DNA from: a virus
DNA length: 64,000 bases
IMG/VR virus record: IMGVR_UViG_3300045988_126669
Location: 33,217-97,216 of that record
Reading direction: 5' to 3' (one strand)
The position numbers and the translations under genes were made by a program. Under the pieces are notes generated by a model that saw only the letters and a list, made by a program, of their open reading frames with translations, made no database searches and was not told where the DNA came from. This document shows, piece after piece, positions 1 through 64,000 of this stretch. Within the stretch, counting starts at the first letter, position 1, and each line of letters starts with the position of its first letter.

Positions 1-2944
1 AGCATAAACTACTTTATGTTTAAATTCATCTAACTTTTTAAGAAAGTCGGTATCATATTGTCTTTGAGTCTTCATAATCCTCTACCGCCTTTCTTAAAGT
101 ATCAATGAATAAAGCATAAGTTTCATCTATAGTTTTTTGTAATTCTGCTACTTTTCTATTGTATTTTTTTATACAATCCTAAATATTATTTTGATTTACA
201 TTATAAAATGGATCATCGTTAGAGAAGTCAGGATTACTTTTATCTTGTTCTAATTCTTTAAAATCTTTTAAAGCTTTTTTAGCTCTTAACCAATTTTGCT
301 TTAATTGATAAATAGTCGTTGTAGTATAGGTCTACCCATTAAAAATTCTATAAGTAGTTTGATTATCATTTTCAAAAGAATAAACTACTTCTTGACGTTG
401 AACTGATAATTCGCATAAAACGCCTGGATCGATTTCAATAGAAGTAATATCAGTTAAGTCTTTAATCTAATATTCATTCTTCTAATCAATACCAATAATT
501 TGTTTATCATCTTCATTTATTCTAATATTACAAGCCCAATTCTTTTCACTAACTAATACGCCAGAATCATAAATTTCTTTCTTAGTATATCCATCAATAT
601 AGTAATCTTGTTCTTCAGTTTGACTTACTAAATAGATATGATAAATTAAGGTAGGATCAAAATCTACACGTTTAATTTCTACAGAATGATCTTTTTCTCC
701 TTCTTCTTCACTAATTGCTCTGCCGGGAGTAGTATAAAAATTAACTTTATTACTTGTATATAATTTCTATACATCACGCTTAGTAAAACGCAAGAAATAA
801 ATCTATGTTACTTTGTATTTAAAATCATCATTATAAAGATTTAAAATATTACCTTCAGTTCCATAATATTGCTCTAAAGGCAAATCCGCGACTTGAATAT
901 CATTAATAGTATCAAACTTACTTGCCTGCTTGCCATAATAAGAATATACAATAGTTCCTTGCTATAAGCCCACGTCAGATAATTCTACTACTTTAACACT
1001 ATAGATTGGAGCAACATGATCTATTAAATAAGCTCCTGTAATACCAATAACAATTTCTTCTCCATCAATGCTGAACTTATCTCCAGGAGCAAAACCTTCA
1101 AATCGAATCGTTATCGCAGGAGAATTAGCTAAAATATCTTTGGTCTATAAACTATAATGATCTCCGTCATAAAGTAATTCAAACATAGGATAAAAACTTA
1201 ATGTTTGTAATAAATTATCTAAACAAGTTTGTTTATTTGCTTGTAATTTATTAATTTCTACCTAAGTCAGATTTTCATCTTTCAAATTATCAATATAGGT
1301 ATTTACATCATTAATATACCCATTAATTTTATACCATCCATCAAAAGAAATACTATCCCATTTAAGAATTTCGCTCTCGGGCGGGTCCGCGTCAATAAAT
1401 CCATAAGTAGTAAGATTATCAAAACTAACTTTATCAATCTCATATGCAGTTCCACTAAATGTATGAAGCATACGTCCTAATTTATCTTCAGGGCTTAAAC
1501 TTACATTTAACAAACGCACAATAAAGTTTCCTTCTGTTGGAGATTTAAATAATTTAGGTTCTCCATCAGTTAAAAATTCTAAAGCCTTAGTTTTAAATTG
1601 ACGTTCTATATTAATATTATAGTTAGTTAAATCAGTTGATGTAAAATCTTTAATTTCATCATCGCCTAATTTACCTATAAATAAATGGTCTTCATCCATA
1701 AGGTAAGAAATTAAACCACTTATAGGAAATTCGTGATAATAAGTATTTCCATTCCTAAAAATATAAGGATATTGGCTTCCAATAGTATCAGTTTTACTTT
1801 CAAGGGTATTAATTTTAAAATTGCTTACTTTTGGATTAAATCTTATTTTTAATAACTATCCATTATTATATAAAAAACTATCTTCAAAAATACTATATAC
1901 AGTATTAGAAAAGATTTTATTACTGCGGACCGCAGTTTCGTCGCTATATTGCTGAACCGCATATTGATAACTAAACCCATGCTCGACAGTAAAATCTCTA
2001 TATAATTCTCTTGATGGAGTTTCACCAACTAATTTAAATTTTAATACTGTATTCCAAGTATTGAAATCATCTTCGCTACTGGCTCTTAATAAAGCAAAAG
2101 CCCCAGTAGCAGGAATTTCTAACCCTGTTTTTTTATCGCGGATTCCATTTAAATTAATTTTTACATATCCATTATTTTCATCCATAGTAGCGGAAAGGGT
2201 TGCTTGTAATTCTGGATTAATAGTTTCTCTATTAATGATTTGGTATCTAACACTCTCTGCTTCATAGTTATTAATAGTAGTTATAGAATATTGAATAAAA
2301 TAATTTTTATTTTTTTGTAATTCTTTATTTAATTCAAAACTATCATAACTTTCATTTAATTCCGTGTCATTAATTGAATTATGTAATTGCTCTCCACTAT
2401 CAGCAAAAATATTACCATTTTCATCATACACTTTAAATCTATATGAATAAACTTTTTCAGTAATATCATCATTTTTTTCTTTTTGGCTATATACTCCAAT
2501 AAAATTTGTTTTATTTATTCCTACTAAATTATCTTCAAAACCTTTTATATAAACTGCGGGCTTAGTCGTGCATTTAGCAATACCAACCGTAGAATAATAT
2601 CCAACTACTCCATTAGTATTAATATATGCTAACTGAATTTTGTAAGACTATCCTGGATTTAATTTATATTGAATAGGTTTTCCATTATTAGTAATTGATT
2701 TAAGATTTATATTAAAAGTAATAGAACCTTGTTCCAAACAACCGCGGACTTTGCTTGGAGTAAAATCCGCGGTTGTTCCCTAAGCAATTACGACATTGCT
2801 TGACACTGTTTTAATTATATAACATAATCCTGAAACTTCTACCATACTAACTGCACGATTCATTTGAAATGGAATAGTAATTTCCTATCCAACAAATGCT
2901 GGTAAAGTTCCAGATATAATAGGTGGATATAATTTATTAACCAT
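1..2944 (-). CDS. tail/baseplate structural protein, partial (>980 aa; continues past the window start); read with TAG=Gln
   Basis: ATG at 2942-2944 preceded by a GGAGGG RBS. Same-frame fragments 1856..2431 and 1262..1699 are joined by in-frame TAGs. It is the last gene of the tail module. Confidence 0.5.
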
Positions 2945-2945
2945 T

Positions 2946-3122
2946 TTATCCCTCCTAATTATTCTCGTTATTCTTCTCCTCTTGAAGATCTACTAATCTA
3001 TTTGTAAAATCTCTTAATTGTTTTAAACACTCTCCCATAAGAATAGTATCTTCTCCTTTAGTTGATACTAAAGAAAGAGTATTGTATAAAACTTTTAAAA
3101 AATTAATATCTTGTTCTTTCAT
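2946..3122 (-). CDS. small 58-aa protein (one in-frame TAG)
   Basis: ATG 3120-3122 with an AAAAGGAG RBS. The TAA stop overlaps the downstream ATG. Confidence 0.35.
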
Positions 3123-3144
3123 TTTCCTTTTTCTCCTTTTTAAT

Positions 3145-6100
3145 TTAACCTGTTATTTCTTTTCCATTGAGAGTCAATGAACCATTTATTACAACGGGAC
3201 CTTGTAAATAGATAGACCTATCAGTCACATTAAGATAATTACCAGTTCCTCCCATTAAGCCAATTGTGCCATTAAAAATAGTTAAATTGGGAGTAGAAGA
3301 ATATTCAACAGAAGGACCTAAATAAATATTACTACTATTTTTATAATTCAAAATTTTTGATAAATAACTTAAATCATCTACCGCACTCTATGCATTAGAC
3401 GCAGCATTGCTAGCTACTATAGAAATTGAAGCAGCTGTTTCCGCTACATCCGCGGCTGCATCTGCTGCCTATTGAGCTTTAGTAGCAGCAGCCCCCGCCG
3501 CACTAGCGGCACTTTTAGCTTCAGCAGCAGCGCTACCAATTGCATTTAATATATCACTTAATGATTTTTCTCCCGCTCCATACTAAATATACCAAGGCTA
3601 TCCCGTAGAACCATTATAATTAATTTTAATATTATCACTAAAAGTACCAGACTAAGCATAAATTTTACCATTTAATAAATCTAAACTTAACCCTGTTATT
3701 ACACTAGCTCCAGACTCATTATAAGTATATTCAAAATCTTTAGATTCTATAATACTTGAAGTTCCATTAATTATAATCTATCCTGTGCTAGATTTACCAA
3801 AAGTAGCAGTTCCGTCATCTTTTAAAGCATAAACTTGATATCCATTATTATATCCATAAACCCCAGTATTATAAGAAATACTTGAATCTGCATTTTGTTT
3901 TGTTCCAAAATCACCTATTAATACTCCGGTAAAAGTATTAGCATTTTTATCTTTTTTACCTGCAGCAATCTAAGCTACACCTAAAAAATTATTTTCTACA
4001 TCAGTATAAAATTTTCCATCCCATTTATTTACCATAGCAGATGGATATTTATTCTATAATACTAAAATAGGCTACGTCCAAACTATCTTATTTCCCTATT
4101 TTCCTTGGACTCCATAAACGCTTACTCCATCAACATAAAAACTCATAGGACTTAGTCTATACTCTTTTTTATCTTCATTATAATTAATCTTACCGATAAA
4201 AGCATCATTAGAATTACTAGAATAAATACTCCAAGTCGCAATTTCATCTACTTCGCCATTTACAAATAATTTATAAGGCTCTTTAGAAAATGTAGGTTCA
4301 CCATTACTTAAATAAATTACCTCTGTTGGACCATTTATATAAGTATTATCTAAAGTTGTAATAGGAACTGGATAGTAAGCAGTTAAATCATAGTCTCCCC
4401 AACCAGATAATTTTACCTACAAAATAATTAAATTACTCATTATAGAGTTTGTAGTATTAACTCTTAACACACAATTCTAATTATTAGTATTCTATAAATC
4501 AACATTATTAACCGTTGATCCAGCCATAAAACTCCAAGTCCAATTACATTTTTCAAAATTAGTAATTTCTTTACCTTCATTATCATATAACTAAGCTCTA
4601 AAAGTATAATTATCTCTTACTCCACTTTTTATAGCAGTAAATACTTTATTATTTAAATTCTCGTGAGCTATCATATCAATTACCAAAGTACAATCAGTGC
4701 CATTAGTTCCTACCTATCCAAAAGTGAAATCTTTAATGGAGGTATAAACAATACCATCTTTTTCTACTTTAGCAATTACGGTATTATTAGATTTATTACT
4801 ACTATAAAAAGTATTAATAGTATAATTTAAAGAAAATTCTCCAGGAGAAACATTGACGTTTTCATTAGTTAAATCAATAATAATTTCTTTATAAGTAGCA
4901 TCAGTTCCATCATCTTTAATACCAAAATTAAGCATAGTATTTTTAATAGGAATTTGCCAAATTACTCTCTAAGCTTCAACTAATTTACTTTCTCCATCCT
5001 AATTTTTACCAATTATACCATTATTAATAGCATAAGTCTTAGAATCAAAATGCAAAGTTAATTTACGACTAATCTTTCCATCTGATCTATTCATCAAATA
5101 ATTAGCCTAATTATAAATTAAATAATTACCATTAGTCTAATCTTCACAGTGAATAGACAAAGCATTTAAACTATCAATAGTCGCATCATTAGGAACTTGT
5201 TTTTCATTATTAAAAGTAATTATATTACTTCTATAAACTTTTCCATTATATAAAATAATTACTTTAACCTATTCTTGATTTTTATTAGAGCGCGGTTTTA
5301 GCTAATAATAAAAATTATTTTTATTATCTTCAATCGCAGTCCAATAGACACCAGAATATTCGTCCGCGGAAGGTGCTCCAAATTCATACGCATACCAGCG
5401 AACTTCAAATATATCTTCTTTTTTATGTTCAGTTATTTGAGTTCTATTGCCATCTTCATCAAAATGAACCCATTTCAATTTAATAGTTTTAGAATCAATC
5501 TAACCTTTATCATCAATTACATAAGTACTTCCATCTAATGAATACAGTCTTACATATTCATTTTCTATTTCATCTGCGGAAATACCTAATCCCATATATA
5601 TATCTTTTACAAAGATATTATTAGGCGGAATTGACATATTGAAATCATTGGCATAACTAATTAAATTATTATTACTATCTTTAAAATTATCTTTTTGATA
5701 TAAAAATATTTTTATATTATATATTTTAGCTACTGCGCTAGTATCAATAACAATTTCTTGAGAATAATATCCTTCAAAATTATAGGGATTGCCATACATG
5801 TCATTAGTATCTAAATCAATGGATGCGATTAAAGGGGTTTCTCCATTATTTTTGATACTTGCTTCTATTTTTTTAATATTATCCGCAGTATCATCTTTAA
5901 TACCATATATATTTATTTTTAATCCATAATTACCACTTATTACACCGAGTGTTTCAAGCCAGGCGCGGAAATCGGCACGCAGCCCCAACCGCGTAAATCC
6001 CTATTGCTCATCAGTAAAGGTAATTCCGCCATTTGGAGTAATCTCAATTTCCTCTTCATTACCATTAGCTAAGATACTCCAAATTTCTTTATTATTATCT

Positions 6101-6462
6101 TTGGCAATAAAAAAATTACCAGTTAAATCAATAAAAGTATTAAAAGGATTGACAAAATTATATGGTTTATTTTCATTTTTATCTGTCTTTTTACCGACAA
6201 TAAATTTAGTGCTATTATAGTCTCCTTCTGGAATCTATACATACACTTTATCGCCTTTGTTATAAGTGGTTATTTGGGAATAAGCATAAAATTCCGCATA
6301 AGATTCATTTTTGATCTTATACTTACCAATAAGTTTATCAGTCGCATCAATAATAGTACATTCAATGGTACTATCAAATTTAACTTTGTCAACACTTGAA
6401 TTAGCAATAATACTCATTGCTTGACATAAACTTTCTTGAATATTTAGTGCGTTATCAGCCAA
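3145..6462 (-). CDS. large tail fiber / distal tail protein (~1105 aa), TAG-recoded
   Basis: Track ORFs 6235..6462, 5500..5988, 4714..4935 and 3145..3351 all share one frame, bounded by in-frame TAGs that I checked at 4969 and 4714. TTG start with an AAGGAGGG RBS, and a TAA stop at 3145. Contains an Ala-rich collagen-like stretch near 3400-3550. Confidence 0.55.
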
Positions 6463-6540
6463 AATAATCCCTCCTTTTACTCATTACTCTATAATTTTCT
6501 AAAAAATTAATTAGTTTTATTCAATATAATTACCCAAAAA

Positions 6541-6576
6541 GAAAAAGGGTGAAGCCTATAAGACTTCACCCTTAAT
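6541..6576. terminator. bidirectional intrinsic terminator after the tape-measure gene
   Basis: aaagggtgaagcctataagacttcaccctt hairpin flanked by T/A runs on both strands. Confidence 0.5.
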
Positions 6577-6577
6577 T

Positions 6578-9500
6578 TTATTTTCTATTGGCATATTGAG
6601 AAGCTACATTAACTAATGTATTAAATGCTTCTTGAATTTCGTATCTATCAGTAGCGTTCGGGAAACTAGCTTCAATTCTAACATTCTATTCTAATGTTCC
6701 ATCTTGAGAACTAACAGTAAATCCAGAAGAAGAAAGGGTAGAGATTTGTTGACTATTGAAATCTAATTGTTTAGCGATCTATCTAACTAATTGGATAGAA
6801 GCTAACATATTTTCCGTATCATCAGCATTAAGAACTAATTCTTTCTAATGTAAGAACGCTAATTTTCCGCTATCATTCCAAGTGCCAGTATAACCACCAC
6901 TTCTAAATCCGACTAAATCTCTCCATTCCTAATCAGTAAGCTAAGCAAAACTATATTTACCATTAGGAAGTTTACCAGAGATTTTTCCTTCACTGAGTAA
7001 TTTATAATATGCATCAACTCGAGCCGTAGTGTCTTCATTGATACTACCGCCATTAGCAATTTTTTCTTCGCGGTTTCTTTTATATTGATTATATTGCGCG
7101 GAACCATAAGCCACAGTGCCCATCATGGCCGCCCAGTCAGTATCTCCACCACTATCGCTACCAAATCCACTTTGAGAGCGTAATGTCGCTTGAATAGCGT
7201 TCAAAAGCTCTTCATAAGCTCTAATAGTATCAAGTAATTGCTGACGATGTTGTGCCCAAGCTTCAGTAGCACTACGGACAGAACTTAACTCACCTTCAAG
7301 AGCAGGAATAACTCTATTAGATACTTCTTGATAAAGTTTATTACTTTCATCAGTAACATCTTTAACTTTCTATTGAGTATCTTTTAAATCATCACCAACA
7401 ATTTTACTAATTTCATCCATACTGTCTTGCCATTCTTTAAATGTATCATTGATAATATTAGTGTTTTCAGTAATGGTATCTTTCCAACTATTACTATTAT
7501 CTTTGATAATATCAAAAGAATTTACCCAAGCGTCTTGAACAACTCTACTATCCTCTTCTTGTGCTTTTGCATAAAGATTTCCAGCAGTAGTAATTAAATC
7601 AGTATATTGTTGAATTACTAAAGCACGTTCTTGTTGATATGTGGTCTCGCGGTAAACAGCATCTTCCGCGGCTTTCTAATCAAGTTCCGCGAGCTTCTCA
7701 GCCAACTCTTTCTCATATTGAAGTTTTTGTTGACCATATTTATTTGTCGCATCAAGACGAATATTATATAAATCATTTTCCGCGTCCGCCAAAGCCTATT
7801 GCGCGTCATTTACTTTCTCTTGGTCTGCGGTATACACATAACCAAAATTACCCTCATTATCACGTTGTAATCTAACTGTGGATTTTGCGTTTTGAGCTTC
7901 CTCTAATGCAATTTGCGCTTCAAGCACTTTATATTTAGCCTAAGCAATTTCTAATTCTAATTGACTTAATTTATCTTTATCTCTTAACTACTCAATTTCT
8001 TTAGTAAATTGCTGGTATCTATTTTTAGCTGCTTGATTATTTGTCTTATCAATAGCCTAATTAACATTATTAAGTAGTTTATTCATTTCATAAATCTAAT
8101 TAGTTTTTGTTAAGTATTCATCTTGATAAGAAGACATTCTATCCAAAGCATCATTTAAAGCATCCCAACCGGAAATATTAAAGTTATTACCATTAATACT
8201 TACTTTAGTAGTGCTTAATTGCTTATTCATTTCATCCGCAGCTTGTTCCATCTTTGTAGTAAGAATTTCTTTTAATGCTTCACCATATTCTTCCGCTTTA
8301 GAAAGCATATCTTCTTCCGCTTCATCGAACGCGGCTAATATAGCATCATAATTCTTTTGAAGCACTTCGCGTTCAGCCTCATCAGTTGAACTGGCTAAAG
8401 CTGCGGCCGCTGCATCGCGCTCACGCTTCAAGCTTTCGTACCATTGTTTAGAAGTATCAAAATTATTTTTCTTAGTCTAAGCAGTTCCATTTAAAACTGA
8501 TAAAACTTTATCATAATCTTTATCTTTACCTAACAAAGTAATAATAGAACGATAATGATCTAATACACTAGTTAAATGCTCCATATGATTTGTATATTTA
8601 GACAATTCATCATTTGCTAAATCTATAGTATTACCATAATATTCAAGCATTTCTTTATCTAAATCCTACAAAGCATTTAAATTATCTAATGTATTATCAT
8701 ATACATCTTGTAAGCCTTCGATATAATTTTCTTGAGAAATTTCTCCATTAGAATAAGCATTGTTTAACTAACCATAGAAATTTTCATAAGTTCCTAATTG
8801 GCTAATTACTGGATCAAATTGACCTTGTAAATATCCAAGAGCTTCAGCAGCTTTATAAATATTATCACTTAATTTATCGAAATAATATTCTAATTTCTTA
8901 GTATCATTTTCATCTAATTGAATTTTTACTTCAACTTCATAAATTAATTTTTCATAATGTAATTCTTGAACTGTATTCTTTAAATCAATTAAAGCTTTTT
9001 CTTGCTCTTTTAATTTATCTAAAGTTTCTTCATACTACTCTAAAGCTTCTCTCTATTTATCAGTAGTAGCTTTATTATATAAAGCAGTATAATTATCGAT
9101 TTCTAATGTTTCCTTATTAAAAATTGCCTATCCGCCGAACTGTTTTTGAACTTCCTACCGATCTACAGCTACATTCGCTAAAATTAAATTATACAACTAA
9201 GACTATAAATCAATCAATTTTTTATTAGCTTCAATTTCTTGATTTATATTATCAATTTTAGCTTTTCCATAAAGTTTATCTTTGCTATCCGCTAATTTAT
9301 CTAAAAGTTTTTGATAATATTGAATTTCACGAGTTATTTCATGATAGCGCTCAGCGACTTTTTGCAATTCTTTAGCAGTATTAGATGCATTTTTTCCAAG
9401 ATTTTTAAAAGCATTATTAGTCTTTAAAACTGATGCTCCAACAGAAGCAATCATCCCGCGGATGTCATTTGCCTATGCCATAGTAGAAGCATAAAGGGAA

Positions 9501-12500
9501 TTATAAGTAGCCGCAATTTTAGCCCAAGTTTCTTTGGAAGTATTTTGTCCATCTGCTAATGCTTTATCTAACGTCTTCTATGCATCTTCTAAGACTTTTG
9601 CTTCAGCACTAACACCTGTTGACCCTTTATAATCAACCTAGAATTTTCCTTCTAGTTTTCCCTTTCCATTTCCGCTAACTGCTTTTTTCATATTATTTAT
9701 AGCAGTATTAGCAAAATCTACAGAATTCTATGCTGCTGATTTAAAAGCTTTCTACCAATTTTCCGCTACAACTTTAGCATTATCTTTTGAAGAATTGGCA
9801 ACAATTTCTTGATTATCAGCCTATGTATCAGCTGTATCTTTACTATTTTTTGATTCTAATTCAGCTAAATTGCCAGAGATACTACTCCTAATAGCCGCAG
9901 ATTCCTAAGCACTTAAATTTTCAGCTGTGGCAAGAATTTCTGCCAAATGAGCTATATTTTTATAATTTACAGCTTTCGCTTCTAATAAAGTAGCCTAATT
10001 ATTTAACTATTCGACAGTAGCTTCAGCGTCAGCAGCAATTTCTGCTTTAGCTGCATCAAAGCAATCTTTAACAACACTTTCTTTTAATTTAGCTGATCCA
10101 TCTTTAGCTATTGTCATTCCTTCAATAATACCAGGAAAAACATTATTTAATTCTCGAATGTCATCAGCAGCAACACTATAATTAGGACCAATTTTAGAAG
10201 CCTAAGTATTCATATCTTTAATAGCATTTGTAATACTATTAAATTCTTGTTCTGCTTGGCCATGAACTTCAACATTTATACTATATTGCTAATCTGCTAA
10301 TTCATCCATAGAATCTTTAAATTTACTAAGATCAGCCTCTACAGTAACATTTACTCCTTCTTTTTTATTTATGATCTATAAATTTTGTCGAAGTTCTTTA
10401 AGAAGTTTATCTGAATCTTTATTTAAATCATTTAATTTGATTTCAGCCATTTTATCTTGGACTTGTTCTAAAGCTTCATAATAAGTTTGACTACCAGCAT
10501 TCCAAGTATGAGATAATTCTAAAGCCGCAGATTCTAATTCAGGATATTGTTTTTTTATTATTTCTAATTGCTATATCAAGTTAGAATAATCTTCATTAGA
10601 AGAAATATTTTCTTGAGTAACATCTCCACTCTATAATCCACTAATTAAATTAGAAGCGTTTTTTTCGCCCGTTTTGGCAGCGTCAACAATTCTCTAATTA
10701 TAATTATCAGGATTATAATTATTTAAACTATTTTCGAACCCTTCTAGCCAAGCTTCTCCATCATTTAATCCTAAAGATTCCATTTGTTCTTTAGTTAATC
10801 CTAAAGCTTCTGCAAATCCATCTGATCCAAGTTGTTTTAATTCTTCAACCTAATCAGGAGATAATTCAGATAAAATAGAAGTTAAATCTAAACCACTTTC
10901 GGCATTTGCTAGACTATCAAGAATTGCCTATGAAAAATTAGCACCAAATGTTTTATCAAAAAATTCTGTTTTCTTAAGAAGGTTTTCAATAGATTTATCA
11001 AATTCTTCTAAATTATAAGAATCATTATTCTCTAAAGAATTAAAAATTTCATCTGTTGCTCTTTTCCTAGCGATCTATTCTCGCATATAGGAATCATTTT
11101 CGTCTTCAAAAAGGACAGTTCCGTTTATATTCTTTAAAGTTCCTTTTCCAGTCCCACCACTATAAATATATTGACCTAACTCTTCTTCTGTTAATCCTAA
11201 AACTTCTCTTGCATAAGCTTTTGCTAATTCTTTATCATTATCTATATTTAAATCAGCATTATTATTATGAGCTGGCAAAGTTAAATTAGTAAAATCTTTA
11301 CCACTATTTTTAAGAATTTGACGCTAATATCCTGCTTCAGCAGCATAAATATAATCCTATAAAACAGTATTATCAGTAATCTTTTCAACTCGTCCAGAAT
11401 TATTTTGAATATTTTTACTTTTTAATATTTCATTACTATAATAATCAGTAGCTTTAGTAGCTTCAGTAATACTATCTGCTAAATTAAAGAAAGCATCACT
11501 ACTTTCCATAATTTTATCAATGCTCTCAGAATAAAACGTTGTATTTTCTTCTAATTTTTGTCTTAAAATTTCATCCTAACTCTTATGAGTTTTTATACTT
11601 TCTTTCTATGCTTCAATAGCAAATTGAGTAATTAATTCAATTTCACCATTTGTAATTGTGCCAGAATTTCCTTCTCGCTTTACTTTACCAATATTTCTAC
11701 TTAAATCAGTATTAGAAACTTCTTTTTTAGCAGATTCAACATCAATTTTAGCACTCTACTAAAGAACTTTTATATTATTTGCAGTATCATTAATTTTCTT
11801 TTGAGCTTCTTCAATAGCTCCTGTATCAAAAACAATTAAGCCATCTTTAATTTCATATTTATCCCATAATCTATAAGTTTCAATTAGTTCTTTAGCTTTC
11901 TCATTAGCTGATTCTAAAGAATCTGTATATTCCTATGTTTTTTTATCTAACCCATTAAGCGCTTCAACGGCTGTAGTATAATCATTAGCTTTATTTTTAA
12001 ATTCTTCAATTGATGAAGTTAATTCATTGTATTTTTCAGTTAATTTTTCTACTGTTTCACTAGCAGATTTTAAATTATTATCTGCTTTATTATATTCATC
12101 TATAGCAGATTTAATAATAAACACTAAAGCACCAATAGCGGCTCCAACCAAAGCTATTGACCCTAAAGATTTAGTAAATACCTTAATTGCTAATTTAAAA
12201 GCTGCTACTCCTTTTAAAGTAACTAAATTTAACGCTTCTTGTTCTAAGGCCTATCCATTTAATCCAACAGCAGTCATTAAAGAACTAGATAACATTCCCA
12301 TACTAGCAATTGAAGTTTTATTTAAAGAATTCATTAATAAGGGTAAGGCAATAGATAAAGCAGTTACGGTTGAAAGTAATTTATCTCCAATACCAATTTC
12401 ATCATTATTCCATGTATCTACAATTCCTTTTATAGAAGTTATTGCCATAGCAATACTGCTTAATCCCTAAGCAAAAGAAGCTACTCCTGCTTCTGCTGAA

Positions 12501-14884
12501 GGTAATACTCCACTAAAAGAATTTATAGTATTAATATATTCTTGATTAGCATCAGTGGCTCTATTAGTAGCCTATACATTATTAAGAATTTCAATAACCA
12601 TAGAAGAATATGAATCTTGTAATGAATTAATAGTATTTTCAATCTGTTCTTCAGTCATCTAAGTGCCTTCTAAAGTACTTCGTAACTATGAAAATGCTGA
12701 ATTGGCTTCATTTTCTGTAATAGTAATTAAACTATTTAACTAATTTCTAAATTCTTCAGTTGTATTATAAGTCCCATTAAGAATATTATCTAAACTATTA
12801 AAAGACATCCCTAACTAAGAAGTTTTATCACGAACCTATTGGAGTTTCTCTTTTAATTCATCTAAATTTTCGATATCTCTTGTAGCACTTTGGAAATCAT
12901 CTAAAACACTAGATAAAACAAAATTCTGTCTAGTAGAATTTACCTAAGATCTATAATCCTAAACATTCCCTTGTTTCATTCTAACTTGCGTTTCAAGCTA
13001 TCTTTCTAATTGACGAGTTATTTTTTGCTATTGTTCTAAATCTTGAGCACTCTTAATTGCTCGTTCTCCAAGTTTTTCATTAATATCTATAATAAATTTA
13101 GCCTAAGCCTATTCTTCTTCAGTCAACTGACTCCCCTAAGCAATTAATTCTCTTTGTTTCTAAATTAAAACATCTTGTAAATTAGCCTACTAAGTATAAA
13201 TATCACTACGAGTAGAATAATCAGGTCCCTAATCAACATTATCTGCCATAATAGATCTCAATTTATTATTAGCTTCTTGACGCATTTTTACAATTTCATT
13301 TATTCCATTTTTAGAAGAAATTTTAATATTATACATCATCCGTTGAATAGATTTTGTAATATCATTCCCGAATACTTTAAATCCAATAGTTCCAATAATA
13401 GATAGAACTCCAGGCAGTCCTCCTAATGCTTTAATTAGCTAGCTAATAACATTTAATAATTTTGCAAAAATATTAGTTAATTGAATAAAAGCCTTATCAT
13501 CCAATAGCTAATCATAAATAGTTTCCAAAGAAGCAGTAACTCTATTTTTAGCAGCTTCCCAAGATTCTGCGTAAACGTCAGCTTGCTCCTGAAGAGATCC
13601 ATCAGCATCCTAAGCTTTAGTAAGATTTTCTTTATAATAATCAAAATGATCCATCAAAGCAATTAATTGAGTATATTGACGAACACCCGCAACCTATTGT
13701 GCTAAAGCTACTTGCTAATCTTTATCAATACTCTGCCATTTATTACCCATTTCTTCGATAATATTATCCATATCTTTTAATTCACCATTAGAATCTTTAA
13801 TATTAATTCCAACTTTTTCAAGAGCCTATGAGTATTGATTTAATGTAGTACCATCTTCTAAAGTTTCACCAAGTTTTAAACCTTGAATACGAGCAAAGAT
13901 CGTTTTTAAAGCAGTACCTACAACATCTTCACTTTGACGAGTAGTAGCAGTAATAGTGGCTAAAGCTGCTGCTGCATTATCAAAACTTAAACCAATTGTA
14001 CTAGCAACCGCTGCAAATTTTTCAAGGCCACCAGCAATCTCATCAGAACTAGAAGCGGTATCCGCACCTAAACGCACCATAGCATCAGCATAATGCTCTA
14101 ATGACTAGCTTCCATCATAAAAATTATTCCAGACAGCAGTCATTTGATCTGAAACAATTTCAGCACTTTCACGAGCCACATTTGCCATTTTTATAGTGAT
14201 GTCAGTACGTTCTTTTACCTATTCATCATTTAAACCCTACTGATAATAAATTAAGGCTGCGTCAGTATATTTAGTAGTTGTAGTGCTTAACTCTTTAGCA
14301 GCTTTATTTGCCTAAATTGCAAATTTTGCCATCTAATCTGCATTTTGTCCAGTAACGATACGAATATTATTTAAAGATTCATTTAAATCCTAAGCATAAT
14401 AATAGGCAGACTATATTGCTCCCATAAAGCCATGTAAAATACTTGAAGATATTTGCCAACGAGCAGTATTAGCTAAAGTAGTTCCAAATTCTTTTAATAA
14501 GGCATTACTTCTTTTTAAGGGCAACTCTGCTGTAGAAATAGATTTTGCTAAATTAGCGAAAGCCTATTCGCCTTCTCTACCTAAAATTTGTAGCTAATCT
14601 CCATACTCGCTAATAGTTCTTCCACTTTTTTTTAATGATTGATTAAATTTTCCTAAATCAATAGTCCCCGCCTCTGTTCGGCAAGTGACTAACATCCCTT
14701 GTAATTCACTAACATAAGGCAAGGCTTTTTGAATTTCTTGCGATAAACTTAAATTACCATAGCTGTTAACATTTTTTGTTAAATTATTAAGCTATTCTTG
14801 TAAATCTTTCAACTATTGTTGAGCCTATTTAGCATCAGCAGTAAATTGTAAATTAACCTAATAACTATTTAATTGTTTAGCCAT
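6578..14884 (-). CDS. tail tape measure protein, ~2768 aa (TP901-family N-terminus ...IYYQQGLNDEQV...), TAG-recoded
   Basis: ATG 14882-14884 with an AAAGGAG RBS. Seven track ORFs are all in frame 1 (ends 7204, 8431, 9454, 11278, 12151, 12448, 14080). I walked the frame from 6941 down to the TAA at 6578 and met only TAG. It has coiled-coil and TM-like segments typical of tape-measure proteins. Confidence 0.75.
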
Positions 14885-15008
14885 AGGAATCTCCTTTCTC
14901 TCCAATTTTTACTTTGCAAAATAAAAATAAAACGGGGATAAGAGCAATTACACTCTTATCCCCATCACTCTATTATTTTTCAAAAAATAATATTATTAAC
15001 TAATTTAA

Positions 15009-15542
15009 TTAGCCCAATTTAGTAAGCACATCTTTCAATAAAGCCATATTATCTGGATCATTTAACTTCTTTTGAATATCTGTCGCATCCAAATCTAAAT
15101 TGCTATAATCCGTGGAAATTGCTTCCATAATACCCATCGCAGAGTTGCGATATGCCACAATATTATTAGCCATCTCGTGAGTCGTTTTATTTAAATAATA
15201 AAATTCTCCATCTGGCACAAGGCCAATAATAAGATTAAGCACTTTAGAAGCATTAAGCATATCATAAAGCTTCATTGGATCTTCTTTTTGCTTTTCAGTA
15301 AATGAAATATTACTATAAGCATAAACAATCTCTAAACCAAGATTCATATCTAATTTTAAAAGGTTATAGTATCCAGTATTTTCATCCACTGAATTATTCA
15401 ATACCCGAGTAATCAATTCACTCTTTTCCACGATAGGAAGATATTGTTTTACTTCAATAGTCTAATCATTGTATTCAACAGTTTGAACTTTATTAAGTTC
15501 ATCCTTAGTAATTCCTAATTTATTATATGAAATTTTAGCCAT
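15009..15542 (-). CDS. tail assembly/chaperone-like protein (177 aa, 1 TAG)
   Basis: ATG 15540-15542 with a GGAGG RBS and a TAA stop at 15009. It sits between the major tail protein and the tape-measure gene. Confidence 0.5.
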
Positions 15543-15605
15543 AATTAGCCTCCTTTTACTCTTTATTATATTATACAAAAAATTTTTTATTTAGTCAAAA
15601 TTCAA

Positions 15606-16631
15606 TTATTTTTTATTAAATAATAATTCTTTAGTTAATTTTTCGCCATGATAACGGACTAATCCATCAATACTTTTCTAACTTAACTCTTTTACTTGAC
15701 TAATTCTTTTTTCTTTTTCTTCAATAGTAAAACGATTTATAAAATCAGCAAAACTCTATGGAGAGAACTATTTATCCTTTAAAATTTTTAACCACTTTAT
15801 TATAGTAGCATATTTCTATGGAGATCCGCCTTCACCTTTAACCGCATATTGAATCTTTCCCCCAGACACGTCTCCAATTAAAAATCCATTCATATTATCA
15901 GCATTAATTGCACCCATAGTAGGATCTAACATAAAATAATCAATATTTGTTTCAAGATCTGAATTAAATTTAATATTATTTATATAAAAAGATACAAATG
16001 CTTCATTAATAGGACCACGAGTAGACATTGTATATCCTTTCCACTAATTTTTATACCATAATATTCTCTTTTTATATTTATTATATCTTAATTCCACTTG
16101 CATTGCTGTATTCTATAGTCCTTTATTATCATCATCTGGCAAAGCATTTTTTAAATTTTCATAATGCTAATTCATATCATATTCTAATTTAGCATAATTA
16201 TAACCCTATACAGATGTTTTTTCAACTGCTTGAATATTTTTTATATCATTATCCATTAATCTAATCTCTCTTTGGCCTGTAATTGGATCAACATAAACAG
16301 CAGTAATTTTTATTTCTTGACTTAAAAACTCATTAATTAAATTCTATAAATTAAAAAATTCCTAATAGATTAATATTTTTTTCTATTCTAATAAATTTAA
16401 AGTCATAGTCATTGATTTATTTATTTTACTATTATGCTTTTTCTAAATATTATCAAAAATAGTAAAATGTTTAATTAATATTTCTGATGATTTTCTTATT
16501 TTTTCGTATAATTCTTTAAAATGTTCCTACTATAACTACTCTTTTACCATATCTTCAGTCCAATAAATAAAATCCTCAGCAATTTTCTAACTTTCTTGAC
16601 TATTATTACTATAATTATTTTTAATTACCAA
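15606..16631 (-). CDS. tail-associated protein (341 aa) with ~17 in-frame TAG codons (~5% of codons)
   Basis: TTG start after an AAAAGGAGG RBS. There is no TAA/TGA for 1 kb in 25%-GC DNA. It contains track ORF 15816..16028 and ends at TAA 15606. Confidence 0.5.
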
Positions 16632-16663
16632 ATTTAATCCTCCTTTTCCACATAACGAAAAAA

Positions 16664-16695
16664 TGGGAGAGAATATTTCTATTCTCTCCCATTAA
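16664..16695 (-). terminator. intrinsic terminator after the major-tail-protein unit
   Basis: aatgggagagaatagaaatattctctcccatttttt on the minus strand. Confidence 0.5.
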
Positions 16696-16878
16696 TTAAT
16701 CTTTTTTATCTAATTCAGATAAAATCTTACTTACCTCATCTTCCTATTGAAGAACTACTTCCTCAATAGGCTCGATAAGCTCTTTCTTTACAGCCTTTTC
16801 TACTTTTGGCTGCTTTTTAGTAGATTCTTTTTTAGGCTGTTTTGGTGGAGTATATTTTACTGGACCTTTTACAACCAT
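16696..16878 (-). CDS. small Lys/Glu-rich 60-aa protein
   Basis: GGAGG RBS then an ATG immediately after the major-tail-protein stop. The ORF also contains one in-frame TAG that is read through here; the first TAA/TGA stop is at ~16696. Confidence 0.4.
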
Positions 16879-16883
16879 ATTAA

Positions 16884-17867
16884 TTAGCCTCCAACAGCAA
16901 TGGTGCTGTTAGCAGCGGTCTTTCTACGAATATCGTTGTCAACAGTTTCGTCTTCTTCAATAATCTGAATAGCAGCCAAAACTTTCTTACTATGATCGAA
17001 ACGAGTATAGTCAGGGAATGCATCCATAGTAAAGGTGAAAGTGGAAGGATCACCAGAAGAAGCCATTGTAAAGTTAAAGTTGGACTGAATCTTACAGTTA
17101 GGAATAATAAATTCAGCAGGCATATCTACACCATCTTGATTACGGAATAAAGTAGAAGCTTCAAGATAATAGTTACCACCAAATTTATCAGCAGTAATTT
17201 CAATCTGCTTAGCACCAGATTCACGCTCAGTGTAATAATCAACCATTACAGAGTCGCATTTAGCATAATCATTCTCTAAATCGTTAGTAGTATAAGCCGC
17301 TCCAGTAGAACGAGCAAATCCCTTTACGGTAACACTAAAACCAGTGTCTCCAGTGGTAACTCCTTCATGTGCTAAATAAGGCTCAGAAATAATTTCGCCA
17401 TCCTTCATGAAGAAAACATAAACATAATCGTCATCTTTATGTTCATTATCAAGATAAGGGGCATAAGAGACAGGAATAATTAATCCATCAGTTTTAATGT
17501 CTTTTTCAGTATTAGCAGGGACAATGTCTTTAGTCTTATCAACAGTTTGAGTAATATGTTGCTTAATCTTATTGTTAGCAGAAGCCTCAACAAGACCAGC
17601 ACCGGAAAGAATCATGAAACCTTCAGGAGAAATAAGAGCATCTTCCATTGTGAAGGTAACAGTACGCTCGCCTTCCCATGCGACTAAGTTAGTATTACCA
17701 CGTCCACCTTGTGCGTATACGGTGGTAGCAGCGCCTTCCATACTGGAAGTCTTTAAAGTGTCGAAATAAATAACTGGCTCATTCTTATAAAATTGCTTAT
17801 TACCAATTTTTTGATTAGCCTTTGCCTTTAAAACGACATCGCAAATTTCGCGTACACCAAATTTCAT
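16884..17867 (-). CDS. putative major tail (tube) protein, 327 aa, no TAG, GC-richer codons
   Basis: Intact ORF with a GGAGGAAAAAAACCTATG start. Its position (after the head-tail genes, before chaperones and tape-measure) and its high-expression codon bias fit a major tail protein. Confidence 0.5.
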   Translation of the reverse strand: MKFGVREICDVVLKAKANQKIGNKQFYKNEPVIYFDTLKTSSMEGAATTVYAQGGRGNTNLVAWEGERTVTFTMEDALISPEGFMILSGAGLVEASANNKIKQHITQTVDKTKDIVPANTEKDIKTDGLIIPVSYAPYLDNEHKDDDYVYVFFMKDGEIISEPYLAHEGVTTGDTGFSVTVKGFARSTGAAYTTNDLENDYAKCDSVMVDYYTERESGAKQIEITADKFGGNYYLEASTLFRNQDGVDMPAEFIIPNCKIQSNFNFTMASSGDPSTFTFTMDAFPDYTRFDHSKKVLAAIQIIEEDETVDNDIRRKTAANSTIAVGG

Positions 17868-17891
17868 AGGTTTTTTTCCTCCTTAAAAAAT

Positions 17892-18617
17892 TTAATGGAT
17901 ATTTTTCATCCAGTTATCCGGCTTATTATCAGGCTTCGCGCCCGCTAATCTAGACCGGATATCAATATCCCAATTAATATAAAGTTGATATCTTTCAACA
18001 AGGTCATAGAGTTGGAACATTGTTAAATCCATTAAATCCTGTAAAGACATTGAATCAAGACCTATAGTAAGCATTGAAAGATACTAACTAAATATACTAG
18101 CATTAGCCGTGCCGTTTAATTCAGCGACACGTTGTCTACCTCGCATTAATTTATCGGCTATCTTTTTCGCGGCCGCATTTCCAGGATTAAATCCCATTTC
18201 TTGCGAAGCATTAGATTTAAAACAAAATATTTCTTTAATATATTCCTATAATATATTAAAATTGCTTTCATCAATCATTATTTGTGGGTCACCTTGTAAA
18301 ACAATTGACCTAGGGGTAAATAAAATATTTTGCTTTGGAAACAATAATGTAAGAACCTACATAGATGCTTGTTTTTTATCGGCCATCTCTTTTTCTTTCA
18401 TCATTGTCATAAATATCTAAAAATTATTTGTTTCTCTTAAAAGACTTTCGCCCGAATTCTCTATTATGTTTTTATCAATACATAAACACTAAATCCCCAA
18501 GAAAAGATCTTTTTCACCTATAAAAGAAATTTCTTTTATAGATGGCTAATGAATAGTGACTTCTAATTCAGGTATTGGTAAATCAATACCTGTCATTAAA
18601 CCAAGTCTAATATCCAT
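17892..18617 (-). CDS. head-tail joining/connector-like protein (241 aa, ~7 TAG)
   Basis: ATG overlaps the upstream stop as TAATG. Continuous in frame through TAGs to TAA at 17892. Confidence 0.45.
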
Positions 18618-19198
18618 TATTCTTCAGTTCTTTTTTTAAAATCTTCTATAAATCTTTCCTCGTCATTAGGATTTGGCATAGATTTTTTATCTTCTTCACC
18701 ATGAACTGCCTGATACATAAGACATAAACCAGCATATTCATCAGTTAAAATAATTTGATTTGCCCCAAGAAATTCTAACTTACCGATACCAGTTAAATGT
18801 GTTTTATCTATCATACTGTCAATTTCTGCAGCGATACGATAAGGGCGCAATTGATAATCTTTTAAATGCCATTGATCAAAATGACAAATAATATCGAATT
18901 CAATAATATTATCTCTAAACTCAGGATTTCCACTTTGTGTAAAATTATCAAAATTAATAATTACATAATTTAATACACTTCCATCAACATAAAGTTTAGG
19001 AATTAATTTAATATTTTTATTAAATAATTGAATCATTTGTTCGTCATTTAAATCTGGCTTATCAATAGCATCTTTTGTTGTATAATATAATAAGCGCTTT
19101 AATCTCTCATTTTTGCAGAGATGTTTTACAATAATTTCTAAATCTTTTTCAACAGAAAGAAAACTTGATTTAGGTAAATTTACACCATTAATTTTCAT
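18617..19198 (-). CDS. head-tail module protein (193 aa)
   Basis: Intact ORF with an AAGGAG RBS and a TAA stop. Confidence 0.55.
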   Translation of the reverse strand: MKINGVNLPKSSFLSVEKDLEIIVKHLCKNERLKRLLYYTTKDAIDKPDLNDEQMIQLFNKNIKLIPKLYVDGSVLNYVIINFDNFTQSGNPEFRDNIIEFDIICHFDQWHLKDYQLRPYRIAAEIDSMIDKTHLTGIGKLEFLGANQIILTDEYAGLCLMYQAVHGEEDKKSMPNPNDEERFIEDFKKRTEE

Positions 19199-19213
19199 AA
19201 CACCTTTTACTCC

Positions 19214-20278
19214 TTAAAACAATGATTGAACTACAATCGTTTTCTTATGGTCTCCATAACATAAATCGAACTATCCGCTATATCCAGAAGCCCAACTTAT
19301 TTCAACTGTTGGCTTTTTTGCTTCTTTAATAACTTTTAAAGAAACCGGCAACTTTTTATTATTTTTTATTTCCCATTCTAAAATAGCTTTACCATCAAAA
19401 TAATAAGTATAAGTTTTCTTTGGAAAAATAAATGTTTCCCCTATAATATCAGTTGTCGTAGGATTTGGATCAATTGGTTCTGTAATTAAAGAACCAACAG
19501 TCTTATCGTCTAAATTGTCTTCCTACTCATTAGTATAATATTCAGTCGCATTGATTTCTAAAATGCCAGGCATACTTATAGAATCTACAGCTTCAACACG
19601 CCAACAAATTAAATTGTCTCCCTCATCCTAACTATCTAAATAAAATTTAGTATAACGTTTAAAATATCTTAATGTATCTTTATTTTTTGGCATTAAAATA
19701 TTTAATGAATAATTAGGATTATCTATACTAATTTCATGTTTCTGAATATAATTAATTTTCGTTTCTACAGGACCGCGAATTGCTGCATAAGTAGATTTCT
19801 TCTCTCCCTCATCTACCCAATTTATTTTATAAGAGCATTTTCTAATATCTCCTCTAAAATAAGCTAATTCAGTCAAATCCTAAAGATAACAAATCCAATA
19901 GGTATTAGTTCCACACCATTCAAAAATATCTCCCGGTTTAAACTAATATTTATTTCCAACAGACAAAATCTTGTCATCATAATCCTATTTTAATTTATTA
20001 GGATTAATCAAACACCTAATAGGTTTTTTATATTCCGCATCCTATTTAATGATTTCCGCGGCTTGGTATGAATTCCATACTGCTCTATCTAAACTTCTGC
20101 GCTTAGATAAAATCATACGCTCTTGTTGGCGGTTTCCGCCCATCTGACCGAGCCGAACCGCTGTATAATTAACGCCTTCAACAGGGCTACCTTCAAAGGG
20201 TGGTTTATCATAAATTCCTAAGCGACCTTGTTGTAATCTAAAAGGTTGCTTACTACTATAATCAAACCCTGATGCCAT
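19214..20278 (-). CDS. head-tail module protein (354 aa, several TAG)
   Basis: ATG 20276-20278 with an AGGAG RBS. It includes ORF 19628..19876 in the same frame. TAA at 19214. Confidence 0.45.
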
Positions 20279-20559
20279 AATTTATCTCCTATAAAAGACT
20301 AATCGTTTCAAATACAGTCTTACGATAAAAATTAAAATCAGTATCTTGATTCTACAATCCCTCAAGTTTGTTTAATAACTATAAATAAAGGGGTTCAGCG
20401 CTAAAAATCACACTAAACCCCACAATTTCATTTATAACAGTTTCTAGCTATTTATGCCAATCTTCATTATTTTCGCGCATTGGAATTAATTTCCATAATT
20501 GATTGGTTAAGCGCAAACAATTTACTTTTATACTCTCTATTGGAATATCAAAATTATAT

Positions 20560-21132
20560 TTAGTAATCATATCGACTTTTAAACACATCCCAATTAGATT
20601 CATATTCACCTTTATTATTTAAACGTCTACGTTTATATAAACGCTACATATGGTGAGATTGTCTTTGGCATTCACCTAATAAGTTTAATAACTTTGATAA
20701 ATGATTTGCCTAAGAAGTAAATTTAAAATCAGAGCCACTGTATTTCATTCGAGTGTTCTCAATTGAAGTGACTTGTCTTTGCGTCCAACCACACATCATT
20801 AAAATAGCTAAAATATTAATTTCTTCTTCAGTTAGATCACAATTAAAGCTGGATCTATCAACTAAAACTTGAGGTTCTTCACCCGGTTCTGGAAGTTCTC
20901 CCCATACTGTTCCTACAATAAAATCATCTGGCATAGCATCAGATTCGTTAATAGTAGCAACATCTAAATTATAATCTAAAAGATTTTTTCGCGGAAATTC
21001 AAATCCAGGAATAGCATCTATTATAAGATTCTATAAATCTCTTAGAGTATCTTCAGGAGTCAATTCCAGATACATATCATCAGTAACCTTGTTTAGAAAG
21101 CGATTATAAACAGTTGAGAATAATGTTCCCAC
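20560..21132 (-). CDS. head completion-like protein (190 aa, several TAG)
   Basis: GTG start after an AGGAGGG RBS. Contains ORF 20710..20934. TAA stop. Confidence 0.4.
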
Positions 21133-21151
21133 TTAATCGCCCTCCTATAAA

Positions 21152-21745
21152 TTATTTCTTGGAGGAAGTTTCCTCGGTTTTATTAATTACTTTATATCCA
21201 GAACCGCTTGTACGACGACCTTGAGTAATAGGTTCTTCTCTTACTACACGGCGCTTAGCAGCGGGTTCTTTCTCTACAATAGTATCTTCTTCTTTACTAG
21301 CGATATCATTAGCAATAGCTTTATCAACATCAAACCCAGTTTTTTCCTTCAAAGCTCTACGCTTATTAATATCAGTAATAGGAAGGCTAACAGATAGATT
21401 CTTGATTAAGTCAATAATTCCAATAGGAGCAAAATCAAGAGCATCTAAGAAAGCATCTAATGAGCCATTAAGAATTAAATCAGCAACTTGTTGCTCTGAC
21501 ATATTATATTCAGGTTCAGTATGAACATTAAGAGTATGAGTTACTTCTGGCTCTAAAATTTGTAAAAAATTAGCAATTAATTCGCGGCCGCCCGCCTGAT
21601 AAGTTAACTTCTCTAGCTCACCAAATGGAATGCGCTTAGTTTCACCGGGCGCAAATTCACGACGCAAATTAGTATCAGGAATAGTATAAACAACTACACT
21701 AGTGCTTCTATTTTTTACATTATAAATATCTTCATTATTAATCAT
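21152..21745 (-). CDS. hypothetical head protein (197 aa)
   Basis: Intact ORF with an AAAGGAG RBS and a TAA stop. Confidence 0.5.
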   Translation of the reverse strand: MINNEDIYNVKNRSTSVVVYTIPDTNLRREFAPGETKRIPFGELEKLTYQAGGRELIANFLQILEPEVTHTLNVHTEPEYNMSEQQVADLILNGSLDAFLDALDFAPIGIIDLIKNLSVSLPITDINKRRALKEKTGFDVDKAIANDIASKEEDTIVEKEPAAKRRVVREEPITQGRRTSGSGYKVINKTEETSSKK

Positions 21746-21831
21746 TATTCAATTTCTCCTTTTACTCATAAAACAAAAATATGGGGAGAGGGAGTTTAAT
21801 CCCTTCTCCCCATGGAATAATTTATATTAAA

Positions 21832-22938
21832 TTAGACAGTACCGTCAAGGCGACCATCATAAGTGATAACCTTACCAGTAACTCCATCATAATTCCAAGT
21901 ATACATCTGACCGAGAAGTGAAGTATCAACATAAGCACAGATGTTATTGGCAAGCATACAAACTACGCCAACCTTCTTGTAAACCTGAATCTCACGAGAA
22001 CGATCATAATTGTTGAATTCATCAACAATAGTGCCACCTTCGAAAGCAATCTTTACAGGCTTACCATCAGCGCCCGTAGGAATAACCCAAGCATAACCAG
22101 GATCAATAACCTTACGAGTATTGGTTTCATCTTCAAAGCCCTGCTCAAGAATAATAACCTTAGTACCCTTGTAAGTGGCAAGACGACCATTATTCCAAAG
22201 CTCGTTCTTCATAGCTTCAGTATATCTCCAAGCCTCATGAGGAATCATCTTAACAGCAAACTCATAAGTACAATAAATAGTAGGAGTACCATAAGCAGAA
22301 GCAATAGTGATCAAACGATCCATAGCAGCTTCATCAAATCCGGCAGCCGCAACGCGGTTAGCAGGAGGAAGCTGATTGATAGAAGATCTAAGAGCAGCAG
22401 CGACTTCTTTATAAATAAGTTCATCCATACCATCCATGATGATCTTGGTTACTTCACCAAAATCAACACGACCATCAAGGAATTCTTCGAAGCCAATCTG
22501 AGCAGCTCCGCCGATAGCGCTAGTGCGTACCTCGAAGGCTTCATTCTCTTTAGGTCCGAGCTTGAAGACTTCATAAATACCAGCAAGACCAACGCGAGTT
22601 ACAAACTGCTTAGCACGAGCACGATTATTAAGAGGACGGCGGAAAATAGGCTTATCACCCTGAGCGAAAGTCTTAACCTCAGCAAACTGATCATATTGCT
22701 GAATAACTTTCTTAGGAAGAACCTCATCAAGAGTCTGCTCAATCATAGAGAAAATAAGATTCTTATTTTCACGATAAAGAGCGTAAGTACCAGCCAACTC
22801 ATTCATTTCATTACGAAGAGTTTCATTTAAGGCTTCATAACTAAGATTTTTTCCCTCATAACTATAAGCAACAGGAGCAGAAGGATCAGCCTTAGCAACT
22901 TGCTTCATAAGAGCAATTAAATTATTTTTATCTAACAT
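21832..22938 (-). CDS. putative major capsid protein (HK97-fold-like, 368 aa, no TAG)
   Basis: Intact GC-richer ORF downstream of the scaffold-like gene. Size and position are typical of a major capsid protein. Confidence 0.55.
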   Translation of the reverse strand: MLDKNNLIALMKQVAKADPSAPVAYSYEGKNLSYEALNETLRNEMNELAGTYALYRENKNLIFSMIEQTLDEVLPKKVIQQYDQFAEVKTFAQGDKPIFRRPLNNRARAKQFVTRVGLAGIYEVFKLGPKENEAFEVRTSAIGGAAQIGFEEFLDGRVDFGEVTKIIMDGMDELIYKEVAAALRSSINQLPPANRVAAAGFDEAAMDRLITIASAYGTPTIYCTYEFAVKMIPHEAWRYTEAMKNELWNNGRLATYKGTKVIILEQGFEDETNTRKVIDPGYAWVIPTGADGKPVKIAFEGGTIVDEFNNYDRSREIQVYKKVGVVCMLANNICAYVDTSLLGQMYTWNYDGVTGKVITYDGRLDGTV

Positions 22939-22955
22939 TATCCTTTTCTCCTTTC

Positions 22956-23873
22956 TTACTTAATACGCATTACCTTGACGCCCTTTTGACCATCAGGCAT
23001 AGTATAAACTTTAACAACCTGCCAAGTCATTGAATCGTCGCCAGTTTTGCTAAGAATACCCTTTGTAGCAGCAGAAGGAGAAAGCTTATCTCCAACAGCA
23101 AGAGTCTCTTCATTAATCATATTAGTAGTATAAAGATCACCAATCATGGTCTTAAATACACGAGGAACCATAGAAGTGCCAGATTCCATGAACTTCTCAT
23201 GGTAGATACCCAACTTATGATATGGATCATTGGTCCAATTCATTTCATACATATCAGGAACATCAGTGAGAACCTTATCATAGTAATACTTTACAGGAAC
23301 ATTAGCAACCTGATGATTACTATCAAGAGTATATTCATTACCATCATAAGTAAATTTGCCGGTTTCATCGACATCATAAACACGACCAGCAATAGTAACA
23401 GTCTTTAAGCCCTGATCTGCGGAAACGGTCTGATTGATTAACTTATAAGTTTGACCCTTTTCATCAACGCCATTCCAGAAACGACCACCGTATTCAACCT
23501 CGGTATGCTCCCAATCATAAGGGCTATAAACACGAGCCTGATAGTCATCTTTAATCATAGCAAATTCGCAGTCCCACTGCTTACTGCCATCATAATGATC
23601 ACGATAAAGCTTAATCTCGTTATAAACGAGCATCCATTCACCTTCGCCAGTGAAGTTGACTTCGCCGATACCATTACCATTAGCAGCATAGTCATACTTT
23701 ACAAACTGACCGTTTTCAAGAATCTCAATGTCTTTATTGGCAGGAAGTTGAGCATAGATTTGAGCATTTCTTTGCGCGGAAAGGTGATTAGGCTCGACCT
23801 GACCGTAACCAAACTCAACATACTTTGCCTGAGACTTAATAGGAAGATTCTTATTCAAAAAGTCTTTAAACAT
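22956..23873 (-). CDS. capsid-associated/decoration-like protein (305 aa, no TAG)
   Basis: Intact ORF with a GGAGGACATACTAAATG start and high-expression codon usage. Confidence 0.5.
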   Translation of the reverse strand: MFKDFLNKNLPIKSQAKYVEFGYGQVEPNHLSAQRNAQIYAQLPANKDIEILENGQFVKYDYAANGNGIGEVNFTGEGEWMLVYNEIKLYRDHYDGSKQWDCEFAMIKDDYQARVYSPYDWEHTEVEYGGRFWNGVDEKGQTYKLINQTVSADQGLKTVTIAGRVYDVDETGKFTYDGNEYTLDSNHQVANVPVKYYYDKVLTDVPDMYEMNWTNDPYHKLGIYHEKFMESGTSMVPRVFKTMIGDLYTTNMINEETLAVGDKLSPSAATKGILSKTGDDSMTWQVVKVYTMPDGQKGVKVMRIK

Positions 23874-23890
23874 TTAGTATGTCCTCCTTA

Positions 23891-25474
23891 TTAATTTTTG
23901 TTGGCGGTAGCAAAAGCCGCCTTCACCCAAGCGGGCATATCATCATCTTCTGAACCATTATTGTTCAAATTAAAAGTAGTAGCACCATTGGGCTTATTAT
24001 TTTCGTCAAGGTCGAAACTCACCTTGTTGCGAACACAAATAACAGATAATTTAGCTTCAATATCATCAAGAGAATATTTATCAATATTTTCAACAACATC
24101 AGCTTTATCTTCATCAGAAAGCATATAGAATTTAGCAATCATATCTTCTTTATCTTTCTTCTCAGCAGCATTTTTAAATTCAGCAAGTGGAGCAATTTGC
24201 TCTTTCAAGCTATTATTTTCAGTTTCAAGAGCTGCAAATTTAGTCTGTAATTCATCATACTGAGCTTTAAGTTCAGTATATTCAACAACTTCTTCAAGAG
24301 AATAATTCTTCTTTTTCTTTTTATCATCATTCTCACTATTGTCGCCTTTATCAGACTTATTAGAGGGTTCCCCGTTATCAGGGTTCTTTTTATTATCATT
24401 GCCCTCTGATTTATTATCAGGGTTTTGGCCGTTAGATTTATTATTTTTGCCCTCTTCCTCAGCCTTTTTCTTTGAAGCATAATCAGTCTCAAAAGCTTCA
24501 ACATCAGCAAGAGCAAACTGAGGCTCTGTTGCCGGAGTATAAGACTTAGTTACTTCAGTTAAAGCGTCAGAAGGAACAAAGCCTTCTACATCGGTAAGAG
24601 AAAAGTCCATGCGATAATATTTTTGGTCTTGTCTATTTTGAAGAATAGCAAACTTTTGTCCCGCATCTTCATAAACGCCTTCAATGCGATAAATAGAACA
24701 ATAACTACTAGGCTCGCCAGGATATTTAGTCTCAACATAAGACCAGAGAGAATTCCACAAACTATCGCCAATTTCAACAGCATATTGTGTAAACACTTTG
24801 GGTCCTCCTTCTTTCATAAATTCTTTAAGTTCATTCATCATGGAGAACAAAGTGTTCTTAAAACCATCATCGAATGAAAAATTCACATTGATTTGGGAGC
24901 CTTCGAAACAAGGTTCATTTTCTTCTCCCAAAATACAAAGTTTAGAAATAATTGCCTTATTTATAATAAAAAACTAAGGCTTTCCATTACTATCTTTTGC
25001 CCACGTGGCATTTAATGTGTTTTTATCAAACTCCATAGACTAATTATTGCCTTTATCAACTACACGTTTACATTCAGGATACTAACCAGTCCATAAATAA
25101 CCCTCAGTCATTAAATACTCACGTTCGGCAACACCATCATCCAAAAATTTCTAAAACCAAACTTTAGCTCCAAGATCAACAAAACCATAAGGGCGAGTAT
25201 TATCTCTCATTCTAAATTCGCCATTAGATAATTCAATTATCCTATTATGTTCTTCAAAATCTTCGGTATTTTCATTAAAAAAACCAACAATAGGACTACC
25301 AGGAAGGCTATTAGCCATCTCAATTGCTACGTCTTTAGTAATTACGCTTTTATTGCGATTAGGTTTATCATCTACATAGCAAACCTTAATTTGGCATTTA
25401 GAAATTAAAGGATTTACAGGAGTTATATTTATAAACTCACAAGGTGTATTTAATTTAATACTTGTATGTTTCAT
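23891..25474 (-). CDS. scaffolding-like protein (527 aa) with a K/N/D-rich low-complexity linker and coiled coil; TAG-recoded
   Basis: GGAGGATTTATG start at 25474. I walked the frame through TAGs into track ORF 23891..24931. Confidence 0.5.
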
Positions 25475-25483
25475 AAATCCTCC

Positions 25484-27133
25484 TTATTTCATTGCTTCTT
25501 TATTTTGAATAGTTTTTTCACTTTTCTAATCGTCAGGTTTTTCCGGACGCCCTGCCTCACCATTAGAAGCTTTAGCAGTTCCAGAACCTGAGCTTCCTGA
25601 ATTATTTTGAGTTTTATTATTAGATGATGAACCTTTTAAACCCAAAATATCTTCACTACCCATAGTAGAACTCATAAGAGGAGGAATCATAATTTCACTT
25701 AAATGTAAAATCTCATTTTCAAAATGAGCTGCATTAAGAATAAAACTCTACGAATGTCCAAGAGCAATCTAAGACAATAACTTTGATTGTCCCATTTGCG
25801 CTTGTTCTTTATACATTTTAGAAAGTGTTTGATAATTATTCTAAGTAGTTTCTAATAAATAAAATCTAAAATTATATTTCTTATTACTACTCTTTTTTTC
25901 AATAATTCTATTAAAAAATATATTAAACTATAAAATTAAACTTCTTATTGTAGATTCATCATTTAATACTGATTTTTCTAAAGCCATATTACCATCAGTA
26001 TTAAATAAATTCTATGAAATACCTAATGAATTATAAACACTACGTTCAACTTTAGCTAAATCATCTGTCGTTGTAGTAGTATTCTTATCAGACATATCAA
26101 TAGAATCTACGTCAGTAAATGTAGTTAAAACATCTACTCCAATAGCCCTCTATAACATCTAAACGGCATTATTATGGATATCTCTGGCTTCATCGACATC
26201 AAATATCAAATCACCATTTTTATCCATTGGGAGCTTTTGGACTAAAATTTTAAGTAACTTCTACATTTGTTTCTTGCGGTCAAGATCTTGCGCCGCATCT
26301 AAATCCATAATAGTAGGAATCGAATTTACAAAAATAGGAACATCACTATTATTAATATTAAATTTAACACAATTTTCTGGTTCAAGAACATACCAACTAC
26401 CAGTATGCTAGCATCCAACTGCCTCTTCCAAAGCAAGTTTTCCTTGTTTATATAGAACATAACCTTTAGCAAATTCTTCTGGGAATAATTTTAATACTTT
26501 TAAACGATAATTCATATCTCTAAAAGTATCAAAAAATCGCATATCAAATTCAACAACTGGGGTATTATTTACACTATAACGTGTTCTACAATATCTAACT
26601 GGTAATTCTTGTAAAATTAGATTTTTCTCTGAAGGAACTATATATCCATAATAGCATCCATTTTTAACAACTTGTAAAGCAATATCTCCGCAAACCTTTT
26701 TAATATAGCTATTATCAAAATAATTCAACATTTTATAAAAATCTTTTAAAACTTTTTCTTCTTTTACATTGTCATCATAAGTTTCGGCTGCAATATACCA
26801 ATCATAACGATATAAAAAAGCAACATAATTACAAACTCGTTGATATACACCACTTATATCATAATAAAAATTAGAGATGTATCGCAAAGCATTTAGATCT
26901 CTTTCTGCGAGCGCGCGAAGCACATCAGGTTTCGTGATAATACGATTTTGACCTGGATATCTAATCTTACTATAATCACCAAGTTTTAAAATAGCGTCAT
27001 CTAAAGTTTTTGTGCCAACTTTTATTTTTCTATTGGCATAGTCCATGGTATCATTATAATTATATTCATAACGACCATTATAAATATCAAAACCTTTAGC
27101 ATGAATCTATTCATTACGATCTTGCGTATCCAA
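25484..27133 (-). CDS. portal protein (549 aa), TAG-recoded
   Basis: TTG start after an AAAGGAGG RBS. Contains ORF 26408..27046. Stop TAA 25484-86 checked. Its position after the terminase large subunit supports the call. Confidence 0.55.
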
Positions 27134-27146
27134 AGTTCCACCTCCT

Positions 27147-27503
27147 TTAATAACCTGCTAATTTCATTATATAATCATAAGAAATAAGGTTTTCGTCGGT
27201 ATATGGAATCTCTATTAATCTAAAATCATGTAAAGCGCAAAAACGTCTTTTTTGATTATCATTATATTGCTACTGGTATAAACCGCGCTTTCCACCAAAT
27301 TTAGAACTGGCTTCATAATGCTATTTTCCCTAATACTCAATAATGAAATCAATTTTTCCATCATCATCAAATATAACAAAATCAAAACGAAGCGGACGCC
27401 CGCTTGGGCTTTTTAAATCTGGAAAGATGTATTCCATTTTAAAAGGTAGTCCTGCTTCTTCTAAGATTTCTTCAATTTTAATTTCTCCTCTTGAAGCACG
27501 CAC
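27147..27503 (-). CDS. free-standing PD-(D/E)xK (DUF559/Vsr-like) endonuclease-like protein, 118 aa, between terminase and portal
   Basis: GTG after a GGAGGG RBS. The motif RFDFVIFDDDGKIDFIIEYQGKQHY parallels the C-terminal domain of the gene at 57055. Has 3 in-frame TAGs. Confidence 0.45.
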
Positions 27504-27515
27504 TTTCCACCCTCC

Positions 27516-29255
27516 TTAATTTAAAAAGCACCAATCAGACGCATTAAACTTTTTACGTTTTTTCTTTTTATCTTCTTCAAGTTTTAAATAATATAATCCA
27601 TATTCAAAAGCCGAAAATTTATCTTTACGAATTCCGCGATTTGCCTATTTTAAAATAATATTAATACCTTCATTTTCTTCGCGTAAATTCATCATTTCTT
27701 CTTTTAATATGGAGGTTAAAGTAAATGGTTTTAAATAATCTGCCCTTTGTTCAGGAGTCATTTTTGAACCTTTTTGAGTAGCTAATAATTTTTCTTTAGC
27801 TGTTCTCTCATCTATTAAGAATTTTACCTTACCCGCTTGTAATTGAGTCTGAGCATTAGCATGACATTCAGTATTTATTGGAGCATTTGCTTTAATAACA
27901 TACATAGCATCAAATTGAGTATTTGGTGTGCGATATTTTTTATAATATCCATCATCATCATTCTCAACACCAAAATCAGGTAAAAATTCACCATCTTCAT
28001 CATTTTGAGATTTTACCATATAATCCAAAAGTCCAATACCTAAACCATTACCATCTATAACCAAAGTTTTAGCTTTATATTTATAAAATAATTTCTTTAA
28101 TTTAATAGCCTGATCTTCAAAATGATCATCTGACATAGTATACATATTTACTAAAGACTTAATAGCTGGACCTTGGGCTTGTGGTGTTACTTTAAATACA
28201 CAAACTACTGAATCGCATCCTTTACGACCTACATCTACAGAAAGTACATAATAAGCTTGTGCGCCCGCCCGTCCAGAAGCTTCATACTCAGGCTATAATA
28301 ATTTTCTATTTCTATCAAAATGCTCTCCATTAAAGAAAGCATCCTCAACAGTTCCTGACCACTTAGATTCATATTCACGTTCGAATGAAGCTTCATTATA
28401 AGTTCCTTCATTCTTTTGGTCAGTAATAAATGTTTTACTTTGTAATCCTACTGCAACCGGAGTTCGCCATGTTCCGCCCAATACCATACAACGATCAGGC
28501 TAAGTTACCATACGAACCAAGAAACCAATAAGTCTATCATAAGGGAATGTGCCCTTATAACCAGCAGTAGTAATATAGATTTGTGATTTGTTTAATGGCT
28601 CTTGTTCATTGGTAGTGCCATCTTTAGCTCTACGAGAAATTGCCATAACAGGAATAATAACTTCACGAAGAATAGCATCATCAATACCGACACATTCTTC
28701 CATTAGTCCACCATGACGACGCTGACCACGAGTGCTTTCACGGGCTGCGAGGTTATCCAAAACTGAACCATTTTTAAACACATATCTAACTTTATCTTTT
28801 CCTTCAAGAGTTTTTCCTCGACTCCAATCAATTTCTCGATTAAAGCTTGGAATAAGTTCACATATTTCTTGAACTTTATCATGAAGAATACTAGCACCTT
28901 GCTCTTTACCTCCAGAAGTAACGAACAAATGTGCGCCAGGATATAAAATACATCTAATCATCAATGCCATAACAGACAAAAATGATTTAGAATAAGCACG
29001 AGGAAAAACCGCATAAACATACTAATAACGCATAACAGAACGGAGAAATACTCTCTAATAAAAATAAAAATTAAATTCTCCATCTTTTATTTCAGTGCGT
29101 CTTCCTCGCACCATAAAATCTACAAATAAATCAGGATATTCTCTCCAAAAGGCAACGTATTTGCGGATAGTGGGCATTACCGCTTCTACTCGCTCCGGTG
29201 ATAAACCTATTTTTCTACGGCTATCACTTAACTACAGTAAATCTTGTAATGCCAT
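27516..29255 (-). CDS. terL: terminase large subunit (579 aa), TAG-recoded
   Basis: The N-terminus reads MALQDLLQLSDSRRKIGLSPERVEAVMPTIRKYVAFWREYPDLFVDFMVRGRRTEIKDGEFNFYFYQRVFLRS... with TAG=Q. Has an ATPase core and a C-terminal nuclease motif LVIDGNGLGIGLLD. Fragments 28500..28979, 28293..28487 and 27645..28145 are joined by verified in-frame TAGs. TAA at 27516. Confidence 0.85.
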
Positions 29256-30442
29256 TATTTATCTAAACCCTATAAGAACTCATTATCTTGCGCAGATTCC
29301 TATTCTTTAAATTCCTCAAAATCTGCGTAATCACTATCTTTGATAGTTTTTTCAAGTTCTTCAATACTTAAATCAGCATCATCAACGATATCGCTTTCCG
29401 CGTTCTTTGCTTTCTCTTCATCTTCTTTAGCATTTTCACGCAAAGCTTTTTCTACCATTGTGCTAATATTAGTTTCATCTTCAATAAGAGTGCGAGTATA
29501 ACGTTGCATATCTTGAATAGTTAAATCCACTTTATCATGTGGCTATTCAACATAATATCTTTCAATATATCCTTCTTTTTCACACAATTCAATTAATTCA
29601 CCAATTGAATCAACAAATTCACCTGATTCTGCTTTATTTTGAGCAGCAGTAAATTTACCAGACTTCATTAAGCTATCGTATACTTTGCTCATCTTTTGGA
29701 AACCTTCAATATCACCAATATCGATCAATTGATTTGCCTTTAAAGATGTCTTACATATTAGTTTTAGCGTATCTTTATGTCCGGCGCCTTGAATATCATA
29801 AGAAGCCATCATTTCTTCATATAACTATTCAAGTTTAACCCATTCTTCAGGTTTATAAGTTTTGCCCCATTTAAGTCTTAAATAAGTGCGGTCTTCATCA
29901 GTTAAATCTAATTCTTGTTCCACTTCACCACTCTATTGTGCGAAATAATCTTCCGTAGGGGCATCAGGCGGTGGAGCATAAACCGGCTCTTTTAATTCTC
30001 CTTCTGGAATAGTAATAGAACTTTTTTCAATAGCAGTTGCAATCTATTGAGCATCATACCCTTGACGTTTCATAGTTTGCTCTAATTTATTATTTGCCAT
30101 CTACTGTAAAAATTCTGTATCTTTCCAACGATAATCTTTAAACTATTTGAGTTTCATTTTTGACAAATAACGTCCAAGAATTGTCATACCGGTCATAGAC
30201 TGCGGATCGCGTCCATATTTTTCCATTAATTTATTCCATTCATCTGGAACATAAGGAACATCCGCTTCTTGTAAAATCCATAAATAAGTATCTGGATTCC
30301 AATTATCGACGTGCATTGTCATACATTTTTTGCACATGGGGAATTTACCATCATTAGGATATTTTTCTAAATTATTAGATGAATAAAATTCCGTGCCATT
30401 CATTGTGCGATTACATTTTTCGCAATAATATGTTTCAGCCAT
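29255..30442 (-). CDS. hypothetical packaging-module protein (395 aa; N-terminal zinc ribbon; possible small terminase)
   Basis: ATG 30442 with an AAAGGAG RBS. Three track ORFs share the frame. The TAA stop overlaps the terL ATG as TAATG. Confidence 0.4.
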
Positions 30443-30491
30443 AAATAAAAAATTCTCCTTTCAATTATTTATTATAAACAAAAGGACAATA

Positions 30492-31547
30492 TTAAGATTT
30501 TTTGGCCTTAGAATTTCGACAACTTTTACAAATACTATAAAAGCCATCTTTACTTGTTTTATTTTTACTAAAATATTTATTATGAGCTAATTTTATTTTA
30601 CCACAACGACTACATTTTTTATATTTACCTTTTTCAACATTTAAATAATAATTATCTAAATATTCATCTTCCGCAGTCGAAGCAATTAATTTTGGAATTT
30701 TATTACGCCATAAACTTGAAATATATTCAAGACTATGTTTAATACCAAATTCCATTTGTATTTTCTCTTGAATGTCAATATTTTGTAAACCATCAATTTT
30801 ATATTCAACGATTCTATCATAAAGAGGGTAATTAGCTAAAGCTTTATCACAAAGCTTATCAAAATCCTCCATTAAATACCATAAGTCTTTATCGTATTCG
30901 CCCCAACTATCTTGCTTTAATCGGGAATAATTACATAAAACCGCAGAACATATTTCAGGTCTTAATAAACTAATTCCATCAGGAATGGGAAAACCATCAT
31001 CATCAAAAATAAATGTTTTATCATCTAATGGAATATAAGACTTTGATCTGGTTAATTTTGTAGGCACTATTGGACGACGATAAGCATTTTTCATAACATA
31101 CTAATCTTTACGCATTTCAATAAGAGCCTTTTTAATAACAAAAGCATCTTTGCCTTCTGTTACTTTTAATTTAGCCTCCCAAACATTAATGGCTTCTCTT
31201 AACTAATTTAAACTTGGTATCTCTTCTAAATCTTTTTTTGTAATTGTAATATGTGGTTGAAATATTGTATTTCTATTATCTGTAATTAAATTATAAATTC
31301 CATCTTCGCCATTTTCGAGTTGGGAAACAAGACCTTCAAAAGAAGTCTCACGCTTATTAACTGTAGCCATACGATTATCAGTTAATAATTTTTTCTCCTT
31401 TTTTTCTTGTTTCTCCATACAAAGAACCAAATAGTCTGCTAAAATTTCTAAATACTTTTCAGGCGGATCTGGATTATCAGCCAAAATTTGTTCGACTAAT
31501 TGATTTCTTTCTTCTGGAGTTTGTAAAGAATAATCAAGTTTTATCAT
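30492..31547 (-). CDS. hypothetical protein (351 aa) with a C-terminal CxxC...CxxC zinc ribbon; first gene of the leftward operon
   Basis: ORFs 31203..31547 and 30492..31094 are in frame across a verified TAG at 31203. Confidence 0.45.
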
Positions 31548-31571
31548 TTTTTACCTCCAGTCTATATTTAT

Positions 31572-31600
31572 ATTATACTCGAAAAAATTTTTTTTGTCAA
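31572..31600 (-). promoter_or_regulatory. sigma70-like promoter (TTGACA-17-TATAAT) for the leftward late operon
   Basis: Reverse complement of tgtcaa (31595-31600) and attata (31572-31577), ~25 nt upstream of a GGAGG RBS and ATG. Confidence 0.4.
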
Positions 31601-31739
31601 GTTTCATTTAAAATTTTTTCTTTTTATATTTAAAAATTTTTTTAATAAAACAAATAACTTTTGCCCAATCACACTCTACGACTTGACATTTCTTTATTTT
31701 TATTTTATTATTATTATAAGAAAAAGAAAAGGAGTATTT

Positions 31740-32132
31740 ATGAAAACTATTTTTATTATATTATTGAGTTGTGCATTAGTAGCATCACTCCTTTTTTTAT
31801 GGTTATATAGAAAAGCTTTTTGGGTATTATATCAAAAAATGGCAAATTAGCAAAAAGAATTGAATAAATGGCCAATCGCGCAATATGAGTGTATGCTATT
31901 GTTAAATATATTTTATAATTATGATTTTGAGGGAAGAGCAGTAGATTTTTCGCGATATGAAACGCAAGGATTAATTGTTTATAATTGTTTTCATGATGCA
32001 AAAAATAGTCCAAAAGGAATTACAAATGATGGAATTGTTTCATCATTTTATAAACAAGCATTTGTATATGAATTAGATGATGGAACATTTGAATGGGAGG
32101 ATATTGAAGATGGGGCGGAACCAGCCTTTTGA
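31740..32132 (+). CDS. membrane-anchored hypothetical protein (130 aa if TAG at 31848 is read through; 36-aa TM peptide if not)
   Basis: TTGACA(31683)-17-TATTAT promoter and an AAAAGGAG RBS. The ATG at 31740 is in frame with ORF 31860..32132 across one TAG. Confidence 0.4.
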
Positions 32133-32505
32133 AGTAAGAGGGATAGACGCGGTAATATTTAGATTAGAACAAGAATATTTTAACGCAACAAGAGATAAAG
32201 ACCCTTTTGTAAGAGATTGGAAATTATTTAAAACAATACGTATTGAGCAAAAGGATAATGGGTCAAGAACAATTACTTATAAACCTTTATCAGACGCGGA
32301 AAAGGCTCAATTAAGCACCAAAGAAGAGCAACAAGAATATCAGTTGAATAAATACAAATATGTATTAGAGCATCTAATGGAAAAATATGATACAGATACT
32401 ATTAATAGATATATTGATAGTTGTAAATATAAAGATAAATTAATCGAATATATGGAGGAAAAATTAAATGCGAAAACCACTCAGCCCCTTGAAGGCAGTT
32501 GCTAA
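32110..32505 (+). CDS. hypothetical protein (131 aa)
   Basis: GGGAGGA RBS 11 nt upstream of the ATG at 32110. TAA stop. Confidence 0.45.
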   Translation: MGRNQPFEVRGIDAVIFRLEQEYFNATRDKDPFVRDWKLFKTIRIEQKDNGSRTITYKPLSDAEKAQLSTKEEQQEYQLNKYKYVLEHLMEKYDTDTINRYIDSCKYKDKLIEYMEEKLNAKTTQPLEGSC

Positions 32506-32630
32506 AAAGTATCAGCAGAAAGCCACCCATTCTGCTACTTCTGGATTATACACTCTTATGTGGGGTGAAAAACCTAAAAGAGGTAAAAAAAAAGAAGTCA
32601 TGATTTAAGATTTTAAATTATTCTTTATAA

Positions 32631-32689
32631 TTTGAAATTGAAAATTGATTTGTTGTTTTAAATCGTACTTTGAAATTGAAAATTGATTT
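32631..32689 (+). repeat. two 21-bp direct repeats TTTGAAATTGAAAATTGATTT (iteron-like) in the strand-switch region
   Basis: Exact copies at 32631-32651 and 32669-32689. Confidence 0.6.
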
Positions 32690-32859
32690 AGACTGTGTTT
32701 TGTCCACGCAAAAGAAAAAACACAAATCAAAAAAAATTTTTTCCCGAAATACACCCCCCCATCCATAAGAGTCTAACTCGTTTATTCTCTGAGAGTATAC
32801 CAGCCTTACTCTCGCTCTTTTGCGGAACGCACGATGCCATCCCGCACAAACACCCCGGT

Positions 32860-33035
32860 AAACGTTGCTCGGCTCGCTGGCGGTAGTGGCGAGCCGAGTT
32901 TTATAAAAATCAGCAGTTTGCACAAATTTCTCGCCAAAACTTCGTCAAAGCGCACAATCGTCAAAATACCCGAAACTACGCCATCACATTTGTGTAAAAT
33001 GACTATTGACAATCCAGTAGCCATGTGCTATACTT
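32860..33035 (+). promoter_or_regulatory. module copy 0: GC hairpin (ctcggctcgc..gcgagccgag + TTTTAT), TTTGCACAAATTT box, then a TTGACA/TATACT promoter
   Basis: Shares hairpin + U-run, the ...TTTGCACAAATTTC... box and ...CAATCC/-10 with the copies at 36.4, 38.6, 40.6, 42.9, 45.2, 47.7 and 49.9 kb. Confidence 0.5.
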
Positions 33036-33066
33036 GTATCATCAAAAAGAAAGAGGTAAATCAACT

Positions 33067-33438
33067 ATGAAAACTATTATCAATTCTTTTATCAAGGTTG
33101 TCTTCATCATTCTTCCTCTTGTTGTTATTTTAGCTATTTCCGCGCTCAAAACTCCCGAGGCTATGGCTTGTGAGGAAGCGCCCCAGTCCTACGACCTCTC
33201 GGTCATTGAGAATTGGTGTGGTGCAGGCACGGAACGCGGAAGTATTCGTTTCGTCGGTGCAGAGGTCTACGCACGCGAGGGTGATACCCTGACGCTCATT
33301 GACGAGCAGGGCAATCTGTGGGACGTGGAAGCACTCAACATTGATGACAACGACTTCTTGCTCTTGTGGATTAACGACAATGACACTGATACTGTGGAAG
33401 ATGATACAATTATTAAGGTATGGAGAGAGGCTTATTAA
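33067..33438 (+). CDS. secreted/membrane-anchored small protein (123 aa, N-terminal signal/TM)
   Basis: Promoter TTGACA 33006 / TATACT 33029. AAAGAAAGAGG RBS. TAA stop. Confidence 0.55.
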   Translation: MKTIINSFIKVVFIILPLVVILAISALKTPEAMACEEAPQSYDLSVIENWCGAGTERGSIRFVGAEVYAREGDTLTLIDEQGNLWDVEALNIDDNDFLLLWINDNDTDTVEDDTIIKVWREAY

Positions 33439-33567
33439 GTCTCTCTCTTTCTTGCGGATCGGCGAAGATTGTTAAAAAATTAACAAGCAGAAAAGAGTAA
33501 AAAAGGTCTTGACAAATGTGCGGTAATGTGCTACAATGTAGATACAATAAGAAAGGGGAATACTCAA

Positions 33568-33858
33568 ATGACTAATCAGGATTTTTACAAGGCTCTCAAA
33601 GCAGAAAAGGAACGGTTAATGAACGAAAGCAAGCAGGCGTTCCGCGACTGTCAGGTTAAGCGTGGTGAGATGTCGAGGGCATGGCACGAGGTAGACGCGC
33701 TCGAACAGGCAAACAAGTTTGGCACACAGGAACTCAGCGACGCGTATGATGACTACGAGGAAGCCAGCCACGCAAGTATGTTAGCAGACAACTACCTCGA
33801 TGACATTGATGAAGCCATTGATAAGATAAATGAGCTGATAAGTCTTTACGCAGAATAA
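33568..33858 (+). CDS. hypothetical small protein (96 aa)
   Basis: TTGACA 33509-17-TACAAT 33532. GAAAGGGGAA RBS. Confidence 0.55.
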   Translation: MTNQDFYKALKAEKERLMNESKQAFRDCQVKRGEMSRAWHEVDALEQANKFGTQELSDAYDDYEEASHASMLADNYLDDIDEAIDKINELISLYAE

Positions 33859-33989
33859 GGGAGCAGTAATGCTCCCTTCCTAACGGCGTAGATTGTTAAA
33901 AAATTAACAAAGATTTTTTTCAAAAAGGTCTTGACAAATCAGTTAGAATGTGGTATTCTATAATCACAAAAAGGAAAGGGGAATGAAAA

Positions 33990-34199
33990 ATGATTTACGG
34001 CATTGTTTATTACACTAAGGGCGGTCAGGGCTATCTCTTCCAGCAGGCATTCGAGGAACAGCGCGCTATGGAGATTGCAGGTAAGATGAACGACTTACTT
34101 GCGACAGGTGCTACAATGTATAATGACAAGTCCTATGGCAAGCTCGACTTGCGGAATGTCGAGTATTTCACAGTTGAACCCAGTAGCGAAATGTATTAA
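33990..34199 (+). CDS. hypothetical small protein (69 aa)
   Basis: Own TTGACAA-N17-TATAAT promoter and an AAAGGAAAGGGG RBS. Confidence 0.55.
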   Translation: MIYGIVYYTKGGQGYLFQQAFEEQRAMEIAGKMNDLLATGATMYNDKSYGKLDLRNVEYFTVEPSSEMY

Positions 34200-34382
34200 G
34201 GGCGGGAGCGGGCTTCCCGCTCTTTCTCTTGCACCGTGGAGCGCGTGTAGGGCGTCCCAGCCCGAACTTTACCACAGTAAAGCGTTAAAGCAAAATTTTT
34301 TCCATTTTTTGCCAAAAACCACTTGACATTCCTATCCCGAAATGCTATAATAGTATCATCAAAGGAAAGGGGAATACAACAA

Positions 34383-34601
34383 ATGACTATCGAACAGATT
34401 ATGGAGACTTACAGCAAGGGCTATGACGTGATGATTGATGATGGATTCAACACTTGGACTCCCAGCGGGAACGATGAATGGGACGCATTAGATGAGTTTG
34501 GGTGGACTTGCACGAACAAGGAAGTCAATGAAGCGGGCATTAAGGGCATCGAAGTCTTACCGGAGAAAATCGTATTTGTCAAAGTTGGAAAAGAACTGTA
34601 A
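34383..34601 (+). CDS. hypothetical small protein (72 aa)
   Basis: Own promoter (ACTTGACA..TATAAT) and RBS. TAA. Confidence 0.55.
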   Translation: MTIEQIMETYSKGYDVMIDDGFNTWTPSGNDEWDALDEFGWTCTNKEVNEAGIKGIEVLPEKIVFVKVGKEL

Positions 34602-34681
34602 AAAAAATAAAAAAGGGACTTGACAAAAGCCCCTTTGTTTGGTATAATGAATACATCAAAAGAAAGAAAGAGGTAAATCAA

Positions 34682-34804
34682 ATGTCTACTCATGATGGTC
34701 TTGTTCTTCTCGCTATCTATGTTGGTGTTATCGGCGCGGGTGCGCTCATCGAATACATGGAGCACCGCGTAAAGAGAGCGATTCGCCATAGAAAGAGAAG
34801 TTGA
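34682..34804 (+). CDS. 40-aa single-pass membrane micro-protein
   Basis: Own promoter GACTTGACAAAAG..TATAAT and an AAGAGG RBS. TGA. Confidence 0.45.
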   Translation: MSTHDGLVLLAIYVGVIGAGALIEYMEHRVKRAIRHRKRS

Positions 34805-34912
34805 AAAACTTCTCTTTTTTTTTGAAAAAAACACTTGACATTCTTTGCGGTCTGTGGTATTATAATATCAGAAAGGGAAAGGAAAATCCCAAACACCAGA
34901 AAGGTTAATTCA

Positions 34913-35074
34913 ATGATTACTATCAAGACTCTTCTCGACGGCGTTCTTCCTGTCAAGCCCCTGGCCTATGTCCTCGGCGATGACTGGACGTATCTTTACT
35001 CCGACACCTATAAGGGTGTGGAGTTCGATGTCCACGCCTGCATGAATGGCGAGGTCGTCGCGGTGTTAAATTAA
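34913..35074 (+). CDS. hypothetical 53-aa protein
   Basis: Own promoter and RBS, then terminator 35073-35100. Confidence 0.5.
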   Translation: MITIKTLLDGVLPVKPLAYVLGDDWTYLYSDTYKGVEFDVHACMNGEVVAVLN

Positions 35075-35100
35075 GGGCTGAAAAGCCCTTAATTTTTTTT
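35073..35100 (+). terminator. intrinsic terminator aagggctgaaaagccctt + T9
   Basis: Perfect hairpin plus a U-run. Near-identical copies at 35338-35368 and 35691-35717. Confidence 0.65.
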
Positions 35101-35171
35101 ATAAAAACCCTTGACAAATCCAGAAGTAAGTGCTATACTATAATTACAGTAAAGAAAGGGGAAAACAAAAG

Positions 35172-35333
35172 ATGAAATACAGAGTTTACACCGAAGATAA
35201 TTACAGCACTCGCCTTGGCTACTATCTGCCGACTTACTTTAAGACTAAGAAAGAAGCGCAGGCGTATGCAAAGACCCTGACGAAGCCCGCGACCATTGAG
35301 CGGAAATTAGTCAATACGTGGGTCAAGTGCTAA
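35172..35333 (+). CDS. hypothetical 53-aa basic protein
   Basis: Own promoter CCCTTGACAAATCC..TATACT, an RBS and a terminator. Confidence 0.5.
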   Translation: MKYRVYTEDNYSTRLGYYLPTYFKTKKEAQAYAKTLTKPATIERKLVNTWVKC

Positions 35334-35437
35334 GAATAAGGGCTGAAAAAAGCCCTTATTTTTTTTTATAAAAACCCTTGACAAATCCAAAAGCAGATGG
35401 TATAATGTAAATACAATAAAGGAAGGGGATAAAAACC

Positions 35438-35692
35438 ATGACTACTTACAACATTCTTACTATTGGCACTTCTTCTGTTCCGAAGCTCGCGGGCAAATTC
35501 AACATCGCGGACACTGAAAACTTTCTCGACCGGTTAGAGGAAACGCTTTACATTCTCTTTGAATTAGAGCCGAAGTCCCGCGAATGGAGACGCGAATTTC
35601 TCAAACATCTTTCAGCGGACTTCACCTATCACTTTTGTGAAGATTCTCGCGTTGAAAAGTTAGGCAACAACATTATTGTTTATGAGAAATAA
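35438..35692 (+). CDS. hypothetical protein (84 aa)
   Basis: Own promoter, RBS and terminator. Confidence 0.55.
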   Translation: MTTYNILTIGTSSVPKLAGKFNIADTENFLDRLEETLYILFELEPKSREWRREFLKHLSADFTYHFCEDSRVEKLGNNIIVYEK

Positions 35693-35797
35693 GGGCGGAA
35701 ACGCCCTTATTTTTTTTCAAACTTTTTTCAAAAAAACTATTGACAAATCCCGAATCTATGGTATAATAAGAATATAAAAGGAAAGGGGATAAACCAA

Positions 35798-35989
35798 ATG
35801 TTATTTAATGTTTCTATCAACTACTACAACTACAAGGCAAGCGATGTATTCTATTATCGCCATGAAATTCCGGTGTTCGGGCGGGAAAACGCTTGTATCC
35901 TTGCAAAGAAGTTCATCGACGCGGACAACGTTGTTTCGGTCGATGTTATCGACGCACTGACCGGCGAAGTCATCGAGAGTTTGAACTAA
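35798..35989 (+). CDS. hypothetical protein (63 aa)
   Basis: Own promoter CTATTGACAAATCC..TATAAT and terminator 35993-36030. Confidence 0.55.
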   Translation: MLFNVSINYYNYKASDVFYYRHEIPVFGRENACILAKKFIDADNVVSVDVIDALTGEVIESLN

Positions 35990-36120
35990 AAAAAACTCGG
36001 CAGGATATACAAAATCCTGCCGAGTTTTTATACATTTTGCCTATTGACTTTTATTATAGCTCATGTTATACTATAATTGTTCCAAGGGGAACGACATTAA
36101 AAACGAAAGAGGTTGACAAA

Positions 36121-36360
36121 ATGACTTTGGGCATGGTTAAAAATGTGATTGGTCTGGTAAAAGGCGCACTGATGTTCTATGAGGGGAACGGCATTGAAGT
36201 GATAAATGAAAACACTTGCGGGCGCTATCTCAAAGACCGCAAAGGTCGCATGACTCTGAATGGTGAGGTTTTGGGCGTAAGCGAAGAATGGGTGCTGGGA
36301 TTGCCTGTCAGCGGTTTGAAAGCCAAAGATGATGTTCTTATCGTTTATGTTGACGGTTAA
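36121..36360 (+). CDS. hypothetical protein (79 aa)
   Basis: Promoter TTGACTTTTATTATAGCTCATGTTATACT. RBS GAAAGAGG. Terminator 36370-36405. Confidence 0.5.
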   Translation: MTLGMVKNVIGLVKGALMFYEGNGIEVINENTCGRYLKDRKGRMTLNGEVLGVSEEWVLGLPVSGLKAKDDVLIVYVDG

Positions 36361-36410
36361 AAAATAAAAATGAAAATCTCCCCAAAAATGGGGAGATTTT
36401 TTTGTGCATT

Positions 36411-36570
36411 TTACCTATTGACAATTTCAAAACTTTGTGGTATAATCGGCCGGCGCGCGAACGGACCTGGCGCGCCGAGTTTTTGTCAATAGGCAGATTC
36501 AACAAATTTTTGGGGCAAATTTTTGTGCAAAGTGTCAATAGACAGAATCCCGAATCGGTGCTATACTATA
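36411..36570 (+). promoter_or_regulatory. module copy 1: IR-flanked promoter (TTGACA 36418 / TATAAT 36441), GC hairpin 36447-36479 + U-run, TTTTTGTGCAAAG box, then promoter P2 (TAGACA 36539 / TATACT 36562)
   Basis: The 13-bp inverted repeat tgcctattgacaa / ttgtcaataggca brackets the first promoter and the hairpin. Confidence 0.6.
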
Positions 36571-36619
36571 ATCACAGTAAGGGAAGGAAAACCTACCAAA
36601 CCGGAAAGGGATTTACAAC

Positions 36620-36928
36620 ATGATTAACATTCGTTCTATTCTCAAACTCGCTGAAAATGACGGCCTGACTCTCAAATATGGCAAGAAAGTCAACTACAAG
36701 TCCGGCTGGCAGGTCGCTACCAACGGCGTTGAATGTAAGACCGCCCGCGAAGCTATTAACGCGGTTAAGGACTTCGGCGGAAACTGCGGTGTATGGCTTG
36801 CGAACGGCATCTATTATGTTGACAAGTCCAAGAGAGTGCAGACCAAAAAGCAGGCGCTTGAAATTGGCAAGGCGTGCAATCAAATCAGCGTATATGGCTG
36901 GGCGCGCGGGAATCTGGCCTACTGCTAA
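36620..36928 (+). CDS. hypothetical protein (102 aa)
   Basis: Driven by the module-1 promoter P2. TAA. Confidence 0.55.
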   Translation: MINIRSILKLAENDGLTLKYGKKVNYKSGWQVATNGVECKTAREAINAVKDFGGNCGVWLANGIYYVDKSKRVQTKKQALEIGKACNQISVYGWARGNLAYC

Positions 36929-37005
36929 AAAAAATTGCATATAGGGCTTGACAAAACAAGCCCTATATGCTACAATAAAAACATCAAAGGAAAGGGAGAA
37001 ACACC

Positions 37006-37278
37006 ATGGAAATTAAATATGCTTATGAAATGACGCGCAAAGCCGAAGAAGTCCGCAAAGAAATCCAAGCTAAAAATAATGCCCTCGCGCGTGCGTTTAT
37101 CGGAGACCACATCATGCCGGAAATTGAGCGTGTGGCAGGAACGGGAGAAACACTTTACGAGTGTTCTCTTGCTTCATTAAATGACAAGGGCGTCAGGCAG
37201 GCTTGCAAAGATATTATGCAGAATTATGGCTATAAAGCCAGCTACATTGACAACGTTCTTTCGATCTATTGGGGATAA
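37006..37278 (+). CDS. hypothetical protein (90 aa)
   Basis: Own promoter GGGCTTGACAAAAC..TACAAT. RBS AAAGGGAG. Confidence 0.55.
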   Translation: MEIKYAYEMTRKAEEVRKEIQAKNNALARAFIGDHIMPEIERVAGTGETLYECSLASLNDKGVRQACKDIMQNYGYKASYIDNVLSIYWG

Positions 37279-37379
37279 ATAAAGAGGGAAAATTTTTCCC
37301 TCTTTTTTCCAAAAAGCCCTTGACAAATTCAGAAACAGATGCTATAATAACAATACAATACAGGAAAGGGAATGTTATT

Positions 37380-37742
37380 ATGATGAACTTCGAAACTTAT
37401 AGTCTTTTGAGAAAGTGCCTTGATAATGGTACTTTCACCGGAATGGACGTGTTTCAGGCGGAACGGGCTTGCCAGAAATTCGAGGAAGCCCAGGAAGCGC
37501 GGAAACTGAAACAGGAAATCCGCAACACCATGATGAAAAACATGATGCTCGATGTTCTCTCAAAGGCGGAAAAGCCCCTGTGCCCTACGGAAATCCAGTT
37601 TATTCTTTACCGTGAGACCGGCAAAGAATATCCTTGCGCCACCGTTGCATGGTATTGCGGTCATCTTTGCTGGATTGACAGAAAGTTGACCTACACCAAA
37701 AAGGGAAGCCGGAGCTACTACTCCATTAGAAAAGAAAATTGA
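37380..37742 (+). CDS. hypothetical protein (120 aa)
   Basis: Own promoter CCCTTGACAAATTC..TATAAT. RBS GGAAAGGG. Confidence 0.5.
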   Translation: MMNFETYSLLRKCLDNGTFTGMDVFQAERACQKFEEAQEARKLKQEIRNTMMKNMMLDVLSKAEKPLCPTEIQFILYRETGKEYPCATVAWYCGHLCWIDRKLTYTKKGSRSYYSIRKEN

Positions 37743-37819
37743 AAAAAATAAGAAAAAGGGCTTGACAAAAAGCCCTTTTTCTGCTATACTTAATGTATCA
37801 AAGGAAAGGGGAATAAAAC

Positions 37820-37891
37820 AATGGAATGTCCTTATTGCGATGGAAAGTGCGGAACACACGCTCAATGCGTTAAATGCGGAAAGGGGAAATA
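37820..37891 (+). CDS. 23-aa zinc-ribbon micro-protein (CxxC..CxxC)
   Basis: Own promoter GGGCTTGACAAAAAG..TATACT. RBS AGGAAAGGGG. Confidence 0.4.
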
Positions 37892-37894
37892 AAA

Positions 37895-38251
37895 ATGGGA
37901 ACAGAATTCTTAATTGTTGGCGGAATTTTTAGTGCAGTCCTTGCGCTGTTTGTTTGCCTTGTCTGTTGGTGCAACATGGACAAGTCTCACCCAATAGTCA
38001 GACTGTTAGTTGGTCTTCTCATTTCGTGCGCTCTTGGCTACGGTATGACGGGCGCAATAGTCGCGGAACACAATGCCGATAAAAAGGCATGGAATGACGG
38101 CTATTGCTCCATTTGCGGAAATGAAATGGAATTTGTAAATGCTTCTCACGGTCGGCATGGAACAGTTTTTTACTATTGGTATTGCGATGAGTGCGGACAT
38201 ACGTTAGAGCTAACCTCTAACTTTGCAAAGGGGGAAACAAATAATGAATGA
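37895..38251 (+). CDS. membrane protein with a C-terminal zinc ribbon (118 aa)
   Basis: RBS AAAGGGGA. N-terminal TM helices. Confidence 0.5.
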   Translation: MGTEFLIVGGIFSAVLALFVCLVCWCNMDKSHPIVRLLVGLLISCALGYGMTGAIVAEHNADKKAWNDGYCSICGNEMEFVNASHGRHGTVFYYWYCDECGHTLELTSNFAKGETNNE

Positions 38252-38450
38252 AAAACCTATCCCGCAGGCTTTGAGAGAACAGGCAGACGCCCTTGAAAAG
38301 TTGGCTCAAAGAATTGCAAAAGAAAGTCAGAAATTTCCAGACGCGGAAGACTACAAAGACGGCGGAGAACTTGCGAACGCCTTGTTTGCGATTCAGTCCA
38401 AACTCCGCTATGAATACTTCTGGATTGCGGAAGCCATGTGGGACGTATAA
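38244..38450 (+). CDS. hypothetical protein (68 aa)
   Basis: RBS AAGGGGGAAACAAATAATG and terminator 38455-38490. Confidence 0.5.
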   Translation: MNEKPIPQALREQADALEKLAQRIAKESQKFPDAEDYKDGGELANALFAIQSKLRYEYFWIAEAMWDV

Positions 38451-38535
38451 TTTTCAGGCGAGATTTAATTATCTCGCCTGAAATTTTTTTTTCAAAAAAC
38501 TATTGACAAACTCGCCCCGTTGTGGTATTATAATC

Positions 38536-38604
38536 ATGTCAAGAGGAAATGGTAAGCCTCTTGAAGTAGTAAACAAATTTTTCATACTATGGTTTGCGCG
38601 GTAG
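38536..38604 (+). CDS. leaderless micro-ORF MSRGNGKPLEVVNKFFILWFAR (could instead be an sRNA)
   Basis: Promoter TTGACA 38503; the ATG lies 4-5 nt after the -10 box. Shares the ATGTCA(A/G)GAGG start with the units at 45383, 47924, 48052 and 48158. Confidence 0.3.
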   Translation: MSRGNGKPLEVVNKFFILWFAR

Positions 38605-38636
38605 CCGATAATTACCGCGCCCTTTCTATTTCATTT

Positions 38637-38820
38637 TTGTTAAAATTTTAACAATGGTTGTTCGGCCGGGCGCGCACGGCCCACGCGCCCGGAATTTCCA
38701 TTATATCACAGGGCCAGCAATTTGTCAAGCAAAAAGTTGCAAAAATTTGCACAAATTATTTTTCCCAATTTTGTGCGATCCGTCAATAGACAAATCTCTA
38801 AGGGTGTGTTATATTATAAT
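38637..38820 (+). promoter_or_regulatory. module copy 2: palindromic TTGTTAAAATTTTAACAA, GC hairpin 38666-38692 + AATTTCCATTATATCAC, AAATTTGCACAAATT box, then P2 (TAGACA 38787)
   Basis: Conserved blocks shared with the copies at 42.9, 45.2 and 47.7 kb. Confidence 0.55.
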
Positions 38821-38854
38821 TGTTCCAAGGGGACAGAAAGATGAGGTAAATAAA

Positions 38855-39061
38855 ATGACTAATTACAACATTCACTCTTTTATCAAGACCCAGCTTCTCT
38901 ATGCCGAGCAGATGCCCAGCGACGCCGAGCTTTTCAAGCACAATGCTTATGGTGCAGTTCAGTGGGAGTTATATCGCACGAATGACTCGACTCTTGAAAC
39001 ACAGTGGGAAATCATATATGCCCCCAAATTCGACGCTATCATCAGAAATTATCATTTCTGA
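38855..39061 (+). CDS. hypothetical protein (68 aa)
   Basis: Driven by module-2 P2. RBS GATGAGG. Confidence 0.5.
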   Translation: MTNYNIHSFIKTQLLYAEQMPSDAELFKHNAYGAVQWELYRTNDSTLETQWEIIYAPKFDAIIRNYHF

Positions 39062-39130
39062 TAAAAAGGGCTTGACAAAAGCCCTTTCGCATGATATAAT
39101 ACATATACAATCAAGAAAGAGGTAAGTAAA

Positions 39131-39280
39131 ATGGATATTATTCGAGTTTACAACAGACACACTAATGAAGTCCTTGAAAAGGTTTTCATGGACTCTGCGG
39201 ACGCAGATAACTTTGAAACTATTCTTGACTTCCTTGAAGCGGAATATGAGCGCTACCACGATGGGGAACAATTGTATTAA
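39131..39280 (+). CDS. hypothetical 49-aa protein
   Basis: Own promoter GGGCTTGACAAAAGCC..TATAAT. RBS AAGAGG. Confidence 0.45.
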   Translation: MDIIRVYNRHTNEVLEKVFMDSADADNFETILDFLEAEYERYHDGEQLY

Positions 39281-39352
39281 AGGGGCTTGACAAGCCCCTC
39301 CCTATATGATATAATACAATCAATCCAAGAGAAAAAGAAAGAGGTAAGACAA

Positions 39353-39691
39353 ATGCTTATCAAAATGTCAAAACACGCCACGCAAGACCGCATTGACCGC
39401 CTGCTCTTCATCTACGACAATGTAGGAATCGGCGAACCGTATATCGACAGCGTTGAGGACGATGTTCTCTACACTATCACTACAACTGGTATCCTTCTTA
39501 TTCGTAGTGCTAAGGACGGCACACTCATTACCGCCTATATCGCGGATATTGATAAAATCACCGCGATATGGAGAAACAAGCACGGCGAGCGCCCCATGCC
39601 TGACAACCTTTACAAGCGTGTTCTCGCAAATGCGTTCTTCGATAGAATGTGGAATAAACAGGAAAAGGAGAAAAAGAAAAATGTTCGGTAA
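39353..39691 (+). CDS. hypothetical protein (112 aa)
   Basis: Own promoter GGGCTTGACAAGCC..TATAAT. Confidence 0.5.
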   Translation: MLIKMSKHATQDRIDRLLFIYDNVGIGEPYIDSVEDDVLYTITTTGILLIRSAKDGTLITAYIADIDKITAIWRNKHGERPMPDNLYKRVLANAFFDRMWNKQEKEKKKNVR

Positions 39692-40037
39692 GAAGAAAGA
39701 AAAGAAATTCAATCCCTATGAGAATCACACAGACGAAATGCTTTATAAGGTTTGGGAAGAGCGCGACCGCCTTTATGAAAAGACAAGGCAAGTCATTACG
39801 CGCGTAGGGGTGATTAACCTTTATCCTGACTGCCCCGACCGCAAGAAAGCAGTCTCCGACGCCGAAGAAGCGAAGCACGCCTTAATTGTGGCTATTGGAG
39901 CATACGACACCGCGCGCATGGAGTATAATAACTACATCAAAAAATATGCGGAAAAGTTCGATAGTCCCAAAGAGGAATGGACTACCACAAGCCATGAAAT
40001 CATTGAATGGGCTTACAAATACTATTATAAAGGGTGA
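39681..40037 (+). CDS. hypothetical protein (118 aa)
   Basis: RBS GGAAAAGGAG. Overlaps the previous gene by 11 nt. Confidence 0.5.
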   Translation: MFGKKKEKKFNPYENHTDEMLYKVWEERDRLYEKTRQVITRVGVINLYPDCPDRKKAVSDAEEAKHALIVAIGAYDTARMEYNNYIKKYAEKFDSPKEEWTTTSHEIIEWAYKYYYKG

Positions 40038-40042
40038 ACGAA

Positions 40043-40279
40043 ATGAAAATTACTATTAAGAATGATAATAAGCTCGTCCCGTTTGAAGATGTTGCCGAAG
40101 GTATGGTTTTCAAAGACCCTACCACCGAAGATTATTACATCAAAACTGCCTCTGTGGTCGATGAAGATACCGGCGCCGAGGACTGGAATTGTCTCCGCTT
40201 GGACAATTATACTTTCGATTGCTTTGCTCCAAAGTATATGGTTCGGCCTATTCACGGCGCGGAACTGATTATCCCTTGA
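40043..40279 (+). CDS. hypothetical protein (78 aa)
   Basis: RBS AAAGGGTGA. Confidence 0.5.
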   Translation: MKITIKNDNKLVPFEDVAEGMVFKDPTTEDYYIKTASVVDEDTGAEDWNCLRLDNYTFDCFAPKYMVRPIHGAELIIP

Positions 40280-40391
40280 CAAAACCGAACTTTTGTTCGT
40301 GTTTTTCTCCCCCTTTCCTATGGCTTTGGCGGTTGTGCCTGAAACAACCGCCACCCTTTCCAAAAAATAAATTGAATGGAGATAAAAAAAA

Positions 40392-40566
40392 ATGGAAAAT
40401 AAAGAAAAGCTTAGTGAGGTTGTCGTAAAAGTTTGCGCGATGGCGCGCTATGGTATTCAGAAGCATTTTTCCCCTGATGAAATGGACGAAATGCTTGAAC
40501 GCGTTTCACTTCTTGAAGATAAGCTCGTTCCCATTCTCATCGACCTCGAAGCCGTAGAAAACTAAA
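40392..40566 (+). CDS. hypothetical 57-aa protein
   Basis: RBS AATGGAGATAAAAAAAAATG. Terminator 40570-40602. Confidence 0.4.
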
Positions 40567-40610
40567 TGAAAAATCACCCAATTTGGGTGATTTTTTTTTG
40601 TTTAATTTTA

Positions 40611-40765
40611 CTATTGACAAAGTTCCTTAAATGTGATAAAATTGTCGGCGCGCGGACGACTGTGGCGCGCCGAGTTTTTTGTCAAGAGGTAAGTTCAACA
40701 AATTTTCGCACGAATTTTTGTGTAAAATGCCAATAGACAAAAATCCTATAATGTGGTAAGATGTA
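40611..40765 (+). promoter_or_regulatory. module copy 3: promoter (TTGACA 40615 / TAAAAT 40638), GC hairpin 40647-40673 + U6, TTTTCGCACGAATTTTT box, then P2 (TAGACA 40735)
   Basis: Same architecture as copy 1. Confidence 0.55.
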
Positions 40766-40792
40766 TACAACAAATAAAGGGGGAATAAAATA

Positions 40793-41137
40793 ATGGTGGC
40801 ATGGTATTGGTTGATTCTCGCGTTTTGTGTGGGCATTGCGTTCGCTACAATCACCGATGAGTGGTGCGAATGGGAAAACACCTTGACTGATGTTCTCACA
40901 TGGATTGCTCTGATTATCGGCTTTGTTCCTTTGTCTTTCTATTGCATATTCCTTAAACTGACGATTTTCCACCCCACTACGCAAGAGAAGTTTGAGGAAG
41001 TCAAAAAGATTAGTGAAAAAACTTGTAAAATCTATCGAGTATGCGGTAATGTGTATTTTTGGATTGACCCCAAAGCAACGAAAATTTATAACAAGGTCTT
41101 TTTTGTCCGGGTAAAGGAGAATGACGACAATGTATGA
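40793..41137 (+). CDS. membrane protein (114 aa)
   Basis: Driven by module-3 P2. RBS AAAGGGGGAA. Confidence 0.55.
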   Translation: MVAWYWLILAFCVGIAFATITDEWCEWENTLTDVLTWIALIIGFVPLSFYCIFLKLTIFHPTTQEKFEEVKKISEKTCKIYRVCGNVYFWIDPKATKIYNKVFFVRVKENDDNV

Positions 41138-41288
41138 GGAAGTTAACGTCTTGCGCTTGATTGACTGGTTGCGCGCTTGGACGGAAACCTTTAATGACTG
41201 CGCTTGTTGTCCTTTGTCTGACCAATGCGACCGCGGAAGTATTAGCTACGAATGTGCTGATGACCTATTAGAAAAATTAAAAGAGTAA
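41130..41288 (+). CDS. Cys-rich 52-aa protein
   Basis: RBS AAAGGAGAATGACGACAATG. Overlaps the upstream stop. Confidence 0.4.
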   Translation: MYEEVNVLRLIDWLRAWTETFNDCACCPLSDQCDRGSISYECADDLLEKLKE

Positions 41289-41361
41289 ATTAAAAACTCT
41301 CTATTGACATTTCTATTATATTATGATATTATTATAATAGAAAAAGGAAAGGGTGATAATA

Positions 41362-41601
41362 ATGAAAAAGAAATATACTATTTGGTATGACGCTCCCGAA
41401 GTCAAAGAAGTGGTGGTTTATAATGAAGCTGACGCTATTAAGGCTTTTGACAATGCCACTCACGCATACAATGAAGAAAATAATCTTCGCGGTAAAGATG
41501 CTTACATTGACTTTACACACCGCGATGATAAAAGAATGAGCTTTGAGGAATACGTCGATATTACCGACTGTATTTACTGCGATATTGAGGTGGTAGAATG
41601 A
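41362..41601 (+). CDS. hypothetical protein (79 aa)
   Basis: Promoter TTGACATTTC..TATTATAAT. RBS AAAGGAAAGGGTGA. Confidence 0.5.
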   Translation: MKKKYTIWYDAPEVKEVVVYNEADAIKAFDNATHAYNEENNLRGKDAYIDFTHRDDKRMSFEEYVDITDCIYCDIEVVE

Positions 41602-42071
41602 ATACAATTCTTCTATTCGCGCTTTGCACGGCGGTAAATGTGATTCTGTCAACTATCAAAAGCATTTTGACTGTCAATGGCGGAAAAGTCAGCGCGTCTC
41701 TTATCAATGCTATCACTTATGGTTTTTATTCCTATGTGATTGTACTTACTTCTGCGGACGGTATGCCTATCTGGTTGAAAATGGCTATTACTGCCGTTTG
41801 TAATTTCGTGGGCGTTTATTTTGTCAAATGGATTGAAGAGAAAGCCCGCAAAGACAAGCTATGGAAAGTCGAGCTGACTGTCCCGACAAGATACACCAAC
41901 ACTATTGATTTTGATTTGCATGACGTTCCGCACTCTTATATTGAATTGAGCGATAAACATACGCTTTTCAATTTTTATTGTGCGACCCAAAAGGAAAGCG
42001 CAAAAGTCAAGGCTATTGCCAATCAATACGAAGCAAAATATTTTGTCGCGGAAAGCAAAAATCTTGAATAA
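41598..42071 (+). CDS. membrane protein (157 aa, N-terminal TM helices)
   Basis: ATGA overlap with the upstream gene. Confidence 0.55.
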   Translation: MNTILLFALCTAVNVILSTIKSILTVNGGKVSASLINAITYGFYSYVIVLTSADGMPIWLKMAITAVCNFVGVYFVKWIEEKARKDKLWKVELTVPTRYTNTIDFDLHDVPHSYIELSDKHTLFNFYCATQKESAKVKAIANQYEAKYFVAESKNLE

Positions 42072-42135
42072 AGGGCTTGACAAAAACCTTTTGTTCTGCT
42101 ATACTTAATGTATCAAGTGAAAGGGGAAAATTAAA

Positions 42136-42588
42136 ATGAAAGCTACTGGTATTGTTCGCAGAATTGATGACCTTGGACGTGTGGTCATTCCGAAAGAAAT
42201 TCGCCGGACTTTGAAGATTCGCGAGGGCGACCCGCTCGAAATCTTCATTGAAGACAATGACTGCGTTTGCTTCAAGAGGTATTCGGTGCTTGGCTCTTTG
42301 ACCGAAGAAGCTCTGCGAGTTGCTATCACAATGGCATCAAATTCCGGTCTGCGTCCCATCGCAATCTATGACACTACCGTGAAACTGCGGGGCATGGAAA
42401 ACTTTCCGCCTTATGTTTCGACCCAGTGGGATTTTAAAAGAAAGCCGTTTGTTTTCAATAACACTTATGGCGTTTACCCAATTTGTGCGGACGGCGACCT
42501 TGTGGGTTATGCGGTTTGCGACCAGCAGGACATGGGTTGCGAAATGGACATGATTGTCCGCTACCTCAGCATTGTGTCTGAACGTTAA
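42136..42588 (+). CDS. AbrB/SpoVT-family transition-state regulator homolog (150 aa)
   Basis: The N-terminus GIVRRIDDLGRVVIPKEIRRTLKIREGDPLEIF closely matches the AbrB swapped-hairpin DNA-binding domain. Own promoter GGGCTTGACAAAAACC..TATACT. Confidence 0.7.
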   Translation: MKATGIVRRIDDLGRVVIPKEIRRTLKIREGDPLEIFIEDNDCVCFKRYSVLGSLTEEALRVAITMASNSGLRPIAIYDTTVKLRGMENFPPYVSTQWDFKRKPFVFNNTYGVYPICADGDLVGYAVCDQQDMGCEMDMIVRYLSIVSER

Positions 42589-42664
42589 AAAAATAGCACA
42601 AGGGACTTGACAAAACAAGTCCCTTGTGCTACAATAAAAGCATCAAAGGAAAGAGGTAAATAAA

Positions 42665-42844
42665 ATGGAAATTGAAAAGACATTTCGGGTTGATTACAGC
42701 GGTAAAAATCCTTGGGACCAGTATTATGATAATCGGGTTCGTTTTTACTCCGAAGAAGAAGCTGATGCTTTTATCCAAAAGTTGATGGAAGATGAAAATA
42801 TCTATCAGATTTTCAAAACCATTACTACCAGCTATAACAGATAA
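42665..42844 (+). CDS. hypothetical 59-aa protein
   Basis: Own promoter GGGACTTGACAAAACAAG..TACAAT. RBS AAAGAGG. Terminator 42851-42880. Confidence 0.45.
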   Translation: MEIEKTFRVDYSGKNPWDQYYDNRVRFYSEEEADAFIQKLMEDENIYQIFKTITTSYNR

Positions 42845-42885
42845 AATTTGAGGTGAAAATTCACCTCATTTTTTTTAGTTATTTT

Positions 42886-43071
42886 GCCTATTGACAAAAA
42901 TCCAATAGTGAGATAAAATGGCCGGCCGTTTGCGCCTGCCACGGCCGGAATTTCCATTATACCACCATCTCAGCAATTTGTCAATAGGAAATTTAGCCAA
43001 AAGTCCAACTAATTATTTTCCCGAATTTGGGTATTTTACCAATAGACAAGAATGTAATAATCTGCTATACT
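42886..43071 (+). promoter_or_regulatory. module copy 4: IR-flanked promoter (TTGACA 42891 / TAAAAT 42914), GC hairpin 42920-42948 + AATTTCCATTATACC, then P2 (TAGACA 43043 / TATACT 43066)
   Basis: cctattgacaa...ttgtcaatagg inverted repeat as in copy 1. Confidence 0.55.
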
Positions 43072-43102
43072 ATGGATACAGTAAAGAAAGGGGATACAAA
43101 CA

Positions 43103-43366
43103 ATGTATTACACTCACGATTTTTCTACTGAAAAGTTCTCTACTCGCGGAGAATGTGTAGAAGAACTTCTTTCTTCTATGGATTCTCTTGATATTTCAGA
43201 GTTTATCGCCCATCGCGTTTCTCTTGCTGATATTATTGACGAACGCATGGCCCGCGACCCCGAGGACTTTTACGACTGGTTAGATAGAGAAATTCAGATT
43301 GCGACTAATACCTATCTTGAATGGCATATCAACGAACACTACGGTCATATAGAGGATTTAGAATGA
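43103..43366 (+). CDS. hypothetical protein (87 aa)
   Basis: Driven by module-4 P2. RBS AAAGGGGA. Confidence 0.55.
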   Translation: MYYTHDFSTEKFSTRGECVEELLSSMDSLDISEFIAHRVSLADIIDERMARDPEDFYDWLDREIQIATNTYLEWHINEHYGHIEDLE

Positions 43367-43506
43367 TTATTTTAATCGGCATTTTCGGCCTCGTTTTTGG
43401 CTTTATTTTTGCCTATTCCTGTGAAAGTCTCGGGTGGGACTCTTTCAATATCGTCTACGCTATTCCTGTGCTGATTTTGCTTAATTTCTTATCTTCCGTG
43501 TATTGA
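43363..43506 (+). CDS. 47-aa two-TM membrane peptide
   Basis: ATGA overlap. Hydrophobic. Confidence 0.4.
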   Translation: MIILIGIFGLVFGFIFAYSCESLGWDSFNIVYAIPVLILLNFLSSVY

Positions 43507-43597
43507 GAAAGACCGCAAAAATTTTGAAAAAAACACTTGACAAGCAAATCCAATAGTGGTATAATACAAGCATAGTAAAGGAAAGAGGTAAACACCT

Positions 43598-43891
43598 ATG
43601 AGTAAACCGAAAACTTATGAGTATGAGGGAAGAACCTTTGAGGTCAAGGCATACAGCGGAGATGAGTATGGGGCTTTCTTATTCATCTATGTCTATGAAG
43701 TTATCCGCCCTACCCGCAAATTCTTTGGTCGAACTCGGTTCTTTTGCGAGGACTTTGTTCTTCTTGACCAATATCTTTCTATTGATGACGCAGTAAAAGA
43801 TGTCATCGCACGGGGTCTTTGGCAGGAAGAATATAAAAAGTTTGCCGAAGATAAATGGAAAGAATGGACAAATAAAGTGAGAAATTGCTAA
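43598..43891 (+). CDS. hypothetical protein (97 aa)
   Basis: Own promoter ACTTGACAAGC..TATAAT. Confidence 0.55.
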   Translation: MSKPKTYEYEGRTFEVKAYSGDEYGAFLFIYVYEVIRPTRKFFGRTRFFCEDFVLLDQYLSIDDAVKDVIARGLWQEEYKKFAEDKWKEWTNKVRNC

Positions 43892-43959
43892 AATTTCTCT
43901 TGACAACCGCGCAGACGTATGGTATAATACAGATACAGTAAAGGAAAGGGGTAATACCT

Positions 43960-44460
43960 ATGAAAATCACTTACATCAAGTCCCACGTTGTGGCTACTCG
44001 ACGTTCCATCAACTTTGACATGGACGGCACTATCGCTGACCTCTACGGCGTCAAGGATTGGCTTGCACTTCTCCGTTCGGAAAATCCTAAGCCCTATCGA
44101 ACTGCTGTTCCCATGTGCAATATGGCTGAACTGAATGAGGTTTGCGAACTTCTCCGCGCCGAGGGCTGGGAAATCAACATCATCACTTGGCTTTCCAAAG
44201 ATTCGAGCGAGGAATACAAAAACCTCGTGCGTGAAGCAAAGCGCGCGTGGCTTGAAGAACAGGGCTTCCACTATGACCACTTCCACGGCGTCCAGTATGG
44301 CGCGACTAAGGCCGACAGCGTGCGCGACCGCTATGACGTGTCCATCTTGGTTGACGATAATGAAAAGGTTCGGAATGGTTGGCACTTGGGCGAAACCATT
44401 GACCCGACCGCAGTAAACATTATCGAAAAACTTTCGGAACTTTTGGAGAAAAGGGCTTGA
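43960..44460 (+). CDS. HAD-superfamily 5'(3')-deoxyribonucleotidase-like phosphatase (166 aa)
   Basis: Motif I FDMDGTIAD, and a later ILVDDN motif. Own promoter CTCTTGACAACC..TATAAT. Confidence 0.55.
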   Translation: MKITYIKSHVVATRRSINFDMDGTIADLYGVKDWLALLRSENPKPYRTAVPMCNMAELNEVCELLRAEGWEINIITWLSKDSSEEYKNLVREAKRAWLEEQGFHYDHFHGVQYGATKADSVRDRYDVSILVDDNEKVRNGWHLGETIDPTAVNIIEKLSELLEKRA

Positions 44461-44515
44461 CAAAGCCCTACTCCAATGGTATAATAAATACATCAAATGA
44501 AAAGGAGAAAATAAA

Positions 44516-44722
44516 ATGGTTATTCTTTTAATTCTGCTGTCTCTCGCAGTTTCGTTCCTGCTTACCTCTGGTCTGGTTTGGCTTCTCTGCTGGCTTCTTC
44601 CCGCCCTCGGTATCACCGCAATCGGCACTTTCGTCATCGTGTTCTCGTGGAAGCTGGCACTCGCAATTTGGATTATTCTCGTGCTTTTGCAGTCCATCTT
44701 CTCGGTCGGTTCAAAGAGGTGA
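44516..44722 (+). CDS. 68-aa membrane protein
   Basis: Own promoter. RBS AAAGGAGAAAA. Confidence 0.5.
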   Translation: MVILLILLSLAVSFLLTSGLVWLLCWLLPALGITAIGTFVIVFSWKLALAIWIILVLLQSIFSVGSKR

Positions 44723-44727
44723 TAAAA

Positions 44728-44871
44728 ATGATGCCTTATTTTTGGGTTGATATTGGAATCATCGGAAAAGTAGTTGAAAAGATTGATGACGACCTTTTCA
44801 TCTATGAAACCGTTATCACCAAAGAACGCGCGACCGTGACCGCAAAATGGGTCAAGGAACATCTGCTTTAA
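44728..44871 (+). CDS. 47-aa hypothetical protein
   Basis: RBS AGAGGTGATAAAAATG. Confidence 0.4.
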   Translation: MMPYFWVDIGIIGKVVEKIDDDLFIYETVITKERATVTAKWVKEHLL

Positions 44872-44887
44872 GAGAGGAGAAATAAAA

Positions 44888-45145
44888 ATGAAAGTAAATT
44901 TTGGCACTAAGGGTCAGCTCCAAATTATCAACATTCTCAGCGGTGGCACGTTCACCACTCTGCGCTCCAACGGTAGCGGTATGGGAATGTATCTCAAAAT
45001 TGACAGCAACAACAACACGCCGTTTGTCCGGTCGAGAGGTTCGCAGTATTGCTACGCGGTGAATCTTGAAACGGGTCAGGTTCGCGAGTTTTCGCGCGAC
45101 AAGATGGTGACGCCGGTCAAGACCGAGGTCAATGTGATTGGCTAA
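44888..45145 (+). CDS. hypothetical protein (85 aa)
   Basis: RBS AGAGGAGAAATAAAAATG. Terminator 45150-45181. Confidence 0.55.
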   Translation: MKVNFGTKGQLQIINILSGGTFTTLRSNGSGMGMYLKIDSNNNTPFVRSRGSQYCYAVNLETGQVREFSRDKMVTPVKTEVNVIG

Positions 45146-45190
45146 AAGAAAATCTCCCCAAAAATGGGGAGATTTTTTTTGTTTACTTTG

Positions 45191-45377
45191 ACTATTGACA
45201 AAATCATCTGAATGTGATATAATGGGCCGGCCGTTTCCGCGCGCTACGGCCGGAATTTACCATTATACACCCCGCCAGCATTTTTGTCAAGAGAAATTTT
45301 GCACAAATTTCAATTTTATTTTTTCCCGTTATTTAGCTATTTTACCAATAGACAAATCAGTATCAATCTGCTATACT
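45191..45377 (+). promoter_or_regulatory. module copy 5: promoter (TTGACA 45195 / TATAAT 45218), GC hairpin 45224-45252 + AATTTACCATTATAC, TTTTGCACAAATTTC box, then P2 (TAGACA 45349 / TATACT 45372)
   Basis: Conserved blocks. Confidence 0.55.
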
Positions 45378-45382
45378 ACATA

Positions 45383-45496
45383 ATGTCAGGAGGAAAGAGT
45401 AAGATCTTCGGAAAGGCAGTTCCCTTGACCATTATACCAAAATCCGACGGAATGTTCCAAGCGTGGCGTGCCGAACAAACTTTCAAAAAAGTTTGA
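45383..45496 (+). CDS. leaderless micro-ORF MSGGKSKIFGKAVPLTIIPKSDGMFQAWRAEQTFKKV (37 aa)
   Basis: The ATG is 5 nt after the P2 -10 box and there is no SD. ATGTCAGGAGG family. Confidence 0.35.
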   Translation: MSGGKSKIFGKAVPLTIIPKSDGMFQAWRAEQTFKKV

Positions 45497-45564
45497 AAAA
45501 CCCCTTGACAAACCGTTCTACGTAGGGTATAATGAATACATCAAATGAGAGAGGTAAAAACAAG

Positions 45565-45594
45565 ATGACTTCTAATGCTCGCCCACCGCCTTAA
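45565..45594 (+). CDS. leader micro-ORF MTSNARPPP*
   Basis: Promoter CCCTTGACAAACC..TATAAT. RBS GAGAGG. Poly-Pro then stop. Confidence 0.35.
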   Translation: MTSNARPPP

Positions 45595-45655
45595 AAACTA
45601 ATGGTTTATTGAATTGGATTGGATTAAGATTATAGATAAAGGTAGGTATAAACAA

Positions 45656-45688
45656 GATGTATAGTAATAAACCTCGCGACCGCCCCTA
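45656..45688 (+). CDS. leader micro-ORF MYSNKPRDRP*
   Basis: RBS AAAGGTAGG. Ends Arg-Pro-stop (TnaC-like). Confidence 0.35.
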
Positions 45689-45787
45689 AAAAAAATTGCA
45701 AAAACTATTGACAGCCTGCTCCGCCTATGATATAATAACTACATTAAAGACAAGGGCAGTCTTAAAAACCAGAAAGGAATTGATACT

Positions 45788-46168
45788 ATGGCTACTTCTA
45801 CTTCTACCACTAAGAAGCTCACCAAGCGCGACCGTTTTGAGGCTCTGCTCAAAATGAGCGAGGTTCAGGCAAATCCTGATATGGTGGCGTTCATCGAGCA
45901 TGAGATTGAACTGCTCGCCAAGAAGAACGCGGGCGACAAGAAGCCCACGGCCAAGCAGATGGAGAATGACGCTGTGAAGCAGGTCATTCTGGACGAGATG
46001 ACCGCGAACCCCGACAAGCTGTATACCGTAACCGACCTCATCAAGACCGTTCCCGAACTCGCGGAGTATACCAATCAGCGCGTTTCCGCTCTTCTGCGTC
46101 AGATGATTGACGCCGGTTCGGTTGTCAAGACGGTTGACAAGCGCAAGTCCTACTTCTCCCTCGCGTAA
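45788..46168 (+). CDS. hypothetical protein (126 aa), paralog of 48467..48844
   Basis: About 65% identity to the 48467 gene. Both carry the conserved GAAAGGAATTGATACTATG leader. Confidence 0.6.
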   Translation: MATSTSTTKKLTKRDRFEALLKMSEVQANPDMVAFIEHEIELLAKKNAGDKKPTAKQMENDAVKQVILDEMTANPDKLYTVTDLIKTVPELAEYTNQRVSALLRQMIDAGSVVKTVDKRKSYFSLA

Positions 46169-46310
46169 AGGAAAAAGGGCAGGGGATAAAAAAATCCCCT
46201 GCCCTGCAAAAAAAACTGTTGACAAACCAATAGCAAAGTGATATACTATGTATAGAGATTGAGAGAACGATGGTAAACCTCAATCTACTTTTCCAATAGG
46301 AGACGATAAA

Positions 46311-47087
46311 ATGGGTATTGATAGGCGCAAAAACTACGGCATTATGCTGGACACGGAAACCGCAAACACCATTCAGGACGGCGATAAGCTGGATATGTCA
46401 AATGTACTTCCCTACGACTTCGGCTGGGCGGTCATTGATTCCAAGGGAAATGTTTATGAAACTCATTCTTTTGTGAATCGCGACATTTTCTGCTACGAGC
46501 GCGACCTCATGCGGTCTGCCTACTACGCCGACAAGATTCCTCGCTACATTGAGGATATTCAAAACGGCACTCGCATTATGGCTGACCTTTACGAAATTCG
46601 TCTTGCGTTCTGCGAATGTGTCGAGCGCTACAACTGCTCTTTTGTGTGCGCTCATAATATGCGGTTCGACCTTAACGCCTGCAACAACGCGCAAAGATGG
46701 GACACGAAAAGCAAGTATCGCTATTTCTTCCCCTACGACCTCGAAATTTGGGACACGTTGAAAATGGCGCGTCAGGTTATCGGTAAAATGCCTACTTACC
46801 GCGACTATTGCGAAAAGAACGGCTACAAGACCAAGAACGGACAGCTCCGTTTCACCGCAGAAATTCTCTATCGCTTTATCAGCGGTGAGGACAACTTTGA
46901 TGAATCCCACACGGGATTAGAAGATGTTCTCATTGAAGTTGAGATTCTGCGCTACTGCGTCCGACAGCACAAGGAAATGGACAAGTCCCTTTTCAAAACT
47001 CCCACGGTGAAGCGTCCCAAGCCTACCGAGTTTCAGCGTGCGCTCATGCGAAACATTAAGGAAAATCCTATGATAAACATGAGCTAA
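46311..47087 (+). CDS. DEDDh-family 3'-5' exonuclease (DnaQ/RNase T-like), 258 aa
   Basis: Exo I MLDTETAN, Exo II HNMRFDLN, Exo III SHTGLEDVLIEVEIL. The 5'UTR carries the conserved hairpin gattgagagaacgatggtaaacctcaatc. Confidence 0.7.
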   Translation: MGIDRRKNYGIMLDTETANTIQDGDKLDMSNVLPYDFGWAVIDSKGNVYETHSFVNRDIFCYERDLMRSAYYADKIPRYIEDIQNGTRIMADLYEIRLAFCECVERYNCSFVCAHNMRFDLNACNNAQRWDTKSKYRYFFPYDLEIWDTLKMARQVIGKMPTYRDYCEKNGYKTKNGQLRFTAEILYRFISGEDNFDESHTGLEDVLIEVEILRYCVRQHKEMDKSLFKTPTVKRPKPTEFQRALMRNIKENPMINMS

Positions 47088-47166
47088 AAAAAAATAGGGG
47101 AATAGGGCTTGACAAGTCCTATTCCCTATGGTATAATCAATGTATCAAATGAAAGAGGTGTTTCAC

Positions 47167-47445
47167 ATGAACGCTAAACAAGTCCTTTTTGTAGTCCCTG
47201 ATGACAATGACCCTCACATGGGCATTTTAATCGACCATGACTATATTATCTGCGCCGAGTGCGGTGGCGTCTTTGAAGCTGATGAAGTTTTCATTATTCA
47301 GACCTACGACTCTTGGGTAAATTTTGAAGATGAAATTGCGGACGAGCTTGACCTGCTGACTGCAAAAGACATTGGCAAGGAGCTGGATAGCAAGGAAAAG
47401 TTCGGCTGGGACGCGTGGAAAGAAGCCATTAAGGGGGAGTTTTGA
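47167..47445 (+). CDS. hypothetical protein (92 aa, CxxC)
   Basis: Own promoter GGGCTTGACAAGTCC..TATAAT. RBS AAGAGG. Confidence 0.5.
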   Translation: MNAKQVLFVVPDDNDPHMGILIDHDYIICAECGGVFEADEVFIIQTYDSWVNFEDEIADELDLLTAKDIGKELDSKEKFGWDAWKEAIKGEF

Positions 47446-47447
47446 AA

Positions 47448-47687
47448 ATGGATTTAGATTTTAATTACATGACTGACGAGGAACTGGACGAACTCATTCT
47501 CCAAATACAAGAAGCCAGAAAAGCCCGCGCAGAAAGCCGAAAGATTGACCTTTGGAACAATGTTCGGCGGTCGGTTCAGAATTACATCATGGAATGTGGA
47601 ATGATTGAACTCTTTACCGAGGACTACAATTCCACGCTGGACGCTGATTCTTTCAGGATTCCCGGCGAGATTAACCTGCTGGACTAA
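47448..47687 (+). CDS. hypothetical protein (79 aa)
   Basis: RBS AAGGGGGAG. Terminator 47695-47725. Confidence 0.5.
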   Translation: MDLDFNYMTDEELDELILQIQEARKARAESRKIDLWNNVRRSVQNYIMECGMIELFTEDYNSTLDADSFRIPGEINLLD

Positions 47688-47730
47688 AATAAAAAACTAC
47701 CCAAAATTGGGTAGTTTTTTTTGTCTATTT

Positions 47731-47919
47731 TGTCTATTGACAAACGCGGATTTTTGTGATAAAATGGGCGGACCGCCAGCGTACGCAGCGGTCCGAATTT
47801 TCCATTATATCACGCCCCGCCAATTTTGTCAAGAGAAAAATTGCACAAAAGTGAAGAAAATTTTTTCCCGTAATTTGGTTATTTTGTCAATTGCAATCTA
47901 CGGGCAATCTGCTATAATA
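47731..47919 (+). promoter_or_regulatory. module copy 6: promoter (TTGACA 47736 / TAAAAT 47759), GC hairpin 47765-47794 + AATTTTCCATTATATCAC, AAATTGCACAAAAG box, then P2 (TTGCAA 47891 / TATAAT 47914)
   Basis: Conserved blocks. Confidence 0.55.
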
Positions 47920-47923
47920 GATA

Positions 47924-48022
47924 ATGTCAGGAGGGAACAGTGAATTGCCGAACGGCTTCGCTGATGGGTGTGATAACTCGGTAACTGACCCGTTTTCAAA
48001 GAAATTTGAAATTCCCTCTTGA
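47924..48022 (+). CDS. leaderless micro-ORF MSGGNSELPNGFADGCDNSVTDPFSKKFEIPS
   Basis: The ATG is 5 nt after the -10 box. Confidence 0.3.
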   Translation: MSGGNSELPNGFADGCDNSVTDPFSKKFEIPS

Positions 48023-48051
48023 CAAGTAGTGCGAAAAGTGCTACAATAGAT

Positions 48052-48126
48052 AATGTCAAGAGGACAGAGCCGTTGTACGCTCAATTGTGAGATAAGAACT
48101 CTGAAAAAAATTTATAAAACCTCTTG
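48052..48126 (+). CDS. leaderless micro-ORF MSRGQSRCTLNCEIRTLKKIYKTS
   Basis: TTGACA 48018-17-TACAAT 48041, with the ATG 5 nt after the -10 box. Confidence 0.3.
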
Positions 48127-48157
48127 ACAAACCCCAGCGAGTGTGCTACAATAGAAA

Positions 48158-48277
48158 ATGTCGAGAGGGAGTAACCCAAGAAATCCGAGGGCGCGCGACT
48201 TTGAGAAAGTATAGGAAGTAAACATAATACACCACGTTGTAAAGCCAAACGTTGAACGCGAAAGTGAGTTTGATTGA
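48158..48277 (+). CDS. leaderless micro-ORF MSRGSNPRNPRARDFEKV(TAG)EVNIIHHVVKPNVERESEFD
   Basis: TTGACA 48124-17-TACAAT 48147, with the ATG 5 nt after the -10 box. Has an in-frame TAG. Confidence 0.25.
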
Positions 48278-48466
48278 ACCAACTATCCTTGACGCGGTTT
48301 TCCGCTGACAAATAGATTGAATCAACAAACAATAAATTATCCGTCAGGTCGGGGTAGTAATTCGTGTGAAAAGTTTGCGAAACCTCTTGACAAACACTCC
48401 AAAGTGTGGTATACTCAATAATATCAAAAGGGTAGCGACCTACCGCCAAAGAAAGGAATTGATACT

Positions 48467-48844
48467 ATGTCTACTTCTACTGTTAAGAAGCTCACCAAGC
48501 GCGACCGTTTCGAGGCTCTGCTCAAACTGTCCGAGGTTCAGGCTGACCCTGCTATGGTTGAGTTTATCAACCACGAAATCGACCTGCTGTCCCGCAAGAA
48601 CGCCGGTGACAAGAAGCCGACCGCGAATCAGATTGCCAACGACGGCTACAAGGACATTATCTTTGCCGAGCTGTCCGCGAATCCTGACAAGCTGTATACC
48701 GTGACCGAACTCATCAAGAACGTGGACGGTCTGGGCGACCTCACCAATCAGCGCGTTTCCGCTCTTCTGCGTCAGATGATTGAAGCGAACGGCGTCGAGA
48801 AGATTGTGGACAAGCGCAAGTCCTACTTCCGTCTCGCCCACTGA
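48467..48844 (+). CDS. hypothetical protein (125 aa), paralog of 45788..46168
   Basis: Promoter CTCTTGACAAACAC..TATACT. Terminator 48850-48890. Confidence 0.6.
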   Translation: MSTSTVKKLTKRDRFEALLKLSEVQADPAMVEFINHEIDLLSRKNAGDKKPTANQIANDGYKDIIFAELSANPDKLYTVTELIKNVDGLGDLTNQRVSALLRQMIEANGVEKIVDKRKSYFRLAH

Positions 48845-48944
48845 TTCAGGGGGAGCGCCTGAAAAAAATCAGGCGCTCCCAAAAATTTCTCTTGACATTT
48901 GCTGACGGCGGTGTTATAATCATACTTGAAAGGGGGCAAAAGAA

Positions 48945-49352
48945 ATGCCTAAAATGAGTAAAAAAGACTTTCAGGCAAAGATTGATAATCTGATGAAAAA
49001 GTTAGATTGTACTGCCGAGGAAGCAAAAGAAATTCTCATGGACGATGATGACATTGACCATGGAATCGCCAAGGACTTTGACCTGTCCGCGGAAAAGCTC
49101 AAAGAAGCTAACAAGTATTCTAAAACCGGAACACGCAAAGCGCCGACCGCTTATAAGTTTGAGAAGCGACAGCGCAAGGAAAACCCCACAAAACGCTCGA
49201 TTATTGCTGAACTTGCGACTTTTTTGCGAGAAAACAGCGAAAATGCGTGCGAAAATGTGGAAATCACGAACATTGAGCGCATGATTGCGTTCCATGTGGG
49301 CGAAAATGACTATGAATTGACCCTGATTCAGAAGCGAAAGCCCAAAAATTGA
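48945..49352 (+). CDS. hypothetical protein (135 aa)
   Basis: Promoter TCTCTTGACATTTG..TATAAT. RBS AAAGGGGG. Terminator 49355-49398. Confidence 0.55.
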   Translation: MPKMSKKDFQAKIDNLMKKLDCTAEEAKEILMDDDDIDHGIAKDFDLSAEKLKEANKYSKTGTRKAPTAYKFEKRQRKENPTKRSIIAELATFLRENSENACENVEITNIERMIAFHVGENDYELTLIQKRKPKN

Positions 49353-49475
49353 CAAAAAAGGGTGAAAAACCGCTGAAAAATGCGGTTTTTCACCCAAAAA
49401 CAAGTCAAAAAATGCAAAAAATAATGGTTGAGAGAACGATGGTAAACCTCAATCAATAGAGAGGATTTTGTGCCG

Positions 49476-49886
49476 ATGGAAGAAATTACTATTAAGCTAC
49501 GCCGATTTAAGGACGGCAGACCGCCCGTTTCAATGGAGTTTATGCCTAATTGTGGCGAGAATCTGAAAGACGTTCAAGCGGTCTACTTTTTCAAGTTTTA
49601 CAACAACAACAAACTTGAATTTAACAAGGTAGGCACTTCCGCAAAAGACGTTGTAGGGCGTTTGCGTGATGAAATTGGCGAGTATGCAAAAAAGTATGCT
49701 ATCACGCGCGTTGAAATTCATCGAATCCGTTCTTGCGGGGATTATCCCGCCGAGGGCGCGGAAAGCGCGTTGCGTGCGGAACTGATTAGACGCTATCCCA
49801 AAGCGTTCCGCAAGAATGACCGCTTTTTTAATGTGGACATTAACCCCACGGTTTTCGATGAAATTGTAAACGCATTTCTTGCATAA
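49476..49886 (+). CDS. hypothetical protein (136 aa)
   Basis: The 5'UTR has the conserved hairpin gttgagagaacgatggtaaacctcaatc (identical core to the one at 46258). Terminator 49895-49930. Confidence 0.5.
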   Translation: MEEITIKLRRFKDGRPPVSMEFMPNCGENLKDVQAVYFFKFYNNNKLEFNKVGTSAKDVVGRLRDEIGEYAKKYAITRVEIHRIRSCGDYPAEGAESALRAELIRRYPKAFRKNDRFFNVDINPTVFDEIVNAFLA

Positions 49887-49937
49887 ATATTCAATCAGCA
49901 GGTTGACTAAAACCTGCTGATTTTTTTTGTGCATTTT

Positions 49938-50010
49938 GCCTATTGACACCGATCGGAAAATGTGGTATAATGGCCGGGCCGTCGCGGGACGTGCCGGCCC
50001 GATTTCCCGA
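49938..50010 (+). promoter_or_regulatory. module copy 7 (first half only): promoter (TTGACA 49943 / TATAAT 49966) + GC hairpin 49972-50001, flanked by CCGATCGG repeats
   Basis: Same promoter-hairpin arrangement. The downstream part diverges (CATATG inverted repeats). Confidence 0.45.
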
Positions 50011-50280
50011 TCGGTATACCCATATGCAAAATTTCTCATACTTCTAGCACCTCTCCATATGGCCCAAAAAAATCCCGAAAATTGACTTTTTATAAAAAAT
50101 ATGTTATAATGATAAAAAAAGACTTTTTTAAGCCCGCGTAGGATCATATGCCTTTATGATTAATTAAAAACTGCTTCGCCCTTACATTGTTTCACGCGTA
50201 TGTTTTCATTTAAAAAAATCTTGACATTTTTAAAAAAAAAGTATATAATATATATAGAAAATAAGAAAAGAGGTATTCAT

Positions 50281-50658
50281 ATGGATATGAATGATATTAT
50301 TGCTCGTCTGAAAAATGGTGAGGACGCTCAGGCTATTGCGGACGAAATGGCTAAGTCTCTGAACGATGCGGTTAAGCAGGTGGAGAAGGAAACCAAGCAG
50401 GCCGATCGGAAGACCGCGCTCGCGCAAGAAATCGCCGATCGGATTAACGAGTATGCCGCTCTTAATGGCTACAAGGATTCCGCGTTGACCGCGTCCGATG
50501 TGGAGAACATCTTTGCTGAGGTTTACGGTCTTATGACCGGGGTTAACGATCTTCTTGACGTGCTTTTTCCCAAGAGCACCCCGGTAAAGGTTAAGAAGGT
50601 CAAGAAAACCGATGATGATGTAATTGCCGAATTTTTGAACACTTTCATTAATAAGTGA
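50281..50658 (+). CDS. hypothetical protein (125 aa)
   Basis: Promoter TTGACA 50221-17-TATAAT 50244. RBS AAGAGG. Terminator 50735-50765. Confidence 0.55.
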   Translation: MDMNDIIARLKNGEDAQAIADEMAKSLNDAVKQVEKETKQADRKTALAQEIADRINEYAALNGYKDSALTASDVENIFAEVYGLMTGVNDLLDVLFPKSTPVKVKKVKKTDDDVIAEFLNTFINK

Positions 50659-50762
50659 ACAATGTGTAGGGTGAGATATTTTTCATCCTAAGAATCGACA
50701 ATTTCACCAAGAATTGCCTAATATGAAAAAAGAGAGACTAAAAAAAGTCTCTCTTTTTTTTT

Positions 50763-50907
50763 AGGTTCGGAGAACGGAGACGGGAAAATGTGGTTGGTGG
50801 TTGATTAAACCGATCGGCACCACACTCTCGCAATTTCTACGATTTCAACAATTTTAACCCGTCTCTTATGTTTACCTTACGGTAAAGATACATAGTATCC
50901 GAACCTT
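50763..50907 (+). ncRNA. structured ~145-nt element (nested stems ggttcgga/tccgaacc, gagacggg/cccgtctc, tttacc/ggtaaa) at the early-region/island boundary
   Basis: Long-range perfect complementarity. It follows a strong terminator. No ORF. Not a tRNA cloverleaf. Confidence 0.3.
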
Positions 50908-51049
50908 TTATTCCACGTCTTCCGAATTGTCCAAACCTTTAATTATTATCCAGAAGCGAATCAACCAATATAGATCTATTATCGATCTCTTCCAGCGTTC
51001 CATATGCAATATCCAACAGCAACACCAATTAAAAACCAAATAATACCAC

Positions 51050-51430
51050 TCATACAAGCAACTCCTCCAACTTTGTCTTAAACGCACTATCAAGAATGTC
51101 ATCAGCAAGCGTGCGCTTACTAAGATCCACATTTTCCGATCCAAGAGCAACAGTTTTCTCAGTATAATTATCTGCGGTCCGCTCTTCAATAACAGGTCTC
51201 ACATAGCTATATTCATTCTCAATATATTCAACTCTACCTTGCTCATTAATTCGACCAAGAACTTTACCATGAAAAACCAACTTATTACAATCGTCCCAAA
51301 TAAGATATGCGCCTCGCGTATCTTCCTTATTAAAAAACTCTTTTTTAGTAGTTGCAATTACATTCCAATTGCGGAAGACACCTACCTTTTCTCCATTATT
51401 CTCTTTTAAGGTTTTAGCATCAAATTTCAT
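51050..51430 (-). CDS. hypothetical protein (126 aa), AT-rich island
   Basis: RBS AAAAGGA. TGA stop. Confidence 0.45.
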   Translation of the reverse strand: MKFDAKTLKENNGEKVGVFRNWNVIATTKKEFFNKEDTRGAYLIWDDCNKLVFHGKVLGRINEQGRVEYIENEYSYVRPVIEERTADNYTEKTVALGSENVDLSKRTLADDILDSAFKTKLEELLV

Positions 51431-51579
51431 TTCATTATTCCTTTTCAAATTTTGATTTCATTTTCCTAAACGTTCCCCGGAATAGACACCCCTACTTTAC
51501 GCAGAAATAACCTACCCCGAGATTTCATTTCAAAATTATATTTCTTTCTTTTATTATATATATTATAATATATTATTTA

Positions 51580-51828
51580 TTAAATGTCAATTGACTCTTG
51601 TAAGAATGGATTCTCTTCTATTGATTCAGGTCTATCCTCATATTTTATTTTAATTGGTTTTGTATTACTTGGAATAACAAAATAAAGAATATCATCTCTC
51701 ATATATAATTCAGGTTTTATCATATTTGTTTTATCCATCTTATCAAACTATTCTTGCGTTCCTCTTACAAATCTTATTATTGAAGAATTGCCTTTCCCGC
51801 CTCTTATATCTGTATAACTATAACTCAT
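51580..51828 (-). CDS. hypothetical protein (82 aa, 1 TAG)
   Basis: ATG 51826-28, TAA 51580. Confidence 0.35.
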
Positions 51829-51831
51829 ATT

Positions 51832-52536
51832 TTACTCCTTATTTTTCTTGTAATCATTTCTAAATACATATTCTTTTTTAAGCCCTTCTATATTGCACTA
51901 TGGCTTATATAAAGTAATTAAAGCTAATTCCATTGCTTCTAAATCTCTTACTGTAATATTAAAATCAGTCTTTAAATTTTCAACTATAATTAAAGGTTTT
52001 AACATAATAGTTCTATTACTTTCTTTAGCTGACTATAATATTTTATATAATTCAGTTTTATCTTCAAAATTTCTACTATTCATAAACTATTTATGCTATC
52101 CAAATCTTGTTCCAAAATTTTTATTTGTTTTACCAATATAAATTAAAATATTATCTATATAAATACCATAAATACCGTGCTAATAATAAAGAGGATCTTT
52201 AGTCTAACGTCTCTTTTTAACTGAAGATTCTTCCACCTAACCTGGAATTTTCTTTTTAATTACTTTATATTTTCGAGGAACTTCTCTTTTAATTATCTGC
52301 TATTCTTCTTTTTGTTGTGATAATTTAGTTAAAGATAAATATTCTCTTATAGTTTTTTCTTTTGTTAAAATATAAGAATCTTTTATATCATATTTACTTC
52401 TATCTTTTTCTATATCTTCTATAATATCATTATAATTTTCATTATTAGACATTCTTTCTAATAAAATATATGTGTCATTCCGTATACTATGACCTATTAT
52501 TTTTTCCCATTCTGCTTTTAACATTTGTTTATTCAT
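51832..52536 (-). CDS. GIY-YIG homing endonuclease-like protein (234 aa, ~9 in-frame TAG)
   Basis: ...YYQHGIYGIYIDNILIYIGKTNKNFGTRFGQHK... matches the GIY-x10-YIG + Arg motifs, followed by ...LEAMELALITLYKPQCN (Glu/Asn). Continuous only with TAG=sense. Confidence 0.6.
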
Positions 52537-52559
52537 CACCTTTTGTTCATTTATAAGTC

Positions 52560-52765
52560 TTGCAAAAACTGTAGATTTTTTGCAAACTTGTTTGCAAAAA
52601 TTCCTTAAATTGCAAATTTGCAAACTTGTTTGCAAAAATTTTGCATTTTTGTATATTATATATTGCTTTGTGCAAAATGCAAAAATCATTGTAAATTGCA
52701 CAAATTTGTAATTGCAAATTGTTGCAATATTGCAAGTTTTGCAACAAAATTTTTGCAAAATTGCA
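52560..52765. repeat. dense array (>15 copies) of palindromic TTTGCAAA / TTGCAA(A/T) motifs
   Basis: gcaaaaactgtagattttttgcaaacttgtttgcaaaaattccttaaattgcaaatttgcaaacttgtttgcaaaaattttgca...attgcacaaatttgtaattgcaaattgttgcaatattgcaagttttgcaacaaaatttttgcaaaattgcaa. Intergenic between the HTH gene and the GIY-YIG gene. Confidence 0.7.
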
Positions 52766-52766
52766 A

Positions 52767-53168
52767 TTAAAATACAAATTCTATATCTTTTTCCTTACGC
52801 TTTTTCCATCCTTCACTATGATCTACAGAACTTTTACTAATACCCAACTCTTCAGATATCTAAGTAGAATTCATACCATTTTTAGCTAAATTATAAATTT
52901 CATTATCATCAACTACTCTTTTACGACCATAATTATTTCCATTATTTATTTTATTTATATAGTCCTATTTACTTTTTTCAATAGCACCTTTAACAAAATT
53001 CAAACCCATAGCAACAACAGGGTCATCTTGAAATTGAGGTTCATTACCGGTTCCATATTGAACCATATCATATATAATTTTCATTTGTTGTTCATTAGGT
53101 AAGCCTTTAATGTTTTCTAACCACTCGCCATAAAATACAAATCTATGTAAATCCTTTGTATTATCCAC
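52767..53168 (-). CDS. HTH DNA-binding protein (133 aa; HTH NSTQISEELGISKSSV), 2 TAG
   Basis: GTG after a GGGAGGG RBS. I walked the frame through TAGs at 52965 and 52860 to TAA 52767. Confidence 0.5.
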
Positions 53169-53361
53169 GCGGTTTCCCCTCCCCCTAAACCTCCTCAAAG
53201 TCAGCTAAAAAGCTCTCATCGACGGAGAATATCCAACAATTATATTGCGGGAACTTCGGGTTCGGCATCATCTACAAAGGGAAATGTCCTCTTTCCACTA
53301 ATTTTTCCATTACTTTAAGAGAATATACTATCATATTCTTCTTTGTATTTTGATTTTCCAT
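53161..53361 (-). CDS. hypothetical 66-aa protein (2 TAG)
   Basis: RBS AAGGAAGG + ATG. Exactly 67 codons to TAA. Confidence 0.35.
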
Positions 53362-53378
53362 TTGTTCAATACCTTCCT

Positions 53379-53513
53379 TTATTTGCTATGATTTGCTATA
53401 TATTCTTTAAGCGCTTGTCTTACAATATAAGACAAACTCAAATCTAATTCTTTCCCCATCTCAGTGAGAATATCTTTATCACTCTATGAAATTCTAATTG
53501 TCATAGTAGTCAT
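53379..53513 (-). CDS. ribbon-helix-helix (CopG/Arc-like) regulator, 44 aa
   Basis: MTTMTIRISQSDKDILTEMGKELDLSLSYIVRQALKEYIANHSK is a beta-strand followed by two helices. One TAG. Confidence 0.5.
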
Positions 53514-53599
53514 ATCACCATTATTCAATTTATTCACATCCTTTCATTAATACATAAAAATACTTCTTACAACTTTATCTTAATTTGTCCTACAAAATT

Positions 53600-53678
53600 A
53601 TTCTTTATTGATTTTTATTAAATTTTAATATATAATATAAATATAAAATAAAGAAAAACTATTAAAGGTGATAAAAAA
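53600..53678 (+). promoter_or_regulatory. AT-rich promoter region (TTGATT..TATATAATATAAATATAAAATAAAG) for the rightward third block
   Basis: Related to the class-III modules at 56.4, 59.6, 60.7 and 62.7 kb. Confidence 0.35.
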
Positions 53679-53876
53679 ATGCTTGCTAAACTTATTGATA
53701 ATCAAGGTCAAACTCATATCCTTAATACGACTCATATTCATTCAATTTCCGTAAAGAATTCTGGATCGGATAAACTTGTGATGATTTTTTGGGATAATGA
53801 AGCAAAAACCGCGTATTATGTAAGACCCACTGAGTATAGCACTTTTATCAATACTATTTTTAAGGAGGACAAGTAA
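53679..53876 (+). CDS. hypothetical protein (65 aa)
   Basis: RBS AAAGGTGA. Confidence 0.5.
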   Translation: MLAKLIDNQGQTHILNTTHIHSISVKNSGSDKLVMIFWDNEAKTAYYVRPTEYSTFINTIFKEDK

Positions 53877-53877
53877 T

Positions 53878-54216
53878 ATGTCTGTTGATTTTGGTTCTAA
53901 GCTCGTATGCGGTTATAAAGTCCCCAAGAACCTTCTCGAAAACTATGATAATATGGCTGAGGCTATCGAACAGCTTACCGAGGAAGGTTATTGGCATCGC
54001 GCAAGCGATTATGATAACGACGAGAATCCTATCTTCGGCTATCTTCTCGGTGAGTCTTCCGCAGGTGAAGCCGTCCGCATTGACAATATCTTCATCGCTC
54101 CACAGGAATATTATCGCCTTAATGACACAATGAAGGAAGCTTATGCAAAGTTTCTCAAAATCCCCATCGAAAGTCTTGATGATCCTGAGATTTTTCTAAT
54201 CTCTACAATTTCTTAA
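53878..54216 (+). CDS. hypothetical protein (112 aa)
   Basis: RBS AAGGAGGA. Operon-style spacing. Confidence 0.55.
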   Translation: MSVDFGSKLVCGYKVPKNLLENYDNMAEAIEQLTEEGYWHRASDYDNDENPIFGYLLGESSAGEAVRIDNIFIAPQEYYRLNDTMKEAYAKFLKIPIESLDDPEIFLISTIS

Positions 54217-54232
54217 AGAAAGGAAAATAAAT

Positions 54233-54487
54233 ATGAAACAATGCCCCGTTTATTATGAAGCACGTTATTGGGACGACTCTGATAAAATGGATAGATTTAC
54301 GTGCGGTTTTATCTTCGCGGAAACCCTCACCGAAGCTGGTCGTTGGGCAGAAGAGTATTTCGACGATCTTATTACTGTCGCATTTACCCCTCTTGATGAT
54401 GGCCCCTTGCGCGTCAACCGCGATCTTGCCAATAAGATTCTAAAATTTGACAGCGAAGATGAACCCTATACTGCTAAAACACTATGA
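54233..54487 (+). CDS. hypothetical protein (84 aa)
   Basis: RBS AAAGGAAA. Confidence 0.5.
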   Translation: MKQCPVYYEARYWDDSDKMDRFTCGFIFAETLTEAGRWAEEYFDDLITVAFTPLDDGPLRVNRDLANKILKFDSEDEPYTAKTL

Positions 54488-54933
54488 TGACTTTTTATTG
54501 TAATAACTGCGGTTATTACCGGCCAACAACCGGATTATGTCAAATCACAGGCAACACTATGGATCCCAATCACGCAACTTGTGAAAACTTTCTTTGCGGT
54601 GAATATTACACTTGTAAAGCATGTCATACTCCAATTTTCCATAAGCAAATGATCATCGACGATCAAGGCAACACTTATTGCGATAAATGTTGGGCAAAGC
54701 TTAGCACGTGCCAAAATTGTGAACAAAATGTGAACTGCGCGTTTGATGCTTCTCCCGACACACCGAAAATGGTCCAAAAGCGAGAAATCGTTGGAAATAT
54801 GCAAACCGTCACGAATGTCCGTAATCCCGACATTATTCGAAAGACTTGCCAAAATGGTTGTTCTTGTTTCACTGAGGAAAATGGCTGTATGAGAGATTTC
54901 AATTACTGCGATAACCTCAAACCTATTCTTTAA
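54484..54933 (+). CDS. Cys-rich multi-zinc-ribbon protein (149 aa)
   Basis: Many CxxC pairs: CNNCGYY...CQITGN, CENFLCG, CKAC, CDKCW, CQNCEQN. Confidence 0.55.
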   Translation: MMTFYCNNCGYYRPTTGLCQITGNTMDPNHATCENFLCGEYYTCKACHTPIFHKQMIIDDQGNTYCDKCWAKLSTCQNCEQNVNCAFDASPDTPKMVQKREIVGNMQTVTNVRNPDIIRKTCQNGCSCFTEENGCMRDFNYCDNLKPIL

Positions 54934-54947
54934 AGGAGTTTTTAAAT

Positions 54948-55547
54948 ATGTTTATCTTCTTCTTGAAAACGCTGGTGGGCGGATTTGTTCTACCGACCTT
55001 AATTATTTTTCTGATTTTCGCCATTCATTCTGCATATTGTAGCTATGGCTATTATAGCACTCTTTCCGATCCTAAGGCCAAGCACTTCCGCAATTGGTCT
55101 CACCGCGACCGCGTTGACATTCCCCGTCAAATTATTCCTGCCTTTTGGATCGGCGTTTGTCTTTATCTTGCCGTAAGTATGTTCGGTGGAGTTATGATGT
55201 CTTCCATTACCGAAGATTATGCTAACTATGATTATACGATTGCGGAAGCCAAAGAGTTAACGAGTATGGATAATGATGGCTGTATCTATACTTACCGCGC
55301 ATTCGAGGGTGAAAGTGTTTACTATACTTATCTTACACTTAGCGCTGATGGCATTACAAGCACTGAAAATTATCCTGTGAATAGCACAGTAGTTATTTAC
55401 TCTAATCAGGTTCCGCACATTGAGAAGCGTCTCCCGCGTTATGGCGATTGGAGAGAGTGGTTCTTTGTCTGCACTAAATCAACGCGAGCTTATCTTTATA
55501 TTCCAGAAGGAACAGATGTAGCGAAAGACTATATTGTGGAGAAGTGA
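54948..55547 (+). CDS. membrane protein (199 aa)
   Basis: RBS AAGGAG. N-terminal TM helices. Confidence 0.55.
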   Translation: MFIFFLKTLVGGFVLPTLIIFLIFAIHSAYCSYGYYSTLSDPKAKHFRNWSHRDRVDIPRQIIPAFWIGVCLYLAVSMFGGVMMSSITEDYANYDYTIAEAKELTSMDNDGCIYTYRAFEGESVYYTYLTLSADGITSTENYPVNSTVVIYSNQVPHIEKRLPRYGDWREWFFVCTKSTRAYLYIPEGTDVAKDYIVEK

Positions 55548-55548
55548 A

Positions 55549-55818
55549 ATGAACAAAGGTGATTTAATTTATTTAAAAATGTCTAATGGCGACCGCGCTT
55601 TTATTAATGTAAATGAGGTCGTTATAGTTCTTGTTTCTCATACTACCAAAAGTAATTCAGATGATAATAATATCTCCACTGAAACTTTTGAAACAAAACT
55701 TGAGTTTTGTATGAGCAATAAGTCTCATTATATGTATACCTTTGATGACAATGATCCTGATGGTATGAGAGTTATAAGACAACTCAAAAATTTTGTTTCT
55801 GAGGAGGCATTTAGATGA
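55549..55818 (+). CDS. hypothetical protein (89 aa)
   Basis: Starts 2 nt after the upstream TGA. Confidence 0.45.
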   Translation: MNKGDLIYLKMSNGDRAFINVNEVVIVLVSHTTKSNSDDNNISTETFETKLEFCMSNKSHYMYTFDDNDPDGMRVIRQLKNFVSEEAFR

Positions 55819-56060
55819 TTGTAATTTTACACAACTTCCGCGGTTTTAAATATCTTATCAATACTAATAATATCAATAGCGTTAGCTTTTCCGCGGTCGA
55901 TTCTAAACAATATGCAGATGAGATTGCGGAAGCAGGCGGGAGTCCCCTCACGCGCATTTACATTGATTGGTATGGCGGTTCTTCCACAAGCATTCTTGCA
56001 ATTTCCGAAGTGGCTGATGAATTTCTCAATCTTTTTGAAAACGCGGTTGAAATCTTTTAA
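55815..56060 (+). CDS. hypothetical protein (81 aa)
   Basis: ATGA overlap. RBS GAGGAGG. Confidence 0.5.
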   Translation: MIVILHNFRGFKYLINTNNINSVSFSAVDSKQYADEIAEAGGSPLTRIYIDWYGGSSTSILAISEVADEFLNLFENAVEIF

Positions 56061-56118
56061 TTTCTAAATATATTATAACAAAAATTTTGGGTAAAATCAA
56101 TTAATGGAGGAATAATAT

Positions 56119-56334
56119 ATGAGTCGTATCCCTGTTCTATTCATTTATGATGAGTCTCGCGATGAAATTTATTGCGCAACAAATCTTGGTGAATCTGATG
56201 CGCTTGAAATCACTATGTCTGCTATTGAGGAGAACGTCGAAGAGCAATTCCAGTGTCATAAGTTCGATGCTCAGATCTATAATAAAGCGCTTGAACATAT
56301 GATTGTCTATTACGAATATGTTCCCGTTCTCTGA
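56119..56334 (+). CDS. hypothetical protein (71 aa)
   Basis: RBS AATGGAGGAATAATATATG. Terminator 56336-56375. Confidence 0.5.
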   Translation: MSRIPVLFIYDESRDEIYCATNLGESDALEITMSAIEENVEEQFQCHKFDAQIYNKALEHMIVYYEYVPVL

Positions 56335-56375
56335 TCTTTAAAGGATTTGCGTAAACCGCAAATCCTTTTTTGATT

Positions 56376-56435
56376 TTTTATAAAAAATAATATATAATAT
56401 ATATATAAAGTAAAGAAAGAAAGGAAATAAAAATT
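56376..56435 (+). promoter_or_regulatory. class-III AT-rich promoter module TTTTATAAAAAATAATATATAATATATATATAAAGTAAAGAAAGAAAGG
   Basis: Near-identical ~45-nt blocks at 59588, 60678 and 62695, each directly after a terminator and before an RBS+ATG. Confidence 0.45.
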
Positions 56436-56756
56436 ATGACTACTTCTAATTCTAAGATTAAAACTCATTCCATTGGTATTCTTTGTGATACGGCCGGAGA
56501 CCATAATTTCTATTTCCTGAATGCGTCCGAGGCTGATATGCAGGAAATGTTTATGGAATATTGTCGAGATATGGTCGATGATAGTCTTATGGAGCGTCAG
56601 TTCGAAATGATTCAGAAAGATTCCGATTATGATTGGTATCTTTACCACGGTGAGATGACCGGCGAATGGACAAGGAGATTTTCTTCTTATCTCGATATGA
56701 TGAACGAGGTCGCAAATGATGTTTTCATTGATTTCGTTGATGCGGTTGAAATGTAA
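56436..56756 (+). CDS. hypothetical protein (106 aa)
   Basis: Follows the class-III module. Confidence 0.55.
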   Translation: MTTSNSKIKTHSIGILCDTAGDHNFYFLNASEADMQEMFMEYCRDMVDDSLMERQFEMIQKDSDYDWYLYHGEMTGEWTRRFSSYLDMMNEVANDVFIDFVDAVEM

Positions 56757-56767
56757 GGAGAATAACT

Positions 56768-57043
56768 ATGAAAGAAATTACTTGTTATAAAATCGAAGAT
56801 GAAATGACTGGTAAGTCTTGGACATTCGCCAACATCTCTGAGGCAGAAGCGGAAGAACTTTATCTTGCTTTCCTCGAAGGCGCAATCGAAGAAGATATTA
56901 TGGAAACTCAGCGAATTGAATATTACGATCTTCCTCTTCCTGCTCCTGATTGGTGGAAGATCGATCATCGAGAAGAGGTTGATAAACTTCTTCTTATGGA
57001 TGGCGAGTTCTATATGTATAAATTTAATGCTTACGCATTTTAA
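56768..57043 (+). CDS. hypothetical protein (91 aa)
   Basis: RBS AAGGAGAATAACTATG. Confidence 0.5.
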   Translation: MKEITCYKIEDEMTGKSWTFANISEAEAEELYLAFLEGAIEEDIMETQRIEYYDLPLPAPDWWKIDHREEVDKLLLMDGEFYMYKFNAYAF

Positions 57044-57054
57044 GGAGGATATAA

Positions 57055-57953
57055 ATGGGAAAATATAAAGATATAAGTGGTTAGAAATTTGGACGTCTAA
57101 CTGCTTTAGAAATAGATGTAGAAAAAACTAAAACACATAGTTCTACTTATTGGAAATGTTAGTGTGATTGTGGTAATATAAAGAGTATTAGTTTAAATAG
57201 ACTAAGAAATGGTAGCACCAAATCCTGCGGTTGTTATAGGAAAGAAGTAGCAAGTAATAATACCAAAAAAGATTTAGTAGGCCAAAAATTTGGACGTTTA
57301 ACTGTTATTAAAGATTCTGGTAAGAGAAAAGATAACCGTATTATTTGGGAATGCCAATGCGAATGTGGTAATATTGTTTATTATCCAACTAACAATTTAA
57401 CCACTGGAAATGCATAGTCTTGTGGGTGTTTACATAAAGAAATAGTAGCTAATTTAACTAAAAAAGATTTAACTGGTTAGCGTTTTGGTAAATTAACTGT
57501 ATTATTTGAACAATCTGAAAGAAAAAATAATCGTATTATTTGGCATTGTCGATGTGATTGTGGTAATGAATGTGATACTTCAAGTAAATCTTTATTAAGT
57601 GGAAGAAAAATTTCTTGTGGTTGTTTAAAAACATCTCTTGGAGAATACCGCATAAGTAATATTTTATCTGAAAATAATATTGCTTATATTAAGGAATATA
57701 AATATAAAAATTTAGGTAATTTAAGATATGACTTTTATTTACCTGATTATAATAGATTAATTGAATTTGACGGAGAACAACATTTTATGGAAGTTCCTAC
57801 TTGGGGAGAATTAGAAGCTACACAAAAACGAGATAAAATAAAAAATGATTATGCTTTATCTCATAGTATTCCTTTAGTAAGGATCCCTTATTGGGAACGT
57901 GATAACATTACTTTAGACTTATTACTTGGTAATAAATATTTACAAAAGGAGTG
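57055..57953 (+). CDS. homing-endonuclease-like protein (299 aa): three zinc-ribbon repeats (GQ[KR]FG[RK]LT..W.C.C[DE]CGN..SCGC) + a C-terminal PD-(D/E)xK DUF559/Vsr-like domain; 4 in-frame TAGs at 57082, 57160, 57415, 57478
   Basis: RBS TAAGGAGGA + ATG. There is no ORF in the standard code. With TAG=Gln the three repeats align, with CAA Gln at the equivalent position (57283). The C-terminus reads RYDFYLPDYNRLIEFDGEQHF. Confidence 0.6.
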
Positions 57954-57959
57954 ATACTA

Positions 57960-58697
57960 ATGAATTTACCTGGCATTTATCCATTTTTCAATGATTTATG
58001 GAAAGAATATCAATCTTGTTATGTAATTTCAGACACTCATTTTGATGATGAAGAATTAGCTAAAGGGTGTAATCGTCCTTCTACCGATGAATTAATAAAA
58101 AGCATTAATTCTAAAGTTGGGAAAAATGATGTATTAATTCATTTAGGTGATGTAGGAAAAATTGAGTGCGTTAAAAAATTACGAGGCGGATTAAAAATAC
58201 TAATTATGGGTAATCATGATTCTGGTTCATCAAATTATCAACGCCAAATTTGGGAGAAAAAATTTGATAAAGAAATTTATCAAAAAGATGAAGCTCTTAT
58301 AGAAATGAAACGTTTATATCCTGATTGTATTTATACAATTGATGAAGGATATGCTTTTAATCGTCCATTTGAGTATTGGTTAGTTAAAGCTGATAATAAA
58401 TTATTTGATTATGTCTTTCCTGGCGCACTCATCATTGGTGAGAAACTTATGCTTTCTCACGAACCGATTAAGCAGGACTGGGCTCTCGATCTTCACGGCC
58501 ACGACCACAATCATAAAGAGACGGATATCTATCACAAGAATGTTTGTGTAGATGTGTTTGGCCCCGCCCCTTTGAACTTGAATCAGTTTATGAAAAATGG
58601 TCCAACTGCAAAGATCGGGAGCGTCCACAGAAAAACAATCGACAAAGCCACAATCAAAGCCCGAAAGCGAGGAGGTAAAAAGATATGGGAGAAATGA
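57960..58697 (+). CDS. calcineurin-like metallophosphoesterase (phage Ser/Thr phosphatase-like), 245 aa
   Basis: Motifs ISDTHFDD, HLGDVG, GNHD, GHDH. RBS AAAAGGAGTGA. Confidence 0.65.
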   Translation: MNLPGIYPFFNDLWKEYQSCYVISDTHFDDEELAKGCNRPSTDELIKSINSKVGKNDVLIHLGDVGKIECVKKLRGGLKILIMGNHDSGSSNYQRQIWEKKFDKEIYQKDEALIEMKRLYPDCIYTIDEGYAFNRPFEYWLVKADNKLFDYVFPGALIIGEKLMLSHEPIKQDWALDLHGHDHNHKETDIYHKNVCVDVFGPAPLNLNQFMKNGPTAKIGSVHRKTIDKATIKARKRGGKKIWEK

Positions 58698-58855
58698 TTA
58701 TTATGCTATTTATCATATTAGTATTTTTCGGTTTTATGTATATGGATTTACTGGATGATGATACTATGTCTCTCAATGAGAAGTATTATTACTGCGGTAT
58801 GGGCATGTTGCTCTGCCTGTTTGCTGGTTTCATTCAGTCAGTCTTTTATGCTTAA
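58694..58855 (+). CDS. 53-aa two-TM membrane peptide
   Basis: Hydrophobic. Overlaps the upstream stop. Confidence 0.4.
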   Translation: MIIMLFIILVFFGFMYMDLLDDDTMSLNEKYYYCGMGMLLCLFAGFIQSVFYA

Positions 58856-58928
58856 AGCAATAATTCTTTGTTTTTGCGCTCTTGGCATTTTATCCGTTTT
58901 GTTCGATGAATTAGATTAAGGAGGGTGT

Positions 58929-59135
58929 ATGGTAGGATTTATTATAGAAATTATTCTTGGATTAGTTGTAATAAGGATTGCTTTGTATATCTTTAACCTT
59001 ATCGACGGCGCCGGCTCTTCCAAAGATATGTTTCTGATTGATACTTGTATCATTACCGGAACTCTTCTACTTGTAATTTCCGCGCTCCCAATCGTTTTAG
59101 GATTGTATGGAGTAATTCAATATTTTATTCATTAA
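58929..59135 (+). CDS. 68-aa membrane protein
   Basis: RBS AAGGAGGGTGTATG. Confidence 0.5.
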   Translation: MVGFIIEIILGLVVIRIALYIFNLIDGAGSSKDMFLIDTCIITGTLLLVISALPIVLGLYGVIQYFIH

Positions 59136-59148
59136 GGAGAAGATAGTT

Positions 59149-59553
59149 ATGCTTTATGTAGTTTTTATTCTTGCACTTGTGGTCTTTATTGCTCTTATAG
59201 TTTGGAGTTGTAATAAATATTCTGCTCTTGGTTGTATTAGTTCGATTGTTGGCTTCATCGGCACCGTTATCTTTGGAATCGTAATGGTATTTTCTACTAT
59301 TGTGGTTATCAATGAAAATGTATACAGTGATTCTCTCTATGAGAAATATACAACTCGTAAGGCCACTCTTGAATGGCGACTTGAACAGGACTATACTGAT
59401 AATGATAACAACCTTGGCGCAACCGAACTTTATGAAGAAATTCAGGAATATAATGAAGACCTTGCGAGCGCAAAGGCTAATCGCGCGAACCCTTGGTTGA
59501 AGATCTATACCGGAGAATATGTTGATCGACTCGAATTTATTGAGTTGAAGTAA
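59149..59553 (+). CDS. 134-aa protein with an N-terminal TM region
   Basis: RBS AAGGAGAAGATAGTTATG. Terminator 59563-59600. Confidence 0.55.
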   Translation: MLYVVFILALVVFIALIVWSCNKYSALGCISSIVGFIGTVIFGIVMVFSTIVVINENVYSDSLYEKYTTRKATLEWRLEQDYTDNDNNLGATELYEEIQEYNEDLASAKANRANPWLKIYTGEYVDRLEFIELK

Positions 59554-59587
59554 ACAATAAGGACTTATGTTAATTCATAAGTCCTTA

Positions 59588-59650
59588 TTTTATTTTTATA
59601 AAAAAATATAATATAATATATATATAAAGTTAAGAAAGGAAATGAAAATT
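59588..59650 (+). promoter_or_regulatory. class-III AT-rich promoter module TTTTATAAAAAAATATAATATAATATATATATAAAGTTAAGAAAGG
   Basis: Conserved with 56376, 60678 and 62695. Confidence 0.45.
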
Positions 59651-59926
59651 ATGTATGTAGAGCTTTGGGATCTAATTGGTAGAAAATACACTGATCCAGA
59701 AGATGATGAATACGCAATGCTCGTTTCTAAGGATGGCGTTCATATTGCCAACGCGGTTGAGATTCTTTTCTCCAAGGCTAAGGGCGAGGGTCGAATCCGC
59801 GAATATAACATTGAAATCCCCTGCGTTTTCGATACAATCGGCGTAGAGATGGTTTACGTGCTAATTGTCTCTTGGATTAATGCAGATGGCTCTCTTGGAA
59901 CTTATTATACGGAGGTATGTCATTAA
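59651..59926 (+). CDS. hypothetical protein (91 aa)
   Basis: Follows the class-III module. Confidence 0.5.
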   Translation: MYVELWDLIGRKYTDPEDDEYAMLVSKDGVHIANAVEILFSKAKGEGRIREYNIEIPCVFDTIGVEMVYVLIVSWINADGSLGTYYTEVCH

Positions 59927-60174
59927 TGACTGTTTATGCTCTTTGTTATCATTATGATAGTTTTGGCGGTGATGATACCGCGGTGCTTAGCCTTTATTCT
60001 ACTGAGGAAAAGGCTTTTGAAGCAGGACGAAAGAAAGAAAAGGAAGCGCAAGAGCGTTGGGAAAAAAATAAGTCTGTCTCATATTGCAAAAAGCCTTCGT
60101 TTGATGGATTTTTCGTTCACGGCTACGGCGACTACTATGTAAAGATTATGGAAGTTGATAAGGAGACTATCTAA
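59917..60174 (+). CDS. hypothetical protein (85 aa)
   Basis: Overlapping operon start. Confidence 0.5.
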   Translation: MSLMTVYALCYHYDSFGGDDTAVLSLYSTEEKAFEAGRKKEKEAQERWEKNKSVSYCKKPSFDGFFVHGYGDYYVKIMEVDKETI

Positions 60175-60491
60175 TGGTTGTAATGATTTATGCTTATGAA
60201 AGCGTCTATTGCGGACTCCACGGCATCAATACTGGTGGAGTGTATGAGGTTGATAATGTCGCAGAAGCCGATGAGATTGGTAGAGAACTGGCTTATGACG
60301 TAATCGAGGGCTATGGCCATGTCTTTGAGGATTACGACCAAGAAGAGGTAAAGGAAGGCATTGAGTGGGAAGTTTGGCCTGTCCGCGATAATACTGGGCT
60401 TTCCGTCAGTGAGCTTGACTGCGAATTTGCGAACCTCGGTAGAAGTCTCTTTATTGATGAGTATTGTTGTGTAGATATCCACAATACTTAA
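60174..60491 (+). CDS. hypothetical acidic protein (105 aa)
   Basis: ATG overlap. Confidence 0.5.
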   Translation: MVVMIYAYESVYCGLHGINTGGVYEVDNVAEADEIGRELAYDVIEGYGHVFEDYDQEEVKEGIEWEVWPVRDNTGLSVSELDCEFANLGRSLFIDEYCCVDIHNT

Positions 60492-60677
60492 TATAAAACT
60501 CTGGAAGGGCATTCTCTTCCCCAATAGGATAAAGTCTCAGTCCATACCGCTCAGGGGTGCTATTCAATAAGGTTAGATTATAAGTGGGTATGATAATTCT
60601 GCTAACAAACTTGAATAGGCTATATTATATACGCTGAATCCTTGATTGTATGATACCTCCAAAAAAGAGTTTTATTG

Positions 60678-60736
60678 ATTTTTTATAAAAAATATAATAT
60701 AATATTTATAGAAAGTTAAGAAAGGGAATGATAATT
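60678..60736 (+). promoter_or_regulatory. class-III AT-rich promoter module TTTTTTATAAAAAATATAATATAATATTTATAGAAAGTTAAGAAAGGG
   Basis: Conserved block. Confidence 0.45.
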
Positions 60737-60910
60737 ATGAAGTTGGTAGAAAAGCCCTTCACTAAGGAAGATGCGATTAAGGCTCTTGAAGTGATTGATA
60801 CTTATGTTGATATGCTTGATTGGCAAGGTATCATTGATAACGATGAGCTTGATGAACTTACTTTGAATATTTCAATTCTTGAAAGCTTTATTCGAAACGT
60901 AAAAGAATAA
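60737..60910 (+). CDS. hypothetical 57-aa protein
   Basis: Follows the class-III module. Confidence 0.45.
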   Translation: MKLVEKPFTKEDAIKALEVIDTYVDMLDWQGIIDNDELDELTLNISILESFIRNVKE

Positions 60911-60944
60911 TCAATAAACATTAGTGAGAGAGGAAATAATAATT

Positions 60945-61244
60945 ATGGAGAAGTTTATTAACGCAATCGTTTTTGATGATGGCTATCACGATAAGTATGT
61001 CATCTGTGAAGGTGATATTCATAAGTATAGTTTCTGGCTTTTTGTTAATAAGATTGCAATTTGTCATAATGAAACTTATATTATTAAAACTATCCATTAT
61101 GAAGACCTCGAAGAAAGCAATGTCGTAGAAGCCTTTGAAGCAATGGATTCTTCTACTGAGTTGTTTCATACTGAAAAGACTGCGAAGGCTTTCGAAATTC
61201 TTTGGAATTGCGAAGATGCGGTTGAAGGCATTGATGTTTATTGA
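60945..61244 (+). CDS. hypothetical protein (99 aa)
   Basis: RBS GAGAGGAAATAATAATTATG. Confidence 0.5.
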   Translation: MEKFINAIVFDDGYHDKYVICEGDIHKYSFWLFVNKIAICHNETYIIKTIHYEDLEESNVVEAFEAMDSSTELFHTEKTAKAFEILWNCEDAVEGIDVY

Positions 61245-61265
61245 GATTGTAAAGGGGTAATCAAT

Positions 61266-61862
61266 ATGTTTTATTTTGTTCGTTATACTGATAGTTGGGC
61301 TGATGAAATGACCATTGACGGTTTCTCCATTATGGACGAAAAGGAATATGAGCATTATGTTGCAACCGTAAATGCGATTATTGCGGACATTGAGAGCGGT
61401 CTGCCGTTTATCTATCAGGTTGGCTCCAATGAGGAAATTGAATATAATAACGTCGATGACTTCCTTAGCGCATTTGAAACGTCTGAATTTGAAGAGTATC
61501 CCGAAGGCATCGAAATGGTCTTCGGTAAGAAGTTCCCTGAATTTGGGTTTTTCCCTTACGGGCAGATGCTTGATACTCTTTGGGATCGAGCTAATGGCCT
61601 CGAAGTTGGAGATAAAGAATTGATGGAAGAGTATTATCGCATTGATTATTACAATTCTATCACTAAGGAACATGTTGGCGATCCTGTATATATTAAAGTA
61701 AGGGGATACTCTGAGATTGAGGTTGATGCTCAGATCGAATCTTTTGAGGAGCATTTTGCCACGGAATATTATAAACAGTATGGTGTATATGTCTATCCTG
61801 AGACGGGTCGGATTCCCGAAGACCTTTATAATAAGGAGATGAATCTTAATGTCAACGACTAA
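61266..61862 (+). CDS. hypothetical acidic protein (198 aa)
   Basis: RBS AAAGGGGTAATCAATATG. Confidence 0.55.
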   Translation: MFYFVRYTDSWADEMTIDGFSIMDEKEYEHYVATVNAIIADIESGLPFIYQVGSNEEIEYNNVDDFLSAFETSEFEEYPEGIEMVFGKKFPEFGFFPYGQMLDTLWDRANGLEVGDKELMEEYYRIDYYNSITKEHVGDPVYIKVRGYSEIEVDAQIESFEEHFATEYYKQYGVYVYPETGRIPEDLYNKEMNLNVND

Positions 61863-62151
61863 GTATAAGAAGAGCGCGAAAGACCTTGCTTTTGAACGTG
61901 AGAAAGTTAAGCTTCAAGCACGTAATCTTCAACTTTGTAGAGAGCTTGCGGAAGCCCAAAAGGAGCTGGAAACCGCGAAGAAGGAACTTGAAGAGAGTCG
62001 TGCCCGCAATGCGGAACTCGTCTCCTATATTGAGGAAACTACTGGGTGTTGCCCTGAAACTCTCAAAAAAGATATCAAGAACCGCGAAATGATTGCGGGC
62101 TTGCTTCGTTTTTCCTCTCAGGCTATGATGTATGGAGGATTCGAACTGTGA
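61849..62151 (+). CDS. coiled-coil protein (100 aa)
   Basis: Heptad-like LQARNLQLCRELAEAQKELETAKKELEESRARNAEL. Confidence 0.5.
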   Translation: MSTTKYKKSAKDLAFEREKVKLQARNLQLCRELAEAQKELETAKKELEESRARNAELVSYIEETTGCCPETLKKDIKNREMIAGLLRFSSQAMMYGGFEL

Positions 62152-62315
62152 AAATTGGTATTGTAATTGGCGTTGCCTATGGGCTTTTGGCTATCTTTTT
62201 TACCTTTGTTGGAGCGTCAGGAGGCACTATCCCCTGGCCTATTACCGTAGCTTTTGCCGGAATAATTTCTGCTTCTGGTTTTCTTGACGCTAACGATTGT
62301 CGGAGGAATTGATTT
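62148..62315 (+). CDS. 55-aa two-TM membrane peptide (GTG start)
   Basis: Hydrophobic. Overlaps the upstream TGA. Confidence 0.35.
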
Positions 62316-62501
62316 ATGACGAAATTTCTTATCGCTGGGTGTTATACTTTCCTTACAACGTTCCTTTGTTTAGAGGGAATTCATGGGCATCCTATTCCTT
62401 GGATTACTCCGGTGCTTCTGTCTGGGGCTATTGCTTTTATATATTGGTATGACTTTATAACCGAAGAAAAAGACACGGAGGATCCTCCTGATGAAAAGTA
62501 A
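62316..62501 (+). CDS. 61-aa membrane protein
   Basis: RBS GGAGGAATTGATTTATG. Confidence 0.5.
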   Translation: MTKFLIAGCYTFLTTFLCLEGIHGHPIPWITPVLLSGAIAFIYWYDFITEEKDTEDPPDEK

Positions 62502-62664
62502 TATTTTAGGCGGGCTTTGTTTCTCTGTTTTATGCGCTGGCGCTTGCCTTAATATAATGGAAGGTGTCGGCATGGAGATTGCGGTTCCCGCACTAATTAC
62601 TTGGTTGGTTCTGGCGTTCCGTTGTTTCTGGAACGCTTACGATGATAAATATGGTGATGATTAA
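62491..62664 (+). CDS. 57-aa membrane protein
   Basis: Overlap. Hydrophobic. Terminator 62668-62700. Confidence 0.4.
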   Translation: MKSNILGGLCFSVLCAGACLNIMEGVGMEIAVPALITWLVLAFRCFWNAYDDKYGDD

Positions 62665-62694
62665 AGACCTTATGTAAATCATAAGGTCTTTCTT

Positions 62695-62766
62695 TATTTT
62701 TATAAAAAAATATATTATAATATTTATAGAAAGTTAAAGAGAAGATAAAAAAAAGGAGAGACGCTT
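62695..62766 (+). promoter_or_regulatory. class-III AT-rich promoter module TTTTATAAAAAAATATATTATAATATTTATAGAAAGTTAAAGAGAAG
   Basis: Conserved block. Confidence 0.45.
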
Positions 62767-63039
62767 ATGCTTGGCACTGTTAATATTCCTTATTCTAAAA
62801 TTGAAGTAGATATTGAGAACATTTGCGTTGAGTATGGTCATGGCGGTTATGATGTAATGACTTGCGACGAGATCGCGGTTGATAAAATTATTGAATACTT
62901 CCAGAGTAAGCCCGCGTCTCAGCAATGGAATCTTTCTTGCTCTGAATGGCCTAATGAAAAAGGTGGTGCTTGCTTCATCTCTTGGGTTGAAGAAGGTCGT
63001 TTATGCGGTTATGGATTTGATTATTTGATGGAGGATTAA
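62767..63039 (+). CDS. hypothetical protein (90 aa)
   Basis: RBS AAAAGGAGAGACGCTTATG. Confidence 0.55.
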   Translation: MLGTVNIPYSKIEVDIENICVEYGHGGYDVMTCDEIAVDKIIEYFQSKPASQQWNLSCSEWPNEKGGACFISWVEEGRLCGYGFDYLMED

Positions 63040-63040
63040 C

Positions 63041-63292
63041 ATGGAAGTTAAATTTTATCACATTCAAACATACACCTGCTATTGTGGCGAAACAATAGAT
63101 CATTTCTTTAAAGGCACGGAAAAAGAGATGGAACGATATGCGGAATCTTGTGTTGAAGATGACGCTATGGAGTGGTGGGATCAGCAAAGCGAAGAAGACT
63201 TTTATGATGAGTATGACGCTTATCTTGCTGAATGTGGATACAATGTTTGGGAAGTCTCGGAAGAAGAATATGAAAAGTATAAGGAGTTTTAA
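63041..63292 (+). CDS. hypothetical acidic protein with CxxC (83 aa)
   Basis: Tight operon spacing. Confidence 0.5.
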   Translation: MEVKFYHIQTYTCYCGETIDHFFKGTEKEMERYAESCVEDDAMEWWDQQSEEDFYDEYDAYLAECGYNVWEVSEEEYEKYKEF

Positions 63293-63294
63293 TT

Positions 63295-63609
63295 ATGAAA
63301 ACGATTTACGCTATTAGGGACAATGAGACTGAGGAGATTGTTCTTCTTACAGAAACTATTGATGATGCTCAGGAGACAGTTCTTTCTCTCCAAGAGGAAG
63401 CAATGTATGAGCGATTCCTTAGTGATACCGTGCGGTTCACAAGCTCTTATCTTACCATTGAACCGGAAAAGTGGTGGGCGGAGGTCGCCAGCTTGAAAGA
63501 TTGGTATAGCAAGCTTCAAGCAATGCGGTCTCCCTATATCACAACCGAAGGTTTCGCAATTCAGTTCAAGAGCCATGAATATTATATTGAGGAGCAGACA
63601 ATCTTATGA
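63295..63609 (+). CDS. hypothetical protein (104 aa)
   Basis: Tight operon spacing. Confidence 0.5.
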   Translation: MKTIYAIRDNETEEIVLLTETIDDAQETVLSLQEEAMYERFLSDTVRFTSSYLTIEPEKWWAEVASLKDWYSKLQAMRSPYITTEGFAIQFKSHEYYIEEQTIL

Positions 63610-63893
63610 AAAGAGTTCATTTAATATGGGATGAGTTTCGTCCCGTTTTAGCTTGCAGTGATCTTTCAGACGCATATGAAATGCTTCTTTCTTTTTATGA
63701 AGAAAGAACTTATGATGATTTTCTTTGGTCTTGTGTTTATCATGATTTGTCCATTGAGGATTATTTTGATAGTATGAAATGTTCTTTTGAGCTATATAAT
63801 AAGTATAATAACTCTAAGAAATATGAAACACTTGAAGCTTATATTTTAGAGGATGAAAAACATTTTAGCATAGTTAGTATGTGGGAGGTGTAA
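63606..63893 (+). CDS. hypothetical protein (95 aa)
   Basis: ATGA overlap. Confidence 0.5.
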   Translation: MKRVHLIWDEFRPVLACSDLSDAYEMLLSFYEERTYDDFLWSCVYHDLSIEDYFDSMKCSFELYNKYNNSKKYETLEAYILEDEKHFSIVSMWEV

Positions 63894-63896
63894 AGT

Positions 63897-64000
63897 ATGG
63901 TAGCTCCGAGTTTTCAGAAATTTGAATTCATTGGCGATGTGTATGTGTCTGCGGGAAAGAAATATATCCAGGTGAAGAACCCGAAAACCGGGACTATTCG
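63897..64000 (+). CDS. hypothetical protein, 5' partial at the window end
   Basis: RBS GGGAGGTGTAAAGTATG. Confidence 0.4.
   Translation, partial: MVAPSFQKFEFIGDVYVSAGKKYIQVKNPKTGTI

Follow-up and report, generated by a model that had tools for sequence, protein, structure and literature searches.

A dense array of small ORFan genes with host-type expression signals in the probable early region of an amber-recoded, probably Bacillota-infecting phage

The 64,000-nt window analysed here (positions 33,217 to 97,216 of IMG/VR record IMGVR_UViG_3300045988_126669) contains a plus-strand block at 32690-50760 in which small ORFan genes with host-type signals are, as our analysis supports, densely packed and independently promoted, a layout expected of a Bacillota phage early region. 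Curation yielded 43 protein genes at 33.0-50.7 kb (23 to 258 aa, median 85), and about 68% of the block is coding. Its GC content is 0.39 to 0.45, compared with 0.28 to 0.30 in the flanks, and these 18 kb are the sole part of the window that is readable in the standard genetic code. Promoters of their own precede 31 of the 43 genes, while the other 12 belong to operons of two to four genes (for example, 37821/37895/38244 and 39353/39681/40043/40392) and about 13 promoters drive ORF-less transcription units. The first-pass annotation, which described about 45 monocistronic micro-genes, nearly all with private promoters, was thus real in substance but overstated; the dense array stands, and strict one-gene-one-transcript organization does not. 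The block is probably the host-RNA-polymerase-dependent early region of a ~190-kb gut phage that infects Bacillota, hyperplastic and assembled from cassettes that resemble the promoter-early stem-loops (PeSLs) known from T4-type phages, with its early timing suggested by sequence features.

The flanking minus-strand structural genes are open only when TAG is taken as sense, indicating an amber-recoded phage of ~190 kb. In the packaging and structural module (53-31550, minus strand), 14 ORFs of 243 to 2776 aa, with PHROG matches to portal and virion proteins and with TerL homologs, tile the strand only with TAG as sense, and 84 of their 184 in-frame TAGs lie in one tape-measure-like protein of 2776 aa. 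Among annotated TerL homologs, the nearest all belong to Bacillota phages. A divergent minus-strand gene (30492-31600, 351 aa) with a perfect sigma-A-type promoter (31600-31572) and a PHROG annotation as sigma factor has two in-frame TAGs read as sense, and nearly all relatives also have in-frame TAGs in it; a sigma fold was looked for in its product and not confirmed. Since no suppressor tRNA was found within the window, the amino acid at TAG is assigned by analogy with code 15, very probably as Gln. The early genes are TAG-free, ending in TAA (26) or TGA (17) and never in TAG, and only 1 of 207 GC3-rich early ORFs of close relatives has a TAG stop. Codon preferences also differ, with a GC3 of 0.533 in early genes vs 0.189 in late genes. 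Neither the recoding of the flanks nor this codon-usage split had been mentioned in the first-pass annotation.

The near-consensus promoters reported at the micro-genes were borne out. The window has 46 copies of TTGACA-N17-TATAAT with at most one mismatch vs 1.28 expected, a count reached by no shuffle, and 39 of the 46 lie at 33006-50249 within the early block (35 on the plus and 4 on the minus strand). A wider rule (at least 11/12 consensus positions, or 10/12 plus TG) gives 44 plus-strand promoters at 32.9-50.3 kb, nearly all with the extended -10 TG. Their consensus, aAAAaa.c.CTTGACAAa-N-TGnTATAaT, has an upstream stretch rich in A, and all 16 copies of CTTGACAAA are within the block. Of 31 promoter-proximal genes, 22 have 29 to 33 nt between the -10 box and the ATG. 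The proposed fixed ribosome binding site holds as a general polypurine pattern, GAAAGG(G/A)G or AGAAAGAGGT, but the exact string AAAGGAAAGGGG occurs only 5 times. Terminator-like sites are in excess (43 vs 19.6 +/- 5.3 in shuffles); however, a credible hairpin plus T-run follows only ~18 to 20 of the 43 genes, contrary to the claim of a terminator for nearly every gene, and ~9 hairpins overlie the -35 box of the next promoter without a clear plus-strand T-tract. Terminators 35068-35095 and 35332-35363 are near-identical; the exact terminator string given in the first-pass annotation occurs only once. Because about half of the genes lack a canonical plus-strand terminator, read-through into neighbours is likely to be substantial. 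As judged from sequence, these signals would act as promoters and terminators.

All units below are on the plus strand, and the first coordinate of each is that of its promoter unless stated. The array begins with 33006-33448 (11/12, TG; gene 33067-33438, 123 aa with an N-terminal TM/signal segment, pI 4.1, pN/pS 0.10; hairpin 33422-33448), 33509-33892 (gene 33568-33858, 96 aa, acidic, pN/pS 0.20; GC hairpin past the stop) and 33931-34223 (10/12, TG; gene 33990-34199, 69 aa; hairpin 34199-34223). In unit 34323-34636 (12/12; gene 34383-34601, 72 aa, pI 4.1), the loop of hairpin 34612-34636 holds the -35 box of the next unit, 34620-34818 (12/12), which encodes a 40-aa membrane peptide (34682-34804, pN/pS 0.28; terminator 34791-34818). 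Two 53-aa genes follow, 34913-35074 (unit 34835-35095; terminator AAGGGCTGAAAAGCCCTT plus T-run at 35068-35095) and the basic 35172-35333 (unit 35111-35363; terminator 35332-35363). Next are 35378-35722 (12/12; gene 35438-35692, 84 aa; terminator), 35740-36029 (12/12, 16-nt spacer; gene 35798-35989, 63 aa; bidirectional hairpin 35991-36029) and 36044-36400 (10/12, TG; gene 36121-36360, 79 aa; bidirectional terminator 36373-36400). Unit 36539-36928 (TAGACA/TATACT, without terminator) carries the most conserved micro-gene, 36620-36928 (102 aa, pN/pS 0.08), which all 13 close relatives share. A 14-bp hairpin (36937-36970) covers the -35 box of promoter 36948 in unit 36937-37304 (gene 37006-37278, 90 aa; terminator 37282-37304), and unit 37320-37777 (12/12; gene 37380-37742, 120 aa, 6 Cys) ends in hairpin 37756-37777, whose loop again holds the next -35 box.

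Operons appear from this point on. The first, 37762-38483, comprises a 23-aa double-CxxC zinc ribbon (37821-37892), a 118-aa protein with 2 TM segments and 3 CxxC (37895-38251) and a 68-aa product (38244-38450), with pN/pS of 0.12 to 0.26 and terminator 38452-38483. Units 38787-39061 (10/12, TG; gene 38855-39061, 68 aa) and 39072-39280 (12/12, -35 box in a hairpin loop; gene 39131-39280, 49 aa, pI 4.2) precede the four-gene operon 39287-40596 (12/12; 39353-39691, 112 aa; 39681-40037, 118 aa; 40043-40279, 78 aa; 40392-40565, 57 aa; terminator 40568-40596). Operon 40734-41288 has a weak promoter (9/12, TG) and encodes proteins of 114 aa with 2 TM segments (40793-41137) and 52 aa with 5 Cys (41130-41288). 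In operon 41304-42071, gene 41362-41601 (79 aa), which just 2 of the 13 relatives have, is paired with 41598-42071 (157 aa, 2 TM). Unit 42077-42588 encodes a 150-aa protein (42136-42588) with an N-terminal AbrB/MazE (SpoVT-AbrB) domain (Pfam PF04014, E=1.7e-9; PHROG 4681 'antitoxin', E=4.5e-19). It is followed by unit 42607-42868, whose -35 box is covered by a hairpin (gene 42665-42844, 59 aa; bidirectional terminator 42849-42868), and by operon 43043-43506 (TAGACA/TATACT; 43103-43366, 87 aa, acidic; 43363-43506, 47 aa, 2 TM). Gene 43598-43891 (97 aa; unit 43537-43891, 12/12) is replaced in relative L001 by an unrelated 80-aa ORF behind the same promoter and 5'UTR. Unit 43900-44460 (12/12) encodes a HAD phosphatase/5'-nucleotidase-like protein (43960-44460, 166 aa; PHROG 415 and 2643, weak Pfam PF25109).

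Operon 44457-45180 (12/12) consists of genes 44516-44722 (68 aa, 3 TM), 44728-44871 (47 aa) and 44888-45145 (85 aa) with bidirectional terminator 45145-45180. Further downstream, genes 45788-46168 (126 aa; unit 45708-46205, 12/12, 45-nt 5'UTR) and 48467-48844 (125 aa; unit 48387-48880, hairpin 48851-48880 without T-run) are paralogs with 77% nucleotide identity (repeat family D8). The structure model of the former (pLDDT 83) has winged-helix matches to MepR/ArsR/Fur (E ~1e-3, rmsd ~2 A over 62 to 67 columns) and HTH matches in BFVD, so both products are predicted to be winged-helix proteins. Gene 46311-47087 (258 aa; unit 46219-47087) has DEDDh/DnaQ-like exonuclease motifs by sequence reading, matches PHROG 20187 (E=1.7e-43) and shares 39% identity with an 'exodeoxyribonuclease' of Enterococcus phage H1. 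Its 5'UTR hairpin (TTGAGAGAACGATGGTAAACCTCAA) is common to gene 49476-49886 (136 aa; unit 49431-49922, terminator 49893-49922), which lacks a consensus promoter. The remaining units are operon 47109-47720 (12/12; 47167-47445, 92 aa, acidic, one CxxC; 47448-47687, 79 aa; bidirectional terminator 47691-47720), 48892-49395 (12/12; gene 48945-49352, 135 aa, pN/pS 0.04; hairpin 49360-49395) and, last, 50221-50759 (12/12, no TG; gene 50281-50658, 125 aa, acidic; terminator 50726-50759).

Non-coding promoter units, on which the first-pass annotation was silent, are interspersed among these genes. Modules M4 (42891-42984), M5 (45195-45290) and M6 (47737-47832) each have a plus-strand promoter at the first coordinate, a GC hairpin (42922-42948, 45227-45254 and 47772-47795) and a perfect convergent minus-strand promoter (42984-42956, 45290-45262 and 47832-47804). 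Predicted minus-strand RNAs are ~110 nt for M4 and ~108 nt for M5, ending at terminators 42868-42849 and 45172-45155, respectively; M6 faces minus-strand terminator 47720-47691. In M2 (38503-38728), plus-strand promoter 38503 would drive an ORF-less ATGTCAAGAGG transcript and is accompanied by a GC hairpin (38661-38698) and a perfect minus-strand promoter (38728-38700). M1 (36418-36485), a consensus promoter leading directly into a GC hairpin plus T-run with no ORF or minus-strand promoter, and the similar M3 (40614-40680) are degenerate copies, and M7 (49943-50010; promoter 49943, 12/12) has a GC hairpin and no minus-strand promoter. Promoters 45349 and 45505 form ORF-less units at 45349-45700. 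No coding constraint was found on a 37-codon frame behind the former, and the latter lies ahead of two mini-ORFs that each have an SD, MTSNARPPP* (45565-45594) and MYSNKPRDRP* (45657-45689); frames in this interval have pN/pS of 2.4 and 1.1 and frame-breaking gaps in relatives. Three more ORF-less promoter units lie in a row at 47891-48386 (promoters 47891, 48019 and 48124), with predicted transcripts starting near ATGTC(A/G)(A/G)GAGG.

The micro-genes have a pN/pS of 0.16 overall (0.03 to 0.36 per gene), and this purifying selection indicates that they encode proteins. Pfam and PHROG searches left 39 of the 43 products without a match; the four family matches are the AbrB/MazE-type domain, the HAD phosphatase-like protein, PHROG 20187 and PHROG 7832, a family of unknown function. 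The products had been characterized as small acidic, Cys-rich zinc-ribbon or membrane proteins. Acidic products (~24 of 43) and predicted transmembrane segments (7 of 43) agree with this, but clear double-CxxC zinc ribbons number only 2, with 3 more possible. None of the 43 matched known host-takeover or anti-defence proteins.

Among relatives the architecture is kept and the genes are swapped, with breakpoints in the promoter cassettes. Individual array genes are shared by as few as 2 and as many as all 13 of the close relatives, and 686 promoter-proximal proteins fall into 231 families, only 26 of which occur in the window. Relatives at 71% to 84% identity have 5 to 20 promoters in the 9 kb beside the sigma-like gene and 0 to 1 in the late flank, and in Enterococcus phage H1, a cultured relative, a syntenic array of small genes spans 11 kb and contains ~26 such promoters. 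Homology breakpoints are concentrated in the 34% of the block outside gene interiors (75 of 95, or 41 of 55 clusters; p ~1e-9), with explicit junctions within a 5'UTR/SD and within a promoter stem-loop. This pattern suggests recombination as the cause of the mosaicism. Breakpoints between genes are also expected from selection against broken genes, and their clustering is no proof that the cassettes drive recombination. The cassettes nevertheless resemble the swappable promoter/stem-loop cassettes of T4-type phages (PMC2839356, PMC4122927), and the array is comparable in kind to the SPO1 host-takeover module (PMC6873191). With these precedents and phage H1, the array is not unprecedented.

We propose that each micro-gene or short operon would sit in a standard four-part expression cassette: an upstream A-rich tract; a sigma-A promoter close to consensus, with extended -10; a ~24-nt 5'UTR with a polypurine Shine-Dalgarno; and, often, a GC stem-loop that may terminate or attenuate the upstream unit or overlap the next -35 box. 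Unmodified host RNA polymerase and ribosomes could then express every gene strongly and independently from DNA entry. The early genes, which have GC3-rich codons and no TAG, unlike the AT3-rich, TAG-bearing late genes, would be legible under the original code as well as once the phage has altered it. The repeated cassettes would provide short homology patches, so that ORFan genes could be deleted, inserted and swapped between related phages in the way T4-type PeSL cassettes work. By analogy, the products most likely form an accessory set with rapid turnover that acts on the host or its defences to manipulate them.

An 18-kb GC-rich run of small + strand genes at 32690..50760 is best explained as a hyperplastic early region driven by host sigma-A and built from cassettes resembling the PeSLs of T4-type phages, carried by an amber-recoded Bacillota phage. 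Across the 64-kb window the motif TTGACA-N17-TATAAT occurs 46 times with at most one mismatch, compared with a mean of 1.28 (maximum 5) in dinucleotide-preserving shuffles of the window. Of these matches, 39 fall within 33006-50249 (35 on the + strand and four on the - strand). Under a wider rule (at least 11/12 matching positions, or 10/12 plus TG), 44 + strand promoters are present over 17.4 kb at 32.9-50.3 kb, a density near 2.5 per kb; the 43 genes make up about 32 protein-coding units. Sites resembling terminators are enriched too (43 versus 19.6 +/- 5.3 in shuffles). A consensus scan found the extended -10 TG on nearly all of the array promoters. The promoter array is real, and statistically the signal is overwhelming.

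Alignment of the 31 promoter-proximal genes yielded the consensus aAAAaa.c.CTTGACAAa...TGnTATAaT, with an A-rich tract upstream, and a common polypurine Shine-Dalgarno (SD) sequence, GAAAGG(G/A)G or AGAAAGAGGT, 3' of the promoter. In 22 of the 31, the -10 box lies 29-33 nt from the ATG. The sequence CTTGACAAA is present 16 times in the window and is confined to the array. Repeat finding grouped the cassette elements into families of 40-90 nt with 60-85% identity, and these repeated elements are, in effect, copies of one expression cassette. The ribosome-binding string quoted by the first-pass annotation has only five exact copies in the window, and the string it gave for several near-identical terminators has just one. 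An identical 5'UTR element (TTGAGAGAACGATGGTAAACCTCAA, with a 5-bp stem and a 15-nt loop) is found at 46250-46280 and 49431-49457, 5' of an exonuclease-like gene (46311) and of gene 49476, and may be a shared translational operator.

Our reading of the sequence yielded 43 curated protein genes on the + strand, ranging from 23 to 258 aa (median 85), and gives the block a coding fraction of about 68%. The first-pass annotation had described about 45 monocistronic genes, nearly all with a private promoter and terminator. Its dense promoter array stands; strict monocistrony does not, as 31 of the 43 genes have their own promoter and the other 12 lie in operons of two to four genes, in which the stop of one gene overlaps or abuts the start of the next. 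About 30 array junctions contain a hairpin; the combination of hairpin and T-run follows only about 18-20 genes, leaving the rest without the terminator claimed for them, and about nine hairpins cover the next promoter's -35 box and have no clear + strand U-tract. Together with the placement of the genes on one strand and the short gaps between them, this pattern would also suit a few long polycistronic read-through RNAs, in which the hairpins stabilise the RNA or mark where it is processed, while many of the private promoters contribute little or nothing of their own in vivo. We consider such transcription unlikely, since the promoters agree with the consensus at 11-12 of its 12 positions and have an extended -10 and an A-rich upstream tract, and since predicted strong bidirectional terminators divide the block into about eight segments. 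Further, the clade retains the promoters as a class even as the intervening genes change, which argues that selection acts on the promoters themselves.

The micro-ORFs are real genes under purifying selection at the protein level. Comparison of the array genes with homologs in related contigs gave a pooled pS of 0.245 and pN of 0.039 (ratio 0.16), and pN/pS is 0.03-0.36 in every gene with variant homologs (n = 41), including a 23-aa zinc ribbon (0.14) and a 40-aa membrane peptide (0.28). Long - strand ORFs of up to 339 aa overlie the + strand genes at 43888-44907, 45725-46225, 46398-46910, and 49530-50147; because the + strand genes are under purifying selection, we interpret these as shadow ORFs cast by GC3-rich coding sequence and not as genes.

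Most of the products (39 of 43) have no Pfam or PHROG match. The exceptions are gene 42136, with an AbrB/MazE (SpoVT-AbrB) N-terminal domain and a match to PHROG 4681 ("antitoxin"); gene 43960, which is HAD phosphatase/5'-nucleotidase-like; gene 44888 (PHROG 7832); and gene 46311 (PHROG 20187), in which DEDDh exonuclease motifs are readable and which is 39% identical to an "exodeoxyribonuclease" of Enterococcus phage H1. The paralogs 45788 and 48467 come from a family that numbers over 3300 proteins in the database, and a model with pLDDT 83 predicts a helical N-terminal part and a winged helix, making them candidate DNA-binding regulators. PDB sequence searches with five proteins returned no matches. 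About 24 of the 43 products are acidic and seven have predicted transmembrane segments; a clear double-CxxC zinc ribbon is present in only two, one of them just 23 aa long. By analogy, and judging from their position, size, and turnover, the array products may have an anti-defence role, to which the AbrB/MazE-type protein, the winged-helix pair, and the HAD phosphatase-like and exonuclease-like proteins provide the sole leads.

About 13 of the array promoters drive no protein gene. At five promoters the motif ATGTC(A/G)(A/G)GAGG lies 5-7 nt past the -10 box (starts 38536, 45383, 47924, 48053, and 48158), and no SD-preceded ORF follows any of the five. Leaderless micro-ORFs beginning MS(R/G)G were considered as a coding class and rejected: the frame at 45383 has a pN/pS of 2.4 and frame-breaking gaps, and those at 47924 and 48053 have no variant homologs from which the ratio could be calculated. 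The frame at 48158 is the exception among these mostly unconstrained frames, with a pN/pS of 0.24 from five variants without gaps, and may be coding. For the most part these units probably give rise to small RNAs that have their 5' end in common, or to leaders. Within 45505-45700 a 12/12 promoter precedes two SD-preceded mini-ORFs with Pro-rich C-termini (MTSNARPPP and MYSNKPRDRP, each followed by a stop). Neither shows coding constraint in the relatives, and both were rejected as coding ORFs; a role as leader or stalling peptides, or as minigenes, is conceivable.

The array also has seven promoter-plus-GC-hairpin modules. In four of these (38503-38728, 42891-42984, 45195-45290, and 47737-47832) consensus promoters face each other across a GC hairpin of 8-10 bp; the copies starting at 36418, 40614, and 49943 are degenerate. 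Across the relatives the module hairpin has 47 distinct versions, in which stem complementarity is kept while the sequence varies. The - strand promoter of a module would produce a predicted RNA of about 110 nt that starts at the base of the hairpin, runs antisense through the + strand promoter, and ends at the upstream bidirectional terminator; three such RNAs are predicted, at 42949-42840, 45255-45147, and 47797-47683. It is conceivable, though on balance not expected, that such antisense RNAs insulate or tune blocks of the array. A search against Rfam gave no match at the gathering threshold, only sub-threshold terminator-like noise with E-values up to 1.

The promoters without ORFs, the seven modules with four convergent pairs, and the 68% coding fraction are all features that would be expected if the block acted mainly at the DNA or RNA level, as a sink for host sigma-A RNA polymerase or by supplying regulatory RNAs, the small ORFs being secondary. 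Protein-level purifying selection in 41 of 41 genes with variant homologs, and SD sequences and spacing optimised for translation, make this explanation highly improbable.

The genetic code separates this array from the rest of the window. Under the standard code the longest ORF in the window is no more than 368 aa, and PHROG matches to portal and virion proteins are fragments only. When TAG is read as sense, the late region (53-31550, - strand) tiles with 14 ORFs of 243-2776 aa containing 184 in-frame TAGs, 84 of which are in one 2776-aa tape-measure-like protein; reading TGA or TAA as sense produced no comparable tiling of the window. The recoded TerL aligns over 88-100% of its length to the TerLs of Bacillota phages. 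As expected for a code-15-like (TAG to Gln) phage, TAGs are in frame in the structural genes and reading them as sense restores full-length proteins. TAG is also sense at 31527-32132 (+), 51832-52794 (-), and 57055-57954 (+). A phage-encoded suppressor tRNA with a CUA anticodon is absent from the 64-kb window and from the 20-kb loci of 24 relatives; the tRNA scan, which covered 64 kb of a genome of roughly 190 kb, found no tRNA in the window and one tRNA-Lys across the relatives' loci.

None of the 43 array genes contains or ends in TAG. Their stops are 26 TAA and 17 TGA, compared with 13 TAA and one TGA in the late genes, and the probability of finding no TAG stop among 43, had 15% of stops been TAG, is 9e-4. 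Counted in all frames, TAG trinucleotides are about 5-fold rarer in the early genes than expected (44 seen versus 219 expected), whereas CTA shows no such depletion. Codon usage differs as well: GC3 is 0.533 in the array and 0.189 in the late genes, Leu is encoded by TTA in 9% and 63% of cases, and Arg by CGC in 44% and 13%, respectively. For Gln the array uses CAG 68 times and CAA 21 times, whereas the late genes have 184 TAG, 252 CAA, and 46 CAG. Amino-acid composition is alike in the two sets. Bulk GC is 0.39-0.45 in the array and 0.28-0.30 in its flanks. In close relatives, one of 207 GC3-rich early ORFs ends in TAG; an apparent frequency of 8-10% TAG stops among the relatives' early ORFs was discounted, as all but one belong to two low-GC3 genes at the array edge, the sigma-like gene and the gene of the 31741 type.

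These two edge genes stand apart. The sigma-like gene (30492-31550, - strand), which is divergent from the array, has a perfect TTGACA-N17-TATAAT promoter, and the gene starting at 31741 has an 11/12 match; both contain in-frame TAGs, two in the sigma-like gene here and at 1-7 positions in nearly all of its relatives. Pfam and PDB sequence searches did not identify 30492-31550 as a sigma factor, and an AlphaFold model of a full-length homolog reached a pLDDT of only 61 and had no meaningful Foldseek match, so the label "sigma" comes solely from PHROG 5767. The recoded late proteins, like the sigma-like protein, had no Pfam matches. The combination of host promoter and in-frame TAG suggests a class of genes that would be transcribed early and fully translated only after suppression starts.

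Tentatively, the two dialects in this genome may together act as a timer, in which a switch of code, rather than a transcription factor alone, gates the move from early to late genes; on balance we would not expect this reading to hold. The array would be written in a host dialect, with the standard code, no TAG, GC3-rich codons, and consensus sigma-A promoters with SD sequences. The rest of the window would be in a phage dialect, with TAG as sense and AT3-rich codons. The sigma-like gene and the gene from 31741 would be examples of a third class, transcribed immediately, for which full translation would await the suppressor.

The same arrangement is present in related genomes. We profiled 48 loci, from 474 IMG/VR database matches, in which the sigma-like protein is 71-99% identical. 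In all 48 the block is at the same place and divergent from the same gene, with 5-20 consensus promoters on the array strand in the 9 kb beside the sigma-like gene and 0-1 in the late flank, and the arrays are usually higher in GC than the late flank. An assembly chimera as the source of the GC jump was rejected, as the same junctions recur in dozens of independent contigs. Neither the array nor the late region has near-identical DNA in the phage collection; the IMG/VR relatives are contigs of up to about 190-200 kb. A candidate late-promoter motif, TTTTT(A)GAAAA(T)(A/T)ATAGAGT(A/G)ATG, lies 5' of the two largest late genes (6491-6510 and 14972-14991, - strand), and was dropped because ATAGAGT(A/G)ATG has only these two intergenic copies.

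The genes within this conserved layout turn over rapidly. Even among contigs whose sigma-like proteins are 97-99% identical, the presence of individual micro-genes ranges from 2/13 to 13/13. The promoter-proximal proteins of all fetched loci comprise 686 distinct sequences (median 89 aa) in 231 families, 128 of which are singletons and 26 of which are represented in the window. Of 95 homology breakpoints between the window and close relatives, which form 55 clusters, 75 (41 clusters) fall outside gene interiors, even though such interiors account for 66% of the block (p about 1e-9 for the excess of breakpoint clusters). In one close relative (locus L001), an unrelated 80-aa ORF takes the place of gene 43598-43891, and the promoter and 5'UTR are near-identical up to the SD. 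The same locus has a 2-kb deletion that removes five genes and one module, with its junction in the GCCCTT arm of promoter-embedded hairpins.

The sharp GC edges (0.28-0.30 to 0.39-0.45) and the GC3 of 0.53 versus 0.19 could also indicate that the block was inserted from a foreign, higher-GC source, whether as an island, as a satellite, or as a segment derived from a plasmid. Two direct copies of TTGAAATTGAAAATTGATTT are present at its left edge (32632-32651 and 32671-32690), and several relatives' contigs end at its edges, near window positions 32.7-33.2 kb or 50.85-50.99 kb, both of which would suit an insertion. Such an origin is very unlikely. The block holds a constant position in 48 loci with 71-99% identity in the neighbouring protein, the cultured Enterococcus phage H1 has a syntenic small-gene array, and integrase, replicase, and mobilisation genes are absent from the block in Pfam and PHROG searches. 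Contig breaks are expected where co-assembled strains differ; the ends at the block edges may be assembly breaks at a hypervariable region or genome ends, and strain heterogeneity accounts for their clustering as well as genome ends do.

A hyperplastic early region of shuffled cassettes has a precedent in T4-type phages. A PeSL (promoter-early stem-loop) is a mobile regulatory cassette that joins an AT-rich tract and a sigma-70 consensus promoter to a GC stem-loop. Repeated copies border the ORFans of hyperplastic regions, where recombination from one copy to another produces indels between close relatives, with examples in RB49, phi1, PST, and nt-1 (PMC2839356, PMC4122927). The array likewise has repeated consensus promoters with an AT-rich upstream tract and a stem-loop before, over, or after the -35 and -10 boxes, followed by an SD and start codon; its cassettes flank small ORFans, and indel and replacement junctions between relatives fall in the motifs. 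Unlike the PeSL phages, this phage is a relative of large Bacillota siphoviruses and not a T4-like myovirus, and its cassettes share no sequence homology with PeSLs, having the extended -10 and strong SD typical of Bacillota. For these reasons of lineage and homology we regard the array as an analogue of PeSLs and not a member of the class. It also differs in forming one contiguous 18-kb block, compared with several regions in T4-type phages, and in being the code-neutral, GC3-rich part of a recoded genome. A further trait described for PeSLs is the encapsidated mini-circle formed by PeSL-PeSL recombination.

In function, the closest precedent in Bacillota is the host-takeover module of Bacillus phage SPO1, for which the relevant passage of PMC6873191 (citing Stewart et al. 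1998) describes 26 mostly small early genes in a 12.4-kb terminal region, with promoters and ribosome-binding sites typical of highly expressed genes. As far as that description goes, the array shares clustered small genes, strong sigma-A promoters and ribosome-binding sites, and a mixture of single genes and short operons. Pfam and PHROG searches detected no homology to SPO1 gp37-gp60 among the array products.

In TerL this phage is closest to Enterococcus, Geobacillus, and SPbeta-like phages, with identities of about 47% to Enterococcus phages VRE9_4, H1, EF1, and EF5, 46% to Geobacillus virus E3, and 45% to phAss-1, an amber-recoded phage of the human gut. Kinship to Bacillota phages by TerL, TAG recoding, and relatives whose contigs reach about 190-200 kb therefore place this phage with the recoded gut phages described by Borges et al. 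(bioRxiv 10.1101/2021.08.26.457843), who proposed that standard-code early genes are translated before the code switch. As in the accounts of those phages and of phAss-1 (PMC10607447), TAG is sense in structural and packaging genes, GC is low, and a subset of genes is free of in-frame stops. Here, unlike in those accounts, the TAG-free set is a discrete, promoter-dense, GC3-rich block. In term searches, "promoter" and "early genes" did not occur in Borges et al., nor "promoter" and "early" in PMC10607447, and these searches turned up no codon-usage split within one genome and no cassette shuffling in either paper.

The cultured Enterococcus phage H1 (OP534061; relatives VRE9_4, EF1, and EF5) carries about 24 small hypothetical genes (positions 1700-13000) in a syntenic array, divergent from the packaging and structural module and including a HAD hydrolase and an exonuclease, the latter being the only array gene with detectable homology to the window. 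About 26 consensus sigma-A promoters are present in 11 kb, and several -35 boxes lie inside a GC hairpin. In contrast to the window, H1 uses the standard code and its array is not enriched in GC (0.285 versus 0.332). Since the layout is present in H1 without GC enrichment, one promoter per gene is a trait of the lineage, and the TAG-free, GC3-rich character is specific to the recoded clade. We found no published description of the H1 array architecture.

Systems of this kind are already known; new here is the coincidence of a cassette array with a code-neutral block of distinct codon usage, along with host-promoter genes containing in-frame TAGs and the convergent-promoter hairpin modules. This clade of Bacillota gut phages is large and abundant, with 474 IMG/VR matches and about 3000 protein relatives, and would extend the logic of PeSLs beyond T4-type phages, in that its standardised cassettes would be units of expression and at the same time handles for recombination. 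Gene callers that apply the standard code break up two thirds of the window and may miscall the ORF-less promoter units as genes. The 231 micro-protein families, already delimited by cassettes, are obvious candidates for host-manipulation and anti-defence screens, and H1 could serve as an experimental model of the promoter-per-gene architecture. The idea of standard-code early genes becomes testable, as the early set is a discrete TAG-free block with its own codon usage, and some genes with host promoters and in-frame TAGs would be held back at translation.

Follow-up and report, generated by a model that had tools for sequence, protein, structure and literature searches.

The DNA analysed here, referred to as the window, is a stretch of 64,000 nucleotides from a virus (IMG/VR record IMGVR_UViG_3300045988_126669, positions 33,217 to 97,216). 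Its plus strand carries four exact copies of the sequence ATGTCARGAGG, at 38536, 45383, 47924 and 48053, where 0.03 are expected from shuffled sequences, and a fifth copy at 48158, ATGTCGAGAGG, which has one mismatch. Each copy is located 4-5 nt 3' of a sigma-70-type -10 box and opens a short unit whose promoter, start site and 3' end are predictions from the sequence. The fivefold recurrence of the motif directly after -10 boxes, described in an earlier note on this DNA, is borne out. The coordinates given there are right for units 1, 2, 3 and 5, but unit 4 begins at 48053, not 48052, and the 11-nt start assigned to all five units is exact in four.

The predicted promoter of unit 1 (38503..38531) is TTGACA-17-TATTAT with a TG extension and lies 4 nt from the ATG of the first motif copy (ATGTCAAGAGG, 38536..38546); in the other four units this distance is 5 nt. 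Units 2 and 3 are preceded by the second promoter of a repeated module, as had been claimed (TAGACA-17-TATACT, 45349..45377, and TTGCAA-16-TATAAT, 47891..47918). The promoters of units 4 and 5 (48019..48047 and 48124..48152) are both TTGACA-17-TACAAT, a sequence earlier ascribed to all three tandem units but not that of unit 3. Every unit promoter is flanked by the inverted hexamers TTGACA and TGTCAA. The possibility that TGTCAA belongs to an antisense promoter was rejected on direct reading of the minus strand, which has no -10 box at the correct spacing. The standard leaders of the window begin A(C/T)ATCAAAGGAAAGGGG, and some of them are AATGTATCAAAGG, resembling AATGTCAAGAGG.

Unit 5 is followed by an early-gene region (48387..48844, plus strand) comprised of a promoter (48387-48415), a 5' UTR that starts from a non-ATG variant of the motif (ATATCAAAAGGG, 48421), its own SD sequence and a gene for a protein of 125 aa (48467-48844). 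A paralogous arrangement with 77% nucleotide identity lies 3' of unit 2 on the same strand (45505..46168). It contains a promoter (45505-45533), two SD-led micro-ORFs (45565-45594 and 45657-45689), a second promoter (45708-45736) and the paralogous gene (45788-46168). A structure model for these two conserved genes has a mean pLDDT of 85, and its C-terminal half bears a weak resemblance to regulators of the winged-helix type, namely those of the MarR, ArsR/SmtB and Fur kinds (E 2e-3 to 2e-2, TM about 0.45). A PDB sequence search with the 125-aa protein gave no match, and Pfam and PHROGs searches with the neighbouring early proteins returned nothing informative.

The motif in related phages

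Two pattern scans of IMG/VR contigs yielded 24 and more than 118 related loci, so that the ATGTCARGAGG family is not peculiar to the window. The motif itself was the bait in these scans, and the counts that follow carry this ascertainment bias. The scanned loci contain 159 promoter-preceded instances, 143 of them unique. Of the transcripts that these unique instances head, 81 are short non-coding units in 42 clusters, nine are leaders of tRNA operons and 47 are mRNAs, in which a separate SD and start codon follow 16-154 nt downstream. The operons concerned encode tRNA-Glu, with the tRNA 58 nt downstream of the motif, and in all nine unique leader sequences the motif is predicted to fold into a 5' hairpin, in two different registers. 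In the window and the first 24 loci taken together, the motif follows 33 promoters of the non-mRNA type and three of the mRNA type. The earlier proposal of separate promoter-driven units with a conserved common start is supported by these results.

The bodies of three unit types, A, B and D, are conserved among the relatives, with structure-preserving changes. Unit 5, which is of type B, has 22 unique homologues in 24 loci, and in the relatives examined long forms of type B lie directly 5' of the promoter of the conserved early gene. The composition of the arrays differs from one relative to another. None of the units resembles a known RNA family: an Rfam 15 search of 32-51 kb at E <= 1 gave no match on any unit, and the same database at the gathering threshold found only tRNAs in 11 related loci. 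ARAGORN found neither a tRNA nor a tmRNA in the window, and a search within the window for antisense targets of the unit bodies gave A/T-rich chance matches only.

Each of the 71 virion protein matches is with Phass-1 or with a phage of Firmicutes, and the host is probably a Firmicute, as judged from these sequence matches. Phass-1 (OQ749652.1; PMC10607447) is a published TAG-recoded gut phage whose host is predicted to belong to the Clostridia (PMC10607447). A blastn search of 44-50 kb against GenBank phages in 'distant' mode gave no match. Phass-1 has the same early-region architecture, and a virion protein is 47% identical between the two phages. Its early region contains units that start ATGTCAAGAGGG and GTGTCAGGAGGG after consensus promoters and end at (C)CTCTTGACA. 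In the Phass-1 record these units fall in an unannotated gap or under a short 'hypothetical protein' on the opposite strand, and the abstract and host-prediction section of the Phass-1 paper (PMC10607447) do not mention them.

Folding of the units and pairing of the motif

Unit 1 begins with a predicted 8-bp hairpin (TCAAGAGG / 10-nt loop / CCTCTTGA, 38539..38564), which is found in both MFE and centroid folds, contains the SD-like tract in its 5' arm and is kept in five orthologues. A terminator-like GC hairpin (38596-38620) with a T-rich tail (to 38640; feature 38596..38640) suggests that unit 1 is a discrete RNA of about 100 nt. With a predicted promoter and a terminator-like hairpin of its own, it has the two hallmarks of an independent sRNA gene. 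Units 2-5 have promoters, but no plus-strand intrinsic terminator was found between them and the downstream genes, and they are therefore probably also nested leaders of the two paralogous early genes.

In units 2-5, motif bases 2-11 are complementary to CCTCTTGACA, the sequence that carries the -35 box of the next promoter, and MFE folds pair nucleotides 2-11 with a 3' CCUCUUGACA. Unit 2, the 'type A' RNA (128 nt, 45383..45510, motif 45383-45393), pairs them, with one mismatch, with CCCCTTGACA at 45501-45510, which includes the next -35 box. Unit 3 (101 nt, 47924..48024, motif 47924-47934) is predicted to be closed by a 13-bp helix (47925-47937 / 48012-48024) around two internal hairpins (z = -5.4); the 3' arm is the -35 region of the unit 4 promoter. 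Unit 4 (77 nt, 48053..48129, motif 48053-48063) has a predicted 10-bp closing helix (48054-48063 / 48120-48129; z = -4.2) and an orphan body, the relatives carrying a different one ('type C') in the same promoter slot. Unit 5, the 'type B' RNA (235 nt, 48158..48392, motif variant 48158-48168), would be closed by 48159-48168 / 48383-48392. Hairpins inside the bodies are conserved. One of them (CGAGG...CTTTG, 48186..48203) shows compensatory changes in the relatives: both sides are changed in four of its five pairs, 98.6% of the cells are paired, and the observed value was reached by none of 500 shuffles. The unit-3 family also contains hairpins with compensatory changes, and its closing pair 13:95 is changed from A-U to G-C in a homologue.

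Complementarity to the next promoter does not stop at the -35 hexamer: 25 of 43 unit clusters, against 49 of 409 control promoters (12%; Fisher p = 3e-11), have 9 or more contiguous pairs. A CCTC-like tetramer precedes the -35 box in 34 of the 52 promoters that follow a unit, against 150 of 926 others, and associates with the unit upstream, not with a motif downstream. The variable R positions of the motif (45 A, 43 G) are opposite the UU of CUUGAC, so that both A and G are able to pair. Pooled covariation on the closing helix in fixed-register arms of 57 units did not reach significance, since there is hardly any variation in either arm: the search pattern dictated the 5' arm, and the -35 box the 3' arm. 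A table of the partner bases of the R positions was discarded as circular, since its helices had been selected for pairing. In mRNA-type transcripts, local hairpins that involve the motif are no stronger than those of control leaders (p = 0.58); the pairing rule is thus not a general one, and the idea that the motif always forms a 5' hairpin was dropped. The sequence of the 5' arm is more conserved than pairing alone requires, an indication that it is also read by something specific to this sequence, for example the ribosome, RNA polymerase or a protein.

The same excess of conservation could be explained at the level of DNA. The -35 region CCTCTTGACA recurs in inverted form as TGTCAAGAGG at +2 to +11, and the two might form an operator bound by a phage or host protein that switches the early promoters on or off. 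All unit promoters are bracketed by inverted hexamers, and a candidate binder is the winged-helix protein whose gene lies just downstream. Against this, the CCTC extension belongs to the promoter after a unit and not to the one driving it, so that no single promoter sits at the centre of a palindrome. In the absence of a nearby promoter, as in unit 1, the tRNA leaders and two further cases (V016 and V123), the complement is found inside the transcript at a variable distance. Exchange of A and G opposite T is neutral in RNA but is a mismatch in a DNA palindrome. The fold match is weak, and binding by the 125-aa protein is putative. An operator therefore seems unlikely.

The SD-like tract (AGGAGG or AAGAGG(G), +6 to +12) could alternatively be exposed and bind the 3' end of 16S rRNA without being translated, either protecting the RNA or titrating 30S subunits. 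A conserved ATG, GTG or TTG is absent from the region 5-10 nt 3' of the tract, which in this respect is placed like STAB-SD. Strong SD sequences without a start codon stabilise RNAs in Bacilli, according to passages of PMC3997798 that cite Agaisse & Lereclus 1996 and Hue et al. 1995. The unit promoters are strong consensus sites present in multiple copies. The SP82 polypurine stabiliser, moreover, concerns early phage RNA. The cryIIIA STAB-SD and SP82 elements resemble the present tract in being SD-like polypurine sequences near the 5' end of Firmicute or phage RNAs, with no start codon; as portrayed in the same passages, they act by binding of 30S to an accessible SD, whereas MFE and centroid folds predict the tract to be base-paired in all five window units. 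About half of the copies have the weaker AAGAGG, and ribosome binding is hypothetical. Little weight is accordingly given to a stabiliser or sponge of this type. The earlier note had suggested, as an alternative, that GGAGG is an anti-SD or sponge motif of an sRNA; taken as an SD-like or anti-SD-related sRNA motif, this is close to the reading favoured below.

Conservation of bodies and reading frames

The units might also be functionless relics of duplication, cassettes of promoter, 5' UTR and SD which have lost their genes, with the motif a shortened form of the standard leader (ATCAAAGGAAAGGGG). The likeness of the standard leaders to AATGTCAAGAGG, the variable array composition and the orphan body of unit 4 would all fit such an origin. 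It is hard to reconcile with the retention of the exact motif, across many samples and over 100 contigs, ahead of bodies that are unrelated, with the structure-preserving changes in the bodies of types A, B and D, or with the specific enrichment of the complementary CCTC extension at the far end, and is considered improbable.

The original claim was that the units are leaderless micro-ORFs. On such a reading the A of the ATG would be the first transcribed base, and 70S ribosomes would make MS(R/G)G peptides of 18-37 aa. The frames that open at the motif have 22, 37, 32, 24 and 18 codons in units 1-5 and start MSRG or MSGG. The ATG lies 4-5 nt past the -10 box and, as in leaderless mRNAs such as lambda cI from PRM, is at or next to the predicted transcription start and has no upstream SD. 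Start sites further upstream are favoured by a discriminator rich in purines (here AGATA; PMC5730371). Among the closer relatives the first 18 codons of unit 5 remain largely the same, and several of these relatives have a 39-codon ORF; the ORFs of the short units are slightly longer than those in shuffled bodies (mean 23.6 vs 17.3 codons). In E. coli, transcription starts at positions 6, 7, 8 and 9 after the -10 box with frequencies of 8, 55, 29 and 7%, with a preference for purine as the +1 base and pyrimidine as the -1 base (PMC5730371). The A of the ATG is 6 bp 3' of the -10 box (5 bp in unit 1) and the G is at position 8 (7 in unit 1), so the G fits the published start usage and Y(-1)R(+1) preference at least as well as the A. 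A start exactly at the A is a predicted position and is not assured.

Across the relatives neither a conserved AUG start codon nor a reading frame under purifying selection was found, unlike in leaderless mRNAs. Unit-2 homologues in eight loci have frame-breaking indels, +1 and +4 among them. In the unit-3 family, whose frame is likewise shifted by indels, the bodies 5' of the conserved 3' hairpin are 31, 36 and 34 nt long; an indel of +5 is also recorded among the relatives. The unit-5 family has -2 and +1 indels, and its codon 19 is TAG, CAG, AAG or GAG (stop, Q, K or E). The variable sites of this family are distributed 5/3/5 over the codon positions, with no third-position bias, and 8 of 13 changes alter the amino acid. 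TTG replaces ATG in the unit 1 orthologue of L137, and the motif family includes GTGTC and ATATC variants. Small ORFs 3' of the SD-like tract (from GTG in unit 3, TTG in unit 4 and ATG in unit 1) were rejected because they are not conserved or have the wrong spacing. The hairpins with compensatory changes in the unit-5 and unit-3 families lie inside the supposed ORFs, and only the first four 'codons' are common to the families, as one would expect if the signal were one of nucleic acid. tRNA precursors and mRNAs open with the same start, and in just 11 of the 47 motif-headed mRNAs is the +1 ATG in frame and open to the real start. Leaderless translation of the units is very improbable; judged from these sequences, the motif is not a coding start.

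Proposed role of the leader

ATGTCARGAGG(G) is most likely the common start of early transcripts in a TAG-recoded phage lineage. The interpretation that we prefer, with a probability of about one half, is that it constitutes a conserved SD-like 5' leader which closes short structured RNA cassettes in tandem-promoter arrays 5' of paralogous early genes. The motif would join the region of the transcription start (the A or G of 'ATG') to a purine-rich SD-like tract, and the tract would pair with a pyrimidine-rich complement, CCUCUUGAC(A). A complement about 10 nt downstream, as in unit 1, would give a 5'-terminal hairpin; at the far end of the unit, overlapping the next -35 box as in units 2-5, it would give a closed structured RNA cassette. 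All five units would be non-coding RNA segments of tandem promoter-cassette arrays.

By analogy, the leader probably protects or defines RNA ends, the likeliest function being protection from 5'-end-dependent decay of the RppH and RNase J type, definition of processing sites, or both. In the five window units and the tRNA leaders the predicted helix begins within about 2 nt of the predicted 5' end, and BsRppH needs two or more unpaired 5' nucleotides (PMC3997798). The leader would in this be akin to the Bacillus stabilisers of the 5' stem-loop and SD-like kinds. With a helix starting 1-3 nt from the predicted 5' end, it is like the ompA and papA leaders of E. coli and the aprE leader of B. subtilis, whose 5'-terminal helices block such decay (PMC3997798). 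The present leader differs from these in that one conserved 5'-arm sequence is found in many unrelated transcripts, where stabilisation is presumed by analogy, and in that the partner within the arrays is 60-230 nt away and overlaps the next -35 box. A paired SD-like tract is not free for ribosomes, so that the two protective mechanisms proposed, the helix and ribosome binding, are partly in conflict.

The early transcripts of T7 and SP82 are punctuated by RNase III. They share with the present arrays a dense early region, strong host-type promoters and inter-unit helices that may define processed ends. Their RNase III sites are typically hairpins of roughly 20 bp, whereas here stems of 10-14 bp close whole cassettes and processing is putative.

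A more far-reaching version, which we regard as tentative and rather doubtful, is that the units form a previously undescribed class of phage small RNAs. The cassettes, which related phages swap into and out of their arrays, would each close on itself and have a promoter of its own. In the closing helix, a universal 5' leader would then be paired with the next -35 region as copied into RNA. Such RNAs might be trans-acting decoys, whose target could for example be RNA polymerase or a sigma factor, the ribosome, or a host defence directed at RNA. The helix might instead link the next promoter's activity with transcription that reads through.

Non-coding transcription units which current annotation leaves blank or covers with spurious ORFs are marked by the motif in a lineage of TAG-recoded gut phages, Phass-1 included, that is widespread but has been little studied. 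Five candidate micro-proteins are removed from consideration. In combination with a consensus promoter, ATGTCARGAGG provides a sequence handle for early promoters and the starts of tRNA operons, and the same handle also finds conserved families of structured RNA that Rfam does not model, three of them at least (types A, B and D). Should the 5' leader turn out to be a stabiliser or a signal for processing, it would provide Firmicutes with an RNA-stability element that is portable, and would reveal how a phage organises its early transcriptome.

Motif-headed units of a probable phage early region

The window is of phage origin, one of its ORFs matching a virion structural protein family. The 1-31.5 kb part is coded on the minus strand, has a GC content of 0.28-0.30 and contains long ORFs only with TAG read through (e.g. 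a 2776-codon frame); the 32-50.5 kb part is coded on the plus strand in the standard code, has a GC content of 0.40-0.45 and carries about 40 near-consensus TTGACA-17-(TG)TATAAT sites, each predicted to drive one small gene. Composition and genetic code change sharply inside one genome, between late (minus-strand, 1-31500) and early (plus-strand, 32000-50500) regions. The virion protein encoded at 16884-17867 matches only Firmicutes phages and Phass-1, a published TAG-recoded phage (47% identity) with Clostridia as its predicted hosts (PMC10607447). From the layout of code and composition, the virion-protein matches and this host prediction, the motif-bearing region is most probably the early region of a Firmicutes phage with a recoded genome.

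The motif ATGTCARGAGG has four exact copies in the window (38536, 45383, 47924 and 48053) against 0.03 expected, and a fifth copy at 48158, ATGTCGAGAGG, has one mismatch. These copies head units 1-5, respectively, and are separated from a -10 hexamer by 4 nt in unit 1 and 5 nt in units 2-5. The recurrence of the motif close behind a -10 box, which the earlier note had described, is thereby confirmed with minor corrections: the other unit positions stand, with unit 4 beginning at 48053 and not 48052; the 11-nt start said to be common to all five is exact in four; and TTGACA-17-TACAAT is exact at two of the three tandem promoters, while the third differs.

The units had been read as leaderless micro-ORFs, the ATG-started frames of which are 22, 37, 32, 24 and 18 codons long in units 1-5. 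In E. coli, starts 6, 7, 8 and 9 bp past the -10 box account for 8, 55, 29 and 7% of usage, +1 favours a purine and -1 a pyrimidine, and purine-rich discriminators move starts upstream (PMC5730371). The A of the motif ATG is at position 6 after the -10 box (5 in unit 1), and the G, preceded by T, is at position 8 (7 in unit 1). Transcription could start at either, and because both are possible the leaderless premise is not secure. Ordinary leaders of the early region consist of a -10 box, 5-6 nt, A(C/T)ATCAAAGGAAAGGGG, 7-9 nt and ATG; some of them are TAATGTATCAAAGG, with an ATG at the same place as that of the motif, yet it is no start codon. Judged by sequence, the motif resembles a compressed standard start with a Shine-Dalgarno (SD) tract; a function as a ribosome-binding stabiliser or sponge remains an alternative.

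In the unit-2 family, +1 and +4 indels within the ORF alter the C-terminal half of the peptide. The bodies preceding the conserved 3' hairpin of the unit-3 family are 31, 36 and 34 nt long, which puts the conserved part into different reading frames. Comparison of 22 unique sequences of the unit-5 family revealed indels of -2 and +1, TAG, CAG, AAG or GAG as codon 19, and 5/3/5 variable sites at codon positions 1/2/3, with the amino acid altered by 8 of 13 changes. One unit-1 orthologue differs solely by TTG for ATG, unit 4 is without a homologue, and only the first four 'codons' are common to different families. The frame-breaking indels, the variable stop codon 19, the codon-position pattern and the TTG start all argue against functional peptides translated from the motif ATG. 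The feature itself is real; its first interpretation was mostly wrong.

The predicted closing helix and the unit bodies

CCTCTTGACA consists of a -35 box and a CCTC extension, and its reverse complement is TGTCAAGAGG. In minimum free energy folds of units 2-5, motif bases 2-11 are paired with CCTCTTGACA at the unit end (fold z-scores of -5.4 for unit 3 and -4.2 for unit 4), whereby the unit would be closed by a helix overlapping the -35 box of the next promoter. Unit 1 has a local partner at 38557-64, followed by a terminator-like hairpin. Either A or G can pair at the two R positions because these face the UU of CUUGAC.

The CCTC extension is tied to promoters downstream of a unit and not to those driving one. 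In the window, it is absent from promoters 38503, 45349 and 47891, present at 48019, 48124 and 48387, and replaced by the one-mismatch form CCCC at 45505; across all loci it is found at 34 of 52 promoters following a unit versus 150 of 926 others. With a fixed register and one vote per cluster, at least nine contiguous pairs are possible in 25 of 43 short-unit clusters; among control promoters the count is 49 of 409 (Fisher p = 3e-11). Non-promoter partners can vary together with the motif (GTCGGGAGGG with CCCTCCCGA, GTCAGGAGGG with CCCTCCTGAC, TCAAGGGG with CCCCTTGA), and one subfamily of type B, the unit-5 RNA family, has a separate 15-bp closing helix of its own. A pooled covariation test of the closing helix gave no significant result, since both arms hardly vary. 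The predicted helix has good support in array units, in unit 1 and in tRNA leaders; it is not supported as a universal rule, because in mRNA-type transcripts a local motif partner is no likelier than in control leaders (p = 0.58).

The bodies are also structured. Both sides are changed in four of the five pairs of the hairpin at 48186-48203, inside the putative unit-5 ORF, and 98.6% of its cells are paired, a value matched by no shuffle. The full-length type B alignment contains additional long-range pairs with compensatory changes, and hairpins of the unit-3 family are kept despite differing sequences. An Rfam search gave no family match for the units. That they are decayed promoter cassettes remains an alternative. 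On the plus strand, no terminator was found to separate units 2-5 from the genes that follow them; the units may exist as nested leaders, as processed RNAs, or in both forms.

Type B RNA (48158-48392; L018 8442, L021 132 and L051 5051 in related loci) is modular, with a conserved 5' frame of ~65 nt, a 3' frame of ~25-65 nt and an insert of 0, ~50 or ~145-190 nt between them, which in its long form contains a variable hairpin between direct repeats (GATTGAACCAAC ... GATTGAATCAAC). Within 48019-48129, the unit-4 promoter is orthologous to that of a different, 155-nt RNA (type C) in L001, L005, L008, L014, L019, L023 and L024, indicating that array slots swap bodies and keep promoter and closing sequences.

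Neighbouring genes and repeated modules

Two paralogous early genes (48467-48844 and 45788-46168; 77% nucleotide identity) encode products of ~125 aa; this protein has 897 homologues in metagenomes and lacks a Pfam domain. The C-terminal half of its AlphaFold model (mean pLDDT 85) is weakly similar to the winged-helix regulators MarR, ArsR/SmtB, Fur and Z-alpha. In relatives, a copy of the 48467 gene always lies behind long forms of type B RNA. Two micro-ORFs with good SDs and a common promoter at 45505 (45565-45594, MTSNARPPP*; 45657-45689, MYSNKPRDRP*) are kept in five related loci with one synonymous Arg codon change. Their Pro-stop ends (PPP-stop in the first) make them candidate stalling or leader peptides, with the paralogous early gene lying downstream. 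A deletion joins them in L024, and a stop codon is lost in L007.

A module is repeated with a period of 2.2-2.5 kb (36367-36590, 38650-38816, 40563-40763, 42865-43072, 45144-45378, 47686-47920 and 49917-50000, the extent of the last being approximate), and is also found in Phass-1. Most copies contain a terminator, a consensus promoter and, immediately thereafter, a GC-rich 8-10 bp hairpin varying in sequence by copy, then a T-run or a convergent perfect minus-strand promoter (38728, 42984, 45290, 47832) and, as the last element, a second plus-strand promoter; copy 38650 is without its own first promoter. Transcription of the module would give tiny sense/antisense hairpin RNAs. In many of the ordinary early promoters the -35 box lies within a perfect hairpin (e.g. 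GCATATAGGGCTTGACAAAACAAGCCCTATATGC) preceded by an A-tract (36937-36970, 37751-37782, 42593-42632, 34612-34636 and others), an intrinsic terminator when read on the minus strand; such a site could stop antisense transcription or else impose a fold on read-through RNA. Phass-1 (L140, OQ749652.1, 100001-135976) and locus L139 have a second promoter class with a nearly invariant spacer and start (TTGACATAAAAAAATTTTTATGGTATAAT ATATATAGAAAGTGAGRGA), which may be middle or late, since the genes and tRNAs it drives lie outside the early region.

Transcript classes in relatives and a possible role

The motif was sought in related phages, as the earlier note had suggested, and is present in many contigs. 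Two pattern scans of IMG/VR gave 24 and more than 118 loci, mainly phage contigs of 85-196 kb from many samples. In these loci 159 instances of the motif follow a promoter, of which 143 are unique. Short units without an ORF of at least 50 codons make up 81 of the 143 (42 sequence clusters); 47 are mRNAs in which a separate SD and start codon follow 16-154 nt past the motif, nine are tRNA-operon leaders with tRNA-Glu beginning 58 nt past it, and six are other instances. GTGTC and ATATC variants exist. Phass-1 has the same units, in an unannotated gap or beneath a short opposite-strand hypothetical CDS. The motif served as bait, so that its conservation among these loci is partly by construction; independent of the bait is the conservation of the flanks (A at -3, T at -2, G at +12, A at +14).

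We propose that the conserved 5' leader would close the RNA through base pairing, and that the leader and its SD-like tract may serve in 5'-end protection or in marking processing sites. On this model, transcripts would begin with the A or the G of ATGTC, and distinct RNA species would end at or near CCUCUUGACA. A role of the motif as a DNA operator remains an alternative, which is consistent with the genes past both arrays encoding the conserved ~125-aa protein with its weak predicted winged-helix match.

The element would be a variant of known 5' leader or stabiliser elements. Across a widespread lineage of phages, the motif marks structured RNAs that lack annotation.

What the first reader, a model, noticed from the sequence alone, without database searches (positions are those of the whole stretch)
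50760..53680. AT-rich minus-strand island: GIY-YIG homing endonuclease + RHH/HTH regulators flanking a dense TTTGCAAA palindrome array
A ~2.8-kb segment interrupts the rightward early genes. It runs on the opposite strand, is AT-rich and uses TAG as sense. It encodes a CopG-like RHH protein, a 66-aa protein, an HTH protein, a GIY-YIG endonuclease and two small proteins. Between the HTH gene and the GIY-YIG gene lie >15 copies of the self-complementary octamer TTTGCAAA/TTGCAAA in 200 bp. Related TTTGCACAAA(TTT) boxes sit in every punctuation module. The island may therefore encode a regulator that binds both its own array and the modules. The compositional break, the endonuclease and the structured element at 50763-50907 suggest a mobile insertion.
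Basis: partly seen in the sequence, partly recalled or inferred. Interest (0 to 1): 0.7.

Follow-up and report, generated by a model that had tools for sequence, protein, structure and literature searches.

The report
Phage DNA-binding protein with site array
A small gene cassette in a large gut phage that reads TAG as an amino acid encodes an uncharacterised DNA-binding protein (DUF6291 plus helix-turn-helix) followed at once by 16 copies of its own short binding site; this is most likely the phage's replication origin with its initiator, and a mobile GIY-YIG nuclease gene has inserted beside it.

Summary
On the minus strand, with TAG read as sense, lie an RHH gene, a 66-aa gene, a DUF6291+HTH gene, a 211-bp array, a GIY-YIG gene and two small genes. 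The array holds 16 TGCA cores: 12 TTGCAA but only 5 exact TTTGCAAA. No other 210-bp window holds more than 3.

In all 39 related loci, an array starts at the stop codon of the DUF6291-HTH gene. Three independent lineages changed the residue before the conserved His of the recognition helix (D/N to Q, Y or E). Their arrays changed from TTGCAA to TTGTAA/TTGTACAA. So the HTH protein, not the RHH, reads the array.

The cassette is syntenic, not a recent insertion. Only the GIY-YIG gene is mobile: it is a precise ~700-bp indel, closest to T4 EndoII. The TTTGCACAAA promoter boxes do not covary with the array.

A sibling phage has, at the same locus, a dual winged-helix protein resembling the iteron initiators pi and RctB. 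Seven 20-bp iterons flank that gene. DUF6291 also heads annotated replisome-organizer proteins. All close homologues end in an acidic F-x-F tail that resembles the SSB tip.

Best reading: replication origin plus initiator (about 0.45). Main rival: an operator array over an embedded promoter (about 0.3).

The parts
53514..53678 (.). AT-rich divergent control region between the RHH gene and the plus-strand 65-aa gene. It contains no TTGCAA site.
   Evidence: Sequence. A plus-strand TTGATT-17-TATAAT lies at 53608-53636, and only weak minus-strand promoter candidates are present. The AT-rich stretch is conserved in L054.
53379..53513 (-). 44-aa ribbon-helix-helix protein (CopG/Arc-like), with 1 in-frame TAG. 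It is the optional first gene of the cassette.
   Evidence: Pfam RHH_1 5.3e-7 and DUF6290 6.8e-7. PHROG Arc-like repressor 5e-5. NCBIfam ORF56 plasmid copy-control 2.5e-6, below its cut-off. Detectable in 17 of 29 cassettes.
53161..53361 (-). 66-aa protein 'B' with no family hit. It is the conserved partner gene, and its stop overlaps or abuts the start of the DUF6291-HTH gene.
   Evidence: No hit in Pfam, PHROG or NCBIfam. Found directly upstream of the DUF6291-HTH gene in 27 of 29 cassettes.
52767..53168 (-). DUF6291 + tri-helical HTH protein of 133 aa from GTG 53168 (150 aa if from ATG 53219). It ends in the acidic tail ...KDIEFVF. This protein reads the array.
52671..52766 (.). Gene-proximal arm of the array, with 9 TGCA-core sites. 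It starts at the stop codon of the DUF6291-HTH gene.
   Evidence: The same position is seen in 39 of 39 related loci.
52646..52670 (.). AT-rich core of the array (GCAATATATAATATACAAAAA). With the TTGCAT site at 52677-52682 it reads as a minus-strand sigma-70-like promoter, TTGCAT-16-TATAAT. It corresponds to the conserved dyad core ATTGTACAAATCTATCTTATATCTTACAAT of distant relatives.
   Evidence: The core keeps its sequence in L083 although the flanking sites changed.
52560..52645 (.). Distal arm of the array, with 7 TGCA-core sites. It includes two copies of the 20-bp palindrome TTTGCAAACAAGTTTGCAAA.
51832..52536 (-). GIY-YIG endonuclease gene of 234 aa (230 aa if from ATG 52524), with 8 in-frame TAG. 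An N-terminal domain of unknown function precedes a C-terminal T4 EndoII-like nuclease domain. It is a mobile, optional insert between the array and the 82-aa gene.
   Evidence: PDB 2WSH 3e-3 with the single sequence and 1.3e-7 with the profile. PHROG 1111 endonuclease 1.3e-5. PF01541 in 16 of 37 homologues. Precise indel against L003 and L010. Always in this position when present.
51580..51828 (-). 82-aa protein 'E' of unknown function. In relatives without the GIY-YIG gene it is the first gene after the array.
   Evidence: No family hits.
51562..51590 (-). Perfect sigma-70 consensus promoter TTGACA-17-TATAAT, reading into the 126-aa gene.
   Evidence: 12 of 12 matches.
51050..51430 (-). 126-aa protein 'F'. 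It is TAG-free, has higher GC, and its function is unknown.
   Evidence: Conserved in L003, L010, L054 and L065.
50979..51053 (-). 24-aa hydrophobic peptide (MSGIIWFLIGVAVGYCIWNAGRDR). Its start overlaps the stop of F (ATGA).
   Evidence: Read from the sequence. Conserved in L054, L003 and L010.
50763..50907 (-). Structured non-coding element at the 3' end of the minus-strand block. Only the part nearest the terminator is conserved.
   Evidence: MFE -49.2 kcal/mol, z -5.6. No Rfam match. Alignment A3.
50726..50762 (.). Bidirectional hairpin terminator (AAAAAAGAGAGAC-N7-GTCTCTCTTTTTT) shared by the converging plus-strand and minus-strand units.
   Evidence: Sequence. Invariant in relatives.

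Best explanation
Shown:
- The cassette is a conserved, self-contained specificity module. Its core is the 66-aa protein, the DUF6291-HTH protein and, starting at that gene's stop codon, an array of 9-20 short sites.
- The site is TTGCA, usually as the palindrome TTGCAA. Two arms of sites flank a conserved AT-rich dyad core.
- The C-terminal HTH of the DUF6291 protein reads these sites.

Inferred:
- The array is the phage's replication origin, or one of its origins, and the DUF6291-HTH protein is its origin-binding initiator or organizer.
- Many copies coat both arms, and the AT-rich core between them is the place that opens.
- The invariant acidic F-x-F C-terminal tails, which resemble the SSB tip and the tails of T7 gp2.5 and gp4, recruit replication proteins.
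- The upstream RHH acts like CopG, as the autoregulator of the operon.
- Because the genes contain in-frame TAG, the module can be made only once TAG is read as an amino acid.

The GIY-YIG gene is a separate selfish passenger: a free-standing, EndoII-like endonuclease gene inserted between the array and the next gene.
For: 1. Binding
- In 39 of 39 loci an array follows the gene's stop codon.
- The 35 loci with a [DN]-H recognition helix have TGCA arrays. One of them, L056, is mixed: 9 TGCA and 9 TGTA/TACA.
- The 3 independent lineages with Q-H, Y-H or E-H (L003/L066, L016, L083) have TGTA/TACA arrays with 0-1 TGCA.
- P0030 has an N-terminal domain nearly identical to the window's and differs mainly in the HTH.

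2. Single target
- Outside the array TTGCAA is depleted: 17 copies, where about 34 are expected for the whole window.
- No second cluster exists in the 64 kb.

3. Module swap
- L054 has flanks collinear with the window at 85-94% identity. Window 52526-53877 is replaced there by a 216-aa gene with 7 copies of a 20-bp iteron, 5 upstream and 2 downstream.
- Most functionally named BFVD matches are replication initiators or replisome organizers.

4. Domain link
- DUF6291 is the N-terminal domain of the Riemerella phage RAP44 'phage replication protein/primosomal protein', whose gene lies a few genes after a YqaJ-type exonuclease gene and close behind an SSB gene.
- In that protein type DUF6291 is fused to a C-terminal domain that matches 'replisome organizer / replication initiation O-like' proteins.

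5. C-terminal tail
- All 53 close homologues end in F-x-F, and 48 of them have an acidic residue just before it.
- 42 of 110 family representatives end in F. Some end in DDDDIPF or DDCIPF.

6. RHH
- Its best NCBIfam match is the ORF56 plasmid copy-control protein, below the cut-off.
Against: - No direct evidence of initiation exists.
- GC skew is confounded by gene class and says nothing either way.
- The array core also reads as a sigma-70-like promoter pointing at the downstream genes. In many relatives a hairpin and an RBS follow it, which is what a promoter-operator region looks like.
- The HTH belongs to a fold common in transcription factors.
- The sites are 5-8 bp with irregular 7-29 bp spacing. 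Classical iterons are 17-22 bp and phased.
- The N-terminal domain has no structural match, and no family member carries a fused helicase-loader or primase domain.
- The replication labels of RAP44 and the other phages are database annotations, not experiments.
- Equivalent function of the two swapped modules is an inference.
Confidence: 0.45

Rival explanations
1. Operator array, not an origin. The DUF6291-HTH protein is a transcription factor. By coating both arms it represses or activates the promoter embedded in the array core. This times expression of the downstream genes (82-aa E and its neighbours, plus GIY-YIG where present). Swapping and respecification of the module would then resemble the heteroimmune repressor/operator cassettes of lambdoid phages.
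For: - A TTGCAT-16/17-TATAAT or TATCTT promoter-like element sits at a conserved position in the core and points downstream.
- Its -35 position is itself a binding-site variant, and it changes to TTGTAA in L003.
- In many relatives a hairpin and an RBS follow the distal arm. CTTCG outnumbers CGAAG 21 to 8, which hints at an RNA-level feature.
- The HTH fold resembles LuxR/GerE, sigma region 4 and phage repressors.
- The RHH is Arc-like.
Against: - 9-20 sites per locus is far more than ordinary operators use.
- The downstream genes differ between relatives while the array does not.
- The sibling module looks like an iteron initiator.
- DUF6291 is linked to replisome organizers.
- The conserved acidic F-x-F tail has no obvious role in a repressor.
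- The two roles are not exclusive, since initiators often also regulate transcription.
Confidence: 0.3
2. Another single-locus nucleoprotein site. The array could be a centromere-like partition site or the plasmid-prophage replicon of a phage-plasmid. In that case the P1-like incC-repA-incA layout of the sibling module would be a maintenance replicon. Alternatively the array could be a packaging-recognition site.
For: - Dense arrays of 6-8-bp sites bound by small proteins are typical of ParR/parC, omega and ParG centromeres (general knowledge).
- The sibling module has a '5 iterons, rep gene, 2 iterons' layout like P1.
- The cassette points against the early genes, as maintenance or immunity modules often do.
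Against: - No ParA, ParM or TubZ-type NTPase, integrase or terminase gene lies next to the cassette in any locus.
- All cassette genes contain in-frame TAG (12 in the sibling 216-aa gene). This fits poorly with expression in a standard-code lysogen. Integrases of recoded prophages avoid such codons (bioRxiv 10.1101/2021.08.26.457843).
- Small terminases carry their HTH at the N-terminus and sit beside TerL.
Confidence: 0.1
3. The whole 2.8-kb island is a mobile insertion carried by the GIY-YIG homing endonuclease. Its RHH or HTH regulator binds both its own array and the TTTGCACAAA boxes of the early 'punctuation modules'.
For: - The GIY-YIG gene is real and mobile.
- TTTGCACAAA is enriched: 5 exact copies against 0.33 expected. 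One copy lies in the array core.
Against: - The cassette is syntenic in all relatives sampled.
- GIY-YIG is absent from 23 of 29 cassettes.
- The module boxes stay TTGCACAAA in L003 and L016, where the array and the helix changed.
- The boxes occur in only 4-7 of about 40 promoter modules.
Confidence: 0.05

Closest known systems
Phage origin/initiator pairs: lambda O with ori-lambda, SPP1 G38P with oriL (replisome organizers)
   Same: - A DNA-binding protein has multiple copies of its site in or right next to its own gene, beside an AT-rich stretch.
- Specificity co-evolves with the sites, and the unit is exchanged as a cassette between related phages.
- DUF6291 heads proteins annotated as replisome organizers.
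   Different: - The sites here are 5-8 bp, irregularly spaced and 9-20 in number, and they lie entirely downstream of the gene.
- The binding domain is a C-terminal tri-helical HTH.
- There is no O-like or DnaD-like C-terminal domain, only an acidic F-x-F tail.
- No sequence homology to O or G38P was detected.
Iteron plasmid and phage-plasmid replicons: R6K pi, Vibrio RctB, P1 RepA with incC/incA
   Same: - The sibling phage's replacement module (L054) has a dual winged-helix protein structurally closest to pi and RctB over its full length.
- 20-bp iterons lie on both sides of that gene.
   Different: - That module is in the sibling phage, not in this window.
- The window's protein is unrelated in fold.
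pMV158 CopG-RepB operon and ORF56 of pRN1 (RHH copy control ahead of the initiator gene)
   Same: A small RHH is encoded first in the same operon as the presumed initiator. It hits RHH_1/CopG and ORF56.
   Different: - The RHH is missing or replaced in 12 of 29 cassettes.
- Its operator is unknown.
- The ORF56 score is below the curated cut-off.
Arrays of short repeats bound by small proteins: omega of pSM19035, ParR/parC, ParG
   Same: Many closely packed 6-8-bp sites in either orientation surround a promoter and are bound cooperatively by a small protein.
   Different: - Those binders are RHH proteins acting with a partition ATPase.
- Here the binder is an HTH protein and no NTPase gene is nearby.
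T4 endonuclease II (DenA) and free-standing GIY-YIG homing endonucleases (Seg proteins, I-TevI)
   Same: - The GIY-YIG catalytic residues are present, and the best solved relative is EndoII.
- The gene is intergenic, optional, and a precise presence/absence insert at one site.
   Different: - The nuclease domain is C-terminal, behind a conserved ~110-aa domain of unknown function.
- No NUMOD or IENR1 DNA-binding module is present.
- Its target is unknown.

Membership tests
GIY-YIG nuclease superfamily | GIY and YIG motifs plus the catalytic Arg, Glu and Asn, recognised by a family profile | tested here: met
   G117, Y119, G120, Y129, G131, R140, E199 and N211 are invariant in 37 homologues. 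The profile hits 2WSH at 1.3e-7 and 1MK0 at 0.019. PF01541 matches 16 of 37 members. The window protein alone gives no Pfam hit.
Free-standing homing endonuclease gene | Sporadic presence or absence at one fixed site among close relatives | tested here: met
   A precise ~700-bp indel against L003 and L010. Present in 6 of 29 type-A cassettes and in L054, always between the array and the next gene.
Free-standing homing endonuclease gene | Cleaves the endonuclease-free allele near the insertion site; has a separate DNA-binding module (NUMOD, IENR1 or similar) | tested here: inconclusive
   No known DNA-binding module was found in the N-terminal domain. Cleavage cannot be tested with these tools.
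Ribbon-helix-helix, CopG/Arc family | Pfam RHH_1 above the gathering score | tested here: met
   29.8 bits against 20.5. DUF6290 scores 29.8 against 27.
DUF6291 (PF19808) | Pfam model above the gathering score | tested here: met
   55.7 bits against 27.2, over residues 10-84. The function of the family is undescribed: no paper in the library mentions it.
Iteron-type replication origin with a cis-encoded initiator | Multiple binding sites for the adjacent gene's product | tested here: met
   Inferred from helix/motif covariation in 39 loci, with 3 independent switches. This is not a binding assay.
Iteron-type replication origin with a cis-encoded initiator | AT-rich unwinding element next to the sites | tested here: inconclusive
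   A conserved AT-rich dyad core lies between the arms. The whole region is about 25% GC, and the core also reads as a promoter.
Iteron-type replication origin with a cis-encoded initiator | Supports initiation (autonomous replication, replication bubbles, copy-number peak) | not testable with these tools
   GC skew is confounded by gene class. No read-depth data are available.
Iteron-type replication origin with a cis-encoded initiator | Initiator homologous to a known initiator family | tested here: not met
   There is no sequence or fold match of the window protein to Rep_3, O, DnaD or RepL. The only links are indirect: the DUF6291 fusion and the swap with a pi-like protein.
Type Ib/II partition centromere | Adjacent ParA, ParM or TubZ NTPase gene | tested here: not met
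   None appears in the precomputed Pfam annotation of any cassette neighbourhood returned.

The most novel reading that the evidence does not exclude
DUF6291-HTH proteins are a widespread, undescribed class of origin-recognition proteins: about 1,200 cluster representatives at E <= 1e-3. They work as a dense 'landing pad'. Monomeric HTHs read a 5-bp word repeated 9-20 times around an AT-rich core. Each copy displays an SSB-tip-like acidic F-x-F tail that recruits replisome or primosome proteins. Specificity can be reset by a single residue before the conserved His (D/N for TTGCA, Q/Y/E for TTGTA). In TAG-recoded phages, firing of this origin is gated by the switch of genetic code.
Probability: 0.25. 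Interest if true: 0.75.

Novelty: new variant of a known kind. Interest (0 to 1): 0.55.

Why it matters
- It gives a concrete, testable function to a domain of unknown function (DUF6291) that occurs in well over a thousand phage protein clusters.
- It supplies natural 'specificity-swap' pairs that predict which residue reads which base.
- It offers a candidate replication origin for a group of large (140-200 kb) TAG-recoded gut phages, probably infecting Lachnospiraceae, whose replication is otherwise unknown.
- If the origin reading holds, the in-frame TAG codons would tie the start of replication from this site to the change of genetic code. That extends the idea that recoding times late functions.
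- If the rival holds, this is an unusually large operator array and a clean case of cassette-wise exchange of regulator specificity.

Tried and rejected
- **tRNA and Rfam scans of the window:** nothing found. No suppressor tRNA lies in these 64 kb.
- **DNA and protein searches of GenBank phages and PLSDB plasmids with the island and its DUF6291-HTH protein:** no match.
- **Single-sequence scans of IMG/VR:** no relatives. An alignment was needed to find them.
- **Pfam on the GIY-YIG protein alone:** no hit. It would have been wrong to reject the GIY-YIG call on that result.
- **Domain fusions as a clue to function:** longer family members carry only DUF6291+HTH.
- **GC skew as an origin test:** the skew follows gene class, with AT-rich recoded genes strongly G>C, so it is uninformative.
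- **Regulon idea (array motif = module box):** rejected by lack of covariation.
- **Reverse search for TTGCAA triplets in IMG/VR:** Apart from one known relative (L194) it returned coding tandem repeats and unrelated regular 10-11-bp arrays, so it gives no statistics.
- **Repeats inside the DUF6291-type replication genes of RAP44 and L024:** only two- and three-copy families, not convincing.
- **Sibling 216-aa protein against phages and plasmids:** one marginal plasmid hit, unannotated.
- **afdb50 fold library:** unavailable.
- **Literature:** no paper mentions DUF6291. The phAss-1 group of recoded phages differs from this phage in GC content, 44.5% against about 27-47% here depending on region.


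Full report
**Source and context**

The window is part of a 161,175-bp metagenomic contig, ENA ERZ27260678 k99_20941. It has three parts.
- **1-31.5 kb:** minus-strand genes at 27-33% GC that are continuous only if TAG is read as sense. One example is a 2,768-codon ORF with 84 in-frame TAG.
- **32-50.7 kb:** plus-strand short genes at about 43% GC.
- **From 53.7 kb:** further plus-strand genes.

No tRNA or Rfam family was found in the window. No similar record exists among GenBank phages. Two related contigs sit in bins labelled Lachnospiraceae. The early promoters are TTGACA-17-TG-TATAAT, which fits a Firmicute host.

**Checking the observation**

The minus-strand block at 50.9-53.5 kb is real. 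With TAG as sense it encodes, in order of transcription:
- a 44-aa RHH protein (53379-53513);
- a 66-aa protein (53161-53361);
- a DUF6291+HTH protein (52767-53168 from GTG, or to 53219 from ATG);
- a 230-bp gap;
- a GIY-YIG protein (51832-52536);
- an 82-aa protein (51580-51828);
- a 126-aa protein (51050-51430);
- a 24-aa hydrophobic peptide (50979-51053).

RHH_1 and DUF6291 both pass Pfam's gathering scores.

The gap holds 16 TGCA cores in 211 bp. Twelve are TTGCAA and only five are the exact octamer TTTGCAAA. No other 210-bp window of the 64 kb has more than three TGCA, and simulations give a mean of 0.33 with a maximum of 4. Outside the array TTGCAA is under-represented: 17 copies, where about 34 are expected for the whole window.

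The 'AT-rich island' has the composition of the recoded majority of the genome. The GC-rich early block is the exception.

**GIY-YIG**

Pfam misses the window protein, but three other results confirm the assignment.
- Its C-terminal half aligns end to end with T4 endonuclease II: 2WSH at 3e-3 with one sequence and 1.3e-7 with a profile of 37 homologues.
- 16 of those 37 homologues hit PF01541.
- The canonical G-Y-G, Y-G, R, E and N residues are invariant.

Alignment with close relatives shows the gene is a precise ~700-bp presence/absence difference, lying between the end of the array and the ribosome-binding site of the 82-aa gene (L003 and L010). It is present in 6 of 29 cassettes and also in L054, always at that position. 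One distant relative (L016) has a different, N-terminal-type GIY-YIG gene there. This is the behaviour of a free-standing homing-type endonuclease gene. It is not a fixed part of the module.

**What the array belongs to**

Homologues of the DUF6291-HTH protein were collected from three sources:
- the protein collection;
- IMG/VR, genome bins and metagenomes;
- contig look-ups.

In all 39 loci, about 33 of them non-redundant, an array begins at or within a few bases of the gene's stop codon.

- **TGCA-type loci.** Thirty-five loci, down to 42% protein identity, have recognition helices S-K-[ST]-[SA]-[VI]-[DN]-H-x-x-G-W and arrays with 9-20 TGCA cores.
- **TGTA/TACA-type loci.** Three independent lineages have a different residue before the His. 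They are L003/L066 (GESTIQH), L016 (SAASIYH) and L083 (GKSTVEH). Their arrays are built from TTGTAA, TTACAA and TTGTACAA, with 0-1 TGCA and 19-29 TGTA/TACA.
- **A natural domain swap.** The L003-type protein is almost identical to the window's protein in its N-terminal domain and differs mainly in the HTH.
- **One mixed case.** L056 has both site types.

This is strong comparative evidence that the C-terminal HTH of this protein reads the array, probably through the word TTG[C/T]A.

The structure model is all-helical. Its last three helices match monomer-capable small HTHs: GcrA, the mycobacteriophage cluster-A repressor, and the resolvase and Tc3 HTHs. The N-terminal domain matches nothing.

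**Conserved anatomy**

The core of the cassette is the 66-aa gene (27 of 29 loci), the DUF6291-HTH gene and the array. The RHH is detectable in 17 of 29 loci and is replaced by other small proteins elsewhere.

Each array has a gene-proximal arm, a conserved AT-rich core and a distal arm.
- In distant relatives the core is ATTGTACAAATCTATCTTATATCTTACAAT.
- In the window the core is TTGCACAAAGCAATATATAATATACAAAAA.
- In many relatives a GC-rich hairpin and the next gene's RBS follow the distal arm.
- The core does not change where the flanking sites changed (L083), so something else recognises it.
- It reads as a sigma-70-like promoter pointing downstream: TTGCAT-16-TATAAT in the window, and TTGCAT-17-TATCTT or TTGTAC-17-TACAAT elsewhere. 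In many relatives it also reads as a promoter in the opposite direction.

The cassette always lies antiparallel to the gene blocks on both sides. It is therefore an old, syntenic feature, not a recent insertion.

**The promoter boxes**

TTTGCACAAA is enriched, with 5 exact copies against 0.33 expected. It lies upstream of a few early promoters. Two results count against a link to the array.
- The early block has about 40 near-consensus promoters, and only 4-7 of them carry the box.
- In L003 and L016, where array and helix changed, the module boxes remain TTGCACAAA.

The proposed regulon is not supported.

**Function: evidence for an origin**

1. **Module swap.**
   - A sibling phage (L054, 191-kb contig) is collinear with the window at 85-94% identity on both sides.
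   - It replaces window 52526-53877 with a 216-aa gene flanked by seven copies of a 20-bp iteron, TAGGTAATTTTT[C/A]ATAGTT: five upstream and two downstream. The same GIY-YIG, 82-aa and 126-aa genes follow.
   - In BFVD most functionally named matches are replication initiators or replisome organizers.
   - This protein family is common in 140-200-kb contigs, and no copy lies in the window.
2. **Domain link.** In ~40-kb phages DUF6291 is the N-terminal domain of ~300-aa proteins. Their relatives are annotated 'phage replication protein/primosomal protein' (Riemerella phage RAP44, whose gene lies a few genes after a YqaJ-type exonuclease gene and close behind an SSB gene). The C-terminal domain of these proteins matches 'replisome organizer / replication initiation O-like' proteins.
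3. **C-terminal tail.** Every close homologue ends in F-x-F, usually with an acidic residue just before it. 42 of 110 family representatives end in F, and some end in DDDDIPF or DDCIPF, which is the SSB tip motif. From general knowledge, acidic tails ending in Phe are how SSB, T7 gp2.5 and T7 gp4 recruit replication partners.
4. **Single target and copy-control-like RHH.** The protein has one target cluster in 64 kb. The RHH resembles plasmid copy-control proteins, although below the curated cut-off.

**Function: evidence against, and the main rival**

- Nothing here measures initiation.
- GC skew tracks gene class and is uninformative.
- The promoter-like core, the downstream hairpins and the transcription-factor-like HTH fit an operator array that times the downstream genes.
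- The sites are much shorter and less regular than classical iterons.
- The window protein is not homologous to any known initiator.

The two readings are not exclusive, because initiators commonly autoregulate and some phage origins need a promoter. My estimates are:
- about 0.45 for origin plus initiator;
- about 0.3 for a purely regulatory array;
- about 0.1 for other single-locus roles (centromere, plasmid-state replicon, packaging site);

In-frame TAG codons occur in all three regulator genes, and there are 12 in the sibling's 216-aa gene. Whatever the module does therefore needs TAG to be decoded. Recoding of replication genes is reported to vary between recoded phage clades (bioRxiv 10.1101/2021.08.26.457843).

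**Verdict**

The finding is a conserved protein-plus-site-array specificity module of an uncharacterised family, with a mobile GIY-YIG gene as passenger. It works like an initiator with its origin or a regulator with its operator array, and such cassettes are known kinds. The protein family, the site architecture and the tail are not described, so I rate it a new variant of a known kind, of moderate interest.

Noticed in passing
window 31500-51000: The early plus-strand block is packed with sigma-70 consensus promoters. 23 are perfect TTGACA-17-TATAAT (most with the TG extension) and about 19 more match 11 of 12. In total 101 promoter-like sites were found against 38.7 expected, roughly one consensus promoter per 450 bp. 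GC-rich hairpin terminators are interleaved. This block is also the only GC-rich (43%) and almost TAG-free part of the window.
   Followed up: partly
window 50763-50907 (and terminator 50726-50762): A strongly folding non-coding element (z -5.6 on the minus strand) with no Rfam match. Only the ~70 nt next to the bidirectional terminator are conserved in L054, L003 and L010; this part is a hairpin GTGTGGTG...CCGATCGG...CCACCAACCACA. The other half is an insertion specific to this genome that pairs with the conserved half.
   Followed up: partly
window 52767-52790 (C-terminus of the DUF6291-HTH protein); P0001-P0053, P0112-P0261: All close homologues end in F-x-F, usually with an acidic residue just before it. 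Distant family members have long low-complexity linkers and end in DDDDIPF or DDCIPF, like the SSB C-terminal tip. The binding partner is unknown.
   Followed up: partly
L054:3657-4999 (sibling phage, same locus): A non-orthologous replacement of the cassette: a 216-aa dual winged-helix protein with 12 in-frame TAG and seven 20-bp iterons. It is followed by a 16-bp-stem inverted repeat, GTTTGTATGATACAAA-N18-TTTGTATCATACAAAC, whose arms recall the TTGTA...TACAA ends of the type-A core.
   Followed up: partly
window 51562-51590 and 51050-51430: The 126-aa gene has its own perfect consensus promoter, contains no TAG and has higher GC than the rest of the island. It is probably expressed separately, and early, from the recoded genes upstream. 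A 24-aa hydrophobic peptide is translationally coupled to it through an ATGA overlap.
   Followed up: no
window 57055-57954: A TAG-recoded 299-aa protein with three repeats of GQKFGRLTV...W.C.C.CGN and, judged by eye, a C-terminal endonuclease-like domain. It looks like another homing-endonuclease-type insert and is absent from L003. A second observation by eye: the 258-aa protein at 46311-47087 looks like a DnaQ-type exonuclease.
   Followed up: no
window 53679-53876: The 65-aa plus-strand gene next to the cassette is absent from the sibling L054. There the same AT-rich promoter and RBS lead straight into the 112-aa gene. This is a small indel at the cassette border.
   Followed up: no
L134:1995-2250, L135:3938-4060, L099:5959-6060, L092:2569-2700: Other viral contigs carry regular 9-11-bp tandem arrays containing TTGCAA but have no DUF6291-HTH gene nearby. 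These are presumably binding arrays of unrelated proteins.
   Followed up: no
arrays of 27 related loci (400 bp after the gene): CTTCG occurs 21 times against 8 for its complement CGAAG. Several hairpins after the distal arm are capped by UUCG-like loops, which weakly hints that this strand is transcribed and that the RNA structure matters.
   Followed up: partly

Follow-up and report, generated by a model that had tools for sequence, protein, structure and literature searches.

The window analyzed here, a 64,000-nt stretch of phage DNA, contains five repeated AT-rich blocks that are probably cassettes of a primary-sigma (sigma-A type) pre-late promoter, a terminator and an RBS, and that would also act as recombination substrates. 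Our best reading of the sequence is that the blocks constitute a distinct promoter class, yet nothing in it requires a modified polymerase. The sequence itself shows the geometry, conservation and position of the motif, the association of TTTATT with terminators and a hybrid block in one relative. We infer that transcription starts at the blocks, that they are read by the host core RNA polymerase with a primary-type sigma factor, and that they fire before the late genes; the host, itself uncultured, probably belongs to the gut Clostridia.

Architecture of the blocks

All five blocks lie on the plus strand, the same strand as the SD and ATG 3' of them, and the distance from block to SD/ATG is fixed. 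Three carry TTGATT at the -35 position. Of these, b53608 (53608-53663) consists of TTGATT (53608-53613), an all-A/T spacer of 17 nt and TATAAT (53631-53636), followed by an AT-rich start region and a leader; b56370 (56370-56425) consists of TTGATT, the 17-nt spacer TTTTATAAAAAATAATA and TATAAT (56393-56398), followed by ATATATATAAAGTAAAGAAAG and an SD; and b60675 (60675-60727) consists of TTGATT, the 17-nt spacer TTTTATAAAAAATATAA and TATAAT (60698-60703), followed by ATTTATAGAAAGTTAAGAAAGGG. The remaining two, b59589 (59589-59641) and b62693 (62693-62766), carry TTTATT and a 17-nt spacer upstream of TATAAT (59612-59617 and 62716-62721, respectively), which is followed by ATATATATAAAGTTAAGAAAGG (SD) in the former and by ATTTATAGAAAGTTAAAGAGAAG and the SD GGAG in the latter.

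The -10 sequence TATAAT was perfect and its spacing from the upstream hexamer was exactly 17 bp in every block, although the junction between the T-run and the A-run of the spacer shifts by 1 bp from block to block. The upstream hexamer matches TTGACA in part (four of six positions for TTGATT, three of six for TTTATT), and both hexamers together match 9-10 of 12 consensus positions in the five window copies. The spacer is a near-palindrome, TTTTTTATAAAAAA, with a T-run and then an A-run (T6-AT-A6); its center does not lie at a fixed distance from the -10 sequence (T6A6 vs T5A7). TG was absent from positions -15/-14 in all five blocks (AT, AT, TA, TA and AT), and they are therefore not extended -10 promoters.

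A search with a 25-mer consensus allowing up to three mismatches returned four matches, three blocks and a related promoter at 51590(-), versus none in 100 shuffles. The four core blocks were 81-90% identical to one another over 50 nt, and b53608 was 73-84% identical to these. A PWM built from the five blocks detected no further copy in the 64 kb besides the related promoters at 50221(+) and 51590(-). The five blocks of the preliminary description, each preceding an RBS and ATG, were borne out as real and non-random. Its tandem TATAAT repeats were found, as TATAATATAAT, in two of the five blocks only, and just one TATAAT is invariant. Its statement that the blocks lack a TTGACA -35 sequence is literally correct but misleading, since a TTGATT or TTTATT hexamer precedes the invariant TATAAT at a spacing of exactly 17 bp.

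Operons and terminators adjoining the blocks

The blocks head five plus-strand operons at 53679-56334 (b53608), 56436-59553 (b56370), 59642-60491 (b59589), 60728-62664 (b60675) and from 62767 past the window end (b62693). These contain 28 small genes (53679-63893, plus strand) that stop with TAA (19) or TGA (9) and never with TAG, and no TAG was present among their 2835 sense codons. Twenty-seven of the 28 are ORFans without a recognizable family; the sole recognizable function is a metallophosphoesterase (57960-58697). The genes behind the blocks are ORFans and auxiliary functions, never structural genes. One TAG-recoded gene, a mobile insertion absent from the relatives, lies at 57055-57954. 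In this clade, the array comprises nine blocks in approximately 16 kb, five in the window and four just past its right end.

Intrinsic terminators on the plus strand were located at the ends of the first operon (56340-56368; -19 kcal/mol, z -6.6), the second (59556-59589; -20.5 kcal/mol, z -6.1; bidirectional-looking) and the fourth (62663-62691; -21.1 kcal/mol, z -6.6). The U-tail of the first extends into the -35 hexamer of b56370, that of the second is the TTTATT of b59589, and that of the fourth runs on into the TTTATT of b62693. The claim that each block follows a terminator therefore held for three of the five; b53608 sits in a divergent intergenic region and b60675 is preceded by 189 nt of unstructured non-coding DNA, both without an upstream terminator. 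Across the wider phage family, 31-49% of the copies carry a hairpin, and a terminator-like hairpin adjoins 32 of 33 TTTATT copies versus 72 of 234 TTGATT copies (Fisher p = 6e-14).

We propose that a compact punctuation of terminator, promoter and RBS splits this ~16-kb array of small pre-late genes, which use the standard code and lack TAG, into separate operons. The -35 sequence would be sub-consensus by design: TTGAtt, or else TTtAtt in copies whose hexamer is at the same time the U-tail of the terminator before it. It would be followed by the all-A/T 17-bp spacer (T-run to A-run), a perfect TATAAT, the AT-rich start region (ATATATAGAAA) and a brief leader with the SD at its end.

Recognition of the blocks

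The preliminary description regarded the blocks as a class of their own and, for want of a -35 sequence, as dependent on a modified RNA polymerase or a phage factor. The first part was supported: about 35 GC-richer TTGACA-17-TGnTATAAT promoters lie at 33-50 kb, the blocks differ from these in the spacer, the absence of TG and the downstream sequence, and their conservation extends across the family. The second part was not supported, the TTGA core being conserved at the canonical 17-bp spacing. To build a family logo, we masked the hexamer while detecting copies. Among 190 unique copies, the frequencies at the six positions were T.99, T.99, G.89, A.91, T.75 and T.84, and TATAAT was present in approximately 100%. 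The 374 unique copies in the wider phage family included 234 with TTGATT, 33 with TTTATT, 25 with TTGACA and 15 with TTGACT, giving the consensus TTGAtt, and the G at hexamer position 3 had the highest information content in the block (2.4 bits). TG occupied -15/-14 in 33-45% of the family copies.

The blocks also grade into promoters in which the block spacer or downstream sequence is joined to a full -35 box. The plus-strand promoter at 50221-50275 has TTGACA, the 17-nt spacer TTTTTAAAAAAAAAGTA and TATAAT followed by ATATATAGAAAATAAGAAAAGAGG, with a downstream sequence like that of the blocks; the one at 50082-50110 (plus strand) has TTGACT, the 17-nt spacer TTTTATAAAAAATATGT and TATAAT, and thereby combines the block spacer with a near-consensus -35 box and an extended -10 TG; and the one at 51562-51590 (minus strand) has TTGACA, the 17-nt spacer TTTAATAAATAATATAT and TATAAT followed by ATATATAATAAAAG. 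The recoded structural operons are likewise preceded by consensus sigma-A-type promoters (31600- and 15598-).

A further argument against the need for an altered polymerase comes from a distant relative, phage phAss-1 (OQ749652.1; capsid 50% identical). Our analysis found there ~27 homologous cassettes of the form TTGACA-TAAAAAAATTTTTrTGn-TATAAT-ATATATAGAAA, which precede tRNA genes as well as genes for nucleotide and replication functions. They share with the blocks the downstream core TATAAT-ATATATAGAAA-(A/G)T.A.(A/G)AAAGG, a spacer of A/T homopolymer runs and the 17-bp spacing; in both phages, the genes behind this class are standard pre-late ones (ORFans, tRNAs and those of nucleotide and replication functions), and a separate GC-richer TTGACA/TGn class exists alongside. 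However, the -35 sequence of the phAss-1 copies is perfect (TTGACA), their -10 sequence is extended by TG, and their runs are in the opposite order (A7T5 vs T6-AT-A6 in the window blocks). The phAss-1 paper (PMC10607447) does not describe the AT-spacer class.

T4 middle promoters have a MotA box at -30 and are served by AsiA-remodelled sigma-70, and the late A3 promoter of phi29 depends on p4 and has no -35 sequence. Like the blocks, these promoters combine a good -10 sequence with a non-consensus -35 region and, in phages relying on the core polymerase of the host, make up a second temporal class. By analogy, the blocks might be factor-dependent "middle" promoters at which a phage activator or sigma-appropriation system recognizes the T-run/A-run spacer or the start region and bypasses or replaces the weak -35 sequence, so that they fire only after the early proteins. 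Such a mechanism would suit the sub-consensus -35 sequence without TG in the window copies, the clean separation between them and the consensus TGn promoters of the 33-50 kb region, and the conservation of the spacer and the ATATATAGAAA region well past the hexamers in paralogues and relatives; the factor could be encoded by one of the many early ORFans without known function. However, the blocks are best conserved in their TTGA core at the 17-bp spacing, which would be unexpected were the -35 contact dispensable and which sets them apart from the T4 middle and phi29 A3 promoters; TTGA occupies the -35 position and no activator box could be defined at a fixed position. The 1-bp movement of the palindrome center relative to the -10 sequence and the occurrence of the same spacer in the intermediates with full -35 boxes also argue against a factor, and conservation outside the hexamers is explicable by recombination between copies. 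No MotA/AsiA-like or p4-like protein was recognized with Pfam and PHROGs among the scanned proteins of the window, which are mostly ORFans and come from about one-third of the genome, and the adjacent DNA-binding gene (RHH, 53513-53382) occurs in only three of ~12 close relatives. We assign a factor-dependent mechanism a small but appreciable probability.

Strong early promoters of coliphages T5 and T4 possess conserved blocks outside the hexamers (an AT-rich spacer/upstream region and a start region). Their copies, which are read by host sigma, resemble the blocks in sharing sequence well beyond the hexamers, including A/T runs in the spacer; however, their -35 sequences are near consensus and their activity has been shown experimentally, whereas that of the blocks is predicted. 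Under primary-sigma recognition, the window copies could be weak on host sigma-A alone, given 9-10 of 12 consensus positions and no TG. The strong preference for TTGATT over TTGACA in the family runs counter to this explanation, and it is not due to terminator overlap, since hairpins are similarly frequent in the two groups (31% vs 33%). The spacer and start region are conserved far beyond the generic needs of sigma-A, which leaves room for a class-specific regulator.

We found a sigma factor of 286-302 aa with regions 1.2, 2, 3 and 4 in sister clades, in which the capsid is 87% identical, as well as in several other phage contigs that bear blocks; its gene lies directly behind a block-type promoter in five of the six lineages examined. 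Blocks also stud an 18-tRNA array in the sister clades, and one contig (L302) has 17 blocks around its SigA-like sigma gene and the adjoining tRNA array. The block that serves as promoter of the phage's own sigma gene must fire before that sigma exists, which again argues against the need for a modified polymerase. These genes do raise the idea that a phage primary-like sigma, with the blocks as its preferred promoters, replaces host sigma-A on the core enzyme, the blocks being fired weakly by host sigma-A and then amplified by positive feedback. However, in the part of the ~195-kb genome that was covered, no sigma gene was found, neither in the window nor in ~20 kb of right-hand DNA of the relatives (syntenic position included) nor at the other clade loci examined. 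Moreover, in our own reading, the region 4.2 recognition helix (TRERIRQIEAKALRKLRHP) and the region 2.4/3.0 residues of the phage sigma are essentially those of primary sigmas, and an altered -35 preference is not predicted. We regard such a replacement as quite improbable. It is also unlikely, if slightly less so, that the TTGATT/A-T-spacer cassette is a dedicated second-wave class working on, or better after, an alteration of the holoenzyme, for example the replacement of host sigma-A by a primary-like phage sigma lacking region 1.1, with this sigma switch mechanistically tied to the change from TAG to Gln that makes the late genes readable. If so, the conserved spacer and start region would be what lets the cassette work on the altered holoenzyme, the position of the sister-clade sigma as the first gene behind a block would imply positive feedback, and the tRNA arrays driven there by the AT-spacer class would provide the coupling to the code switch.

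Recombination between blocks and significance for the phage family

In a comparison with 12 related genomes, the blocks were nearly invariant (97.5% identical) versus 94.0% at codon positions 1 and 2, 83.3% at codon position 3 and 95.2% in other intergenic DNA. Gene content is mosaic among the relatives, and the per-gene identity between blocks ranges from 60 to 100%. One relative, L089, is without the operon at 60728-62664 and has in its place a hybrid block that corresponds to b60675 in its left half and to b62693 in its right half. Judging from this junction, L089 lost the whole operon by a crossover between two blocks, which left the hybrid. Since the copies are nearly identical over ~50 bp, they are substrates for homologous recombination, which would allow operons to be inserted, deleted and swapped and probably keeps the copies homogenized. 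Such concerted evolution could inflate the apparent constraint on the blocks.

The operon-sized deletion marked by a hybrid block and the mosaic gene identities would also be expected if the repeats were mainly boundaries of recombination or mobile cassettes, or AT-rich low-complexity DNA, with no promoter activity. That the repeats without exception run in the same direction as the genes behind them, at a constant distance from the SD/ATG, that TATAAT is invariant and TTGA conserved at 17 bp, and that shuffled sequences yielded no match make this explanation very improbable.

Blocks that are both promoter cassettes and recombination joints resemble the PeSL (promoter-early stem-loop) cassettes of T4-type phages (Arbiol, Comeau & Krisch 2010, PMC2839356; Comeau et al. 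2014, PMC4122927). Both are short repeated composites of a terminator stem-loop, a sigma-70-type promoter (early in PeSLs) and an SD, both are concentrated in plastic, ORFan-rich regions, and in both, the motifs delimit indels that distinguish close relatives, a chimeric copy remaining at the junction (here in L089). However, they have no obvious sequence homology, and the blocks occur in a TAG-recoded siphovirus-like phage of a Gram-positive (Clostridia-like) host. The stem-loop of the blocks lies upstream of the -35 sequence, with the U-tail over the hexamer, and is present in just about one-third to one-half of the family copies, whereas that of PeSLs lies between or over the -35 and -10 sequences, which are covered by G/C-rich stems (PMC2839356); the PeSL -35 is consensus and that of the blocks is the sub-consensus TTGATT.

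Our analysis yields the first transcription map of a family of gut phages that is widespread but uncultured, with genomes of ~190-200 kb in which TAG is read as glutamine. The map contains at least two conserved promoter classes of the primary-sigma type, of which the AT-rich class heads code-neutral pre-late genes and, in sister clades, also tRNA arrays and a phage sigma factor. The consensus sigma-A-type promoters at the recoded structural operons fit the proposal that late expression in such phages is gated at the level of translation, through recoding, and not by a polymerase of new specificity. The consensus TTGATT-N17-TATAAT-ATATATAGAAA can be used for annotating genomes of this family. 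Finally, the hybrid block carries the PeSL idea, that regulatory cassettes are also recombination joints for the shuffling of ORFans, beyond the T4-type phages of Gram-negative hosts and into an unrelated lineage of Firmicutes phages.

The AT-rich blocks and their -35 hexamer

The window contains five conserved AT-rich blocks of about 50 bases on the plus strand, starting at 53608, 56370, 59589, 60675 and 62693 (b53608 to b62693, named by start), each of which heads a multi-gene operon. Pairwise identity over 50 nt was 81-90% among the four core copies and 73-84% between b53608 and the core, and SD/ATG followed on the same strand in all five, which bears out the preliminary description of near-identical blocks and one relative preceding an RBS and ATG. 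A repeat finder placed them in families D6, D7 and D13. When a 25-mer consensus was allowed up to three mismatches, it matched the window four times (three blocks and the related promoter 51590(-)), compared with no match in 100 shuffles; a PWM built from the blocks gave as extra matches in the whole 64 kb only the two related promoters 50221(+) and 51590(-). Two further features ascribed to the blocks held for part of the set. Terminator hairpins (56340-68, 59556-89 and 62663-91; -19 to -21 kcal/mol, z about -6) abut three of the five blocks but are missing from b53608 and b60675, and tandem TATAATATAAT occurs in only two blocks, whereas a single TATAAT is invariant. Between the third operon and b60675 lies a non-coding stretch of 189 nt (60492-60674) that is approximately 98% conserved in relatives and has no terminator, Rfam match or significant fold (z -1.1); a minus-strand sigma-A-like promoter at 60605 (TTAGCA-17-TATAAT) points back into it.

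The blocks had been described as lacking a TTGACA -35. However, in every copy a spacer of exactly 17 bp separates the invariant TATAAT from an upstream hexamer, which reads TTGATT in b53608, b56370 and b60675 and TTTATT in b59589 and b62693; the extended -10 dinucleotide TG at -15/-14 is found in none of the five. To gather wider copies, IMG/VR was searched for the spacer/-10 pattern; more than 117 stretches matched, many of them on contigs of 150-200 kb with capsids 78-100% identical to that of the window. Searching for loci with single ORFan proteins from the window led to the close clade only (homologues of a 198-aa protein were all at least 83% identical among the matches listed), and distant relatives were found through the DNA pattern. 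With the hexamer ignored by the detecting PWM, TTGA was still conserved family-wide: the frequencies in 190 unique copies were T.99, T.99, G.89, A.91, T.75 and T.84. Among 374 unique copies, TTGATT occurred 234 times, TTTATT 33, TTGACA 25 and TTGACT 15, and the hexamer G was the most informative position in the entire block. TG at -15/-14 was present in 33-45% of family copies.

Three related promoters in the window, at 50082 (TTGACT, with TG), 50221 and 51590(-), combine the block spacer and downstream sequence with a consensus -35. In the distant relative phAss-1 (OQ749652.1), TTGACA-TAAAAAAATTTTTrTGn-TATAAT-ATATATAGAAA occurs in approximately 27 copies that precede ORFans, tRNAs (suppressor tRNAs included) and nucleotide and replication genes. 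The window blocks share the downstream core TATAAT-ATATATAGAAA with these copies, which coexist in phAss-1 with a separate, GC-richer TTGACA/TGn class. The conserved hexamer, the consensus -35 intermediates and the phAss-1 copies thus indicate a primary-sigma-type class rather than a -35-less one. The proposal of a separate promoter class stands, and the class is real and old.

A terminator-like hairpin abuts 32 of the 33 TTTATT copies versus 72 of the 234 TTGATT copies (p = 6e-14), and in hairpin-abutted copies the TTTATT hexamer doubles as the terminator U-tail. This explanation was upheld for TTTATT alone (97% with a hairpin); we rejected it as the reason for TTGATT over TTGACA, since hairpins adjoin 31% of TTGATT copies and 33% of TTGACA/TTGACT copies (p = 0.49). 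The preference for TTGATT could reflect strength tuning, T-tract continuity, or common descent with homogenisation.

Sigma factors and candidate regulators

In a sister clade (capsid 87% identical), 17 blocks within 20 kb accompany an 18-tRNA array and a sigma gene (L302:10001-10858; IMGVR_UViG_3300045988_122061) encoding 286 aa with regions 1.2, 2, 3 and 4 but not region 1.1. This sigma gene comes first after a TTGATT block; next is the tRNA array, interspersed with blocks. Homologues of 44-75% identity occur in further block-bearing contigs of 130-195 kb (L223-L225 and L303-L307 were examined alongside L302), and the sigma gene lies directly downstream of a block-type promoter in five of the six lineages examined. 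This position implies that host holoenzyme can fire the block before phage sigma exists. By our reading of the sequences, the DNA-recognition residues of the phage sigma appear to be those of primary sigmas. The sister-clade sigma was not found in the window, at the syntenic place, or in the other loci examined from the window's clade.

The blocks are probably sigma-A-type cassettes that combine promoter, RBS and, in some copies, a terminator, and serve pre-late, code-neutral genes; host core polymerase carrying a primary-type sigma would read them, and they would double as recombination joints. That they depend on an activator from the phage or on a remodelled holoenzyme, close to the modified polymerase or phage factor invoked in the preliminary description, seems unlikely, and preferential use by the phage sigma is somewhat less likely still. 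The window copies are indeed sub-consensus, and their spacer and start region show unusual conservation; however, no sequence feature demands either alternative.

Divergent from b53608 is an RHH gene of the CopG family (53382-53513, minus strand; 44 aa; Pfam E = 5e-7; one in-frame TAG), adjoined by a gene for a DUF6291 protein with an HTH (52770-53198, minus strand). The RHH gene was considered as regulator of the block class and set aside: only three close-clade contigs carry it, so that a general role at the blocks is unlikely. Densely packed TTGCAA / TTTGCAAA repeats at 52540-52780 precede a recoded GIY-YIG-like gene (52540-51835, minus strand) and could represent an array for protein binding or an origin-like region.

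Genes behind the blocks and the genetic code

The phage genome is approximately 190-200 kb and is known from gut metagenomes only. By capsid protein, its closest deposited relatives are phAss-1, a 'code 15 clade' phage (50% identity) with a predicted Clostridia host (PMC10607447), and large Enterococcus siphoviruses (39%). Exact copies of the block pattern lie on phage-sized contigs, the majority binned into Clostridia MAGs. No deposited phage matched 53-64 kb by megablast.

In-frame TAGs are abundant in the minus-strand structural genes (1-31547), with 84 in a single 2775-aa ORF (6578-14905, minus strand), which indicates that TAG is a sense codon in these late genes (code 15). By eye, this ORF resembles a tape-measure protein rather than a virion RNA polymerase. 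In-frame TAGs are also used at 51835-53513 (minus strand) and 57055-57954 (plus strand), and the regions 33-50 kb and 53.6-64 kb are TAG-free. Neither a tRNA scan nor an Rfam scan of the whole window gave a hit, suppressor tRNAs included. The structural operon is headed by a consensus sigma-A-type promoter at 31572-31600 (minus strand), TTGACA-AAAAAAATTTTTTCGAG-TATAAT-ATAAATATAGA, and another lies at 15570-15598 (minus strand), TTGACT-AAATAAAAAATTTTTTG-TATAAT; both have A-run/T-run spacers and precede TAG-recoded late genes. Late expression may therefore be gated by translation, not by a new promoter specificity.

The 28 small genes driven by the window blocks stop with TAA (19) or TGA (9) and never with TAG, which is likewise absent from their 2835 sense codons; they are thus readable under either genetic code. 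The only recognised function among them is a metallophosphoesterase, the other 27 having no Pfam or PHROG function. In close relatives, four more blocks lie past the window end, giving nine in approximately 16 kb before the array ends and consensus-type promoters and then TAG-containing genes follow. Family-wide, first genes behind blocks encode DNA and RNA ligases, NAD-salvage enzymes, a Thg1-like enzyme, macro, HD and RNase H domains, and homing endonucleases; none is structural.

Located between two standard-code genes, a 299-aa gene (57055-57954, plus strand) has four in-frame TAGs, repeated GQ(K/R)FG(R/K)LT...CxC...CGC modules and an endonuclease-like C-terminus. It has no Pfam match and is missing from three relatives' loci (L087, L089 and L090). 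The metallophosphoesterase gene shares the low GC of this insert (28%) in its 5' part (57960-~58430), and together the two resemble a homing-endonuclease insertion accompanied by a co-conversion tract.

GC content is 43% at 33-50 kb compared with 38% in the plus-strand region 53.6-64 kb, and the former holds approximately 35 near-perfect TTGACA-17-TGnTATAAT promoters. Here convergent consensus promoters approximately 90 bp apart, at 36418, 40614, 42891, 45195, 47737 and 49943 (+) with 38728, 42984, 45290 and 47832 (-), read in pairs into a shared GC-rich hairpin (e.g., GGCCGGCCGTTTGCGCCTGCCACGGCCGG at 42920-42948), an arrangement repeated about six times. It is also found in phAss-1, at 130714/130804 and 132917/133008. 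The pairs look like conserved sense/antisense small-RNA modules.

Recombination between blocks

Over 12 related genomes, identity was 97.5% in the blocks, 94.0% at codon positions 1+2, 83.3% at position 3 and 95.2% in other intergenic sequence. The genes between blocks are mosaic, with 60-100% amino-acid identity, and some occur in only part of the relatives. One relative, L089, is without the entire 2-kb operon 60728-62664 and carries in its place a single hybrid block (L089:8006-8200; ENA ERZ28657522 scaffold_1046). Its left flank and T6 run derive from b60675 and its A7-TATATTATAAT...AAAGAGAAG from b62693, the crossover lying inside ATAAAAAA(A)TATA and leaving a spacer of 18 bp. As read from this junction, the operon was lost cleanly by crossover between two blocks, which is the behaviour described for the promoter-early stem-loop (PeSL) cassettes of T4-type phages (PMC2839356, PMC4122927). 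Given such crossovers, conservation outside the hexamers may partly reflect homogenisation rather than factor binding. The block consensus is of value chiefly as an annotation key, and the blocks provide context for the timing of gene expression in recoded phages.
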